A stretch of DNA of 64,000 nt from Botryllus schlosseri (lineage: Eukaryota). The stretch spans positions 5,208,001-5,272,000 of the forward strand of contig CM119371.1 of NCBI GenBank assembly GCA_051294905.1, read 5' to 3'. Below are positions 1 through 64,000 of this stretch, one piece after another (the first letter of the stretch is position 1; every line of letters starts with the position of its first letter). The position numbers were made by a program, and so were the translations under genes. Below the pieces are notes generated by a model, which worked only from the letters and a program-made list of their open reading frames with translations, was not told where the DNA came from and did no database searches.

Positions 1-1770
1 AGGGTTGAACTAGATGCCAGACCTTTCGAATGTCGACCTAATGTATCAGAGTTGTCTGTGACTCCAAAATCCGATATCGGTCAATCAATCAATCAGGTGT
101 ATTAATATTTTCACTGTTTCAAAACATCACAAGACTGCGATACAATGAAAAGATAGTGGGGTGTCGAATAAACTTGGAGTAGCCTTTAAGATCAGACACC
201 CATCTTAACCTAGGCGAAGTAAATAAGAGGCATGCACACTGAAAGAAAAGTACTGCAGAGAATATAAGTCGCAAGCGACAAAACGATGCATGAAAGATAC
301 TCCCAACCTTGCTAAGATGTAGGTTTGGGTAAAATCGAGTACCTGCGTGATTTGAAGCCGAATGTATTGTTAGATTTCAGTATCGTATTCGAGTAGCATG
401 TACCATTAACTTATTATCAGCTGTAATAACTTAAAAAGGTAACATAGGTATTGTTTGTGGCCCCAAGGAAAATGCCAGATACACTTCATGCAAAATAATT
501 TCGTATTTTTAAAGCATGACGGTGCGAGTTGATCTTTGAGAGAGATATTTATGCTGAGATATGACTAATGGCGGTTTCGGGAATCCAACAGCAAAAGTGA
601 AGTATTTAAACTGTTTTTTGTTGTTAATATATTACGCTTGTTGCTTAGGGTAGTTGACGATGCCTGATAATCACGCTGTGGATTGGGAAGCGTATATGAT
701 GTATGACTTCGAATTTCAAGAATCCTATTAATTCACAGTCTAACCAATTATATGAAGTTCAATGAACTCACCACAAAGGTGATGCTATTGTCGACTAATT
801 GTATCAATTTTATCTTGTTATATTTTACAGGTGCTGCTAATACATGACACAGACACTAGTTGGTGACAAGTCAGAGGCGACCATCATATTGCAGTAACAA
901 ATCACCAGACGGTATATGACAGAGTTGGATGCTCAGCTTAAGAATTTGATTAATACCAATTCATCGCAGTAATCCGCTATCATTTATCACCATTGGTGAG
1001 TCTTTGTTTAATCTAGGATGTTTTCATTCCGGACAGACTTCCTCTTTGAATCGTAGGGTATTTCTACGAATCAGAGATTTGATCTCTTGAAATCCAAATT
1101 TGGTATTAGCTCAAATCAATTCATGAGTGGCGCGGCGACTCCGAAGCAGACTTGGACAACTTGAAAATTTCAACTTTTTCAGAATTATATTAGAATAAGA
1201 ATTGCAGTGAAACATTTTTTAAAATTAGACTGTAATTAGAATGATATCTTCATAGTTTTTATTTTCAAACTTGATAAAAATCAGTATTAGAGCTACACAG
1301 TTTTTCTCCAAATTAGATTATAATTAGAATTACTGGAATTGCGAAAATTTGACATTTAATCAAGTTCATTTCGTATCAATTCATAGTTCGTTCTTATAGG
1401 CATGAGAATGCAAATATCTGTGACAGCTAGATTTGCTTTGCACGGTACAGTTCTCCTGTAGTATTTTCAGGAAATCCAGAAATTAAATTACAATGAGAGC
1501 ATACAAACATTTCACAAATTAGATTATAATTTTCTAGTTACCCAAGTCAGCTCCGATTAAAATATCAAACATTTCCTGTTCCAATCCAGTTTGTAAAATG
1601 ACATTGACGCAATTCTGACCGATAACCAGGAATCCAAAATTATTCTGAACCAGTGATGATCTTAAAATTCACAAGGAAATGTTTACATTCAAAGTTATTG
1701 CGAATTCGGTGTCCATGTCGTGTTGAGTAGATACATCACAACTGTTACTGGTGTGTGACTTCACCTAAAG

Positions 1771-4131
1771 CAGCGGTTCTCAACCGGGGGTCCGCGAAGG
1801 ATTTTCAGGGGGTCCGCGAAGCCTCCGAATTTGAAACATGATAGTTAAGCTAATTTGATATTTCTAAGCGAAGTTAGAAAATATCTATATATGTATTTGC
1901 TTTATGACAGCTAAAACGTTAGGGCGCACGTCTGCAGAATGATGTTTGTGATAGAATATCATGCCATGCAAACTCATTTCAACTGTCTGGAAGCGATTAA
2001 GGTCTATGGAAGGGCCTAAATTGTCGCGTCACAGAGGGCGGAAACTGTTTACGTGCTAACGGTGTCGACGTAATAGTATATTAGCCCAACAAGCATAGCT
2101 CATGATTGTTGGCAACGTTAGCAAAGAGACGTATTCGGTATGACCAAATCCAGAAAGTACTCAGAAAGCTATCTCAAAATGGGGTTTACCTCATTGATAG
2201 ATGAAGACAAAGAAAAGCCACAATGAATGTCATGCTGTCCTCAGCAATGAAGCAATGAAGCCATCAAAGCTGGAGCGTCACTTGAAGCAAAAACATCCGG
2301 AGTACATCAAAAAAGACTTGTCATTCTTTCAAACACAAGAACTATCTTTGAAGCGGCAAAAACTTGATGCTAGTGGATATTTTCATCAACAAACCACCGC
2401 ATGTGTTGAGGCGTCATTTGAAGTGGCGTTGATCATCGCTCAGCAGAAAAAGCCTCATACGATAGGTGAAACGATTGTTAAACCCTGTGCTATGAAAATG
2501 GCAAATCGCGTATTGGGCAAAAATAGCGCAGACAAAATCAATCAGGTGTCGTTGTCTAATGACACAATTAAGAGGCGCATTTCGATTATGTCAGGTGATG
2601 TCAAAAGCCAAGTAATCGATGAGATCAAAGCTTCCCCCATGTTTTCTATACAAGTTGATGAATCAACTGATGTGGCATCATGCTCTCAGCTTTTAGTTTT
2701 CGTTCGATACTTGCACATGGAAGACGTTAAAGAGGAATTTTAGTTTTGTAATGCTTTGGAAACAACAACGACGGCGCAAGATGTGATGAACAGCATTTCA
2801 AAGTTCTTTGAAGCTGAAGGATTGCAGTGGGAGAAGCTATGTGGTGTATGTACGGATGGAGCACCTGCGATGCTTGGATCCAAATCAGGTTTCCAAATGA
2901 AAGTAAAAGCCAAGTCTCCCCAAGTCAAAGGAGTACATTGCATGATACATCGGTACACCCTTGCTTGTAAGACTCTTCCATTTTTTTTGAAGAAAGTTCT
3001 TGATTCTGTCGTGAAAGTTGTCAATTTTATCAAAAAGAGCGCAACAACTTCCCGCCTATTTAAACAACTGTGCAAAGAAATGGACTCTAACCACCAGACA
3101 CTTTTATTTCACACTTCAGTACGGTGGCTCTCGAAAGGGAATGTAGTCAATCGCGTCTATGAGCTTCGAACCGAGATAAAATGGTTCTTAGAGGTGATGA
3201 ACAAAGATACTGTCAGCAACTACTTCGGCGAAGAAGCATGGTTACAGGGTCTGGCATATTTGGCTGACATAACTGAGCAGTTGAATAAGTTCAATTTGAG
3301 ACTCCAAGGACATGATACAAACATATTGCTGTTTAGAGATGTTTTGTTGGGGTTTGTAGAAAAGATCAAACTTTGGAATAGGAAAGTCAATCAGGGTAAC
3401 TTCGCAATGTTCGAAAAACTTTCTGAATTTGAAGCTGTTCATCTCAGTGCACAGATCAAGCAGGATATTAGTGAACATTTGCAGTCGCTTGAAAAAGAAT
3501 TCATGAAGTATTTTCCTGATTTATCCCAAGGAGCTGAAATCTTTCCCCGGAACCCATTTTCTCCTTTGATAGACATAACCACTATTCCAGAGGAGCTTCA
3601 AGATGAACTGCTGGATTTAAGGGCTGACTCGGCTGGTCGTGATATGTTCATTGAAAAATCACTTTCTCAATTTTGGTGCCTTATGTTACGATCATACCCA
3701 AAGGTATCGTCTGAAGCTTTACGTGTTATCGTTCCGTTTGCCTCCACCTATCTTTGCGAAAGCGGATTTTCTGCTCTTGTGCATATCAAATCGAAGGCGA
3801 GGAATCAATTAAACGTCGAAGATGATATGCGATTAGCGCTGTCCAAGACAATATCACGCATTGCAAGACTTTCTGATGATATGCAGCATCAAAAATCCCA
3901 TTAAGTCAATATGCTTTAAAACAATAAACATTTTCTACAAGCTCTATGTTATTTTTCACTTGAGAAAAGCGCAAAGATTGCAGTTAAAAGTAGCCTACAG
4001 TTAGTGTTTGCACAAGACAAACAACGTTCGCTTGATTATTGAGCAAAATTTGAACTAAAACTTCAGGGGGTCCGCGGGAGTCTGGCATTACCAAAAGGGG
4101 TCCGCGAAGGCAAAAAGGTTGAGAACCACTG
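1771..4131 (+). mobile_element. hAT DNA transposon, Buster/Charlie-type, near full length, inserted in a PLK intron
   Basis: 15-bp TIRs CAGCGGTTCTCAACC / rc CAGTGGTTCTCAACC; perfect 8-bp TSD ACCTAAAG at 1763-1770 and 4132-4139 (NNNTANNN); GGGGTCCGCG subterminal repeats; encodes a transposase. Confidence 0.97.
2140..3904 (+). pseudogene. hAT (ZBED8/SCAND3/Buster-like) transposase, disrupted
   Basis: ATG at 2140 (MTKSRKYSESYLKMGF), BED-type finger CHAVLSNEAMKPSKLERHL, DDE motifs QVDESTD / CTDGAPAM / YLCESGFS, CMIH and RWLS. Frameshift near 2225 and a single TAG at 2741-2743 (EEF*FC, expected EEFLFC). Confidence 0.95.
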
Positions 4132-5429
4132 ACCTAAAGGATTCTTAGCCCTGGCCGACTTGTAAATTTCCGTATTTCAAAACTCTTTTTAATTCAACTG
4201 ATGAGACACAAGACCCAGCCGATTAGCAAATGGGTGGATTTAACGGATAAAGCAGGATTTGGTCTGGAAATCTTGGTATCAGATTTGTACAAATTACAGG
4301 ATTTTAAAATTAGAGCTAGAACTACACACTTTCAAAACTCACAACTAGATCTCAAACTGCTCACTTCAAAATCTGAAGCTAGAACTTACTTTGCAAAATC
4401 TTCATCTATAACTAGAATAGCTCATTTTTTAAAAGCTAAACTAGAAGTGGAGCTGCTCACTTTTCCAATCTGCAACTGCATTGCTGACTTGACAAAACTT
4501 GCAACTAGAGAAGGGGTTTTTACACCACAGAAGCATTATGAGAAGAGCGTCTGTTTCTGCGTCAGGTCTGTTTGAGAAATTAGGGGTTTGATGGAAGTTT
4601 GTCATATTCTTCCCGCAAGACGTATATTGATATTGTCGAATTGAACGTACATCGAATTATTCACCTGACTCTAATATTGAGACGGAGTGGTAGTTATAGT
4701 GTCATAATGTAGCCTACAAGTCGAAAATGGGAGTGGGAGTAGCTCACTGTTGCCGCAACTAGAACTAGTCACTTTTCAAAACTAGCAACCATAACTGGAA
4801 CTACTCGCTTTTCAATACTTACAACTACAACTACTCTCTCTTCAATTCTGGCTATAACAACTAGAAAATCAGAACTCGGAAATGCAGCAGTTAGTTTACC
4901 GTTGACCAACTGGTAGTTTGTAAAAATTTGCTTGAAATGTTTGTTTGTGCTCCAAAATATTGTATGAATTTTGATTGATTCACTTCATATTTCAGGCTAC
5001 CCACGATGTGAAAACGGCGACGAAGCACTTTTCAACGATAGCACGCGAATGCTTCTGTGCGCCAACAGAGACGTGACAGAGTCCTACTACACACTCCAGC
5101 AATACCTGAGCACTCTAACCAAGAGAGTACATGTCCGAGCAATTGATCAAGGTGAGTCAAATAATCTTGTTGCAATTTTAATGTAAAACAACAAGTAATG
5201 ATTCTATACTTATACACTATATCAATGAGAGGCGGTCAGTAAAGAAGTGCTTCCACTTTGTCGGTGTATTCAAGTACAAGAAACGGTTTAAAAACATGAC
5301 AAATCTACTTCAAGTACCTGTCAGCGTTGTAGAAGTAGAAGTAACAACATGGGTTTCTACTCGATTACATGTGAAAGTAGGGGTTTAAGACACGCTAAAT
5401 CTAATTCAAGTAGCAGTTAACGTTGCTAC

Positions 5430-5794
5430 CAGGTTGTAATGACTTGAGTCCAAGACGGCCACGACAGCCATTTCATTGTCAATTTGAAGGATAGTAAAGG
5501 TACCACATGATTGGTATTTCGTCTATCAGTCCTGATACTTGGAAAATAGGGCCAGAAACTGTTAGGACTGGGGAAAATTATGATATTATAAATGCGGGCC
5601 ATTCTATGTCACTCGAGCCGAGTTGAAAAAGTGAGTTGAACCGAATTGAGCTGAAAACTGAACAGTAAACACAATGACTTGGATTCGGACTTTACTCGGT
5701 GGTGAATTGAAAATGACTCGACTTGACTCGAATCAAAACTATAAAAGGGAGTTTGACTTGTGACTCGGAACCTTGTCGCTTGGTTACAACCCTG
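5430..5794. mobile_element. Non-autonomous hAT MITE (CAGGGTTG TIR, GACTCGAGTC-rich family)
   Basis: Ends CAGG(G)TTGTAATGAC ... CTTGGTTACAACCCTG; perfect TSD GTTGCTAC at 5422-5429 and 5795-5802; same family at 52744-54574, 45695 and 34639. Confidence 0.85.
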
Positions 5795-8529
5795 GTTGCT
5801 ACTCAAGTAGAAGTAGTGATTTGAAAGTATGTAGAATGTAGGTTATCTAAGCCTAGTTTGGCAGACAAAACTGAAAAGGCAAACTAGAAGTATTCAAGTG
5901 CAAGTGGGAAAATATACTTCCTTACTGAGCAGCTAGCACTAGGGTTGTTCAAGACTATCTTTTTTCAGGATTCCGGGATTCACTTAGGGAATTGTTGTGT
6001 CGCCTAAAAATCGACACCATACTTGGCTCGATCCCAACTGGCAGATGTGAACGCACACGAGTTTAGAAATTTCGAATTCAATATGAATAAAATTGAATGA
6101 AAATTCAGATATTACTGTCCACCCACGAAATTGTTACATTGTCTAAAAGAACGATGCTTGCCCATTTTTACACACCTCCAACAGGTAGAAGCGGAGTGAT
6201 TGCACTTGAAAATGATGGATTCGCTAAAATATCCTGTCTACTTGTACCAAATTTAACTTTACTACTTGTAGTTCAATGACAGTAAGGTTAGTAGGTTACC
6301 TCTACTTGAGTAGCATCGGTAATTACTTTGACCACCTTCTAGTTCAGCTTGCAATTTGATGTAAATTTATGAAGTTACTTCTACTTGACTTGCAAATTTG
6401 ATTACTTTGATCACTTGTGCGAGGGCTTTAATATATGCTATTCTATCATACAGGACAGCAGGAACTCACCAAAGTGATTCCGTGTCCTCTGATGGAAGCC
6501 GTGACTTACATCGACTACCAAAATAACTTCACACCTACAAAAGTTTTGGCGCTGGCTTGCGATACACAGATTTTATGTTTGAAAGACTCATTTTTGAAGA
6601 CTCTACTTCAGAAGATGAATCTTGATACGCTCAATACAACGAGCAATACATCTGTATCTATTTTCTACATATTTAATCATCTAAGCTTTCAATTCACTCT
6701 GTTTGAGCTTGGAGGGAATAAATGAATGAATCCATAATAGGAATGTATTGTTTGTTTCCATATTCCAACTCTTGTAAACCGAGCTGATAGTATTTATCGA
6801 ATTAGATGTGTCGGATTGAATTTCTGCAATAGGCTTTTTTCGGCGTTACAGTTTTGATGCGTGCAGGGGTGGTCAAAAGTAGTCTAATCTTTTTACTCGA
6901 TTTGCAGTAGAAGTCAAAGTCACGAGGTAAATTTCCGCTAAATCACGAGTAGACTTAGCGATTGTGGAGACATTTCAAAACTACTAGCCACTAGCGGGAG
7001 CAGATCATGAGAGACCTGAAAAGTACTCCAGTAATTACTGTATATTGAAAAAGTTGATTTGGCTGAGGTGTACTACAAGCAGTTAATCTCAGGAGTCTAT
7101 TTTCAAATGACGACATTAGGGATAGTTTCAATATTTGAAAGATATTCCGTTACCGTGATACAGGTATTTTGTCCAGTTTACATGACAATTTCACTCGTAA
7201 AAGGGATACAAACTTATCCTAAATCATGTTATATTTTACAAAATACAAAGTGTAACTAGTGTTGCTGAAAAAACTTTTGAGTAGCCCAGTAGTGAAAAGA
7301 CCTAGCCAGTAGAGTAAGTCAGATTGAGAACGCCGAAAAGTAAAAGTAGGCTGCTTTGCTACTGACAAGCTCTGAAGATGTAGGGGTGGCTGTTGGAAAA
7401 AGATTAAGAAAGTGTAATTTGTTGAGACAAAGTCTCCATTCACCCATGCTGTCTATGCCGCCGTTAGAAGGTGCCAATGGTCGACAGCTAGTGTCATGTT
7501 TCTGATGTATTCTGGGATTTTTGAGTTGCCTGAGAGACAATTTGGCAATTAAAATGAGATTGCGCATTAGGATATTTCATCTCAGACGGCCATTATGTCG
7601 ATGTGAGTCATGAAGTTGTAAGAGTAATAAAGCGAAACTGTCTTGTAATAATCAATCATTTTGCAAGTGTAGAGGCTTCGCGGACCCGCGGTTGAGAACC
7701 GCTGAACTAGGTTCTTTCTAAGCAGTTAATGGGTGTGACGGAGGTGTGTCTGTCTCTGCAGCCAGTGCCGGGCTGCCGGCTGGCAAAATCGATATGCGGC
7801 ACTTCCGAAAGCGCGCGTGTAGTAATAACATTAGCGCAGATACTGTTGCAGACATATTGAATATTATGGTCGGGCTCTTCCAGATAACTTAGGGTGGTAT
7901 GTTTTACATTACGATAATAATGCCATGTAGCATTCAAGCTGTCAGGATTCCAGAATCTCGTCTATGAAATTTGTATGTTGTAACGACTCTTGCCTTACAC
8001 TGATAGCTAATTGGTTGAGTTCCCCCCCGACCTAAGATTGTGTTTCAGGCACGCCTGGAGAAAGAGCAAGCTTATACAAACCACCAATCCAGTTAGTTAC
8101 CGTTTAACTAGTTGCTGTTTATTTGAGTAGTTCTAGTTGTCCTGTATGTAATTGGTGTCCTGGTCACACAATTCTTTATTTTTTTAGTTTTAATAAATCA
8201 CTGTAACTTGGAGAATCATCGCGACTCACCTAGGCAAAACCTACCGAGATTTCAGTAGGGCTAGTTGTAGTTGCGCATTTTAAAAAGTGATAAGTTCTAT
8301 TTGTGCATTTCTAAGCTTGGTCACAAAATCCTAGTTCTTGACAGCATTGAAATAATATAAATGTGCAGTTGTTGTCGGTCAAGTAACATTTCGTGGGTCT
8401 AGTCTACTTTCTTATCCATAACAACATGACCATCACCAATCAGAGTTCCCCCATGAACATATCTGAATTTATGGCGTTTATAATTGAATTAGGGTTGGGG
8501 TATCAATGTAACGTAGGAACATTCTGTTG

Positions 8530-8900
8530 TACTCTTACTCCCAACCCTAATCCTATGACACCCCAACCTAATTATCATTACGGTACTAACAACCCACTTT
8601 AAACCTCATCCGAACCCTAATATCATGGTCTCCAGCCTAGCCTTTCAATACCCTAACCTACCCACAACTCTAATTTCAAGATACCCTACTTTTACTACCG
8701 AGCGAGATAGTGATGACCTCATGGGGCCGTATCGCAACTCCGTCGCCAAACCATCTCGATGGTGCAGGCGAGAAAGAATATCATATCTCTCTCTCTCTAC
8801 TACCCTAACCTAATCCTAAACTCCAACCCTAATCTTATGCGACTCCAGCCTAACCCTTACCCCAACCCTAATTTTATGACTCAAACTAATCCCTAATCAA
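8530..8900. repeat. Degenerate CCCTAA-rich (telomere-like) low-complexity tract
   Basis: Seven exact CCCTAA (8545, 8615, 8651, 8803, 8827, 8866, 8891) plus many variants, not in tandem. Confidence 0.6.
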
Positions 8901-9663
8901 TTATAAACACAATAAATTTGGCAACATTGTCATAGAATGAATATCCAGTGAAATCTTCAAAATATCATATATGATACAAACTGATTATATGTTGTGACAT
9001 ACAGTTTGTATTCTAGTAGCCTACTCGTACCCGTACCATCTTCTGCTGGATCATTTTTTGAATTTGTTTTTGTATTTTCTCAATGACGCAGTGTACGGTG
9101 TGATAAAATCTTGCAGTTTAGTCCTGCCATCTTTTGTAGCAAGTGCTGGGATCGATTCAATACCTTCGAGTCCTTTCCTGTAGATAACAACACGACTGTC
9201 ACCAATCGGTGTTCCCCACGAACATGTCGAAATTTATGGCTTTTATAATTGGTTCAGGGCAGACTTCAACTTTGAGCTGTTCTATTTTAGCTTAGCATCA
9301 GAATTATTGTGACATTATACATTGTTTTCAAATCTCATTGATGAAGTATTCCCCATTATATTGATAGTTTTGTCTGTTGTTCTCCATTCTGTTATGATAA
9401 TTGCTCTGTCTACAATCTTGTAATGCTGCTTGTTTAAAATAGTTCTACACTTCATGCATTGCAGATGTAGCCATACTATAATTGAACCAAGTTTATATGC
9501 TGAAATACCAAAGATCTGTGGCTGTGGGTCTTTTCTCTAGTGTCATAAAGAAAAGCATTCTGTGGATCCAGTATTAACTATTGGTCACGACTTGACATAA
9601 CGCCAATTCGATATACCGGTATATTGGAAAGCCTTTACTGGAAATAGTAACCTCAAGCTTCAT

Positions 9664-10545
9664 TTGGATATGCACGCTGGCATCAGAAATGTTGAATGTG
9701 ATGTATGTGGTAAACTCACTCGGAAGGATACCATCAAGCGTCATATGAATATGCATACCGGCATCAAAAATCATGACTGTGATATCTGTGGGAAAGTTTT
9801 CACTGAGAAGGGTACCCTCAAGCATCATATGGATGTACATGCTGGGATAAAAAATCATATGTGTGAAATATGTGGTAATGCATTTACTCAGAAGGGTACC
9901 CTCAAGTTGCATATGGATATGCATACTGGCATCAAAAATCATGTTTGTGATATCTGTGGGAAAGCATTCACTGAGAAGGGTACCCTCAAGCATCATATGG
10001 ATGTACATGCTGGAATCAAAAATCATACATGTGCTATATGTGGTAAAACATTCTCTCAGAGGGGTCACCTCAAGCTTCATATGAATATGCATGCTGGAAG
10101 CAGAAATCATGCATGTGCTATATGTGGTAAAACATTCACTCAGAGGGGTGACCTCAAGCTTCATTTGGTTATGCATGCTGGCATTAAAAAGCATGTTTGT
10201 GATATCTGTGGGAAAGCATTCACTACGAATGGTCACCTCAAGCTTCATGTGGATATGCATGCAGGAAGCAGAAATCATACATGTGCTATATGTGGTAAAG
10301 CATTCACTCAGAAGGGTAACCTCAAGCTTCATATGGATAGGCATGCTGGGAGCAAAAATCATACATGTGCTATATGTGGTAAAGCATTCACTCAGAAGGG
10401 TAACCTCAAGCGTCATATGGATAGGCATGCTGGGAGCAAAAATCATACATGTGCTATATGTGGTAAAGCATTCACTCAGAAGGGTACCCTCAAGCTTCAT
10501 ATGGATAGGCATGCTGGGAGCAAAAGTCATACATGTGCTATATGA
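9664..10545 (+). CDS. C2H2 zinc-finger array, 10 intact fingers (5' part of the gene not found; upstream frame has stops)
   Basis: C-x2-C-x3-F-x5-L-x2-H-x3-H repeats with HTG/HAG linkers; second-Cys codons at 9706, 9787, 9871 ... 10459 (84-bp period; first interval 81 bp); ORF ends at TGA 10543. Confidence 0.85.
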   Translation: MDMHAGIRNVECDVCGKLTRKDTIKRHMNMHTGIKNHDCDICGKVFTEKGTLKHHMDVHAGIKNHMCEICGNAFTQKGTLKLHMDMHTGIKNHVCDICGKAFTEKGTLKHHMDVHAGIKNHTCAICGKTFSQRGHLKLHMNMHAGSRNHACAICGKTFTQRGDLKLHLVMHAGIKKHVCDICGKAFTTNGHLKLHVDMHAGSRNHTCAICGKAFTQKGNLKLHMDRHAGSKNHTCAICGKAFTQKGNLKRHMDRHAGSKNHTCAICGKAFTQKGTLKLHMDRHAGSKSHTCAI

Positions 10546-11406
10546 GGTAAAGCACTCACTCGGAAGGGTACCCTCACGCTTCATATGGATAGGCATGCTG
10601 GGAGCAAACATCATACATGTGCTATATGTGGTAAAGCATTCACTCAGAAGGGTACCCTCAAGCTTCATATGGATAGGCATGCTGGGAGCAAAAATCATAC
10701 ATGTGCTATATGAGGTAAAGCATTCACTCGGAAGGGTACCCTCAAGCTTCATATGGATAGGCATGCTGGGAGCAAAAATCATACATGTGCTATATGTGGT
10801 AAAGCATTCACTCAGAAGGGTACCCTCAAGCTTCATATGGATAGGCATGCTGGGAGCAAAAGTCATACATGTGCTATATGAGGTAAAGCACTCACTCGGA
10901 AGGGTACCCTCAAGCTTCATATGGATAGGCATGCTGGGAGCAAAAATCATACATGTGCTATATGAGGTAAAGCATTCACTCGGAAGGGTACCCTCAAGCT
11001 TCATATGGATAGGCATGCTGGGAGCAAAAATCATACATGTGCTATATGTGGTAAAGCATTCACTCAGAAGGGTACCCTCAAGCTTCATATGGATAGGCAT
11101 GCTGGGAGCAAAAATCATACATGTGCTATATGAGGTAAAGCATTCACTCGGAAGGGTACCCTCAAGCTTCATATGGATAGGCATGCTGGGAGCAAAAATC
11201 ATACATGTGCTATATGTGGTAAAGCATTCACTCAGAAGGGTACCCTCAAGCTTCATATGGATAGGCATGCTGGGAGCAAAAATCATACATGTGCTATATG
11301 AGGTAAAGCATTCACTCGGAAGGGTACCCTCAAGCAAAATATGGCTATGCATGCTGGCACCAAGATTCATATTGTGATATACGGTACCGTAATTTCTCAT
11401 GTATAA
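10546..11406 (+). repeat. Homogenised 84-bp zinc-finger minisatellite, 10 further fingers, 6 with in-frame TGA
   Basis: Second-Cys codon is TGA at 10543, 10711, 10879, 10963, 11131, 11299 and TGT at 10627, 10795, 11047, 11215; frame closes with TAA at 11404-11406. Confidence 0.95.
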
Positions 11407-12121
11407 TACGCCCCGCGAGACTTGCGACATGGTAATCCTTCTTCATACTGGCAAAAAAAATCATAAATGTCAAGCTTTCTGAAACCGCCAACATCAAGCA
11501 CGTGGATTGAAGTGTCGAGTTCTAAAGTCACGCAAGGTCTTGATCAAGTAATTCGAGCCGTGCATGATGCAGCCACTTTAGAATTGTTTCACTGCTAGCA
11601 GTGTCAAGTGATTGCCCTTGAGAGCGAACGTATCACTACATTTCTCTGGCTTTCATACTGTATGAGCCAACATATTTTCCATGTACACTTTATGATAGTC
11701 ATGCAACATATTGTATTAACACTGGGCAATACAAAAGCGACAAGTATTGTTCTACATTTTTTGAGTATTGATGTACATTTGTTGACAAGCGTTTACATTT
11801 CTTCAATATCCTTGTGATCGGTTTTCGTTTGTGTGATGATCTTGCAGCCATTACTAGCTAGTAATTGCTTAGTTAGTCCTGAATAGTGGTAGTTCTGTCT
11901 GTCTGATTCTTCAGTCATTTTGTACCGATGGTCATGTGGATAGCCAATCTGATTCCTATAAAATATAATGATTGGGCTGCTTCGGAATCAAATCTGGTAG
12001 TTGTGTTTCGTTTGTTATTGATTTTCAAATGTCATTAGTGATTTAGTTGTGCAGTTTAAACATTCAGTAGTTTGTATAAGTCTGGTGCCAGCTTGTTTAT
12101 GTACGATATTTCATTTTGCAG

Positions 12122-14898
12122 ATTGATTCAATAGATTATATCTGAAAAAGTATACCTTGCGACGAAAGAGATCTCTGAATTCATGTGTGATGACTCTACT
12201 TGGAACCATACAGGAGAGATCCATTTCTTGGCAAAGGCGGATTTGCCAAATGCATTATACTTGTTGACACTATAGAATCTGTGTTACTGATTCTATTTGT
12301 CACATTCACTAATGCCATTTTGTAAAGACTCTAGTGAAAACAAATGTGGCCAAGAACTTGCAAGTTGCCATTTCTGTATGCTTATTATAACTAGAGCTGG
12401 GTTGATTTAGGGATTTTGAGGCAATACCGATGAAACTGAAACCAAACACCTTCGCCGATAACCTCGATGTTTTTTAGATTAGGCCACATTTTCACAAATA
12501 TAACAGCTTCACAGTCATTGCTATGCCTAGAACGTACATGAAATAAACTAGAAAGGCTGCATCTGGACACCTGTAAGATATAAGAAGCCTATCAATATTT
12601 CCAGTGTAGCAGTCGCACAGTATTTTGTGACTACGGCATGGCCACGCTGAAATTATTTATATATTAGCCTCTCATGGACGATACCAGTCTATCTTCCAAA
12701 GTGTGATATCGATACGGTGTTGTTAGCAAACCTGATGGGCCTGGCAGTAAATGCGAGCATTAATTTAGTGTTCATTTTAGGCACTTCTTGTGAATAAGCA
12801 TCATAAAGACGAAATGTGTCAAGAGACCAGTCTCCATCGCGGTTTGCTCGATTTTATGGATTTTTCAAACTCAAGAATTTCTTCCATATTGCTCTGTAGT
12901 TGTGCAAAAGAAGCGTAAAGCATTTCTTTGATACAGCTGTAATGTGTCTCAAACTGTTATGTTGGCAATTGCATCAACTCCGCCACGTCCATTACTAGCC
13001 GAGTACGACGACAAATTGATATAAATTGAACTGATTTTTGGTGTCATTCTTATTTAGAATTTAGTAATTCTAGTCTACTTTATAAAAAAAATGATGTAGC
13101 CTTGATTCTAATTCCAAGCACACTTGGAAAAACACGGAAGTTTTAATTCTGATCTAAATTGAAAAAAACTTGTGTAGCTTTAATGCTACTTCTAATCCAA
13201 TTTAGAAAAAAAAACTGTGTAGATATAATTATAATTCTAAGCTAGTTTGGATAAGCTGAAGATTTTCTTGTTCGACGAATCTGATCACATGAGGGATAGG
13301 CACAATCATTCGAGTACTCGATTTGAATCGAGTATTCTATCGAATGATTTGAGTCGAGTAGTGAGTTATGTTTTTTTGAGTACTGAAACAATACGCCTCT
13401 TGTCACAATAGTCGAAATTATTACCAACAAACCTAACTGAATATAACTGAGAGTTAATTTACGACTGACAAATATGGTTTCGAATGTGTTTTCTATGGAA
13501 GGCCGTATGTAAACATCGATTGGCTGTGTTGCAGTATACGAAACATGTAGTACAAAGCTACACTCGTTAATGGAAATGACATATCTGTGAAGTCGTGACC
13601 AACCCACAGCATTGTCACAAAGTGCAATGAAATATATATTGTACCGGTATGGTGAAAATATACAAGTTATCAGTAATGTGCTGTAGAACTGGCGTGACGC
13701 TGTCTGTGGTCGCATCAAAAGTACATACTTGAACTTTTCTACTATTCCATAATGTTGTGACCTGATACTAAGTGATAATCGACTCGAAGGCTAATACTCG
13801 GTTTAGAATCGAATTACTCTGATTTCATGTCGAATATAAAAAAAGCAGCATGAAATGAACTTTCTAATTCGGAAGGTCCACCTGCCCGCTAAATTGGTTG
13901 ACAAATTGCTTGTTTCCGACTAGCACAAACAGGTTGCGAATCACTAATTAGGATGTTCTCAACAAATACCATTGTTGTTTTCATTCTATCAATTCGATAA
14001 ACTTTGACTTTTTTGTCAGTCGCAGATATAAGTTTTCAAGTTATTGCACGTCATTACAGACACTCGTTATTGCATGCAACAGATTCTGCTTGTAGTCATT
14101 CATCTTCACAAATCAGGGATCGTTCATAGGTGTATCTCAAGGTAACGTTGGTTGCAGTGTTACTGGACTTGTGCAAACTAGTAGATTTTCATTGCACAAT
14201 TAGAACTATTACTACTCACTTTTAAAAACTACTCACTTTTCAAAATTTGCAATTACATCTAGAACTACTGGCTTTACAAAATTTGCATTTCGAAATCGAA
14301 CTACAACTACCGGTACTGACTTTTCAAAACTCTGAACTAGAACTAGAATAATTCATTTAGCAACAACTAGAACTGGCGACCGTTAAATATCTGCAACTAA
14401 CTCAACTCCAAATGCGGATAATTAATGGTGAGAATAAATTAATCGCAAACAGGCTACAAAATATCAAAAGGACTGGATTTCTAGTTTAGGGGTTGCGACC
14501 CCATAACCCTCCTCATGGCTATGCCGCTGTTAGTAGTGGTGACTCTGAGCTAGGGATGGCTGCCAACACATCACACAGCAGAACATCAGCAGCACAACTT
14601 GTGTCAACTAGTTGTTCGTAAACTAATTTTATTCAATGCCCATCTGAAACTACTCATAAAGCAAGTAATTCGTCGACCATATTTTATTTATGTAACTGGA
14701 TTTGTATTGACAGCCGGAGAACCTCTTCCTGAACAACAACATGGAGGTGAAGATTGGAAATTTTGGGCTAGCTACCAAAATCTACTTTGACACGCAGAGA
14801 GAACTTTTTTGGGCCACACCCAACTATTTCGCCCCGGAAGGTCTCGGCAGGAATGGACACATTTTCGAAATGTACACTTGGTCACCAGGTTGTATTTT
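12122..14898 (+). pseudogene. PLK1: PLK1-like pseudogene copy B, kinase exons 1-4 (12122-~12275, 12781-12914, 14020-14141, 14714-14898)
   Basis: EISEFMCDD...FLGKGGFAKC; ALLVNKHHKDEMCQETSLHR...FYGFF...LCKR; TRYCMQQILL...LHKSGIVHR; ENLFLNNNMEVKIGNFGLATK...TPNYFAPEGLGRNGH...W. AG/GT boundaries; stops and frameshifts in exons 1-3. Confidence 0.92.
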
Positions 14899-16485
14899 GT
14901 GAGTATGATCCAACACTCACCTGGGAGTTACTAAAAGGGGTTGCAAGGGCCTTAGGTGTAGAGATGAGTGAAATCGAATACATCACTAGTTTGATTTTGA
15001 ATCGAGTATTAGTCTTCGACTCGAGTATTCGAGTATATCTCGTTATGACACTATAACAGTATGAACGATGTGAAAGTTGTAATATGAACCTTTTCTGCCA
15101 CCACAAACAATGTAATGCCAGTTCTACATCACATCAAAGCTAATTTTTATATTTTAACCATACCTGTACGATACTTATTTCATGCACTATGTGACAATGC
15201 AGTGGTTTGATCACGACTTCACCTAAATGTCATTTCCACTAACGCTGCACCTTTATGCTGCCTATTTCTTAAGCTGCGATACGACCAGTCGATGATTACA
15301 GCCACCCTCATTTAGAAAGTAGTAATCAAGGTATAATTCTCTTAATGAACTCTTAGTGAACCCTTAGCATAAGATCTTAGCAAAAGGTATGTTATATCTG
15401 AGACTGGGAGTTGGTATTTTGATTTTTATTCTAATGTGCTCTGCAGTGTTGGGATGGCAGAGTCAACTTTTTCAAGTGTATTGACTTAACTGGAGTCGAG
15501 TCACCTTCAAAAATGAGTGACGTTACCTGACGCAAGTCTCCTTCGCGCAATCAAATCACAATAAAAAATCTAAACTTGGACTTGCCTAAAAATTCGAGTA
15601 ACTTGACTCGATTCAAAATGTGCAGCGACTCGATATGACATGTGACTCGAACATAGTGACTCGTTTCCAACTTTTCAACTGATTCTTGACAGTATTTTGT
15701 CGTTTGACCCATCACAACGACCTACAACAAAGCAAGCATTGTCCAGTGAGTTTTCCCATGGCTGTATTCCACAACAACTACCGGTCACCTGATTGACTAT
15801 CAGGCCCAGATCATCAAGTCGACTCCAGCCGAGTTTCACAACTGAGATTTTTATACTTCTATAATATGGTTACTGCTGAGTAAAATCAAGTACCTGATTG
15901 ACTCAATTCTGGATCGAGTATTTGGCTTCGAGTTGGGTATGTGAGTATCATCGATATTGACGTCATAACATTATGATAGATGTGGAAAGTTGAACTATTC
16001 TACCGCACAAACGTAATGCCAGTTCTATATCACAATCAAGATAATTTTGTATTTTTCATTACACTTTGTGACAATGCTTTGAGGTTTGGGTTGATCACGA
16101 TTAACAGAAATGCCAACGACGTTTGCATCCTTCTACAGTGTAAAATAGTATCGAAAGGATAAATCTCGTAGTGGTCGCAGAAAAGGTAGATGTTTCAACA
16201 TTCCACATCTTACACGCTGGTGTCATGCCGTAATGGGTGATACTATATTCAAAGAATAATTCCTGATTTATAATCGAATCACTCGGGTGCCTGGGTGCTA
16301 TTATCAAAAAGGCATAATTATATGTAATTTCTAATTAGAAGGTTCACGGATATGCAAAATTGGTCGCCGAATTTGACCAGCCCGCGAGCTCAAACAGGTT
16401 GAGAAGCACAGATTCAGATGTGCCCAACAAATAATATTGGTGATTTGATTTGGGCAATCCAATTAGCTTTGATATTTTTTGTCAG

Positions 16486-17066
16486 TCTGATGGAAGTTCA
16501 CAAACTAAGGCACGTCATCACAAAACCTGAGACTCGTTATTACATGCAACAGATTCTGCTTGGAGTCGTTTATCTTCACGATTGTAATATCATTCAAATG
16601 GATATCAAGGTAAGATTGGTGGCTGTGATACCGGACATGTTCTAACTATTGGGTTTATTGAAATGTGCTACTAGTATTAGAACTGGACTTAGTCACTTTT
16701 CAGAATTTTCAACTAGAACTTCAACTAACGATCATTAAGAATCCACAACTAACTAGTTAATAAACACACGAATTACTGAATTGCAATCAACTGAGAAATA
16801 ACAACATCACACAACAGAAAAAAAGGTACCACGATTCACATGAAAGGTGTTTTCTAGTTGTCCGACAACTAAACTTTTGAAATCCGCAACTAGAACTACT
16901 AAAAAAAGCAGTGGTTTGTTTTCCATCAACTAACTAGATTGGTAATTTGTAAAAGTCTGGATGCTTGAATATCTAAATGTGGAATTTGCATTGACAGGTG
17001 TAGAATCGATTCTTTAACAACAACATGAAGATGAAGATTGGAAATCCGGTCGATGGGTTGTGTTTT
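16486..17066 (+). pseudogene. PLK1: PLK1-like exon 3 (16486-16609) and internally deleted exon 4 (16998-17066)
   Basis: LMEVHKLRHVITKPETRYYMQQILLGVVYLHDCNIIQMDIK|gtaag; NNNMKMKIGNP...MGCV|gtgagt. Confidence 0.9.
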
Positions 17067-17831
17067 GTGAGTGTGATACAACATTGAGGTTGTAAGGTTC
17101 TTAGGTGTGGAGATGGGAAATATCACGCACCCGAGTACTTCGACTCGGTATCGAGTCGAGTATTTGAGTAGCATTCATTACAGCGTTAACAACATTTTGA
17201 TTGAATCGCAAAATTCAAATGTGTACCTTTTATGCAACCACAAAAAATACAACACTCAATTCTACATCATACCGAATCTTTTCAGCCATGCCTAATTCAT
17301 TGAACTTAGTGACAATACTGTATCTTGATTACGTCAGAGATATGTCATTCCCACTAGCGAGTGTAGTTTTTTACTACCTATCTCGTATGATGCGATATGG
17401 TAAATCGAGAATTCATGGCTTCCACAGAGGAAAATCACATCAAAACTACAATTCTCGTTGATAGATTTCATCTTAGTGACGAGGAGCGTAATATTTTAAA
17501 ACTAAAAAAATCATCTCTCACTTCTCGACTCAAATCAATAGAATTGATGCTCAACTCAGATTTCCATATCCGAATGTTTCCAGTCCTAGCCATAAGCTTC
17601 CCACTTAAAAACTTGATGCCTTTTCTAGTTTACCCTAGGCAAACATTGTTGGTCGATAAAGTACCATAATCTATTTTCAAACTTTCAAACTGAGCAACCA
17701 TAGAACTATTCACTTTTCCAAGTCCGCAATTAGAAATAGAACTAGTCAGAGTAAGACGTAGTTAGTCCGTCACCGAACTAGATTGGTAATATGTATGAGT
17801 CTCGATTTCATGTAATGATCATCTTGAATAG

Positions 17832-17942
17832 AAAATATCAAGAGATCATCTCCATCGCAATTTGAATCGCAAGCACGTTGGATTTCGTGGATTCTTCAAA
17901 GTCGAGGATTTTATCGACAACGCTCTCGGGTTGTGCAAAAGC
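17832..17942 (+). pseudogene. PLK1: PLK1-like exon 2 fragment
   Basis: HRNLNRKHVGFRGFFKVEDFIDNALGLCK; DNA clearly homologous to the other exon-2 copies. Confidence 0.8.
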
Positions 17943-18164
17943 ATTTTCTCGTTATAACTGTGATGTGTTTCAAAGTATGTAGGTCGCAATAGCATCTGCT
18001 CTGTAATATCCATCACTGGCAGACTTGGACAATCTAATCAGCCTAATTAGATCCAAATTATAATCATCCAGTTCTAATCTGATTTACCAAATGCTGTAAA
18101 GTCCACATTTTAATTACAATTTCAATCTAATTTCTAGTGTTTCTAAAATTACATCATAATTGAA

Positions 18165-18630
18165 TAGTATATCATATTGAAAGGAACCCGAATATTTCCG
18201 GCTGACACTCTCCAGGGGGTAATCGTCAGCAACTAGTAGAGAATTCGAAAAAACGGCGTATATCAACAATCGTAACACAAAATATGACGTCACCAGCACG
18301 AAATTTCGAATAGGAGAGCGTTCAATGTACTATTTCTAGATGATACACGAACTCTTTTTGTTGACACAGCCTTGGTTGGTGTATTTTGATAAAAGTCGAC
18401 TCCAAGGCACACAAATGGAAGTGTGAGCAACCCTTTCCGAGTATGCGAAATCTGTCGTCTCGATAATTTTTCGCACAAGCTGGATTATCCAACAAGTGTT
18501 TGCCAATTGCAGAATTTATGGACTTTGATTGATCCGCATCAATCTTGAGCGGATGAGTTAAGGGTGAGCTTTTCACCGAGCGTGTCCTAATGAATCTTAG
18601 GACATGCTGATTTATGCGTTTATGCGTTAC
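18165..18630 (-). mobile_element. Penelope-like element 3' fragment: GIY-YIG endonuclease C-terminus plus 3' UTR/pLTR with hammerhead-like motif
   Basis: RINQHV...SAIGKHLLDNPACAKNYRDDRFRILGKGCSHFHLCALESTFIKIHQPRLCQQKEFVYHL is the typical PLE GIY-YIG end; downstream CTGACGA (18229-18223) ... GAAA (18198-18195). Confidence 0.85.
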
Positions 18631-18706
18631 AAAATAGAACTAGCAATAGAACTACTCACTTTTCAAAATCCACAACTGAAACTTATACCCGTTATCTTAA
18701 TCCCAG

Positions 18707-18842
18707 GCATTGCTCGCGGATGATCACCATAAAACAGAATGTGTCAAGATCATGTGTCATCAATATCGCAGTTTGAATCACAAGCACGTCGTTGGATTTC
18801 ACAGATTTCGTCTACATCGTTTTCAGGTTGTGCAAAAGAAAG
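18707..18842 (+). pseudogene. PLK1: PLK1-like exon 2 copy
   Basis: cccag|ALLADDHHK...[11 protein letters not shown]...DFVYIVFRLCKRK|gtaaaag; internal deletion. Confidence 0.88.
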
Positions 18843-19249
18843 GTAAAAGGATTGCCTCGTTACAACTGTAATGTTTCTGTGACTGTGCTTGCCGCAAATG
18901 AATCAGCTCTGTTACGGTTTTTACTGGCAGACATGGACAACCAATCGATATAAATTTAACTGATTTCTGGTGTATTTCATTTGCGAATTTCGTAATTCCG
19001 GACGTATGGCAACCCTAAGCTACACTACAAATGTTTTTAATTTTGTCAACTGGGAAGCATCGTTTGGTCATATTTACATCATTTTTACAATTTTACAAAA
19101 CCAGCCGATGCATTTGCTCTGTCACAGTATCGTGATATAATTCCAAAAATTGCATCAATTTTGACTGAATCGCGAAAACGCATATTGCGATTTTCTTCCC
19201 CTCTGCAACTGAGTTGTAATTTGCAAGTAATGTCTAATATTATCTATAT

Positions 19250-20081
19250 CAGGGGTGGGCAACTTTTTCGGCCAACGGGGCACATGAGATTTACGAACCA
19301 TTGCGCGGGCCACTGGAATGATGATAACCTTCTTTAGTCGTCCGATAGGAGCGAACCGAATTAGTTAACATTGCAAACAAGACTTATATTAATACGCTCT
19401 AAAATTGATGACAATATGCCATGCAACTGTGCAGTGCGCAATCAGGCCCTGGTCGCGCGGATCGCGATTTTTTTTGCAAGATAATGACCTAATTATATCA
19501 ATAAATATTTTGCTTACATACATTGTGGGTAGCATCTGTATACCACTGGGCTCATTTGGCAAGGACATGGTTATTCGACGTTTAGACATAGCAAAATTGA
19601 CGGTATCAGTGAACATGTCTCTATCATTTTGTGGAAATGTTTTGTCGACGATCTCGCTGCGAGTGCACAAGCGAAGCCGCATGTTGGACGACACGTTATC
19701 TCCTAATTGCGAGTATTGTTAGACTCAATTCTGTGAATAATAGGTATTTATAATTTCCAGTAGGGGGCTCAAATACTGAATGCAAGAAATCTAGTGTCAA
19801 TGAATCATGTGAAGTACCGAGAAAAAGTTCAAGTCAAATAAATCTGCCATGAAATATTCTACTTTATGGTCGTATACGAAGATCTGGGGTAAACTGGCCT
19901 CTGGATACGTCAATGCGTCAGAACTGTTGTTTTAGTCATCATCAAATTTCGCGGTCATGCTAATCAAATTTTGGTTGGCCTTGCAATTTTACCTGATGTC
20001 ACAAATATTTTCGAGAATTACCTCGCAGGCCACACCTAGCCTCCTCGTGTGCCAAATTTGGCCACGGACTGGCCGCGCCTG
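19250..20081. mobile_element. Non-autonomous Buster-type hAT element
   Basis: CAGGGGTGGGCAAC ... GGCCGCGCCTG ends; TSD ATCTATAT / ATCTGTAT; 3' interior shares sequence with 44791-45447. Confidence 0.8.
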
Positions 20082-20517
20082 ATCTGTATGTACATAAAAA
20101 TTCTATTGAAAATTCTTTGAAAGCAAATGTTTTCATGATTTCATACTAATTCTAGTCCAATTCGAAACAAAAACTGTGTTGCAATCATTCTCATTTTCAT
20201 ATAATTCGGAGATTACTGTGTAACCATCATAATCATTGTACTCTGTTATGGAAAACACATTGTGGATGTACTGTAATTCTAATGCTAATATAATTTCATG
20301 AAGCTGAAATTTGTCTAGTTGACCAAGTTTGCAAATCCGCTTCTCCTGATCCTTGAATCTCTTCCTATTCAAACACTGAATAAGTTTACGATATCATATC
20401 CAAATGTAGATTCGTATTATAGTTTCAACTCCACAAATCTTGCTTTTTAAATATATTTGGAAATTATAGGTGAGTTAGTATGTGTGATTTGATTATTATC
20501 TGTGAATTTCTCACTAG

Positions 20518-20682
20518 AATATTGGCAAGCGACTCGTTTCATTGAAACCTCGGTAAAAAGAAGTGCTGGCGAGCGAGTTCTTCAACTGCTACTTGTCCCA
20601 GAAACTACGCAAAACCAAATTGACCATGGCGTCCAGGTTATCGGAAAGTCGTCACCAAAGCGTCCTCTGCAGAGTTTGAACG
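20518..20682 (+). pseudogene. PLK1: PLK1-like exon 6 (end of kinase domain, start of linker)
   Basis: ctcactag|ILASD...EVLASEFFNCYLSQKLRKTKLTMASRLS...KRPLQSLN|gtaat, matching PLK [29 protein letters not shown]...RKPLTVLN. Confidence 0.8.
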
Positions 20683-20990
20683 GTAATATTTTTTCGTAGG
20701 TCTTATCGAGTTCGATTTCCTGATTGATTCGATTCTGAATCGAGTATTACATTTCGAGCCGCGTACTCGAGTATCACTCATTATACCTTGACCCGACTGA
20801 TATCGTATTTTGTGCCAATGACAAAAAGTAGCACCTTCACCAATAACCCTGATATATCCGGCCGATATTGGAATAATATGACAACCAGCTTAAGTCACAT
20901 TTCCAAACCTTCAGAGCATTTATTTGAACAACTTCGCGCGCTGTTCCTATGTTTGAGCATGAAATGAACAAGTAAAAGATGCATCTGGAC

Positions 20991-21407
20991 TAGAGCCAGA
21001 ACGATATTGGATTTTTGGGCCGATTCCGATAAAACCGATATCTAACATCTTCACCGATAACACTGATATATTGAGCCGATATTCAAATAAGGGGGAATCT
21101 AGTTCAAAAGGCGCATTTTCAACAATTCAGAGCATTTATTTCTACAACTTTACAACCATTGTTGTACTTGAACATGAAATAGGCTGGAAAGAATGAATCT
21201 GGCAACTTTTAAAGTGTAAGCTATACGAAATATAGCAATATTGCCAGTCTAGCGGTCAAAAATTATAGTTCACCGACTTCCTATCATCTTTTTGTGACGT
21301 CACCAAAAAGCCGATATTTTTTCAGCTCCAATGGTCAATACCGATAATTCATTTAAAGTGTAATATCGACTCGATATCATCGGAGTACTGATAATCGGTC
21401 AACTCTA
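20991..21407. mobile_element. hAT MITE (TAGAG TIR, CCGATA-rich) nested in an older copy of the same family
   Basis: TAGAGCCAGAACGATAT ... ATCGGTCAACTCTA; TSD ATCTGGAC / ATCTGGAA; paralog near 12560 shows the empty site GCATCTGGACACCTGTAA. Confidence 0.75.
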
Positions 21408-23911
21408 ATCTGGAAACTTGTAAACATATGTCGTCACTAACAATAGAACTTCTATTCAGAGTACTCGAGTAGTTTTTCCGTATAGTTGCACTAATTGCTC
21501 AAGCCAGTCTAGTGGTTATGATTTCAGACTACTTGTGTATCTCCTATGTAACAGTTCAGTTTCTTAGGCAAAACTAGGTCTAGAATACCGTACTTGCTTT
21601 ATTACCTACTTTGAAGTTGCTACTTCTGCTTGTACTTGAGCAGACATTACAATGTTACTTCTATGCTCGAGTACCAATGATGACTGTTTTGACCACTTCT
21701 AAGCGATAAGAAATCGATAAATATTCCCAGTGTAGCGATCACAGATGATAGTTTTCCGACTGCCTGATACCATGTTATGGCGCTACAAAAATTCCAGGTA
21801 TCGATATCTTTCAAACTGTGATATTAGGCCCATTTACATGACGGTTTAAGTCAGCTTCGAAGCTGACTCGTCGATCCGACTCTCTCGTATTCGATGAAGA
21901 GAGAAAGGCAAACTGCTTCAAGTCGACTCGAGCCTCAAGCTGTTGTGTAATGTGGTTTACGATCGGATTGAGCATTCGGCCATCGGCGTCCGGCGATTTT
22001 CGTTCGACGGCGCTGGGTTTTGCCGCGCGGGCTCTTGGCATCGTAATTCGTGTTTTTCATCTGATGTTGAGAAATTGGGCAAACATGGCAAGGAAAAGTG
22101 GGGTAACTTTGTAAGTGCTCGCTTGTTTACGATGGAATATATATGTAGTACACCAGTACCGGTGTAGCAACCGTGCTCATTTACGGCAGTTTTATTAGCG
22201 ATTCCCTATGTGTTCTTTGATATTTGGCTGCGACGCTTCGATCTGTAGTAGCCTAGTTGCTGTCATCAGCTACATAAAATGGCTAACAAGGTAAAACGTT
22301 GCATCTGTATTTCTACTTCTCAGACTACAGTTCGGAAGAGATGTGGATTGTACCGGTACTACAATTCGACTACGACATGCATAGTGAACTGATGGAAGAA
22401 GCGGCCTTGCAGTGTGCTATATCGATACGGGAATACATGAACGATTGCTGCATTTCCTACATACTGTTCCACTGGATAAACTGATGTGAGCGCGCGTGTG
22501 ATGGGATGGAGCTGGTGTCTCTCCCGGGAGGATGATATGGAGATTTGTGCCTCTCCTGGTGATGATGAAGCGCAGCGGTGTTAGGATTATTGCTTTGTTT
22601 TTAGTTCTGGGTTATAGTGTCCTGCTGATATGATGCGGTCGTGCGGGTGTTCACGATTTTCAGCTTGCCGTTTTGATATTATTGTATTCATGGTAGCCTA
22701 TGTGTTTGTGAGGGTGCTGAAATTGGCACTTCTCATAGTTTAATTGATGGGTAGCAATTTAGTAGTAGTGCTCTATATTGCTCCTTATCACAGTTTTTAT
22801 AGACATTCTTGGTATTGTTAACTTCCTATTTGGTATATCATGCCGACAAGATGCTTCAATAAAATCTCTGCAGTAGTTGTATCGTGACTCTTGAGTCACC
22901 GGCATACATGGGGTAGTCTGTTACAGAGGAGCGGCCGAACAACTAGAGGCGACATGGGGGTTGCAAGTGGGTCACTTGAGTGTTAATGACCTTATTTTAA
23001 TCGCATCGATAAGTGATGCCTGAAATATCAAAACAGTCGGTACTCCCGCCTATACTCCACGGCCCATTTTCGTTGACGCCGAAAAAGCTAGCTGATAACT
23101 TATACTTGTTGTTTTCCTCTACAATACTTGTTGTTTTCCTCTACAATCATGATATAAACAAGATTATTTTCCTCTACAAATATCGATGTTATGAGTATCT
23201 CATCATCCTCGTTAATTTCGAGGATAAGAGACGTTTCAGAGTACGACCAAACACACATTGTCGTTGTACCTTTGCCCACCAAACTTACTACGAATATATA
23301 TTTGTAAGGGGTAAAGCGACACCGGGTCGTCCACGATACAGCTTCCTGAAGGATCATGTAAACAGGGCCCTTTAACGAGTCAGCTTGGAGATGAGGCGTG
23401 ACGTCACCGGAGACGACTTGAACGCCAAGTCGAGTCGAACATGTAACCAGGCCTATAGACTCGATATTATTGCCCGAATGGGGCTATCATGATACCTTAT
23501 TAAAATAAACCACCACTTGACATTCATGAAGTGGTCATGCTTCTCCTGATTGTTCAATTCAGCTTCTAGTCAGAGTTCAAAACTCATTTCACCTATGGCC
23601 ACATATTGAACTTCTCATGTAGAATGACATTTTTGATTGGTTTCAGTAACCCGTTTCATTCGAAGTGATTGTTGAGGTGCAGTCGTTTTCAAAGGGATGA
23701 ATAGCGTCGTTGGTACTGTTTCTTTTCCAAACATGCCACAGAAAACCCTATTTCAATGCAATGCAAATTTCGTCTGAATCTCAGCAGACATGTCCAAACT
23801 ATTGGACACTCAAAATGATTACTATAAGTAGGACTACTGATTTTTTAAACGAACAACTGGAATTAGAAGTAGAACTACTAACTAACTTTGAAATCTAAAT
23901 CTGAATTTCAG

Positions 23912-24020
23912 GCACTGTTCTTCAATGAGCATGAGAAAGGCAAATTGTTCATGAGATCAGTCTTCACTGCAGTTTGTATTGCAAGCTCGTTGTTGGATTT
24001 CACGGATTCTTCCGAACCAG
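23912..24020 (+). pseudogene. PLK1: PLK1-like exon 2, 3'-truncated
   Basis: atttcag|ALFFNEHEKGKL..EISLHCSLYCKLVVGFHGFF, then fused to TTCTAA repeats. Confidence 0.85.
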
Positions 24021-24617
24021 GTAATTCTAATCTAATTTGGAAAATGTGTAGCTGTAATTACAATTCTAATCTAGTTTGAAAAATATATCAAAGTTTTGTA
24101 GCGAGACAACTATGATAACAATGGATTGGCGTCATCATTTGAGTCCTTGAATCCTAACCAAGTATCTGTTCTAATAATTCGAACTCAGTAGGCCAAGTGA
24201 GAAATGATTTTTTTAGTACTGAAATGATACGCTCCTTGCCACAAGAGCAATGATGATTAACAATAACTTGAACTGAACTGACAGGTAAATTACCAATGGA
24301 AGTTCTATTATGAACATATTTCTCAGTGTGGAAAGCTGTAAACCTCGATTAGAGGTATCACAGCTTACTTTACATGTAGTACATAGCTCCGCACGTTAGT
24401 GAAAATGACATTTCTTGAAAGTCTTGATCAACCCACAGCATCGTCGGAAAGTGCAAGAAATAGGTATGCTCGAAAAATGCCGAATCATCTTTAATGTGAT
24501 GTACAACTGCCATGATGTTTCTCACGGTCGCATAAAAGGTCCATATTTGTACTTTCCGCATCATGCATTCTGGTGTGACATCATAATTAGTGATACCCAA
24601 ATACTCGACTTATTAGG

Positions 24618-24993
24618 TGGGCCTACCATATTTTGGAAATCTAAAAAGAGGACACTTTTTCAGAAATTTGAGACTTGCAAAACCGGAGAAGAATTCTCAA
24701 AAATCGGTGAATTTTGCCCACTTTGTGACCGGTTGACTGGAAAATTTTTAAAAAAGGTCAACTTTTCACTCAGAGCTCCAATCACCGTTTTTCACTCCGA
24801 AATACCCGCCATATAGTCACTTCTGTGCTAATTTACGGCATATCACTCGCATTTCGCTCTAAATGTGACCTAAATTTTCAAAAAAGAGGACAAAATCTCA
24901 AAAAAGAGGACAAAAGGGCGTCCTCCGAGGACACTTTTAAAAAAGTCAAGAAAGAGGACAAATCCTATTGAAAGAGGACGCATGGTAACCCTA
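24618..24993. mobile_element. Non-autonomous hAT (TAGGGTTACC-type TIR) with GAGGACA subterminal repeats
   Basis: Right end ATGGTAACCCTA, degenerate left end TGGGCCTACCATA; perfect TSD TTATTAGG at 24610-24617 and 24994-25001. Confidence 0.8.
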
Positions 24994-25279
24994 TTATTAG
25001 GCCTCATACTCAACTCAATTCTTCATCTCAGACCACATCGATAGTACCAAGCTAATATCATTTTTATTTATCAGGAGCCAAAGAATTATATCCGACGATC
25101 AAGTACAATACGATCCTGAATGAATGGAAAGTTCTCTTCTATGGCAAAGTTATCAAAGGGGTCAGAAGCTTCCATCATGCTATGGCCATAATACTGGCAA
25201 TATACTGGCTGTTCAACATCAAGTTCGCTCCATCAGCCTCTAATTGATGGTCCGTCGTCACGAACTCTCCTTCGAAACT

Positions 25280-26285
25280 TCCGAACGTTAAGTACACTGC
25301 GGCTGTCTCGAAACTTTGTAACGTTAGGTAGACTTTGGCTGTTCGTAGTAAATTAATTTGAATAATTCACCAAGGACAGGTCAACATTTTTAGCCGTTAT
25401 AATTCTTGTGTCATTGCATTAGGTACTCGGCGCCTTCCACTGTGACAATTTGTAATAACTTAATTAATCGAGGACCGGTCAATGTTTCAAGCCGGTATAT
25501 TAATTCTTGTTTCATTACATACGTTTCGTAACTTTCTAACGTTAGGTGTGGCTGACTGTGGCTGTTCATTGTAATTTAATTTGATTAATTTATTGAGGAC
25601 GGGTCAATGATTTTAGCCGTTATTATAATTCTGGTTTCATTACATATGTCCAAAACTTCAAAACATTAGGTACTAGGCGGCTTACACTGTGGCTTTTTGT
25701 AGTAAATTAATTCATTGATGACGGGTCAATATTTTTAGCTGTTGTTGTAACAATTCTTCTTTCATTGTATAAATTCCAAAACTTCTTAACGTTAGGCTCT
25801 CTGCGGCTTACACTGTGGCTTTTTGTAGTAAATAATTAATTTATGAGGGGGCAATATTTTTAGCCGTTGTTGTAAGAATTTTTCTTTCATTGCATAAGTT
25901 TCAAAACTTCTTAACGTTAGGTACTCTGCGGCCTGCTCTGTGGCTTTTTGTAGTAAATTAATTCATTGATGACGGGCCAATGTTTTTAGCCGTTGTTGTA
26001 ATAATTCTTCATTCATTGCATAAGTTTCAAAACTTCTTAACGTTAGGCACTCTGCGGCTTACACTGTGGCTTTTTGTAGTAAATTAATTCATTGATGACG
26101 GGCCAATATTTTTAGCCGTTGTTGTATATAACTCTTCTTTCATTGCATAAGTTCCAAAACTTCTTAACGTTCGGTACTCTTCGACTTACACTGTGGCTGT
26201 TAGTAGTAAATTAATTGCGCCATGACATGTCAATATTTTTAGCCGTTATAGTAATTCTTATTTCATTACGTATTATCCGAAACTC
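25280..26285. repeat. ~125-bp tandem satellite, about 8 units
   Basis: TAGCC-type anchors at 25391, 25489, 25614, 25736, 25861, 25987, 26113, 26240; central units most similar to each other. Confidence 0.92.
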
Positions 26286-26984
26286 TCGCCATTTCAGAAT
26301 TTTTCTTGTTTTGATGCATTTGTTCTCAATATACCATCATTTGATCCAACACTGAATTGCTTGTTATAATTCATATCCTGGCTACAGATTTTGTGCCAGT
26401 CGGTCCAAGGTGAAAGGTCAATTGAAGTCTCAGGTCAGACGTGTTTTCGAGATTACATGACGGGCAGAAACATGTTAGGCAACAGGTGGAACCAAACCTG
26501 TCGTATGGTTTTACATGATGGACATGTATTAGGAGGTACCAGGTGTAACCATGTTTATGGACACCTTTATTTTTTACAGTGTAATCCTGAAATTGCTACA
26601 GGCGAACTGTTTAGTGCGAAACGAGCCAAGTTTGATATAGGCTTACAGACATTTGTCATTCTCAGGTTTATAAGAATGAATTCTGATCTAATATGAATCG
26701 AACTTCACTCAATGTCCAAGGTTTGGCGAATTCACTAATTCTATTTTTAAACTCATTTTGTCAAATCTGTGTAGCCATCATTCTAATAATGGAAAACTGT
26801 CTTGTTTTGATAGTAATTCTAATCTAATTCGAAATAATATGTTTAGCAATTATTCTAATTTTAATCTAATTAGTAGATAAATGTGTTGCTGTCATTCTAA
26901 CTGTACTGAAAATTTTCTAGTTTTCCAAGTCTGCATTTAAACTTATCCTGATACTTGAATCTCTTCCTATCCAAATATGATTGC

Positions 26985-27105
26985 TGCTGTGCTACGATTG
27001 TTGATATACGATGTTATTTTTAATTCTCTACTAGTTGCTGACGATTACCCCTGACTGTGTCAGTCGAAAATATTCGGGTTCATTTCAATATGAATATACT
27101 ATCCA
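26985..27105 (+). mobile_element. Solo Penelope pLTR fragment with hammerhead-like core
   Basis: Homologous to the 18165-18290 minus-strand segment; CTGACGA 27038-27044, hairpin GACTG-TGT-CAGTC, GAAA 27066-27069. Confidence 0.65.
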
Positions 27106-27276
27106 AGTAAGCTACGGATATAGTTTACTCCTTCAAATCCAAATCTTGATTCGTATTGTAGTTTAACATCCACAAATCAAGATTCCTAAACAATCTTATG
27201 AAAATATGACTAACTATCCGTGAGTTCAACTGTGATTTTCTAACTAGAATGTTGGCATGCAACCCGTCCCAACGAC

Positions 27277-28755
27277 CAGACTTGGACAACTAGATAATTC
27301 TAGTCGTCTAATTTCACTAAATTAGAGCGAAATGCAAGTAATCTAATTCTAGTCTAATTTGTGAAACGTTTCGATGCTCCAATTCTAATTCTAATCTAAT
27401 TTGTGAAATTTTTCTATGCTCTAATTCTAATTCTGATCTAATTCGTGAAATGGTCCCATGTGCTAATTAACTAATTCTAATCTAATTTATTGTTTTCCGG
27501 AAAATATCTCGTTGTCCGCGGCATTTTGCAGCGAGTTAACAAGAATATTTCTCTGTCGCAGGGAAATCCAGTTTGGGACGCAACAATGCTGTCTGACTCT
27601 TTTGCTCTTGAGCTACTCTCTCGTTTCGCCAACCAGCATTGTTGCGTCCCAATGCCAATCTTCATAACAATGAAAAATTCGATGCTGATTATGGGAGTTC
27701 CAGGGCCGCGAGCGGAATAATATTTATATTTTGGTAATCAGTGCAGACTGCAGAGTCAGCTTTCGATTGATACCAGTCTTACCAAATTTAATGCTCGGCA
27801 AGCCGGTCAAAAATGACCGTCAAATTGTCTGTAGCCAAATGGAAATTGTGACGTGATTCAATTTCACTGAGGCGTGAGATTTGCTTGTGTCGACACCATA
27901 TAGGACACTATGCTTACACCGTAGCTACTTACAATCATGTATTAACTGTGACGAATAATAGCCATGCGTTAGTACAACTCTAAAGCCGTTTCAGCTAGCG
28001 CGGAATAGTGCTGTTGGGCACAGGCGAATAGCATATTTTAAAATATTACCAACAACAATAATAATTTGAAACCGAAATCAATTTCAGCATTTCAAAATGC
28101 TTTACTTCGCGTTCCTCTAAAATCACAAATCAGATGACCGGTCGCATGTGCCCGCGTCTTGGTGATCCCTGGTGAGTGCAAAGCGAGTCAAGCGTGGTGA
28201 ACAGACGTTAACCGTTCTCGAGGTTATGTCAACGCACTGTGATTTGATATAAACTGAACTTGATATTTGCCGTATTTATTTCTCATTCACAATTTCATTC
28301 AATTTCTACATTTTTTGCGAGTTCAGTGATTGTAATTCTAATCTGATTTTAATTTGGAAAAGCTGTGTAGCTTTAATTCTAATTCTAATCTAATTTCGAA
28401 AAAATGTGTAGCTCTAATTCTAATTCTATTCTCATTTGGAAAAATTGTGTAGCTCTAATTCTAATCTAATTTGGAAAAATTGTGTAGCTCCAATTCTAAT
28501 TCTAATCTCATTTGGAAAAATTGTGTAGCTTTCATTCTAATTCTAATATAATTTGGAAAAATTGTGTAGCTCCAATTCTAATTCTAATCTAATTTGGAAA
28601 AAACGGCGTAGCTCTAATTCTAATTCTAATCTAATTTGGAAAAACTGCGTAGCTCTAATTCTAATTCTAATTTTATTTGGAAAAAACTGTGTAGCTCTAA
28701 TTCCAATTTTAATCTAATTTGAAAAAGCTGAAAATTTTCTAGTTGTCCAAGTCTG
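27277..28755 (+). mobile_element. Internally deleted hAT element (CAGACTTGGACAACTAG TIR)
   Basis: Perfect 17-bp TIRs; perfect TSD CCAACGAC at 27269-27276 and 28756-28763; frameshifted remnant KYLVV..AAS*QEYFSVAG..R..LSD..LELL..FAN (27500-27640) resembles the hAT C-terminal dimerisation domain. Confidence 0.9.
28330..28730. repeat. ~41-bp tandem repeat built of TTCTAA hexamers, 9 units, inside the hAT right arm
   Basis: GTAGCT at 28367, 28408, 28449, 28484, 28525, 28566, 28608, 28649, 28691. Confidence 0.9.
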
Positions 28756-29337
28756 CCAACGACCCCCTGTAACGGAAGCGCTGGCGAGCGAGCTCTGCAA
28801 CGGCAACATTCTAAAGAAATTGTCCGTAACGTGCTTGCCCAGGTTCTCGGAAATCCAACTACAGCAAAGGCGTTCTCTGCAGAGTTTGAACAGTGAGATT
28901 TTTTAGGTATTGGCAAAGTCGAGTTCCTGAGTGATTCGAATCTGAATCGAGTATTACGCTTTCAGAGCCTGACCGATATCGTATTTTTGAGCCAATACCG
29001 ATAAGTAGCACCATCACCGATAATAATTCGATATATTCAGCCTATATAATGTGACAAATAGCTTACAGAACATTTCCCAATCTTCAGAGCATTTTGCGGC
29101 CGTTGCTATAGTTGGACATGAAATAAACTAGATAGGCTGCATTGGGACACTTGTAATCAGAAGTGGTCAGTAACAATTAATAGTACGTCTACTTTTTTAG
29201 TACTCAAGTAGGTTTTGCAGGTGACTGGCAGTAATTACTCTCAACTCTGCCAAGTGGTTGTGATATACAAACAGAACTACAACTACTCACTTTTCAAAAT
29301 TTGCAGCTGAAACTAGTACCAGCTATCTGAATTCCAG

Positions 29338-29482
29338 GCATTGCTCGCGGATGATCACCAAAAAGACAAAATATATCGAGAGATCATCTCGATCACAGTT
29401 TGAATCACAAGCACGTTGTTGGATTTCACGGTTTTTTCAAACATAAGTTTTTCTACATCGTTCTCAAGTTGTGCAAAAGAAG
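29338..29482 (+). pseudogene. PLK1: PLK1-like exon 2 copy, directly downstream of exon 6
   Basis: attccag|ALLADDHQKDKIYREII...[26 protein letters not shown]|gc; frameshifted. Confidence 0.88.
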
Positions 29483-30399
29483 GCTGAAAATATTTCCTTT
29501 TTAAAACTGTAATGTTTCTCAAAATGCGGAGGTTGCAATTGCATCAGCTCTGTAACGTTTATCACTAGCCGTCTTGGGCAACTAATTGATATCGAGTGAA
29601 TTGAGTTTTGGTGTATTTCTTTTTATAATTTAGTACTTCTAGTCTAATTCGTAAGAAAATAATGTAGCTATAATTCGAATTCTAAGCACACTTGAGAAAA
29701 AAGGTAGCTATCATTTTAATCTAATTTGGAAAACCTGTGTAGCTATAATTCTACTTCTAATCCTATTCAGAAAAAAAATCTGTTGATATAATTTTAATTC
29801 TAAGCTAGTTTTGGTAAACTGGAAATGTTCTATTTACACAACTGTGATCACATGCGGGCTGGGCACAATGATTTGAGTACTCGATCTGAATCGAGTATTT
29901 TATCTCAATATGCAGTCGAGTAGTGAGTTAAAATTTTTTGAGTAGTGAAATGATACGCTCTTTGCCACAATAGTCAAAATGATTACCAACAGACCTAACT
30001 GAATATAACTGAGGGTTAATTTACGAATGACAATTATGGGTTTGAATGTATTCTCTGTGGAAGGCTGTAAACCTTGATTGGTCGTATCACAGTATACAAA
30101 ACATGTGGTAAAGCTACACACCGTGTGTAACGTACACACGGTAATGAAAATGACATATTTGTGAAGTCGGAATCAACCCATAGCATTGTCACAAAGTGCA
30201 ATGGAACAGATATTGTATCAATACGGTTAAAATATACAAATTTTCTGTAATATGCTGTAGAAATGGCGTGACGTCTGTGGTCGCATTAAAAAAGTACCTA
30301 TATGAACTTTCCCATCTTCCATATTGTTGTGACGTGATAATAAGTGATAATCAACTCGAAGCCTAATACTCGGTTCAGAATCGAATTACTCTGATTTAT

Positions 30400-33300
30400 G
30401 GTGGGTTTCAAATAGTCGACTTAGGCCCGTCGTCGGGCTTAAGCTACACCCCTCAGGCTGAAGTCGGTTTCAAAACTGTGACTTGAGGGGATTTCCCCTC
30501 CAGCGTGCGCTTTGTTAAGACAGATATCCAAGCCAGCTAGGGGGTAGGCTGAAGTCAACAGTGCTGATGACTGTTGTGCTGTTTGTTGAAGGATACTGGC
30601 CGTTCTTCTGATGTATAGCTTGGCAAATCAGAATAGATCATTTTATATTGATGTCAGGCAGTTTGGAACAATGTTTATATCACAAACGTGACAAGTTGGT
30701 ATCATATACCGTTATAGTGGGATTTACAGTGGAATGCTGCAGGGGTCTTCGTATACTGAACGGATTTCAATTCAAATGGATAGTCAGAGCCCTGAGGCAC
30801 ACAGGACACATCAGCACTTCTTCCATAACCGCACCATATAGTATCAAGCAATGTTCCCCATGACCACCATAACCCGCGTTCGCTGGCTCCAATCGATTCG
30901 GTTACTAATATGATATGACTATGGTTACGAGACACGGGAAGTGATATTTGGGGTAAGGCGTAAAGGTGTGCCTAGCGTTGGACTTGCGAATCCCGCCCAT
31001 TTTGGCAAAGAAAGGTCAGCGATAAGAATCCGCTACGGGTAATGATGCTGATCAGTGGTCATGGGGAACATCAGTTAATATAGTGCATGTATCGAAGAAG
31101 CCCCAAGATGAGATTTTAGGTTGCGGCAGATCAACAGATCCTTTATTGATAGCCTACATGCTACGTCAACTCATCATTATAGTTTTCTCGACTGGTTACG
31201 TTTTTTAACTTAGGCACGTTGACGTTTTGACAGTTTGGCTATGCTGTGGTTATAGCCAAAAAGTGAACACACGACGCATCACCAGAAAATGGAAAATATG
31301 TATCATGCTCATTTTGTTGAGCCTAATCAATGTTGCACCACTTGCACGCAACTGTGATTGATAGCAGGGTTCCCCTCAATATCCATTTTCGCTCCACCCC
31401 TATGAGCATTGTCATAAATATGTTTAACTGCTACTTTCTAGAATAGTGCCGACTACACGGAACTTTGATCAATATGTGTCTATTCAACCAGCATTGTATT
31501 GATATTCCGTTCACTGCACGCGCACCGAATTTCAGCATACTGGATAAAGATCCAGAAGTTTCGGAAAGAAAAATGACATGACTTTGCATGAAGTTGTTAG
31601 TGAATTGCTATAGATGTGAAGCAATGTTCCCTCTAATTTATGACGAGTCTGTGCGTACACTCAAGAACTCACTACGCAGACCCTCGGAAAACAGTGCGTA
31701 ACGACTAAAAAAGGGTCATGACTTCAGATTTTCCGTGTGCATAAACCGTGTCAGCACTGCGCATTTGCGCATGTATGCAGCTTGAGGGGGCCATTGATGT
31801 GAAGTGATATATGCCAATAATATTCAAAGTGCAGTACATGCTAACGCTTCAGTAATCCAAATGTTTTGAAATATATGTCAATTCAACATTGATTTTCACA
31901 GATTTGCTACCCAGTCATAGTATCGACATAGTAGCATAATCAGTTCATGTAAAAATTATTATATAGCTGTGCAATGTGCCACCAGAGTGAGCTGCAGGCT
32001 GTGAAACAAATGATAGCACCATTCTTTTGGAACACAGAGAAAATCAAACGAGCAGTGATGTGCCAAGCCATCAAATAGGTATTTATCTATCCATCCGTAT
32101 ATGTGAGTGTGAATGCGCATACCAATATCCAGTTCCTTTTATATTAAGGTTTTTCTAAAAGCACTTTGCTCGAGCTTTATCCAGTTCCTCGCACCATGAT
32201 ACCAACACTGGGCTGTAAGTATGTCATTTCCATTCATATTTATACCATGCTTGATAAGTTGTTTTGTGATAGATGCTGAGTGCTGACCCATCTGATGTGC
32301 CAACTTATGGAGTAGCAGTTGGGAGCTGCATCTGCTAGTTGTTTGGGCAACATTTCCAACCAAATCAAGGTAAGTTTGCATTCATTACTAGGCCATCAAT
32401 TGTCTGTTTGTTATCTCATTATTATTGCTATTAATTATTATCTCATTATTATTGCTATTAACATTCGTATAGTTTGCTGATGCTATGTATTACAATAGAC
32501 TATTGAGTTTTGTATGGATAGCAACAGTATAAAATTTAAAAAATTCGTTGGAAATTTATCAGTTATATCTCTACCAACAGCTCACCGAAGTCCAGGCCCG
32601 AAGTCAACTATGAAGCAGCGAAGATTTGAAAATCAGTGATAAAGCAGAAGAGAATGAAACAAGTTGAGCATGGTCTCAACGTTAATAATTATAGAAGATG
32701 CTGAACAACATTAATTTGACGCTAGCCGAATCTAGAGTCAAAACATGTCTTTTGTACATTTGATTCAATTTTGTTCAGCCGTTCATGTTCGCCTGCTCCA
32801 GTTTTCCAAGCCCCTTGCAATAACTTCGCTATCTTGTGTCCAAATTTATGAACTTGAACTTACTTAAAGCCATAATGCACATTTTACCTCATTTTAACGT
32901 GTCACAAGAAATAAAGCACCAGTATGTTTTGGAATGTAATCAAATGTATTGCAAAAATCTGTAGATCATGCGTTGTCGTGCAGATTTCTCTGTAGGAGTC
33001 GATACTGTGGGAGTGCGGTCAACGCTTCCAGTTGCAGTATGTCATCAAATTCAGCTCCATCTGCCTTGTCAGCATTGCTATGATTGTAAAGGCAGAAGCA
33101 GGCTATTGTCATATCGATATTCTGAGGTTCTTCCTTGAATATAGCCAATGCGCGAGAAATTTTCCTCAACACAAAGCACTGCGCTCTGCCAGAGGGTAAC
33201 GATATGCATGAAAACAATAGTGACTTTTTTCGGTCAAAGTTCTTGGGCATAATAGTGGCGTGAGTAATAAGTCCTCAGTGGATATTCAGCATCTCCAAGA

Positions 33301-33739
33301 GCATAATCTTCATCAATTAATATGCCAAAATGCTGGGCAGTTGTGTCTTCAAAAATCGGTATCACAGCCGCACTATTTCTTCGAATACTTTGCGATAACG
33401 TGCTAATCATTTGCCAGATACTTCCTCGGGGTTCCGTTCTGATCATCCGTCCGTAAATTTCAACAACTCAAGCAATTCCGTATTCCTTCACAGCATCGCT
33501 ACCATACTATACGACATCAGCAAGCCACTCAAAACAATAACAACTGGCCTCGGTTCCGTGTTGAACTCGCTACAGCGACGAAGTAGACAGTAATTACTCG
33601 CAACTAACGGACTTGGCCGAGCGCGGCGCCAAATTGACATTTGAAACCGAATTAAGACCGCCGACGTCTGGCGTCTTGAGCAAGTCAATCACTGGCCTTA
33701 AGCCAGGTCTAAATTAAGACAACTTTTTGAAACCCACCC
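30400..33739 (-). mobile_element. PIF/Harbinger transposon, decayed (boundaries +/-1)
   Basis: ~25-bp imperfect TIRs GGTGGGTTTCAAA..GT..CTTA; TTA/TAA flanks; minus-strand 32970-33690 gives ALGDAEYPLRTY and IACFCLYN (Harbinger LLGDSGYPL / ACCVLHN); empty site in the paralogous intron at 13811-13840. Confidence 0.85.
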
Positions 33740-33930
33740 TTAATGTCGAATATAAAAAAGCGGCCTAAAATGAAGTTTCTAATGAGGAAGGTTCCTCTAT
33801 CCGCTAAATTTGTTGTTAAATTGTTTGTTGCCGACTCAAACAGGTTGCGAATCATTAATTTAGATGTTTCCAACAAATAACATTGTCGCTTCTATTCTAT
33901 TAATCCCATGAACTTTGATATTTATGTCAC

Positions 33931-34573
33931 TTACATATGGAAGTTTTCAAATTATCGCACGTCATCACAGATCCAAAGAGTTGAGTTTTCAGCTGTTTAT
34001 CTTCACAATTGTGCATCATTCATACGGATATGTCAAAGTAACACTGGTTGCAGTCCTGTGCAAACCACTACATTTATATTGCGCAACTAGAACTGCAACT
34101 GCTAACATTTAAAAACCGTAATTAGAACTAGAACTACTCATTTTTCAATTTTGCAACTACAGCTAAGACTATTCATTTTTCAACAATTAGAACTAACGAC
34201 TGTTATTCTGCAACTATCTTAACTAGAAACACCAGTATCAGAATCTGTATCGTAATCTATTTTTTTAAATGCGCATATAGAAATAGAACGAATCATAAAC
34301 CAGTAGCTAGTTGACCATAAACCAACTAGATTGGTAGTTTGTACAAGTCCATCCATATAGTTGTGTAACTAGAATTATATTGGCAGCTGGAGAACATATT
34401 CCTGAAAAACAACATGAGATGAAGATCGAAAATCTTGGCCCTGCTACCAAAGTCGACTCCGACAGCCAAACTAAGAACACTTTTTGGACCACACCCAACT
34501 ATATTGCGCCGGACGTTCTCGGCAAGAATGTACACAGTTTCGAAACAGACACCCGATCACTGCGATTTGTTTT
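33931..34573 (+). pseudogene. PLK1: PLK1-like exon 3 (33931-34037) and exon 4 (34387-34573)
   Basis: MEVFKLSHVITDP..AVYLHN..IIHTD; LENIFLKNNM/MKIENLGPATKVDSDSQTKNTFWTTPNYIAPDVLGKNVHSFETD. Confidence 0.9.
34051..34351. mobile_element. MITE with CAGACTTGTACAAACTAC-type TIRs and ACTAGA hexamer arrays (representative of more than 12 dispersed copies)
   Basis: Degenerate TIRs CAGTCCTGTGCAAACC / GTAGTTTGTACAAGTC; interior ACTAGAACTAGAACTACTCACTTTTCAAAA recurs at 4310, 4760, 14200, 16670, 17690, 18640, 29275, 45450, 49970, 52590, 56320, 58190. Confidence 0.65.
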
Positions 34574-35339
34574 GTGACTATGATGCAACACTCACCTGGG
34601 ATTTACTAAAAGAGGTTGCAAGGACTTCAGGTGTTGACAGGCTTGTAACCAAGTCACAAGGCGCGAAGTCACAAACCAATCTCACTTTTATAGTTTTGGC
34701 TCGAGTCAACATATCCTCGTGCAGTTTTATGAGATGATTGATTCATTTTTCTCCATGAAAATGGGGTATTCCAGCTGGGCCAGCGTTATTCTCATCTTTA
34801 TCAGGCTTCATCATTTCGAAGAACGGATATATTCTATACTCGGGTGAGCCTATGAAAGGTTCAGGTTCGGGTTCTGTGTGAACGCGAACGTGAACCTCAT
34901 GAATTCACGTGACGTCATATTGCTAATTCTAACCCTACATTTCAGTGAAGTGATAAAAATTAATGTACACGATACCTAGCGACGACTGGGGCCACATAAC
35001 GCCACAATGCTAAAGTACATACCGAATTTTTAAAAGTCGCCAAATGTATCAAACATGGCAATAAAATGATAATAATCCTATAAAATCAATATCTTTCGTC
35101 GCTTTGCAAACAATATCGACGAAGACTTGCAAGGGAATATAAGCTTACGCCTTGACGTTCTAGGCCAGGCCGGACAATGTATTCTGCGCCCGAGTGCTGC
35201 TACTTTGATGTTAAGCAGAGTGTAAACGGATTTATCCCCATTGACAAATTATACAGCAGTAACCAACATCCCATTACTGGATTTGGTTTTTATGATACAA
35301 TAAACATATGAATTCGAGATGGACCCCATGCGCTTGCTA

Positions 35340-35560
35340 GATTTTTCACATCAGACAGCATTATCAATTTCATTGATTGGTGTTGTGTGATTTCGGGTCA
35401 AGCTCACAGCAGAGATTCACTAAATATTCAAGAACAGAAAGTTGGATATTTCGAGCAAACTTCTGTAACAAATCAGGTAAAATTTTTGATATTGTCAAGG
35501 TGCATGCGGCAACCAGCGGCATGCATAGAGTGGCCCCCAGCTGAAATGCAATAAATCTCA
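35340..35560 (-). mobile_element. Decayed Buster-type transposase fragment
   Basis: CMPL...KILPDLLQK...NLCCELDPKSHNT aligns loosely with CMIHRYTLACKTLP...QLCKEMDSNHQT of 2756-3904. Confidence 0.45.
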
Positions 35561-35939
35561 ATCAAAGATTATGTAATGACGTGAGAATTGTAATATATGA
35601 AAAAGGTTCACAGTGCAGAACCTACCAAGGTTCGCTTGTGAACGTGAACCTCTGAATTTTCGAGGTTCACACACTGAACATGAACGTGAGCTTCACGTTC
35701 ACACCATCCCTAATTATACTCTAAAATTTTGTAAAATATGCCACGGTTGCAGCACTGTGAAAAATACACGATCGTATGAAACGGAGATGAAAATCACGCA
35801 AGACAGTTTCTCTTGAAAAGCCATCAGCAGTAACTGCTCAATAATACTTCGTAGTTCTCGCAACACATTGAACGACGCTTTCCATAGGGATTCTGCCGGC
35901 GGCATTCAACAGAATGGCCTTCTGAGATGGAAAATATCC

Positions 35940-36597
35940 TACTACGCAGACTCATTTCAATTGCTAAATCACCGATAGCCTACTCATACATATATTTTGC
36001 TGTTTAGAGATATTTTGGGGGATTGTGGAAAAAATGAAAAGTTGGATTAGTAAGGTCAATCACGGTAACCTCGTAATATTTACAAAAATCCATTTTCTCT
36101 TGCGATATACATAACCATTTTTCAATGATAACTGGAAGATGATCTGATTGATAGAAATGACAAGGCTTGGCGTTATATGTCCATTAAAAACGTGAGTTCC
36201 AATTTTGATGCCATATTTGTTGTGATCATGCCCATATGTGTCGTCGGAAATGTTACGCGATATTATTACATTTTCACAACTCATCTTTGTGGAAGTAGCT
36301 TTTCAGCGGCAGTCGTTCATATAAAATCGAAGGCGCGGATTTTCAAGACCCGACTACGTTAGTAAAAAAAGGAAGTTGCAAAATTCACTTTGAAATAATA
36401 AAAGTCGACCCAATTTCTATATATATAGTAAAATCTTAAATACTCAGTTTGTTGCTGTTTATCACTAGCCTGAAGATATTTTTTCATATGACAGATGATG
36501 ATTGCATGATGATTGAGATAAATTTGAACTAACACTTCGAGGGTCCGTGACACGGTCCAAAAGGGGTTCGCGAAGACAAAAAGGTTGAAAACCACTG
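35940..36597 (+). mobile_element. Decayed Buster-type hAT 3' end (transposase C-terminus + right TIR)
   Basis: THLCGSSFSAAVVHIKSKAR matches TYLCESGFSALVHIKSKAR; DNA at 36010-36090 resembles 3345-3420; TIR GGTTGAAAACCACTG followed by TTCTAAAC. Confidence 0.8.
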
Positions 36598-39500
36598 TTC
36601 TAAACCCACGCCGTCCCCGTTCTCTCTCAGTGTCTGCAGGCGCCCACTTTGAGATCCATAGATTTACAGCTATTATATTCTTTATTCACAGTAAAACTGG
36701 TGAATACACAACACACAATCCGGGGAGCAACCTGCCCCTAAAGGAAAATTATAATATTTAAGTAAAGTTTGAAGGATCAGAAATAGAGCCAAATCCTTAT
36801 GCAATACACTAACAGCTTAGATTACAGATCTGGGGTAGACACTAGATATTTTCGAATTACATTTTTTGCGACTAAAAGTGTTTCTGGAATAGAGTCCCTG
36901 TGCTCCGTAATCTCATGGCCAGTTCACTCTTTAGTTCCCGGCTTGACACTGTGGTATCCCCCTGTAAATCGAGAATATAGTTTTGGAGGTGACATTTTTG
37001 CACGATTGGATCGATTCAGCACGCAAGCAATCATAATGTTTGAATCCGATCGATAATCCAAATTGAGTTTGACACCGTACACAGTGTAACAGTTGACCAC
37101 TAATAAAGCAGACTGGGTGGCTCGTTTTAGAATCATACTACGTCTTGCGTAAAACCACTCGTGAAATTGCGCCTGTTTATAAAAATGGGACGCATCCGAA
37201 ATATATGCGACGGAAAGATGTTAGCCAGGTGGGATAATATCCAAGTGATTACGTCATTTACCTTCTTTATTGATTATGTTGAAGAATACGAATTTCTCGT
37301 TGGTCCCGTTTTTCATTTCTTGGAAGATACCCTTCTCGCTAGTCAAATACTGCCATGGACTTTCGTATACGTCATGCTTGTAGATAACTCGGTAATTGAA
37401 GTTTTCAACCCCGTTTTTGACACCTGAGTTATGAATAGCACTGGTTAGATAGTTGCGGAATATATACTGACTATATGTCATAGCAGCTCATCTTTTTGTG
37501 GTAGGTATTTATCGTGGATATATTAAAGGAGAAAATCAACCTACCGATGAATTGGCCTACGATGCAATTATATGTAGAGGGGTCGGTATCATATAACTTA
37601 TTTTATTATTGAATATTATTACTGACTCTTTGAATTTGCACCACTGGCGAAAATATGTTATCCCCACAATTTTGTTTGTTTCGACGGTGGGACGTAACGT
37701 CATTGATAAAATTCCCTTCCCTTTTCTACACCTTTGCAATGCCATACCGGACCTATATTCGTAACCATTAGATTTGCCTTCGAATAACCACATATGATAG
37801 CTAAACAATACCTAGAACTTAATCTGTAAATATAAAACCAAACTCAAACTTTTGGAAAAAAAATCGTGATTATAAAACCGGATACGTACTATCATAGTAC
37901 GCCTCTTCCGGGCCGTTCGTGTTATTCTGTAATGCCGTCCGCAGCATGACCATCCTATCCTGCCAATTACTCTGTTTGAATATGTTCCTTATCACGACCT
38001 CGGAGCATTCTTTTAAGGCGTTCCTTCCAACAACCACTGTAAAACATGGATATTTCTATTAATATTACCTCGGTTGTAAAAATACGCTTTCAATAATAAT
38101 GGCCCACCGATATCCTTAAATTTAGCAATATCATAATCGATCAGCTCGGGTCGATACTTGCCAGTCAGTTAATCGTTACGTGACGTCGAAACTAGTGCAA
38201 TTGTTATTATCGTCAGTATATTTTGTAGATTTATGTCGATCATAGTAGCTCACTTCTTCGTGAAAATAGTATTATATAAAATATATTTTTACAAATCGTT
38301 TACGTTGATTGGAAGTTCCATTTGGTAAATATCTGGTCCTTATCCTTATTGATATATTTCACCCTTTAATATTGGCAGGAATTATGACCTTAATGGTCAA
38401 AACCATTGTATTGTTGCATCGTTGAAGTGCAATCGACTGATGAACGATATGGGGTGGAAATATAAGAACACAAAATAATTTCCGGGTCAAAGGAATCTGG
38501 GCTATGGGGGTGGGCGACCGGAAAGTCCTGAAAAAAATCACCTCCTATAATTCATATATCTCCTGAATTAAGTGGAAAGAGGAATATCTACGAATTCCAC
38601 CGCATGCAGAATAACAATGACGCCTGCTTGCGATTTTGAAGGGGGCGGAAACGCTCAGCGGGCGATATGGGGGGGGGGGGGGGGCTGAAGATTCGCAGTA
38701 GATGATGTGGTAGTATAGTTATTAATTTTTACATGAATGTATTCCAAACAAAGCAAAATCTCATATTATATAACGACCCGGCGAGGTTGTAAACCGTAAC
38801 ACTAGATAGTATCATCCTTTATGATGCGATGAAGAAATATTCTGACGATTTAATTTTGCAGCTCTCAAAGGTATATCTAGTCATTCATTTCGTGCGCAAA
38901 GCTTCAAAACTTATTTTATGTACAAGGCTCTCTCACTCTCAAAAGTGATATACAGGGCCTCTTTCTTTGATTTTCACACGCTCTGCACTGCGGAATATAA
39001 TACCTAATTCGAAATATTTTGTTGAAAATAACCCTAGCAACCGTGACGGCAGTGTTTTGACGGGAAATTGGCGATCTGAAAGTGCGCGCAATTCGTTTTA
39101 CTTGAATTATAATAACCCACTACATTTATAACAACATATGTAGCAGACATCGTCGCGTATAGCGTGACCAAAAATTTCGGGATTTGACATGTTTTTGGGA
39201 ATGTTAATTTGCTCTGAATACTCGTTAAGGATATGTCCTGTGTAGACGTTTTGACGTTCTTCCCACGTAGCCACAATCACAGTGGCACTTATATTCGTAC
39301 ACTATACTACTTTTTTGAAGTGCAGGAAGCACGTCTTTGCGTGTTGAAGGGAGCAGTTGTGCTATCCTAAAAATTACATTGGTTTTGACTGAGTCGTAAC
39401 ACTTACTGACCGCAGTTTAAGTGTACCTAATCGATCATTGTATCGATGTCGATTCCTCTGTATACTAACAAAAAGGTGTTGCTCGATTAGAGCCCCAATT

Positions 39501-42500
39501 ATCCGCAATATTAGGCTTGAAACTGTGCGTCTCACTGAAAAACACCACGGACCGTACTGATAGTACGGATATGGCAGTTACATTTTAGCGTAATTTGACT
39601 GCTCCGAGCAAAGTGCGAACATAAGGTTTGAGTCGGAGAAACGACTTAAATCATTAGTCTGCGTATGTAATCCCGACTTGCTATATCCCACGCCGCTACT
39701 TGTTAACTATACGTAACCCATCTACCATTAACAAAATGAATTTCTTACTCATGTATTTCGCTGACAATTCAAATTCCGGTTCCGGATCTGCCATACTTGG
39801 AGAAAGATATCACAAATTCGCAATCCAGCGATTCCAAAATAGATGATATATCTGAAAATTGGTTTCCAACGGTTTTGTAGCAATATAAATTTATTCAAGT
39901 TCGCCGAAATGAATGAGAGAATGCTGCTTCAGTTAAGGCAGGGGTGGGTAAACTACGGCCCGGGGCCGCATGCGATCTGTGGCAACACTCTGTACGGCCC
40001 GCGATAACCGGAATAAAGTTATAAAATATATCAATAAAACACACAGTGAAAATTAAATTACAGCAGCGACTTGATTAAGCTTTTTCTTGACATATCTCAC
40101 CCTGATTTTAATGGACAATATTCCTATTGTGCTATTTCTTTCATTACTTGCCAGCGTAATACCCCCCTCGGGGCCTACGAACTGTGGTATAGATAATATC
40201 ATAAGTTAACTATCCCTTTTTCTAATGGTTATAACGAGAGTAAGTAAATGGTGGAGGATTGAACGGACACTCGCATTTTTCTTCAAAGTAAATGGTATGA
40301 AAAATAATACTAAAGAAATATCTTTGGAAATAGGTATTCCTTCATCATTTGAATACTGGTTGGATTTTCTACCCACTTCAACGTAAACCTAAACCGTAGA
40401 TAAATAACTTTAACCTTTGGTTGGATTATCAAGCTTCGCATGAATTTGGAAGTTTATGTAAAAATATGTGACGCTCGCTTTTCATATCGAACTATATCTT
40501 GAATGCTGATCAGTCCTTTTTAATCCTAATCTTCTAAAGACTGCTACAATATGGTCTAATGAGACGAAAATCGACAAATATCTTGATAGGTGAAAATAGC
40601 ATAGTTTTGAACAACCTGTAATCCGCTGCTTTCATCACAAAAATGTTATCAGTGGAGGGCAGCTCTCTTGATATGTATGGAAAACCGATATTTAGAGGGC
40701 GGGCCCGCTCGCGACGCTCGTCTTATCTCGCAATCGCTTCATGGTTTCCTCTTAGATAAAATAGCACTATTTTTTCTCTGTGTAACTCGGTCTAGTCTTG
40801 CCTTTTTCATGTTTGGAAAAGCTCTCTCGCTCTTTCACTTTCAGTTCAGAGCAGTGTTCACTAACCTAGTCAATGCTTCTTGCTAGCCCTTGAGCTGCCA
40901 TGATTTGTTTCTTGTGTATCTAGTAAATATAAGCCGGTCGAGAAATTTTCCACTATCATAAACGGAGACGTGTCTAAAAAAGCTTGAGAACCACTAAGCT
41001 AGTGGAAAATGAGCTAATGCAGCCATCGCAGCATTAAAACAATTGACGTTTTTTTGTTTGCTGTTATTTCATTATGCTGTTCTTCTTGCGATTGGCGGTG
41101 AAAAAACAATTCCATGCATCCCATTAACCCTGGCTGATGATGCCTAGTTTAATAGTATTTGCTAATACGGCTGGAATAGGTCAAACACGTCATTATGACG
41201 TCACCAGTGACGGAAACGTTTTTTGACCGCCTGCAGCGCGCGTAACTTATGTAGGTGGTACGCCAGCACTGCATAAAACCTCGAAATGGTTCGTGGGTGA
41301 AAAAAGGTTGGGACCCACTGGACTAGCAAAATACGGTTTTTTCGATTACTGAAATCATCCTCGTAACTTGAAGTTATTTGATCAACGAGAATTATGGTTT
41401 CGATACTATTTTCCACTGTGCAAGCCTTAAAACCTTGTTGCTGGACATCGACCTGGTATAAATGACCATTGTAGTCAGAAAAAACCATGAATACCTGAGA
41501 AAAACATGATTACCGCAAACAACAACAATACTTTGTACGACGGCATTGCATAATCGGTGAGTGTCCGGCTTATTTAGCCATGTCCGTCGTAAGTGCAATC
41601 TATGACCGTGTCAGACACAACGACTTCGGCGTAAAACTAGCATCTTAGATGAAGTCAGAATTCCGGGATAACATGAAGGAGAAATATGTTGAAGCGGACT
41701 CGATAAACTCTCTTTCACTCCTTGTTACCTTTGCAACCAAATATGCAGGTAAAAGTCTAGCCCGACACCACGGCTGGAGTCTGACTGTCATCTCACAACA
41801 AAGATGCAACGACGGCTTTATGCAATTATGCTGACAGTCAAAAGCAGACACGGCATGTGTTATTGACTTATTCTACAAAGTCCCACCACGGCAGGAAATG
41901 CTGAGTTACATAGTTTCGCTTTGAGTATAGGCTCTTTCTTCAGTTCATTCAATTATAAAGATTGTAGGATGGCGCGACGACCCATTTATCTCGGTTGAAA
42001 TTTGTCACGCTTGTCTTTGCGTAGTACAATTCAGTTCGCGGAAATCCGATTGCCCTATTCTACATGTAAATGTATAGGCGGTTTCGGGACTGCGTGGACA
42101 AATTGAATAGCTTAAAAGGTGTAATAATATTAGAGCCAAATGAATGAAATCTTGTATACTACGGAAAACTATCAATTTATCCATTATTGAATAGCATGAA
42201 AGAAGGTAAATGCTGAGATCCTGTTTCGTTTCGAGTGTGGGCGCTTTTTCATTTCAATCGATCAACAAACATCGATACATCAGCGGTTTTATTATTTATT
42301 AGAGATGTGCCTAGTCAAACCAGCGATGCAGAATTTTACGCGATTCGACAATATTCAATCTATTACCGATTTTATTGTTGATATTTTCATGATGATTATT
42401 AAGGCCACTTAAACATTAGAGTCATATTATTTTCCAAGCAACAGTAAGTCGTGACATTAATATTAACACAAAAACTGCACCCCTATGAAGTAGATTAGGA

Positions 42501-43372
42501 AAGCTATGAAGTCATATAAAGTCATATATTGCTGGTTATGTCGTAAATCGGATTTTCAAGTTATCAAGTCATGTCATCGTTTACTTTAAATAACAAGTAC
42601 CAATTTAAGCGGTGAAGCAATTGAGAAAGTTTGGCAATTTATGATTGAGCGAAGACAAACTGTAGGATTAGCCTATACATAACCATTACATTACACAGAG
42701 CTATATATTATGTGGTCTTACATAGCTTTGTGTTGCAACACAATCTGTTATACTTCTGTGCATTGAAGTGGGGCCGCATTTAGATTACTTATGTTGGCTA
42801 CGGCCGCATTCTAGTGCATAGTCGCAATGAACTAACTGGAGGCCAAATACCCACGTTAAACTGTCCATGCTCAATGAGCTCATTGCTCATTGCCGATGAA
42901 CTCCGGATTAATGTATTTACTGATACCGGCTTACTATGCGCACCAGAGTCGTAGGTAGTCATTTTATGAATGATCAGAGGTTATTATTATTGATGAAAAG
43001 ATGAGTGACGCTTTTCGCCTGTAAGGCCAGGTGCGTCACGGACTAGAATGAGCGATTTACCAAAATATGGGCAAGAACCGATTTACAAGTAAGTACCACA
43101 AGATATAACAAATTCTGCAACATGGGATAACATTTCGAGGATGATCAGTAGATTTTCGAGTGTTGCAGTGATTTTGAGCTCGCGCGCCCTGTCGAATAAA
43201 AAGTTCCTATGAAAATCATATCGATTGCACTGCAGCAAAAAATGCTCGACTGTTTCAGGTACTGTCCAATGGTCGCATAGGTCGGTGTCGCTACATCCAA
43301 TTTTATATAGATGCGCTTTCAGGCGGCAATGGCCTGAACGAAGCCGAAATATTATTCGTTCGTAAAGCCTAT

Positions 43373-46300
43373 GGCCCTTTTCATACCGGGGTTCCGGGAA
43401 TAACATTTCTCGAAAATGTTTACCGGAACCCCTCTATGTGAACATAACATCGGTTTTTCGGGGCGGTATGAACGCGCTTATTTTCGGAGATTTTTACGGG
43501 ACCGACTGAGTATGAACACGAATGGCGCAGCTGGGTTCGCGGAACGCTGTCAATCAAAATTTTAGTTACGGTAACTCGCTGTTCATTCAGGCTGCTTGTA
43601 TATCGAGGTCAGCTACCTGCGGCATTTTGATCTTGTGTAATGGTGTTGGGAATGCATTATTCTTGGATTTATATTCTGTATGCTCACAATACGTAGTCAC
43701 TGACTACTAGTCAGCTCATTTTTTCTGTGGTTTTGTAAACAGAGCACGGCTTAAAAGGTAGAACACTATCTCCAAATGATGCAGCATTGGGTGAGTTGCC
43801 TGAAAACTTTGAGACTTCTACACTAATTTGGTAGGCGATCTTAACCCTTACCAAATTTGTTACATCAAAGGCAAGTTTCTAACCACGGATGCTGTGCGTA
43901 GGTTAGTCACCATCATATACGCCTACTGAAAAGGGGATTTAGTAACATCTGCTTTGATAGTAGTGGCAGCTCATCAGAGAATGATGTCCTTAGCTCTGAA
44001 TCACTAACCAAAATTGAAATTGTACGAACGGGCTGGTAAACCATCATCCAAGCCATAATTTGGTTTTCACATATGCCTTCATTTTCTTGTTACAACCAAG
44101 TCATTCCTTTGTCACACAATGTTAGGCAAGTGTAACTTAATCTGATTTTTTCGCAGGTCTAGATGGAGGATACTGATGAAAAAGATGGACCTGTCCAAGT
44201 GTGCATCAAGTTATAGTTTCTCTCATGAATAAAATGAAACAGCACAAACACATCTCGTTAAGCAAGAGCCTGTTTATTGAGAAATTCACACAGGGCATTT
44301 CCGACGTCTGGGCCAGCGATATTTGGATCACCACCAGGTCTTGGCTTCATTGCGTATACCATCTGTATCATTCTGGCCTTAGCGGATTGCAGTTTCTGAG
44401 CTTAGCCGAAAACCGCGCCTTCAGTCGACCAAAATCTTTCAACCTTCATGTGTGCTTTGCTACGTTTCTGAAAAAGCAATTGTGAATTTTACGGGCAGCA
44501 GATAGGAAATTTATATTACATATTTGAAATTAGCTTTAGCTTATGCTCTGTTTGTGTTTCAGGGAAAAGGCTTTGTGAGCTGTGTCATCATGTTATGTAG
44601 GCTAGTACTGAACCCTCTGGCTCCCAATCATGAAGTCATCCTGAAAAACTTGAATGCAGCAAATGCATGTTTGGTACAAATGTTGCTGTGGTAATTTTTT
44701 ATCCACCCACAACACTCAAGACTTGTACTGTGTACTGGAATTTCAAAATGCGCAACATTAACTACTCAATTTTTAAACTAGCAACTAGAACAGGGGTGGC
44801 CAGCCTTTTCAGCCAAATCGCCACATTCGATTGACGAACTATTCTGCGGGCCACTAGCCGCGCCAAGTGCGAAAATTTTTTGAAGTTGATAAATTTATAA
44901 TATTGTCACCCCACTATATTGCAAGCCTGATGCATATTGTTGGGCTCAGTTTGCAAGGACTGGACTATTCAGCACCTGGACATATCGATATCGAAAGCTT
45001 CGTCCAACATGCGGCAATCATTTTGTGCCTAGGTTTCATAGTCGACGGTCTTTCTGCGAGTGCTAACGGGAGGTCGCGAATATATATATAGTTAGACTCA
45101 ATCCGCTACATTAGGCGTTCTTTCATTTTCACGAAGGGGTAACAATATTAAAAGCAAGAAATCGAGTGACAAGATGTTGCGCTAAGCGTGCAGAAAATTT
45201 TTACTTTTGATAAATCTATCGCAAGTATTCTGCTTTATTGTAGTGTGCGAAGATCTACCAAAATGTGACTGGCTCATGGATCCACCAATGCATCGGAACT
45301 GATATTTCAGTCATCACATCTCGAGTGTTGCGGCCAGACAAATCAAATTTTTGATTGGCCTTGCAAGTTCACAATCTGTGCAATCCATTTTTGATAATAC
45401 TACTAATTTCGGAAATTAACTCACGTGCCACGGGCTGGCCGACCCTGAACTAGAACCATCAACTTTTCAAAATCTGCAATTAGAACTAGAACTACTCACT
45501 TTCAAATATCCGCAACTAGAACCAAAAACTATTCACTTTTTCAAATCCACAACTAGAACTACTTAGTTTTAGTAACTAAAATTAACTGAGTAGGTTGATG
45601 TACAAATGTACAATGCAGCCTACATGTCTGACTACACTACAAAAAATATACAAATTTGGTCTCATTTTCAGCAATTTCAGTCCTAATAAGTGAGCAGGGT
45701 TGTAACCAAGTCACAAGTCGATCCCACTTCAATAGTTTTGACTAGATTCAAGTCAATCCATTTTCAATTTACCACCGTGTCAAATCCGAGTCCAACTCAT
45801 CGAGCAGAGCGTCGAGTTCGAGACATGGTTTTATGACTCGAGTCCAAGTCATTGTGTTGACTGCTCAGTTTCCAGTTTAAAAGTCTATCTTCCATCAATT
45901 TGGGTCTTACTTTCGAGATAGAAAGTAGCCTACTTGGCAAGAACAATTGGTCTTTCAGACTTCTTTTTCAAACATAATGATTCAAGACCAAGATTGTCTG
46001 ACCTTTTTGTAGTGGTATGCTACGCAAAAACTGGCTGACGTTCCGCCATGACAAATATAGAAATATTACGATGCACTAGGGTTGGGCAAAATCGAGTGCC
46101 TGAGTGATTCGATTCTGAATCACTTATTACACTTCGATTCGAGTCGAGTATCATCATGATGACATCACAACACAATGTACTATGCCAAAATTTAAGTGTG
46201 TAGGCTACCTTTTATGCCACCATAAAAAACATAACGCCTATTGTCCGTCACATTAAAGATACTTTGTTTTTATCGACCATACCATTTTCATTGCACTGCT

Positions 46301-47378
46301 TGACTTTTATGGCCATGAGATGGTCCTGACTTCGGAAATGTGTTATTTCCAGCAACGTTCGTAGCTTTGTGCTATATCTCGTATGTTGCGACACGGCCAA
46401 TCAAGGTTTCAAGGCTTACTCAGTGGAAAATAGTATCAAAACTACGGTATAATTCTCGTTAGCAAATCAACTTTCAGTATAATTACAGTACTCGAAAAAT
46501 AGTATTTTACTACTCGACTCGAATAATTAAAGTTATTACTCGATTCAGATTCGAGTACTCGAATCATTGTGGCTAGCCCCACTAGGCACCAGCAATTATT
46601 TGTATTAAAATCGTTTACCTGGATTTAATAAACGATTGGCTTCATTGGCTACCCTCCAAAGAGCGACAGCTGCTCAGCAAGCAAGAGAAATTGAGTTCGT
46701 ATAATTTGCTGGCTGCTTTTCGTTATGGTTTCGAAGCTCGTCGCAGAGTACACCAAGTACTTCTCTCACGGATTTCTCGAATTCCCTGGATTTTCTGTAC
46801 AGTGTACATAAGATTAGATTTACCCAAACCATTATACAGCAATCACAACTGGATAAACTGACTTTGTCGTACGCAGATGTGATCGGTGGTTCTTTTCATT
46901 CCAGGACTCTGTCCTCTTTGCTGGCTTTCAGTTTCTGCTCTCAGCTTCGGTTAATAATATAAGCTAGGAACATGCTCGGTCTGTATTACTGATCCAGGTA
47001 TATTGAGTATAGAGCCCCATACACATCGAGAAGGCATATCCGCAACATCCCATAGCTAAAAGTTGGAGCCAACTTCTCCGCATCTCACAAATATGCCTCT
47101 CCCACATCGTTTCCCACAAGCATATTACAACTGGAACACCCCACAGACATGGTTTCGTAACTATCAACACTTACGGAGAATCGCGTTCATACTGGCCATA
47201 ATTTCCCGCGAATTTACCGAAAAACCGACCTGTATGAACATAAGTTCGCGGTAACTCTAAATAGGTATGAACGCGTTCTTTTCCCGGAACTGTTTCGGTA
47301 ATTTTTTCACTATGTGAACATCGCCTGTTTCGGAACTTGTTCCCGAAAGAGTTTCGTAAATCCGGTATGAAAAGGGCC
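43373..47378. mobile_element. 4.0-kb non-autonomous Harbinger-like TIR element with internal cargo
   Basis: Perfect 17-bp TIRs GGCCCTTTTCATACCGG; 3-bp TSD TAT at 43370-43372 and 47379-47381; TATGAAC/TGTGAAC subterminal motifs at both ends; excision restores the LINE frame. Confidence 0.88.
44791..45447. mobile_element. Buster-type hAT MITE
   Basis: CAGGGGTGGCCAGCC ... GGCTGGCCGACCCTG; perfect TSD AACTAGAA at 44783-44790 and 45448-45455. Confidence 0.9.
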
Positions 47379-48514
47379 TATGTCGATGCATCGATGGAAA
47401 GTGGCCATCAGTCAATGATCTATGGAAATTTCGATAGTGACCTCCTCGCTCATTTCGTTGATATTCGGCGTTCCAGGTCGCTCTACAGCAGTGGTTTCCA
47501 ACCTTTTTCGGTGGCAGGGCCAAATTTAGAATTTCAGAGTACGGCCGGGGCCGCACGAATACCAAGGCAATGTAAGGAACCCAAAATAGTGGCCAAAATA
47601 TGAAAATTGGCATTGTTCCGATCATTCGCTTGACGCCATTGGTCATTGTGTTGCCGCGTTCCCGATGTTCAGAACAATCAACCTTTGCTGGCTATTTCGG
47701 AGTAGTTTTATTGCCGATTCGTATTTTTGGAATCAGTGCGACACTTGCTTTCGATGAACACCGACATATCAAATTATTCGGACGCTTGGTTCGCGAGCTA
47801 TAGGACTACCAATTATGCTGCTTTTTGCAGGCTAAGCAGTACGCATCTCGGCGTATTCAATCGTGAGTCACTTGTTATACATCTATCCGTAAATTAGTTA
47901 TCAATACCCAGGACCGTAGCAGCACTTCGTCAGCACCCCCAAAAAACGTTTCCCTTGGGCCCCCCCTCCCATAGGGTGATAAACAGAACTTCGAAGCCCC
48001 CAGACCCCCTCAGGCTAGATGGCTGTTTACCGCTATTTATCATCTAAATCGGGTGTTCGTTTTAGGCAGCTTCTCTTGACTAATCGCGCGAAGCGCGAAA
48101 AACTTCTGTAATTCATGATTGAATCGGTCAATATAATCGGGAATTGCATATATATTGGTATCAATTCTGATCCTCTCTCTGCTCACGTAATCAGATTGAC
48201 TGGTTGAGCAGAGTGAGTTGTGTTTGATAAGGTAGGACCACTCAATAATAATTAAACATCTTCGGGCGTATACCCGTTGGCAAGAACGAAACAGCACTTC
48301 GTCAGGCCCCCCAAAACACTTAGGTCTTGAGCTCCCATAGGGTGATAAACCGATCCCCTGTGCCGTTATTCGCTTCTGCCACGAAATCAGGATCCCCGTT
48401 CCCCGTTTGCATTCGCAACACAGCTTGACTCGAGTCAAGTCGAGTTACGCGATTTTTGAAAGCAAGCTCAGTCACTCGATATTTGAATGTGACTCAGTCA
48501 CAGACAGAACATAC

Positions 48515-48640
48515 CTTTTGATAAGATCGCAAGCTGCAGGCGATGTATTTTGCGGAATATCGTATTCGCTCTTTTCAATATTCGAGGTTTCCTGCAACGT
48601 CTGGCCTTCAGACGGCATCTTACCGACCAACAATGTATAC
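48515..48640 (-). pseudogene. PLK1: PLK1-like exon 5
   Basis: ccctag|YTLLVGKMPSEGQTLQETSNIEKSEYDIPQNTSPAACDLIKR|gtatgt versus PLK [43 protein letters not shown]. Confidence 0.9.
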
Positions 48641-50284
48641 CTAGGGTAAAGAAAAACAGGCATCAACTTACCAAGAGGGATTTTTCGACAACTAGCTAAT
48701 TCTAGTTGTCTAACTAGACTAATTAGAACAAAATGTCGGTCACCTAATTCTAATCTAATTAACGAAATATTTCTATGCTCTTATTTCAATTCTAACGTTA
48801 TATTTGGTTTTGCTGTAAATGCTACAGTAGAGCTTTAACTACGGAACAAGCCAAGGTTGGCGTATAGACGTTTTCTATTCTCATCATTAGAATGAACTCT
48901 GATTAGATATCAACTTGATTATTGTCCAAGTCATCGCGAATTCAGCAATTCTAATCTAATTAAGAAAAAAAACTTTATTCAAGCAATCATTCTAATTCTA
49001 ATATAATTCAGAAAAGTTGAAAATTTATCAATGAGGATCATAGTTTTGATAATTTCCACAGAGGTAGGCCGTACACCTTGATTGGTCATATCGCATACGT
49101 CTTGATCGACCCACAGCATTGTCACAAAGTGTAACGGAACAGGTATGGCAGAAATGCAATAAACTTATCCCAAATGTGATGTAGAAGTGGCAATATATTC
49201 TTTGTGATCTCGTGAAAGGTACATGGTTGAACTTTCAAAATCATCCGTGTCACGGCGTTATAATAATGATACTCGAATATTTGAAGCCTAATCGTCGATC
49301 CAGTATCAAATCAATCAGGCGATCGATCTTGCCCAGCCCTACACCTAAGACCTTGTTAGTCATACTTACATAACACAACCCAGTGTCAAGCTGTCATGCT
49401 GTTCACTTCAAAAATGTGCCCCTGTTTTCTCAGAACTTCCGGGGCAATATAATTGGGTATGCCACAAAAAGTATTCTTTGCTTGTCTGTCACAGTCGACC
49501 TTGGTAGTTGGCCGAGATTTCCGATATTTACTGTGTGATATTGTTTAGGAACCAGTTATCCAGCTGTCAATGCAAATTATTATGTTTAATATGTATAGCC
49601 CACAGCAGACTTGTACAAACTACCAATTTAGTTTGTTGATAGCAAACTTACTGTTTTTTAGTACAAGTTTTTGTTCTACTCTTGTTAAAAAGAGATTAGT
49701 TCTAGTTGTACATGTAAAAATATTTGGTTACCGATCAACATGTGTCTCCGTTTGTCGTGAATCATGACACCGGTGTTAGGTTTTGTGATGTTCTGGCAGT
49801 CATTGCTAGCTCAGAGTCATCGGTACTAATAGTGGCGTGGCCAGGGGTCGAAACCCCTCTCATTTCAAACTATAAATTTGTCCCCAACATTTCTTAGCTC
49901 ATTTTCAATCAAGTAATTTGTATACATTAGTAATTATACATTCTTTATGTTTAAATCGGTTGCAAGACTTTAAAGGTCATTAGTTCTAGTGTTAGCTGTT
50001 ACAAGTTTTGAAAAGTGAGTGGTTCTCGTTACGAGTTCTCAAAAACGATGGATTCTAGCTCTATTTTTGGTTCTAGTTGCGAATTCTGAAGAGAGTCGTT
50101 CTATTTTCAGTTCTAGTTGCTCGTTTTGAAGCATCAGTAGTTCTAGTTTTAGCAGCGGGTTTATAAAAGTGAGTTATTCTAGTTGTAGTTGCGAATTTTA
50201 AAAAGTGAGTAGTTCTAGTTCCAGTACGCATTTGAAAAGTATCCGGTAGTTTACACTAGTCCGATACCCTACAACCAAACTTAC

Positions 50285-50409
50285 TTTGATATCCGTGTGA
50301 ATGATGTTACAATCCTGGAGATAAACAGCTTCAGCAAAATCAGTTGCACATAATAACGAGTCTCTGGTCCCATGATGACGCGCCGTCTTTAGTAAACTTC
50401 CATCAGCAA
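50285..50409 (-). pseudogene. PLK1: PLK1-like exon 3
   Basis: cgtcag|LLMEVY*RRRVIMGPETRYYVQLILL..VYLQDCNIIHTDIK|gtaagt. Confidence 0.9.
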
Positions 50410-51455
50410 CTGACGAGAAAAAGCCAAGATAATTGGATTGATAAATCGAAAACAACAATATCATTTGTTAGGAACTTCTAAATCAGTGGTTCTCAACCTG
50501 TTTGAGCTAGCGGGCTTGTCAAATTCTACAACGAACTTTGAAGACCAATGAACCTTCCAAAAAAGAGACTTCATTTCGTGCTGCCTTTGGATATTATAGT
50601 TTTTAAACATATGGCTTGGCAAAATTGAATACCTTATTGTGAGTCGAGTATGCGACTTCGAGTTAAGTATTCAAGTATGACTCGTTTTGATGTCACGACA
50701 GTATGGATGATGTGTATTCACTACAGAGAATATAATACAAGATTTACATCATTTCAAGATAATCCGGTATTCCTTCGACCATACCTATTTAATTGCACTT
50801 GACGACATTACCGTGGTTTGATCACGACTTCACCGATATGTCATTTCCGATATTGTGCAATGTGCATGTATGTTTGCACTATATGATCTGTAAGCTGTGA
50901 TAAGACTATTCAAGGTTTATGGCTTTTCACAGTGGACAAAGTATCAAAGCAATCATTTACAGGGATTTCACAATATCGGTCGGATTTGCGTTAATGTTAT
51001 TTTACAAACTGGATTTGCACCGAGAAATTTTGATGTTCTTCAGTGGTCGCCGCAGTCTATTATGGTATAAATCTCTGACTCGCAGAAATAGGCCTACATG
51101 TAAGAAGAAGTCGATTCAAAATGAAATAAATCAGAGATTACATAAATACCAACCTATATTTATAGCAGACTGCAATGTTGGATGAGTATCGATCAATTTC
51201 TCGAGTTGAGCTTCCAATCTTATCATATGAAAGTCCGATGATTCGTTCCGCATATGGTGGCGGCATCTTCCTTGTCACATATGTGCTCATGTGTCTTTAT
51301 ATTAGTAGCACCTGTCAAGTAGAGAAATATTACCATGCCATACTTCTATACCCTGAATTATTCGAGTCGAGCAATGAGAGATGATATTTTCGAGCACCGA
51401 AATTACATGTTCCCTACTACTCGACAAAAATTATAGTTTTGGTAGCACTGTCCAC

Positions 51456-51591
51456 TAGGTTGTTCAAAAGCAATTTTTTTCTTCAGTTGGTTGGAATTGA
51501 GCCAAATCTGGGGTGTAGCCTTTTTAGGCCACCTAACAATTTAGTCAGTGCATACCCGGAGTCCAAAAAAGTTTGTTTTTGAACAACCCTC
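51456..51591. mobile_element. Short MITE with TAGG(G)TTGTTCAA TIRs
   Basis: TAGGTTGTTCAAAA ... TTTTGAACAACCCT; imperfect TSD CTGTCCAC / CTATCCAT; related ends at 5940, 51649 and 58886. Confidence 0.55.
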
Positions 51592-52259
51592 CTATCCATT
51601 GTGGCAGCCTAGAAACGTCGATTGAACGTATGCCAGCAAACTGAACATTAGGGCTGTTCAAAAAATACTTTTTTTCCTGAATCTTGCTGGTTACGTGTTT
51701 AAATCGTTAGGTTGCCTTAAAAAACGAGGCACACCAAATTTCAATTCATTCCAACCAATAATCGCTGATTTCGGATGGTTTGACAATTTTGAATTTACCC
51801 AAAGATGCAAAAAAAATTTTTTGTCAAATTTTTCCGTCGACCCCATGAAATTGTTTCGCTGTCTTCAAAGACGATGCAAAACAAATTTGGCTCAATTCCA
51901 ACCGGTAGAAGCGGAACTATTTATGTTTTTCTTCGATAATTCTGGGATTATCCTAGATTGGTGGATAATACAAGAATTATCATCGAAAAACTCAAATAAT
52001 CATTTGGGTGTGGCCGTAAAAATATAAAATCACCTTCAACGTGATGCATATCTAAGAACTGGCATTATATTCTTCGTGGTCGCGCAAGAGATACGTATGT
52101 TATGACGTAACACTGAGTGACACTCGGATGCTCGACTAAAAGCCTAATACTGGATTCAGATTCAAATCACTCAGGTGCTCGAAATTTCCAAGTCCTACAC
52201 CTGAGACCCTCGCGATGCCCTTATAATAAACTTACACATCAATACTCTTATTTACTCAC

Positions 52260-52454
52260 AAAACACAGCCAAACGACCAGGGCTCCACATCGAAACGGTG
52301 CCCATTCTTTCCGAGAACTTCCGGGGCAATATAGTTGGGGGTGCCACAAAAAGGAATTTTTGTTTGGCCGTCGAAGTCGACTTTGGTAGCCAGGATCAAA
52401 TCTCGCCGAGATCTCCAATCTTCACCTCCATCTTGTTCAGGATTAGATTCCAAG
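52260..52454 (-). pseudogene. PLK1: PLK1-like exon 4
   Basis: gacag|LG(fs)[14 protein letters not shown]...[44 protein letters not shown]|gtgagt. Confidence 0.93.
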
Positions 52455-52853
52455 CTGTCAATACAAATTTCATATTCAAATACACAGGTATACAAACTTG
52501 TACAAACTACCAATCCAGGTAGTTGATGGTCAACAAACTATTGCCAATTTGAGGAGTTTGGTCTTAGTTATGTAATATGAAAGCAGGTTGTTCTAGTTGC
52601 AGTAGCGGATCTTGAATAGCGAGTGGTTCTACTTCAAGTTTAGCATTTAAAAAAAATGTAGTTGCAGACAACTAGAAAACGTGTGTCATCGTGATACCGT
52701 CGGTCTGTTGCATGATATTTTCGCAGCCTTTGGTAGCTCAGAGCAGGGTTGTAACCAAGTCATAAGTCAATCTCACTTTTAAAGTTTTCACTCGAGTCGA
52801 GTCATTTTCAATTCACCACCGAATCAAGTCAGAGTCCAAATCAGCTATTAGAC

Positions 52854-54213
52854 CAGGGGTTCTCAACCTGGGGGGCGCGGAAGGCTCTCAGGGGGGGGGG
52901 GCGCGAGAAATTGACGAAGTCACTATAGGGGGGCGCGAGAAATTGACAAAGTCAGTATAAATTGTACGTGTCCGAACATGTGTTTCCCATCCATTATGAG
53001 AAGACGATTAATGAAGATGAAATTTATTACATATTCAAGAAAGCTTGCAAAATACAAACTCTAGCAACCGCGCTCAACCGAGTATAGTCTGATTTCAACT
53101 TGATTTGAGCAAATTTTTGAAATTCTTTGGAGATATAGAGAGCAATTCCCACGTGTAAGTCATTCATTGCTTGATAGCTTTGACAGTAGCCTAAAGCTTG
53201 GCGCGCTGGGCAGCTCTTGTTAGTAGCTTGCGAACTGCACTGCCTAAGACAGAATTAGATGCAACATAGGTTGCCCGGTTTCGCCCTCAATTAGGCTATA
53301 AATCAACACAATTTAATTAATTTCCAAAACTGATCAAATTTAGCCTGGCAGGACAGAACGACGCCTTGCGCTCTGTACTCACGACCAGCATCAGGATTAG
53401 TCTCAGGGTGACCTACCTTGAAATTAATTAATGGATGTCTTGTTCAATGTTTTCTGTTATTTTCAAACAAGTTTGGAGAAATTTGTCATGTAAAAGACTC
53501 AACAACTGGAATGCCGATTCAAAATTGGCGTAAGATATACCTTATGTATACTATTAGATCAGGGGTGGGCAGCCTGCGGCCGTAGAAGAGAATTTGAGCG
53601 GCGTTCGACGCCTAATTCAATTAGTAGGCTATATGTTGGCAGCCGTAGACATGCAAATTGCAATTACGAATTCACTCCCGCATTTTCGAGAGATTTTAAT
53701 TAATCTTGAAATTTTCTTCGCCCTCCGCGCAATTCAACAAGACTTCATTTTTTGATTTTAATGCAGTAGCGCCCGTCTTAATCTGAGCCGGAATGAGAAT
53801 TTGTCAAGAAATAACAATTCGTTCGCAGCCCTGAAAAATTTTCGCGCTCCGCGCGACAATATGCACCTCCCGGCAACTATTCATAACATTGCCACTCGCG
53901 ATTTCGCTGTGTACAATAGGCCATTGTGAAAAGTAGAATAGTCCGGAGTTCACCGGGAATGGATATGGACAGTTTACCATAGGAAGTTTGTGTCCAGATC
54001 GTTCATTGCGGCTATGCCCTGGAATGCGGCCTTACGCTACCCCGTACATAAGTAATCGAAATGCGGCCATGATTATCAAAAACGTTGCCCACCTCTGTAT
54101 TAGATGATGTGCTCTTTTTGACATGACGATAAATGCAAGGGGGGTCAGGGGGGGCGCGATTTTTTTGACCATCTCTAAGGGGGGCGCGAGTAAAAAAAGG
54201 TTGAGAACCACTG
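52854..54213. mobile_element. Buster-type non-autonomous hAT, middle layer
   Basis: CAGGGGTTCTCAACC ... GGTTGAGAACCACTG (same TIR family as 1771-4131); TSD TATTAGAC at 52846-52853 and 54214-54221. Confidence 0.93.
53560..54097. mobile_element. Buster-type MITE, inner layer
   Basis: CAGGGGTGGGCAGC ... GTTGCCCACCTCTG; TSD TATTAGAT at 53552-53559 and 54098-54105. Confidence 0.92.
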
Positions 54214-55010
54214 TATTAGACAGTCGAGTCTAAGTCATAGTGTTTTGACTCGAGTCCGAGTCCAAGTCATTATGTTTACTGGTCAGTTATCATTCCAATC
54301 GGTCTCCAACCACTTTTTCTAACACTCCTCGAGTGATATAGAATGGTTGGCATTTATAATATCGTTTTTTTTTTCAGTTTAACAGTTTCTGGTCCTATTT
54401 TCAAGTATCAGGTCTGATATACGAAATACCAATCATGTGGTCACTTACCATTCTTCAAAGGTACAGTGACAGTCCCAGTCTTGAGTCATATGCCTCAAGT
54501 CAGGTTGAGTCACCAAATAAGTGGGACTTGAGTTTGACTCGAGTCGAGTCATAACTTGAGTCATTGCAGCCCTGGCTCAGAGTCATCACGCCAAACAGTG
54601 GCATAGGCAGGGTTGAGTACTGGGGGTCGAAAGCAATCCCGTTTCAAACTCGAAACCCCGTCAATTCGAGATGCCAATCTCCAATATTTCTTAGATCATT
54701 TGTAAGTTGTTGACCGAACAATCATTAATGAGTTGTGTATTAGTTAGTTAGTAGTAGATTCTCAATGGTCGTTAATTCAAGTAGAGAATTAGGAAAAGTG
54801 GGCAATTCTAATTCTTGTGGGGTGTTGAAAATCCAGTAATTTGTACAAGTTCACTTTAGAGAGCTTGTAGCGCCATCAGTCATTTTATGTTAGTGGTACA
54901 TAATGTGCGTAGTTCTATCCCACAAATTGGCGAACCAATCATCGGTCGGCTCTGGTTTTGACATAATTTTCGAAGATTATTAACAAAAGCACAACTGCAT
55001 ACAATGTTAC

Positions 55011-55127
55011 CTTGCTATCTCCGTGAATGATTAGACAATAAACAACATCCAGCAGAATCTGTTGCGGGAGATAAAGGGTCTCTGGTTCTGTGATGCCGTA
55101 TCTCCTTTTGAAAGCTTCCATCAGCGA
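55011..55127 (-). pseudogene. PLK1: PLK1-like exon 3 (open frame, 39 codons)
   Basis: gtcag|SLMEAFKRRYGITEPETLYLPQQILLDVVYCLIIHGDSK|gtaac. Confidence 0.9.
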
Positions 55128-55318
55128 CTGACAACAAAAGTATATGGTAATTGGATTGCTGGAAAGAAAACAATATCATTTGTTGGACACACCTAAATCA
55201 GTGGTTCTCAACCTTCCTGAGTTTGAGGGACCGTCAAATTTGTTTTTGCAGACCGGTGAACCTTCCAAACTATAAACCTCATTTAATACTGGCTTTTTGA
55301 AATCGAACATGTAATAAA

Positions 55319-55792
55319 TAGGGATGGCTAAAACAGAGTGTGTGACTGATTTGATTCTGAATCGAGTAATGAGTTTGAGTCACTCGTTTAAGCAACACCA
55401 CAAAGAATATAATGCTGATCTTAGTCACATTATAAAGATTATGTGGCACTTTTATGACCATACCTATTCCATGACACTTTGTGACAATGCTTTTGGTTGA
55501 TCACGACTACTCGGAAATGCCATTCCAACATACGCGAGTAGCTTTGTACTATATGTTTCGTATGCTGCGATACGACCAATCGAGGTTTACAGCTTTTCAC
55601 AGTGAGAAATATGATCTAAAATATAATTCCTATTGGTTTAGTTCAGCTTATTGTTAATATAATTTTTCCCTTTCGTGGCATGGAGCGTATATTATCGGTA
55701 CTCGAAACAATCATTTACTACTACTCGACTCAAATTATCAGAATTGATACTCGATTCAGATTTGAGTCATCAGATCATTGTGCTCAGCCCTA
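55319..55792. mobile_element. ~480-bp MITE with TAGGG(C/A)TGG(G)C TIRs (representative; about 11 copies, mostly in PLK introns 2 and 4)
   Basis: TAGGGATGGC ... GCTCAGCCCTA; shared interior motifs (TTGTCACAAAGTGCAATG or rc, GATTCAGAATCGAGT or rc) also at 13290, 14945, 15880, 17105, 24140, 29855, 46077, 49020, 50640, 57008. Confidence 0.7.
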
Positions 55793-56153
55793 GAAATCGC
55801 AATGGTGCAACTAGAAAAATATCACATTATCCAAACTAGATTAGAATTTGAATTATAATAAACACATTTTTCGAAATTTGATTGGAATTACAAATACCTT
55901 CTCAGTTGGGAAAAGAAATCAATTTCCTTTCATTTCCAATCGGAGTTGATTATCATAAGCATGAGAACTGTTCAGCAATCTGACTAGTTTCGCACTATAT
56001 GTGTAGAATTAGTTGACTAATTAGATTAGAATTACATTACAAGTACTTTGCTCTATTTAGCCTAATGTACGGTATAGAACAATATTTTTATGGTTGCATT
56101 TTCGATTGGCACAGCTAGAGGTATATTACATTGTACTGACAAAATGCTTTTAC

Positions 56154-56301
56154 CATTCTTTTGCACAACTCGAGAACGATGTAGACAAAATCCCAATCTT
56201 GGAAGAATCCATGAACTCCAACGACGTGCTTGTGATTCAAACTTTGACGAGACTGATCTCTTCACACATTAGTCTTTCTCATGCTACTTCACAAGCAATG
56301 C
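56154..56301 (-). pseudogene. PLK1: PLK1-like exon 2
   Basis: atttcag|[46 protein letters not shown]|gtaaa. Confidence 0.92.
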
Positions 56302-56879
56302 CTGAAATTCAGATACTAGCTTTAGTTGCAGATTTTAAAAAGTGAGTAGTTCTAATTCTAGTTGTGTATGTAAAAATATTTTAGTAGCCGATCAACCAGA
56401 AAACACGTGTCTTCGTTTGTCGTGAATCATGATACCGGTTTTTCGTTGTGTGCTGTTCTTCCAGCCGTCTCAGAGTAAGCACTACTAATAATGGTGAAAA
56501 TGCGGGTCAAAACCTTCTTGAATATTCTGTAAAAGTAGAGGTAGGCTACTATTGCTACTGAGTGACTCTGCTTGGATGCGTTGAGTGAGATGCATCCTTT
56601 CGCGTTCATTTCATACCTAAGTATAGCAAAGTTGTTCAAATAAATGCTCTGAAGGTTTGGAAATATGTCTTAAACTAGTTGCCATATTGTTTCAATATTG
56701 GCTGCATATATCGTGGCTATCGGTGAAGGTGCCACTTATCGGTATTGGCTCGAAAATACGATATCGGTCAGGCTCTAATTATGATGAATGAGACTCGAGT
56801 ACGAGATTCGAAACGTAACACTCGATTCAGAATCAAATCAATCAGGAACTCCATTTGCCAAGACCTACAGAAAACTTAC

Positions 56880-57000
56880 TGTTGAAACTCTGTAGTTTAC
56901 TTTCCAAAATTCTGAGCGATATTGTTGATCCGGTTTTTGGAAGGTTCTGAGAAACGTAGACTGTGAAAGAATGAGCTTTCAAAATATGTGATTCGTAATT
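56880..57000 (-). pseudogene. PLK1: PLK1-like exon 6, 5'-truncated
   Basis: HSFTVYVSQNLPKTGSTISLRILESKLQSFN|gtaag, homologous to 20518-20682. Confidence 0.7.
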
Positions 57001-57970
57001 TGCTGACTAGGTTTGGGCAAAGTCGACTAGGTCTGCCTGAGTGTTCAATTCCGAATCAAGTATTCGATGATAGTCACTATGACGACATATAAATATGCAT
57101 GAATGCTGTGTGAAGTTCAAATATGCACATTTCATGCAATCACAAAGAATATACGATAACACCATCTTTTTGTACTTTGTGCAATGTTGCTGGTTGATAC
57201 GGTAGCCTAACGATTTCACAGATAAGCCTATGTCATTTCCACTCACGCGAGTACCTTACTACACATGTTTAGTATGCTGTGACACGACCAATTGAGGTTT
57301 ACAGATATCCACGATGAGAAATACTATTGAAAGTGTAATTATTTAATTGGTAAATTTACTCTTCGTTCAGTTCAGTTTATTGTTAATCATCTTTTCCTCT
57401 TGTGGCCAGGAGCGTACAAGCACAGTATTCTAAAAAACCATCTCTCATGACTCGAATTATTAGAATCAATACAGATTCAGATTTGAGTACCGTACTCGAA
57501 TAGTTGTGCCAGTTCTAGTGATCAGAGTCGGGCTACTAGAGAAAATATTCAAACTAGATTAGAATTAAAATTATAGCTACACAAGTTATCGAAATTAGAT
57601 CAGAATCACTTAATTCGTAAAACAATGCGGTAAAGATCAAAATCACTTCATACCAAATAAGAGTCCATTCTCATGAACAACAGAATGACTTGCGTCTGTA
57701 CACCGAAGTAGGCTAGTTTCACACTATACAGTTTTCCTGTACAGGTACAGGTACACCATAAATTATACTAGAATTGAAATGACAGCATAAAAGTATTTCT
57801 CAAATTAGAATATTATTAGATTAACGGCATTTGGTTATGATTAGTCTAATTAGACAACTGGTATTATCTAGTTGTCCAAGTGGGCTAGCTAATAAACGCT
57901 ACAAATCTGATGTAATTGCGATCACTACAGTTAGATATACATTACAGTTGTAATGAGGAAATACGCTTGC

Positions 57971-58111
57971 CTGTCTTTTGCACAACTCGAGAACAATGTA
58001 GACGAAATCCTGTTCTTGGAAAAATCCTTGAAATCCAATGTCGTGCTTGTGATTCAAACTGCTATGGCGACCGATCTCTCTCTCTTCCTCGTGCTTATTC
58101 TTGTGAAGTGC
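57971..58111 (-). pseudogene. PLK1: PLK1-like exon 2 (open frame, 47 codons, GC donor)
   Basis: atttcag|[47 protein letters not shown]|gcaag. Confidence 0.9.
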
Positions 58112-58626
58112 CTGAAATTTAGACTTTAACGAATTTTAATCTAATGAGTTGACGGTTGACTGACTACTGTTATTTTGAATAGTTTTAGTTGCACATTTCA
58201 TAAAGTGAGTGGTTCTAGTTGCAGTTGCGAGTTTTGATAAGTGAGTAGTTCCTGTTGGGAAAAGAGACAGAAACAACAAAATTATTTAGCCACTTGAACA
58301 CTATTACACTTGAACTTAGACTTGAGATGAAGAGAGTTACCATTGAAACTAATCAAAATGTAATTCTACATAAGCAGTTGCATACATGGCCCTAGGGGGA
58401 CTGTGTGTTGAAGTAGGAATAGAAGCTGAATTGTAGAATCTGACGACATGACAGGCACAAGAGTGCTCAAGAGATGGTTTGTTTGGTTGTGTTAGACTGG
58501 CTTTGTGAATGACAACATGTAAGCTTCCGATCAAATCCATGGTTTCAACACAGTTAACAAAAGAAGGCATTGATGCATACAACATATATTGGGCACATAG
58601 ATTCCTTGCGTCTGCACTTGACTCAC

Positions 58627-58833
58627 CTTTGGCACAATTATACAAGCGAACACTTCTTTTGTTACGACTTCCGTGATTTCAAAGCATTTCGCAAATCCCT
58701 CTTTGCCAAGAAATGTACCTCTTGTGTATCGTTTTCCAGTACAGTCGTCACACACGACTTTCGGGATCTTTTTAGTACCGGTAGCGATGGTAAACTTTAT
58801 CTTACATTATTGTGAAATCTAGCACAACTCAGC
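58627..58833 (-). pseudogene. PLK1: PLK1-like first kinase exon
   Basis: [49 protein letters not shown]|gtgagt; acceptor ACGATATTTCATTTTGCAG identical to 12103-12121; the only nearby ATG is out of frame. Confidence 0.95.
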
Positions 58834-59369
58834 CTGCAAAATGAAATATCGTGCATTAACAGATACTGAAACTGATATGGTCTAATAGGGTTGTTCAAAA
58901 ATAACTTACTTCATGGTTAAATTTTACTGGCTAAAATTGTTTTATTGTCTAAAAAATATACATAACAAACTTGATTCATACTTGTACTGTAGTTCAAAGA
59001 CTGGACTAGAAGACTAGACAGCTAGAACTGGAACTAGCACTTAATTGACCATCAGCTGACCAGGTCGGTAATTTGTAGAAGTCTGCGTTACAGAACCTCA
59101 ACTTGAGGTCCTCAGGTAAAACTGATTGAATTATAATAGCGGAACTTATCATAAGCGGTGACGGTGACATCCTGCCTTCTCGATGTATACTCTAGTAGAG
59201 AGATAATTTTGTGATAATTCGCAAATTGAGAAATACGAAGTCGCGTGGGATAAATGATATTAGTCTGTGACACTGGTAAAAGGTTATGTCATTAAGTATA
59301 TAGCTTGACATTTGGAGGTTTATTGTGAGTCTTCCCAGTCAGTGCTGTAAGGCAAAAACCATCTACGAC

Positions 59370-60345
59370 TCACATCGATCTTGATGCATTCGATATTTCA
59401 TCTTGTATCCTTGTAAGCGTTCTTTCCGTGAGATCACCTGGGTTTGTTCTATGTCGCATACGGAGCCTTTGTTGTAGTGATGTCATTATCCATTCCGCGT
59501 CAATCGGTCGCTTCTCGTATTTATTTATGTCCCTTGCTCGCCAGACTGCCAGTTTGTAAACAGTGATCAATATTGTTAGCGTATTTTTTTTGCTCAATTG
59601 TCATTGCGGTTGCGATGTTCATGCCGAGTATTGCTTGGAAGTCACTTTTTGGCAGTCTTCTTTGCGTCACCTCTTGCCACGAATCTAAAGTGATATTGGG
59701 AGATTTTTAGTGGACTTACATGTCACAAATATAGGCTCATGCATCTCTATCTCGGTTTCGCACAAGGCGCAGTCTCTTGTTTTTGTTGCCCACTGGGTTT
59801 TTAAGCCTTCGTTGGTTCGGAGGAGTCTGTGCGCTACTTCCCAGTTGAACTGCCTCTGATGGTAAGTGATGCATGTGTGGTTGATATTTTCCCAGCTCGG
59901 TCCGATCATTTCGCCAATCTCTCTGTTGCATGTTCTTGACAGTGTGAGTTTGTAGCGTTGTTCTTGCTTTTGTTTCGAGTCGTCCTTTGCGAACTTCATG
60001 CTTTCCAGTCGTTCCTTGGTATCGTTCCAGTGACTGAGCGGCTGTGATGTATGTGGTATGGCGTTATTGATATCATGGTTTCGGTACCTTGTTAAAATGA
60101 TTGCCAGTTGGTGTTCGAGCCTTCTGTCCAAGTTGCTTTCCGGTTGTTTGTTCGCCCTTTTCAAGTACTCGACCGCCGGTTTTGTATACGCCAAGTCAGC
60201 CATTGTAATGATGTCGATGGTCCCGAGTCCTCCCTGCTCTTTGGGCAGGGTGATTTTGGTGTAATCAATCTTGGGATCTATACCGAAGAGGAATTTCGTG
60301 ATTTCGACTTTTACCCTGCTTCTGATGTTCCCGGCATTTTTGACG
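59370..60345 (-). mobile_element. L1/Tx1-clade LINE ORF2 3' fragment, 5'-truncated
   Basis: ITLPKEQGGLG, FNWEVAHRLLRTN..C.LC...E..EPIFVTC (zf-RVT) and LAVWRAR motifs; frame broken near 59685. Confidence 0.85.
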
Positions 60346-60721
60346 TCTGGGAGACATATGTGAATAAAGGAAGTACGTTGGTTCTTAATATGGCATGTCA
60401 TAAAGTATAAAGCTTTTTCTTCATAATAACAGTAATCTGTATTATACTTTTGCTATAGCGTATTGTAATCTATACTTTTGCTGAGCAGTGAGCAATCAAA
60501 TATCCACTCACACAGAGGGGAATCCCCCATCTACATTGCGGTCAATGAGCCGTAAACGAATCACACCGTCACAACAAACAGACGGCAGTTTTTTTTATCT
60601 CGGCGACCACACCGAAGATAATGTTAATAACCATGCAAGATGTGGAATAATAGATTTAATAAATCGCCAAACTGATATTAGATCAGTGGTTTTCAACCTT
60701 CACTAACATGGCGAACTTCTC

Positions 60722-60836
60722 CGCCAAGATAGCGTAATGGTTAAGCGTCCGGCTTCTTGATCGGTAGGTCGTGGGTTCGACTCCCGGCCGGGTCAGACCA
60801 AAGACCTGATTAGTAACACTGGTATCCATGGCTTCC
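60722..60836 (+). mobile_element. tRNA-derived SINE head
   Basis: Pol III A box TAGCGTAATGG (60730-60740) and B box GGTTCGACTCC (60774-60784), continuing into non-tRNA sequence CGGGTCAGACCAAAGAC; no complete acceptor stem. Confidence 0.75.
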
Positions 60837-60900
60837 AGGACAAAAATAAACTACGTCCTTTCCTTATAGAGCCTGTATTCCCTATAGGCACCAAGAACGA

Positions 60901-61077
60901 TGTCGGCTTACGACAGAAGTTTATTGCAGCAAAAGATGAGAACCCAACACCGCGAGCAACCGTTATATAAAGTAATTATGCGATGACACCAATCAGTCGC
61001 AATCAGCGAACAATCAATTAACAGGAGCCAACATTCGGCTCCGTTCAAACACAACACAAAACAATATTGGCGCAACG
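60901..61077 (-). mobile_element. Gypsy 3' LTR (~177 bp)
   Basis: Starts (C)GTTG directly after polypurine tract GAAGGAGAAAA (61078-61088), contains TATATAA and AATAAA, ends GACA. Confidence 0.65.
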
Positions 61078-62180
61078 TTTTCTCCTTCATTTGTCTATGA
61101 CATAATCTTTCTGCCAGACAGACGGTTTTCTGACTCTCAGAGACCGACGAGGTCGTATTGGTGGACTCTCCGATGCGAGGTCAGGTAGACGTTGTTGCGA
61201 GTCTGGTTCGGAGACAGGATCTGCGGGATATTGCCGTTCGTCGGGAGTCGATGCTTCCAAGGGCCCTTCGTCGGAGATCGACGCATTGTCGAGAATCTCG
61301 GGCTCATGCTCGATAGATTCGCAATCTGAATCAGAGTAATTCAAAGTTCGATCTATTGGTCCAATTTCGTTTGGTACCAAGCAACAGTCATTTTGACGCA
61401 CGCGATAAGTCCCATACGACAGTCGTTTGCCTCCAAACCGAGATATGTTACACCACTCGCCTTCGGTTGACAACACCAAATATCGGTCCCTGCTTCGGTG
61501 CTTTTTCTTATCGTTGTATAGGTAAACGATATCGCCAACGCCGACTGGAACCGATTTCCTCGTTTCTCGTTTCGGGGCCTTCGCAACTTCACTTGCCGGA
61601 TGATTAGCGGTCCTACGTTCCTTGTTGTTTCTTTATCAGCTCTTCATCATCGATTGGGAGAGAGGAGTTGGTGAACATGATCTCTCTGAAGCAGGATCTC
61701 CCTTGCCGAGACGCCATTTCCGCGGATACGGTTGTTGAGGTTACAAGTGGCGATTTGAATTTGTAGATGAGTCACTTGGCCTCCATGATAGCCGGATCCC
61801 TGAAGCTTCAGTATCTCGCTGGAGAGTTCTTGAACTGCTCTTTCGGCGACGGGATTTTTATTAACGTTCATGACCCTTCCCGTTTCCACAGCCATGCCGT
61901 AGGTAGAGAGGAGCGAGTCGTTCTTCAGCGCTGAAAACGATGTAGCTCCGTCCGTCCTGATGACCGAGTTCGGGCTGTTCAGTGGACGCAGGTCTAGACA
62001 CAGGATTACGAGTGCGCTACGTAGAGTCTCCGCTCTTTCGTCTGTAATGATAATAGATTTGGTAAATGAAGACACTGTTTCGCGCACCACGAGAATGCAT
62101 TTTTTCACGCTTCAGGACATCGGCAGCAAACCTTTCTCCAATGGCACAAGGTGGCGGACACGTTGACTGAGGGGTCAAAG
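61078..62180 (-). mobile_element. Ty3/Gypsy integrase remnant
   Basis: FAADV...CILVVRETVSSFT, IRTDGATSF, NPVAERAVQEL (D,D,E); C-terminus RPRRSLRVRKPSVWQKDY; frameshifts. Confidence 0.88.
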
Positions 62181-62191
62181 CGGGAGTAATG

Positions 62192-63280
62192 TAGGGTTGC
62201 CATACGTCCGGAATTCCCCGGACATGTCCGGAATTTCACTTAAAAATCGGCGTCCGGGAGGAATTTCTAAAATATGCCTAGATGTCCGGAATTTTGAAGG
62301 CTTGAAGCAGGACCAAAAGTTTTTCGTAAATCAACATAAACGATATTATTTTCAAGCAGATTTATGCTATATTCAAAATTGTTCTTCGCACGCGCTCGAG
62401 TTAATGCAACGTATAATGATTTTAGTATGGGCACCAGGCACCACCCTTGCCCAAAAAAATGCAATCAAAATAAATATAAATAACCATCATTTACTGAATA
62501 AGAAAGATTGCAATCACAATTATAAGCTAACGGTATATTCCTTGAGTTGGTTAAGGCCGATTGGATGCTTCAGTCACATACAGTGGTTTCAAATCTTGGC
62601 GTCGTCCGCCTTTATCTGGGGATCGCGATGATGTTGGACGTAATCAGTTTCCTATGCCGTGAGTAAAAGTTTGGGCAAGCTGAATTTTTTTAGTAATCAG
62701 CTTATGAAGTTTTGAGATTTGCCACGGAACATTTTTAAGTGAGAAATGAGGTCGCGACCATGAAAGGTTGGAAATCACCGGATGTGAAACCTGCTGGTGC
62801 GTTTTATAGTAGCCTAATCTATAGAAAATTCGATATTATTGACATAATTCATACATAAAATTTAACAGCCAAATGCATCTTAGTAAGTACCCCACAAGTC
62901 ACATCGACGGTAGGCCAAAGATCAGTGCTTTTTTAGGCGGAAGGGGACAGAAAAAATGCTGTTTCGGACCTGATTAAAACACATAAACAGATAGCCGCAC
63001 CGACCTAAGAGTATAGCAGGGCTGTCAAACACAATCCTGACAGGCCAGACACGGCCCGCCAGATGATTTCATCCGGCCCGTGGAGGAATCTATTGCAGGC
63101 CCTAGCAAGTAGCAATCACCAGTGCTCTATATCCCACTCCATTCCTGAATACAGTCGATGGGCAATGCTTTGCTAGTGTGACGTCAGATTGACAGACAAT
63201 ATGTTATACCTTATTTTAAAATCCACTAGTGGGCGCTATAGAGTGTCCGGAATTTGCTCCACAAAAATATGGTAACCCTA
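62192..63280. mobile_element. Non-autonomous hAT (TAGGGTTGCCA/TAGGGTTACCA TIR) with nested MITE fragments
   Basis: TAGGGTTGCCATACGTCCGGAA ... TATGGTAACCCTA with TCCGGA subterminal repeats; no matching TSD, so it may be two half elements. Confidence 0.55.
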
Positions 63281-64000
63281 TGATAGGCAAGCAGGTGGTC
63301 GGTAGTTGTCGAGGTGAGTAGCCTTGCCAAATGTGGGTTGACACAACTTGCTTGGTGGTAGGTCATTGAGATGGGTCGATAGCCAACATGCTGTGGACAA
63401 AATCATGTTGGGTCAGTGTTGGGAGCGTGTCACTACCAAAGAGTCACCAATCATTACAGATTTTGACTCGAGTCAAGTTCGAGTCACTCATTTTTTTATT
63501 GTGACTTGAGTCAAATCAAGTCACTAACATCGAGTCCCAAGTCATATCGAGTCTTACAGGTCTTCGAGTCAAGTCAATGTAGTCGAATTTGGGAAGTGAC
63601 TAAATTCAATTCGGGCCATTAAATTTTTCCAACTAGAATATACCCCATGATCCGTAATATATTGTATTATACTATTTTACATAAAGGAGTGATAATAAAG
63701 TATCCGAATGAGAAACAAGGTCACGGATTTGGAGGTACAATTTTGAAATCATTTGACTGGTGCGGCCCACGAGCGATGAGAAGGTTCGAATCCGGCCCGC
63801 GACGCAAATTGAGTTTGACACCTTTGATATAAACCATATGCCGCCCGTACTCTAATAACCACTGCTATACTGTCGAGATTCAACGGATGCAACGGCATAT
63901 GGCGTTAGTTCGTACCCTGCCAGCATCAACGAATATATAGAACGATTGTTGGCTCATTCACATGTATTGATCGAATAAGTAACTTCAATATGTTGCATGT

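Follow-up and report, generated by a model that had tools for sequence, protein, structure and literature searches.

An exon cluster in the tunicate Botryllus schlosseri that is probably made of old, locally duplicated PLK1 pseudogene fragments

PLK1 is an essential mitotic kinase that is normally low-copy. An earlier note on a 64-kb window of the Botryllus schlosseri genome (the whole 64,000-nucleotide stretch of contig CM119371.1 that was analysed, to which all positions refer) described at least 26 scrambled PLK1 exons without a complete gene. The locus raises the question of whether a cell-division kinase has been expanded here for a function or has left only its remains. The cluster most probably consists of unprocessed PLK1 pseudogene fragments that are old, were duplicated and rearranged locally, and have been broken up by transposons; a protein-coding function of the locus today is most likely absent.

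The six-frame translation of the window was scanned with a profile HMM made from 30+ PLK1 proteins. The scan gave 26 PLK1 domain matches, 22 with i-E ≤0.1 and 15 with i-E ≤1e-3, whereas each of ten locally shuffled windows gave 0–2 matches and none with i-E ≤0.1. Weak protein matches are supported by DNA homology to stronger exon copies. Within the window, exon 2 regions align between 18634–18998 and 29265–29639 (74%, E 9e-65; units E/F and B below) and exon 3 regions between 13824–14229 and 33740–34116 (73%, E 4e-62; units A and B). HMM and DNA homology together thus confirm about 26 exon copies, distributed by start position and strand as follows.

Exon 1, two copies: 12209 (+), 58621 (−)
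Exon 2, seven copies: 12784 (+), 17817 (+), 18710 (+), 23932 (+), 29335 (+), 56157 (−), 57953 (−)
Exon 3, five copies: 14029 (+), 16481 (+), 33850 (+), 50282 (−), 55008 (−)
Exon 4, five copies: 14720 (+), 16998 (+, truncated), 34389 (+), 49368 (−), 52259 (−)
Exon 5, the sole copy of the window: 48472–48639 (−)
Exon 6, two solid copies: 15679 (+), 63225 (−)
Linker and polo-box exons, four, collinear: 913, 4222, 4995, 6459 (all +)

These counts agree with the earlier ones for exons 1, 2, 3 and 5 and for the linker/polo-box set; exon 4 rises from four copies to five, and exon 6 falls from three to two. The cluster had been taken to end at 58833, and the exon 6 copy at 63.2–63.4 kb lies further on. 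A candidate third exon 6 at about 20545 (+) has only a weak protein match, and its exon lacks DNA homology; DNA-level checks confirmed neither this doubtful candidate nor a polo-box-like match at 38844.

Single pieces were compared with PDB using phmmer. Exon 4 matched PLK1 at 6e-17 (PLK3 2e-9, PLK2 7e-8, PLK4 3e-7), exon 1 matched PLK1 at 3e-14 (PLK2 4e-11), and exon 3 matched PLK1 at 1e-8 (PLK3 4e-7). Polo-box 2 matched PLK1 polo-box chains only, the top match at 3e-4. Exons 1, 3 and 4 and polo-box 2 are therefore closer to PLK1 than to PLK2, PLK3 or PLK4 in this search. PLK1/Polo is the best match of every piece, from the N-lobe, C-helix region, catalytic loop and activation segment to both polo boxes, and the C-terminal domain is represented by degenerate, collinear exons at 4222 and 4995 (polo-box 1) and 6459 (polo-box 2). 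The exon consensus of the window is that of a normal PLK1 kinase domain (for example ...IIHRDIK / LENLFLN...). Unlike PLK1 itself, the window copies are incomplete, none is intact, and stops and frameshifts occur throughout; individual copies have changes at the catalytic Lys, at the HRD arginine and at the DFG aspartate.

The copies group into about eight partial units.

Unit Z, 913–6617 (+): linker exon 913–969, polo-box 1 exons 4222–4272 and 4995–5151, polo-box 2 exon 6459–6617
Unit A, 12094–15950 (+): exon 1 12209–12271, exon 2 12784–12911, exon 3 14029–14133, exon 4 14720–14899, exon 6 15679–15816, without exon 5
Units E/F, 16237–18998 (+): exon 3 16481–16654, truncated exon 4 16998–17144, exon 2 17817–17942 and 18710–18842
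Unit G, 20633–24608 (+): intron 1-type sequence 20633–21257, exon 2 23932–24027, intron 2-type sequence 24022–24595
Unit B, 28839–34637 (+): part of intron 1, exon 2 29335–29483, intron 2 29416–30397, exon 3 33850–33970, exon 4 34389–34574
Unit D, 48472–50588 (−): exon 3 50282–50424, exon 4 49368–49508, exon 5 48472–48639
Unit C, 52122–58861 (−): exon 1 58621–58785, exon 2 57953–58099, second exon 2 56157–56255, exon 3 55008–55130, exon 4 52259–52402
Unit H, 63225–63590 (−): exon 6 copy with an in-frame stop, found by tblastn and HMM

All forward-strand copies lie below 39 kb and all reverse-strand copies above 48 kb. "Scrambled" is therefore only partly apt: the strands divide strictly between left and right, and order within units is mostly collinear. 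As the earlier note had stated, a complete gene is absent. No unit in the window holds a full exon set or a complete ORF across all exons, and most copies carry stops or frameshifts.

Unit Z is collinear with PLK1 residues ~373–590 by tblastn and HMM. Its linker exon is followed immediately after 969 by a stop, a hAT-like transposon (2201–3904) lies within one of its introns, and exon 4995–5151 has AG/GT borders, a frame change at about 5122 and a loss of about seven codons. In unit A the 3′ part of exon 1 is deleted, exon 2 has a TAG stop and a 16-nt deletion, exon 3 has indels and exon 6 a stop; exon 4 is open, but DFG has become NFG. Unit B, the sister of unit A by DNA homology and trees, has a 3.3-kb insertion between intron 2 and exon 3, an exon 2 donor changed to CT, a 20-nt deletion in exon 3, and a 1-nt deletion and a DFG to NLG change in exon 4. 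Units E/F have HRD changed to QMD in exon 3 (16481–16654), indels, and a lost acceptor at 17817; their segment 16335–16720 aligns with 50560–50181 of unit D at 75.6%. Unit G has lost the 3′ part of exon 2, and the doubtful exon 6-like match lies at 20545–20655.

On the reverse strand, unit D has a stop and an HRD to HTD change in exon 3, and a frameshift, an 8-nt insertion and a stop in exon 4. Unit C is the least decayed, with three consecutive open exons. Of these, exon 1 has the catalytic Lys replaced by Ile and GKGGFA by GKEGFA in the PDB alignment, exon 2 (57953–58099) has a 9-nt deletion and a GC donor, and exon 3 has a 9-nt deletion with HRD changed to HGD and DLK to DSK. The second exon 2 (56157–56255) has a TAG stop, and exon 4 lacks 1 nt and carries an insertion that disrupts its 5′ part. 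Because both of these exons are broken, unit C was judged not to use its exons in a mutually exclusive or tandem manner. Unit H aligns with the exon 6 region of unit A (63281–63479 with 15600–15802, 67.6%, E 3e-12) and probably belongs to a unit that runs on past the window edge.

Stops, frameshifts or deletions affect six of seven exon 2 copies, three of five exon 3 copies and four of five exon 4 copies, and a polo-box exon is frameshifted. The other two exon 3 copies are open, yet lack the HRD arginine. A functional catalytic set (VAIK Lys, HRD and DFG Asp) is intact nowhere among the window copies: the sole complete exon 1 has Ile for the VAIK Lys, HRD reads QMD, HTD (twice), HGD and HRC, and DFG reads NFG, NLG (twice), N with the rest deleted, and DL followed by an insertion. 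Four exon 3 copies lack the HRD arginine and have three different codons in its place; the fifth keeps it, with the HRD aspartate lost and a 2-nt insertion. The exon 3 consensus restores HRDIK, and two copies that do not pair in the tree both have ACG at the arginine position. Judged by HRD, a pseudokinase ancestor is not supported, given this consensus and the three replacement codons. Judged by DFG, where Asn replaces Asp in four of five exon 4 copies, such an ancestor is possible.

Aligned flanks in the exon 1–4 families share homologous introns with common acceptor (AG) and donor (GT) sites, which bears out the homologous intron flanks reported before. Because introns and splice sites are common to the copies, these are genomic duplicates and not retrocopies. 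Units A and B share collinear exon–intron blocks of up to ~2.2 kb at 73–79% identity, including intron 2 (12844–13825 with 29416–30397, 78.7% over 1002 bp) and the exon 4 region (14685–14962 with 34358–34637, 79%). In this youngest unit pair the identity of intron 2 is at least that of the exons (71–76%). Against this, exons are somewhat more alike (72%) than flanks (61%) in the multiple alignments, the flank alignments being poorer.

The strong divergence noted earlier holds: copies are 61–86% identical, or 14–39% divergent. This spread implies repeated rounds of duplication. It also bears on an assembly artefact, in which apparent copies would come from duplicated or mis-joined contigs. Haplotigs or collapse would leave copies that are nearly identical; those here have private indels, and the window has no N runs. 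With no specific support beyond the general risk of repeat-rich regions, this explanation is extremely improbable. Trees are star-like, with short internal branches and terminal branches of 0.13–0.65 substitutions per site, and no pair of copies exceeds 86% identity. Amplification therefore stopped long ago. The expansion that had been called lineage-specific and long-running is lineage-specific and local and took more than one duplication round, but it has no young copies and has long since ended.

Alternatively, a transposon (Pack-type Harbinger/MULE, Helitron or similar) could have picked up and dispersed the exon copies, in place of segmental duplication. The region is transposon-rich, and ~0.5 kb at 46102–46579 shows homology to PLK intron 2 (13293–13819). 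However, this segment has no exon and matches a repeat found inverted in intron 4 and in many other places, so it looks like an intron-resident mobile element. The long collinear exon–intron–exon blocks have differing end points and form no single cargo with fixed termini, and a single cluster holds all copies, oriented by arm. Transposon capture is accordingly very unlikely.

The substitution pattern of the copies is close to neutral overall, less so in exon 4. Pairwise differences at codon positions 1, 2 and 3 are 0.28, 0.24 and 0.30. Uncorrected Nei–Gojobori pN/pS with bootstrap intervals is 0.79 for exon 2 and 0.80 for exon 3, both intervals including 1, 0.49 (0.35–0.67) for exon 4 and 0.68 (0.54–0.87) pooled. 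The last two values mean that part of the divergence arose under constraint, or that the uncorrected estimate is biased; the mild signal, in exon 4 only, hints at earlier constraint. A dN/dS near 1 had been named as the mark of an ordinary pseudogene graveyard, and the copies come close to it, exons 2 and 3 not differing from 1 and exon 4 and the pooled set falling below.

The exon 4 and pooled values, both below 1, also count toward a reading in which a lineage-specific PLK1 paralogue family, possibly of catalytically dead pseudokinases or polo-box decoys, once functioned, was amplified under selection (dosage or genetic conflict) and is now dead here. Asn for the DFG Asp in four of five exon 4 copies and the three open exons of unit C point the same way. 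Set against these are the lack of any intact copy in 64 kb, exons 2 and 3 that are indistinguishable from neutral, and an HRD motif whose consensus, three replacement codons and non-sister ACG give no sign of a shared pseudokinase ancestor; the common DFG Asn is equally expected from amplification of a dead gene. Such a family is an unlikely source. It is similarly unlikely that the expansion was functional for part of its history, with most copies perhaps DFG-Asn pseudokinases or polo-box decoys and with intact, perhaps germline-expressed, members elsewhere in the genome.

A genetic-conflict reading had been proposed by analogy with Smok/Tcr of the mouse t-haplotype. The members of that family are expressed, have open reading frames and lie within a defined drive haplotype. 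Local multiplication of a Ser/Thr kinase gene is all that is shared; the window has no intact ORF. The multiple intact copies of a conflict-driven ampliconic family are absent from the 64 kb, and with the near-neutral pattern nothing in the window supports this reading. A further argument for a once-functional family comes from Oikopleura, another tunicate lineage, in which core cell-cycle kinases have also been duplicated: two reports describe CDK1 paralogues and two Auroras that are expressed or diversified (PMC8832800, PMC10733467). Intact PLK1 members elsewhere, if they exist, would parallel those duplications, whereas the copies in the window are dead fragments.

Old pseudogene fragments remain the preferred explanation, and neutral amplification, the alternative first raised beside conflict, fits the disabled copies, the near-neutral substitutions and the equal intron and exon identity of the youngest unit pair. 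The source would be one PLK1-type polo-like kinase gene. A genomic copy of it, or of a paralogue that was already inactive, would have undergone several local duplications. Tandem and inverted duplications may have produced the ~8 partial units in two convergent arms, with intronic repeats and minisatellites as likely rearrangement substrates. Of the five exon 4 copies, four or more would postdate the change of the catalytic DFG aspartate to asparagine. Each copy would then have decayed on its own, by point mutations, by indels and deletions of small and larger size, and by the insertion of transposons or minisatellites. This order of events is inferred.

The cluster resembles other unprocessed pseudogene clusters and fragmentary segmental duplications in its retained introns and splice sites, local tandem and inverted partial exon sets, largely near-neutral decay and units broken by transposons. 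It differs in its unusual number of fragments (~26 exons and ~8 units in 64 kb) and in the mild trace of past constraint in exon 4. Gene predictors could join the pseudo-exons into chimeric "PLK1-like" models, and the cluster would inflate PLK1 copy-number and orthology analyses in this tunicate. Its local duplications and inversions form a dated series, in which the reshaping of a tunicate chromosome by segmental duplication and intronic repeats can be studied. The cluster would gain greater importance, as the expansion of a core mitotic kinase in an ascidian-type lineage, only if the clade has intact, expressed members.

An exhaustive search of representative proteins with the exon 4 piece gave generic PLK1s only (≤71% identity) and no close relative. 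The PLK1s recovered by a word-indexed search with the full-length octocoral PLK1 P0081 came from cnidarians and vertebrates, none from a tunicate. Ten window ORFs had no exact counterpart in the protein collection, and no literature on PLK pseudogene clusters in tunicates was found. A protein search with the 93-aa ORF around exon 4 returned two unrelated fragments only, one of them part of a compact PLK gene from a metagenome contig.

A Pfam scan of 20 other ORFs in the window identified only C2H2 zinc fingers, a weak DUF4371 (hAT-type) match and a weak zf-RVT match.

The 64,000-base window has a G+C content of ~39% and contains no N runs. Kinase-like peptides are recognisable in its ORF list, and one exon-sized piece (52259–52423, reverse strand) matches the PLK1 kinase domains of human and zebrafish (E 6e-17), far above PLK3, PLK2, and PLK4. 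A PLK1 profile was built from full-length PLK1 proteins obtained in two database searches and scanned against the six-frame translation. It registered 26 domain hits, and for 15 the i-E was ≤ 1e-3. In each of ten locally shuffled windows the profile picked up 0–2 hits, and none reached i-E ≤ 0.1. Tblastn with single PLK1 proteins found locations agreeing with the profile hits, and self-comparison of the window showed the weaker hits to be DNA-homologous to the stronger ones. The locus is a cluster of duplicated, unprocessed PLK1 pseudogene fragments, an ordinary kind of object and an unusually rich example for such a kinase. PLK1 is an essential mitotic kinase and is low-copy as a rule.

All sequence was mapped onto unit A (12.1–15.9 kb), yielding about eight partial units:

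0.9–6.6 kb, forward strand: unit Z, linker and polo boxes
12.1–15.9 kb, forward strand: unit A, exons 1-2-3-4-6
16.2–19.0 kb, forward strand: unit E/F, exons 3-4, then 2-2
20.6–24.6 kb, forward strand: unit G, intron 1, exon 2, and intron 2
28.8–34.6 kb, forward strand: unit B, exons 2-3-4 with a 3.3-kb insertion
50.6–48.4 kb, reverse strand: unit D, exons 3-4-5
58.9–52.1 kb, reverse strand: unit C, exons 1-2-2-3-4
63.2–63.6 kb, reverse strand: unit H, exon 6

Forward-strand copies all lie left of 39 kb and reverse-strand copies all right of 48 kb, and exon order is mostly collinear inside units. The partial tandem copies form two arms that converge, an arrangement unlike random scrambling. 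The units hold two copies of exon 1, seven of exon 2, five each of exon 3 and exon 4 (one exon 4 truncated), one of exon 5, two solid copies of exon 6, and four linker/polo-box exons (913, 4222, 4995, and 6459) whose order and orientation fit one gene tail. An earlier note on this DNA had claimed at least 26 scrambled exons at 831–58833. That count holds by profile, tblastn, and self-comparison, as do its figures for exons 1, 2, 3, and 5 and the polo-box set, while exon 4 rises from four to five and exon 6 falls from three to two. For the third exon 6, placed near 20545, the protein hit is marginal and DNA homology in the exon is absent. The cluster itself stands, with its right border moved outward, as PLK copies reach 63.4 kb; "scrambled" suits it only in part, given the arm-wise strand and the mostly collinear order within units.

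Each exon family was aligned with 250-bp flanks. Polypyrimidine-AG acceptors, GT donors, and homologous intron sequence, the last already noticed at first reading, are common to the copies, which therefore derive from genomic DNA and not from mRNA. Copies are 61–86% identical to one another, the strong divergence that had been reported, and each has private indels, which rules out haplotig duplication or assembly collapse. There is no recent pair, so amplification ended long ago. The closest relative of exon 3 at 16481 (forward) is exon 3 at 50282 (reverse); since sisters span both arms, inverted duplication took part in the process. Intron 2 of PLK units carries a 0.3–0.5 kb repeat that recurs in inverted orientation in their intron 4 and is also present inside a Harbinger-like candidate element (43.4–47.4 kb):

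13293–13819; 14987–15318 (inverted); 24319–24608, 30139–30388, 46102–46579, 49099–49235, 55457–55593, and 57230–57347: the 0.3–0.5 kb repeat

This repeat probably represents a small mobile element older than the amplification, and it may have mediated inversions. Minisatellites of 36–41 bp are common in PLK introns and, with the intronic repeat, would be plausible rearrangement substrates.

Lesions are widespread. Six of the seven exon 2 copies are damaged by stops, frameshifting indels, or truncation, or have lost an acceptor or a donor; the sole open copy (57953) is missing 9 nt in frame and has GC as its donor. Of the five exon 3 copies, three contain disruptive indels or a stop, and the two that remain open (16481 and 55008) lack the HRD arginine. 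Only exon 4 at 14720 is fully open: those at 34389 and 49368 have 1-nt deletions, that at 52259 a 1-nt deletion and an insertion 3′ of the DFG position, and that at 16998 has lost its middle part. Both solid exon 6 copies contain stops. In unit Z, the linker exon reads into a stop, and polo-box exon 4995–5151 has intact borders, a frame shift near 5122, and a loss of ~7 codons. In the one complete copy of exon 1, Ile replaces the ATP-anchoring Lys, and GKGGFA has become GKEGFA. Against the family consensus HRDIK, exon 3 copies read QMD, HTD (two copies), HGD, and HRC. The arginine is absent in four of five, via three different codons, and the two copies with ACG (Thr) are non-sisters in the tree; HRD thus shows no shared "pseudokinase ancestor" lesion. 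At the DFG position, four of the five exon 4 copies have N-F/L-G and one has D-L-G; the shared Asn suggests that most exon 4 copies arose after that inactivating change.

Pairwise differences by codon position are nearly even (0.28, 0.24, and 0.30). By the uncorrected Nei-Gojobori method, exons 2 and 3 have pN/pS values of 0.79 and 0.80, each with a bootstrap interval that includes 1; exon 4 has 0.49 (0.35–0.67), and the pooled value is 0.68 (0.54–0.87). In the youngest unit pair, A/B, identity over a 1,002-bp intron block is 78.7%, no lower than that of the exons (71–76%). In the exon-family trees, internal branches are short and terminal ones long (0.13–0.65 substitutions per site). We read these data as mostly neutral decay over the history of the copies, with modest residual constraint strongest in the activation-segment exon. 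Such constraint could come from formerly functional copies, repeated reseeding by a constrained parent gene, or method bias. It is unlikely that the locus represents a family of PLK1 paralogues with past or present function. The conflict-type amplification preferred in the earlier note finds no support within the window. Its alternative, neutral amplification, fits nearly all evidence (near-even codon positions, lesions, and intron identity at or above exon identity).

Searches of protein collections found no parent gene or same-species relatives, and in literature searches no PLK pseudogene cluster turned up for tunicates; the papers retrieved concern only CDK1 and Aurora duplications in Oikopleura (PMC8832800, PMC10733467). 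In public proteins P0063 and P0099, from other organisms, a kinase activation-segment peptide is repeated 6–8 times in tandem without variation; these proteins look like gene-model or assembly artefacts.

Transposon-type ORFs also occur in the window. A hAT-type transposase-like ORF pair (2201–3904, forward; the first ORF, of 180 aa, has a weak DUF4371 hit, and the second is 382 aa long) is inserted in an intron of unit Z, with a degenerate copy at 35986–36604. Its ORFs are far better preserved than the surrounding PLK exons, so the element is younger. Retroelement remains at 59370–62108 (reverse) include a 238-aa ORF with a weak hit to the reverse-transcriptase zinc-binding domain zf-RVT (non-LTR); Pfam gave no hits on adjoining ORFs of 130–153 aa. 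A minisatellite at 9574–11430 repeats an 84-bp unit 20.6 times (89% matches); every unit encodes one C2H2 zinc finger, and the array holds a 293-aa zinc-finger ORF (forward) and a 618-aa antisense ORF (reverse). Of two further tandem arrays, the one at 28333–28730 is a 41/83-bp satellite (~10 copies of the 41-bp unit) related to part of PLK intron 2, and the one at 25584–26255 has a 126/251-bp period. Many introns contain a 36-bp motif beginning AACTAGAACTACTCACTTTTCAAAA.

Follow-up and report, generated by a model that had tools for sequence, protein, structure and literature searches.

Six in-frame TGA codons interrupt a zinc-finger minisatellite of Botryllus schlosseri, each of them at the second zinc-ligand cysteine (Cys2) of a C2H2 finger, and they are best explained as copies of one old nonsense mutation that was multiplied by tandem block duplication. 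Taken as a whole, and including the untranslated state of the 3′ part of the array, this explanation is given a probability of about 0.9. The locus shows the usual decay and turnover of a gene cluster that evolves fast, and not stop-codon recoding. The analysis covers a window of 64 kb, that is, the whole stretch of DNA that was analysed (C1:5208001-5272000 by the assembly label, where C1 is a 41.8-Mb contig of a 495-Mb genome). Positions are those of the window unless a contig is named, and the features discussed are collected in Table 1.

Tandem Repeats Finder describes 9647-11371 as a single array with a period of 84, 20.6 copies and 89% matches. Read in the zinc-finger frame, 9601-11403 comprises 21 C2H2 units of 84 bp with linkers of the type HAG(I/S)KNH, and this frame stays open from 9601 to a TAA at 11404 apart from the six TGAs. 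Dissection in the 84-bp register gives the Cys2 codons from 10543 onwards as TGA, TGT, TGA, TGT, TGA, TGA, TGT, TGA, TGT, TGA. A CGG (Arg) codon lies 17 nt 3′ of the TGA in every TGA unit, and CAG (Gln) is present in every TGT unit; by the C-X2-C-X3-F-X5-L-X2-H register, this residue corresponds to helix position −1. Two pairs of variant units, with AGT at 10450 and 10786 and with CTC at 10534 and 10870, mark a higher-order copy of 336 bp. On all these points, namely the series of ten codons, the lack of a further stop before 11404, the coupling of TGA with CGG and of TGT with CAG, and the 336-bp copy with its markers, the preliminary description of this DNA proved exact.

The region 9670-10542 matches the Pfam zf-C2H2 model in nine stretches (E=2.6e-58), which identifies it as a C2H2 array (PF00096/PF13465), and the fingers between the TGAs match the same model (E about 1e-9 to 1e-11). 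Two long open frames without fingers also cross the array, one of 618 aa (9574-11430, minus strand) and one of 428 aa (10091-11377, plus strand, other frame). Neither has a Pfam match, and as genes they were rejected: they arise mechanically because the repeated unit has no stop codon in either of these frames, and gene finders could be misled by them.

Table 1. Features of the zinc-finger locus, in window coordinates
Feature	Position	Strand	Basis or remark
Upstream block common to paralogues	9325..9540	+	Paralogue homology starts at ~9314-9325
Leader, probably 5′UTR	9541..9669	+	Comparison with paralogue leaders, ~130 nt
Open frame, 291 codons	9670..10545	+	From ATG in degenerate finger 0 to first TGA
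Twelve near-identical 84-bp units	10282..11289	+	7 Gln/TGT (A type) and 5 Arg/TGA (B type)
First TGA, Cys2 position	10543..10545	+	Would be the effective stop of a translated ORF
Second TGA copy	10711..10713	+	Array dissection
Third TGA copy	10879..10881	+	Array dissection
Fourth TGA copy	10963..10965	+	Array dissection
Fifth TGA copy	11131..11133	+	Array dissection
Decayed terminal finger, TGA 11299-11301	11290..11406	+	Putative founder of the TGA+CGG segment
3′ flank, probably 3′UTR	11407..12260	+	96% with L019, 81-84% with other paralogues

The origin of the TGAs is indicated by a sister locus. A genome-wide pattern search (495 Mb) found the TGA+CGG finger at seven genomic sites only, six in the window and one at C1:4652011; TGT+CGG fingers are present in other paralogues. 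The seventh site is the terminal finger of the paralogue L019, 570 kb from the window locus. The two loci are 96-96.5% identical over about 3 kb of 3′ flank and 96% identical in the leader, and L019 is a segmental duplicate of the window locus. In its array, the terminal unit has TGA and CGG, and a single Gln/TGT unit stands before it. In both loci, the terminal finger has Asn in place of His1 (...LKQNMAMH...), and one base is missing from its tail, which shifts the frame. Intact paralogues lack these terminal-finger lesions and end in ...HAGTKIHYCDIP-stop (...IHYCDIP stop). The window alone carries a 5-bp insertion in the tail (11380-11384), after which the frame stops at the TAA.

Since the TGA, the change of His1 to Asn and the 1-bp deletion are common to both loci, the TGA is older than their separation. 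The DNA 3′ of the founder TGA has decayed in the way untranslated DNA does. In addition, the TGA units of the window are identical or 1-3 nt apart, so they are copies of one event rather than the outcome of six chance events. The earlier proposal of a single TGT-to-TGA mutation, multiplied within the array behind an open frame of about ten fingers, is supported by these observations, which also place the mutation before the expansion of the array.

The passage of the mutation into internal units has left a recognizable trace. An internal TGA unit matches the terminal unit at every base of nt 1-46, and the Gln unit at every base of nt 47-84. It is thus an exact recombinant, composed of 46 nt of the dead terminal finger and 38 nt of the neighbouring Gln finger, and this chimera makes the founder segment traceable to the base. 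The linkage of TGA with CGG is perfect because both sit on one 46-nt founder segment, which bears out the use of this linkage in the preliminary description as an argument for a single mutation.

Between 10282 and 11289, the units differ pairwise at 0-7 positions per 84 nt. The TGA units at 10702, 10954 and 11122 are mutually identical, as are the TGT units at 10618, 11038 and 11206, and the array matches itself with 99-100% identity when offset by 336-420 bp. If Gln/TGT units are called A, Arg/TGA units B and the terminal unit T, with primes for units carrying the AGT, CTC, ACG or CAT variants, the units from 10450 onwards are arranged as A′B″AB A′B′B AB AT, preceded by two A-like QKGN units (10282 and 10366). 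Such an order fits duplications in 168-bp and 336-bp registers together with one 84-bp loss. The amplification is recent, because the units differ far less than the two loci do (about 3.5-4% divergence). L019 has expanded another dimer instead, QRGD/TKNGH.

These data suggest the following course of events. In the common ancestor of the window copy and L019, the Cys2 codon of the last finger would have changed from TGT to TGA. This change would have removed the final finger only, which could then decay, with His1 replaced by Asn and the tail thrown out of frame by a 1-bp deletion. Once the segment had been duplicated, a misaligned recombination in the window copy would have fused nt 1-46 of the terminal finger to nt 47-84 of the Gln finger before it, giving a 168-bp dimer of a Gln/TGT and an Arg/TGA finger. 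This dimer would then have been amplified in registers of 168 bp and 336 bp, with one 84-bp loss, to yield 12 units and six TGAs. In the present locus, the TGAs would act as ordinary stops, and the DNA past 10545 would be untranslated, either as a 3′UTR minisatellite or as part of a pseudogene. The data show the chimeric unit, a single origin and decay common to both loci. We infer the order of these steps, with unequal crossover and not gene conversion as their cause, from one haplotype, on which the exchange would have run from the terminal unit to the internal TGA units.

Comparison with paralogues also outlines the gene that precedes the first TGA. A polypyrimidine tract with TAG ends at 9540, and the acceptor-like sequence TTTTCTCTAG/TGTCAT is kept in 17 aligned copies. 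The upstream block may be a promoter or outron with a splice or trans-splice acceptor, the AG of which could be a spliced-leader trans-splice site. Paralogue homology reaches only some 220 bp beyond the 5′ end of the leader and revealed no upstream coding exon. The leader itself has a 6-bp insertion and a TAA at 9598-9600, which is specific to the window (GAA in L019). This TAA was considered as decisive proof of a pseudogene and rejected as such: stops or indels that are not multiples of three occur in 7 of the 17 paralogue leaders, including three with fully open arrays (L017, L020 and L024). The leader is much less constrained than the fingers, and broken leaders beside open arrays indicate that it is probably 5′UTR. 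This suggests a finger-only gene, with translation starting inside a degenerate finger. The gene structure as given here (transcription start, cis- or trans-splicing at the acceptor-like site at 9540/9541, and poly(A) site) is a prediction from these paralogue comparisons.

The open frame encodes one finger with a one-residue deletion (unit 9694), a loss common to the window and L019, and then nine canonical C2H2 fingers. A protein homology search with the 291-aa piece returned generic poly-ZNF proteins only, with up to 48% identity and no annotation from the same species. Over the first 360 coding nucleotides, the window and L019 differ in five non-synonymous and two synonymous codons, at a rate like that of the flanks. 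This ratio, from only seven codons, looks about neutral, and purifying selection is not evident at the locus. In L019, the loss of 1 bp from an A-run shifts the frame. A few dozen sense 10x single-cell RNA reads map to 11734-12127 and a handful inside the array; they are unassignable between the window and L019 because the loci are 96% identical there. A live gene is favoured by the ATG in frame at 9670, the nine canonical fingers of the open frame, the conservation of the upstream block and its acceptor-like site, and the sense reads; the residue missing from the first finger, the neutral-looking divergence, the frameshift in L019 and the ambiguity of the reads weigh against it. The odds that the 291-codon ORF still makes a working protein are roughly even.

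If a working protein is made, the array could have a more active part than decay. One such reading, which is improbable, holds that the gene is live and uses the inherited nonsense mutation as its working stop. Its 0.86-kb 3′UTR would be a young minisatellite of finger units, open and stop-bearing by turns, and in-register recombination between these and the coding units would reset the number of C-terminal fingers and their −1 residues (Gln or Arg) between generations. If true, this would be a natural system where a coding minisatellite and its untranslated continuation swap units.

It is also improbable that the 3′UTR units are kept as a functional reservoir, with a live gene ending at the first TGA and recombination lengthening or re-tuning its protein. 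The intact ORF with its nine canonical fingers, the sense RNA reads in the 3′ flank (few of them inside the array) and leader lesions that are probably confined to the 5′UTR would agree with such a role. A stop in the last exon would, moreover, cause no nonsense-mediated decay. However, about every second unit bears a stop. Conversion of the first TGA would gain two fingers before the TGA at 10711, and conversion of the third would gain one. Because each TGA removal exposes at most two fingers, there is no one-step unlocking of the array, and the preliminary suggestion of a hidden reservoir that one conversion event could unlock fails. Between A units, crossovers in register have no effect other than to shorten the array toward the ancestral A-T ending. 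Moreover, no sign of selection on the stored units is seen, the coding divergence from the sister looks neutral, and the RNA reads are indistinguishable from those of that 96%-identical sister, which is frameshifted. Upkeep for future use is, in addition, not directly selectable.

Could the TGA units, or their number, be an artefact of a mis-assembled 1.7-kb repeat or of systematic base errors? Tandem 84-bp units with 99-100% identity assemble poorly, and the reads do not resolve individual units. In short-read contigs from an independent sample, 63% of the stretch's words are present and the repeat is collapsed. The same TGA+CGG finger, however, stands at the independent locus L019 with different flanking variants, the AGT, CTC, ACG and CAT markers give a consistent higher-order structure, and runs from several samples and studies contain 42-74% of the stretch's 31-mers. 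An artefact is very unlikely on this evidence. The unit order given above is that of the assembly, and the TGA appears to be backed by the sister locus and by k-mer sharing as well. Among the read sets, run X9 was rejected as RNA, as it covers the flanks evenly in a DNA-like manner. Runs filed under three other organism codes (B, C and D) contain 42-62% of the stretch's 31-mers, which points to the same species relabelled, very close relatives or mixed samples.

The preliminary description had also raised UGA recoding, in which the six UGAs would be read as selenocysteine (Sec), or as Cys or by readthrough, to give a protein of about 20 fingers with Sec at a zinc-ligand site. Some points speak for it: the 860 nt past the first TGA are otherwise open, each TGA stands precisely where a Cys codon belongs, and an exchange of Sec and Cys is what classically marks selenoproteins. 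Furthermore, the genome uses Sec. Glutathione peroxidase (GPx) exons with in-frame TGA were located in it and served as the positive control for searches of the selenocysteine insertion element (SECIS). Control loci of 3 kb gave no SECIS at first, and their downstream extension gave the one match, an Rfam SECIS_1 hit on the right strand downstream of one of the four TGA-containing GPx loci (29.5 bits, E=0.03). It lies at L042 2963-3025 (minus strand; C8:16614262-16614324), about 2 kb downstream of the GPx exon and below the gathering score; the other three loci have no Rfam SECIS within 5 kb. The combination of in-frame TGA and SECIS shows that the genome has Sec-type GPx genes, and the recovery of one control in four means that the sensitivity of the Rfam search is limited. 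A genome-wide Rfam SECIS_1 search was blank in this genome and in every control genome, and hence uninformative. Our own scanner, which looks for the quartet, the AA and the helices, detected the control with a relaxed helix I, at 0.04 hits per shuffled sequence; a version with strict helix I missed the control and was discarded.

At the zinc-finger locus, Rfam gave no SECIS match, whether at E<=10 for both strands of 8500-16500 or at gathering score for the whole window, and our own scan of 10546-17000 (plus strand) gave no candidate. The 3′ region, which had been proposed for such a check, thus gives no SECIS candidate over 6.4 kb downstream with either of the two methods, each of which picks up the control. 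Two properties by which selenoprotein genes are recognized are missing, namely a SECIS in the 3′UTR and a UGA that is conserved, or aligned with Cys, under downstream purifying selection; the TGA occurs in two sister loci only. The family comprises more than 260 matching stretches, and TGA fingers are absent from the rest of it. The youth of the copies (0-7 nt apart) accounts for the open frame. Among the 12 units there are eight variable sites, each of which alters the amino acid. In both paralogues, His1 and the reading frame of the founder TGA finger are lost, so it was not translated through. UGA followed by G is an efficient context for termination, not a leaky one. Recoding is left unsupported, with no SECIS and with a founder finger decayed behind its TGA, and it is hardly credible.

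The single-mutation reading agrees well with the surroundings of the locus, which belongs to a large C2H2 family of finger-only genes in tandem clusters. A 336-bp query has its more than 260 genomic matches mostly in C1:4.1-6.5 Mb. As in birth-and-death clusters of zinc-finger genes, the paralogues are clustered and partly disabled, with stops or frameshifts inside the arrays of about 9 of 20 sampled loci, and finger-block duplications differ between close paralogues. Another paralogue, L015 (C1:4954500-4962500, plus strand), has a TAA in the linker (...DKHAGI-stop-NHACAICGKEFAEKSTPK...) twice, at about 4396 and 4732 of its array. The two copies are 336 bp apart, a four-finger block, within an otherwise open array of 20 fingers, and L015 is an independent case of a stop duplicated along with an array block. 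Similarly, L018 and L022 have two TAGs in common.

Several known systems offer parallels. In mouse KRAB zinc-finger protein (KZFP) clusters, blocks of one to seven fingers are duplicated inside zinc-finger genes and pseudogenes (PMC5363842). The present cluster resembles those clusters (PMC5363842) in its tandem paralogues, 84-bp units, block duplications, many premature stops and satellite-like grading. It differs from them in that its finger-only copies showed no effector domain, KRAB or otherwise, the linkers are HAG(I/S)KNH and not TGEKP, and the homologous unit is short, with about 220 bp upstream, one exon and about 0.85 kb downstream; in addition, the host is a tunicate and not a mammal. 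PRDM9-type minisatellites also consist of coding 84-bp units shuffled by unequal exchange, with variation at DNA contacts (here position −1, Gln or Arg). Unlike them, the array described here, known from one haplotype, has no PR/SET or KRAB domain and is interrupted by stops. The likeness to selenoproteins, including the multi-Sec SelenoP, is that several in-frame TGAs stand where homologues have Cys. In contrast to selenoproteins, the locus has no SECIS, shows decay behind the founder TGA, carries a TGA that is not conserved in the family, and has a single mutational origin.

The locus is of value mainly as a clean negative, in which a recoding look-alike, with six stops at one metal-ligand cysteine, is explained by a nonsense mutation and tandem duplication. 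It exemplifies how unequal exchange can spread a lesion in a coding minisatellite, with a dead terminal finger seeding the repeats. This calls for caution in automated screens for selenoproteins or readthrough in repeat-rich zinc-finger clusters. The process is well known; the locus adds a new example to it and opens no long-standing question.

Other features of the window were recorded as well. At 2201-3904 (plus strand), two ORFs lie side by side, one of 180 aa and one of 382 aa, both without a Pfam match. An ORF of 238 aa at 59688-60401 (minus strand) has a weak zf-RVT match (E=5.5e-5) and is probably a non-LTR retrotransposon fragment. Closer to the array, the segments 8582-8975 and 12522-12718 show DNA and RNA read depth thousands-fold above their flanks, with many loose ends, and are interspersed repeats of high copy number on either side of the zinc-finger unit.
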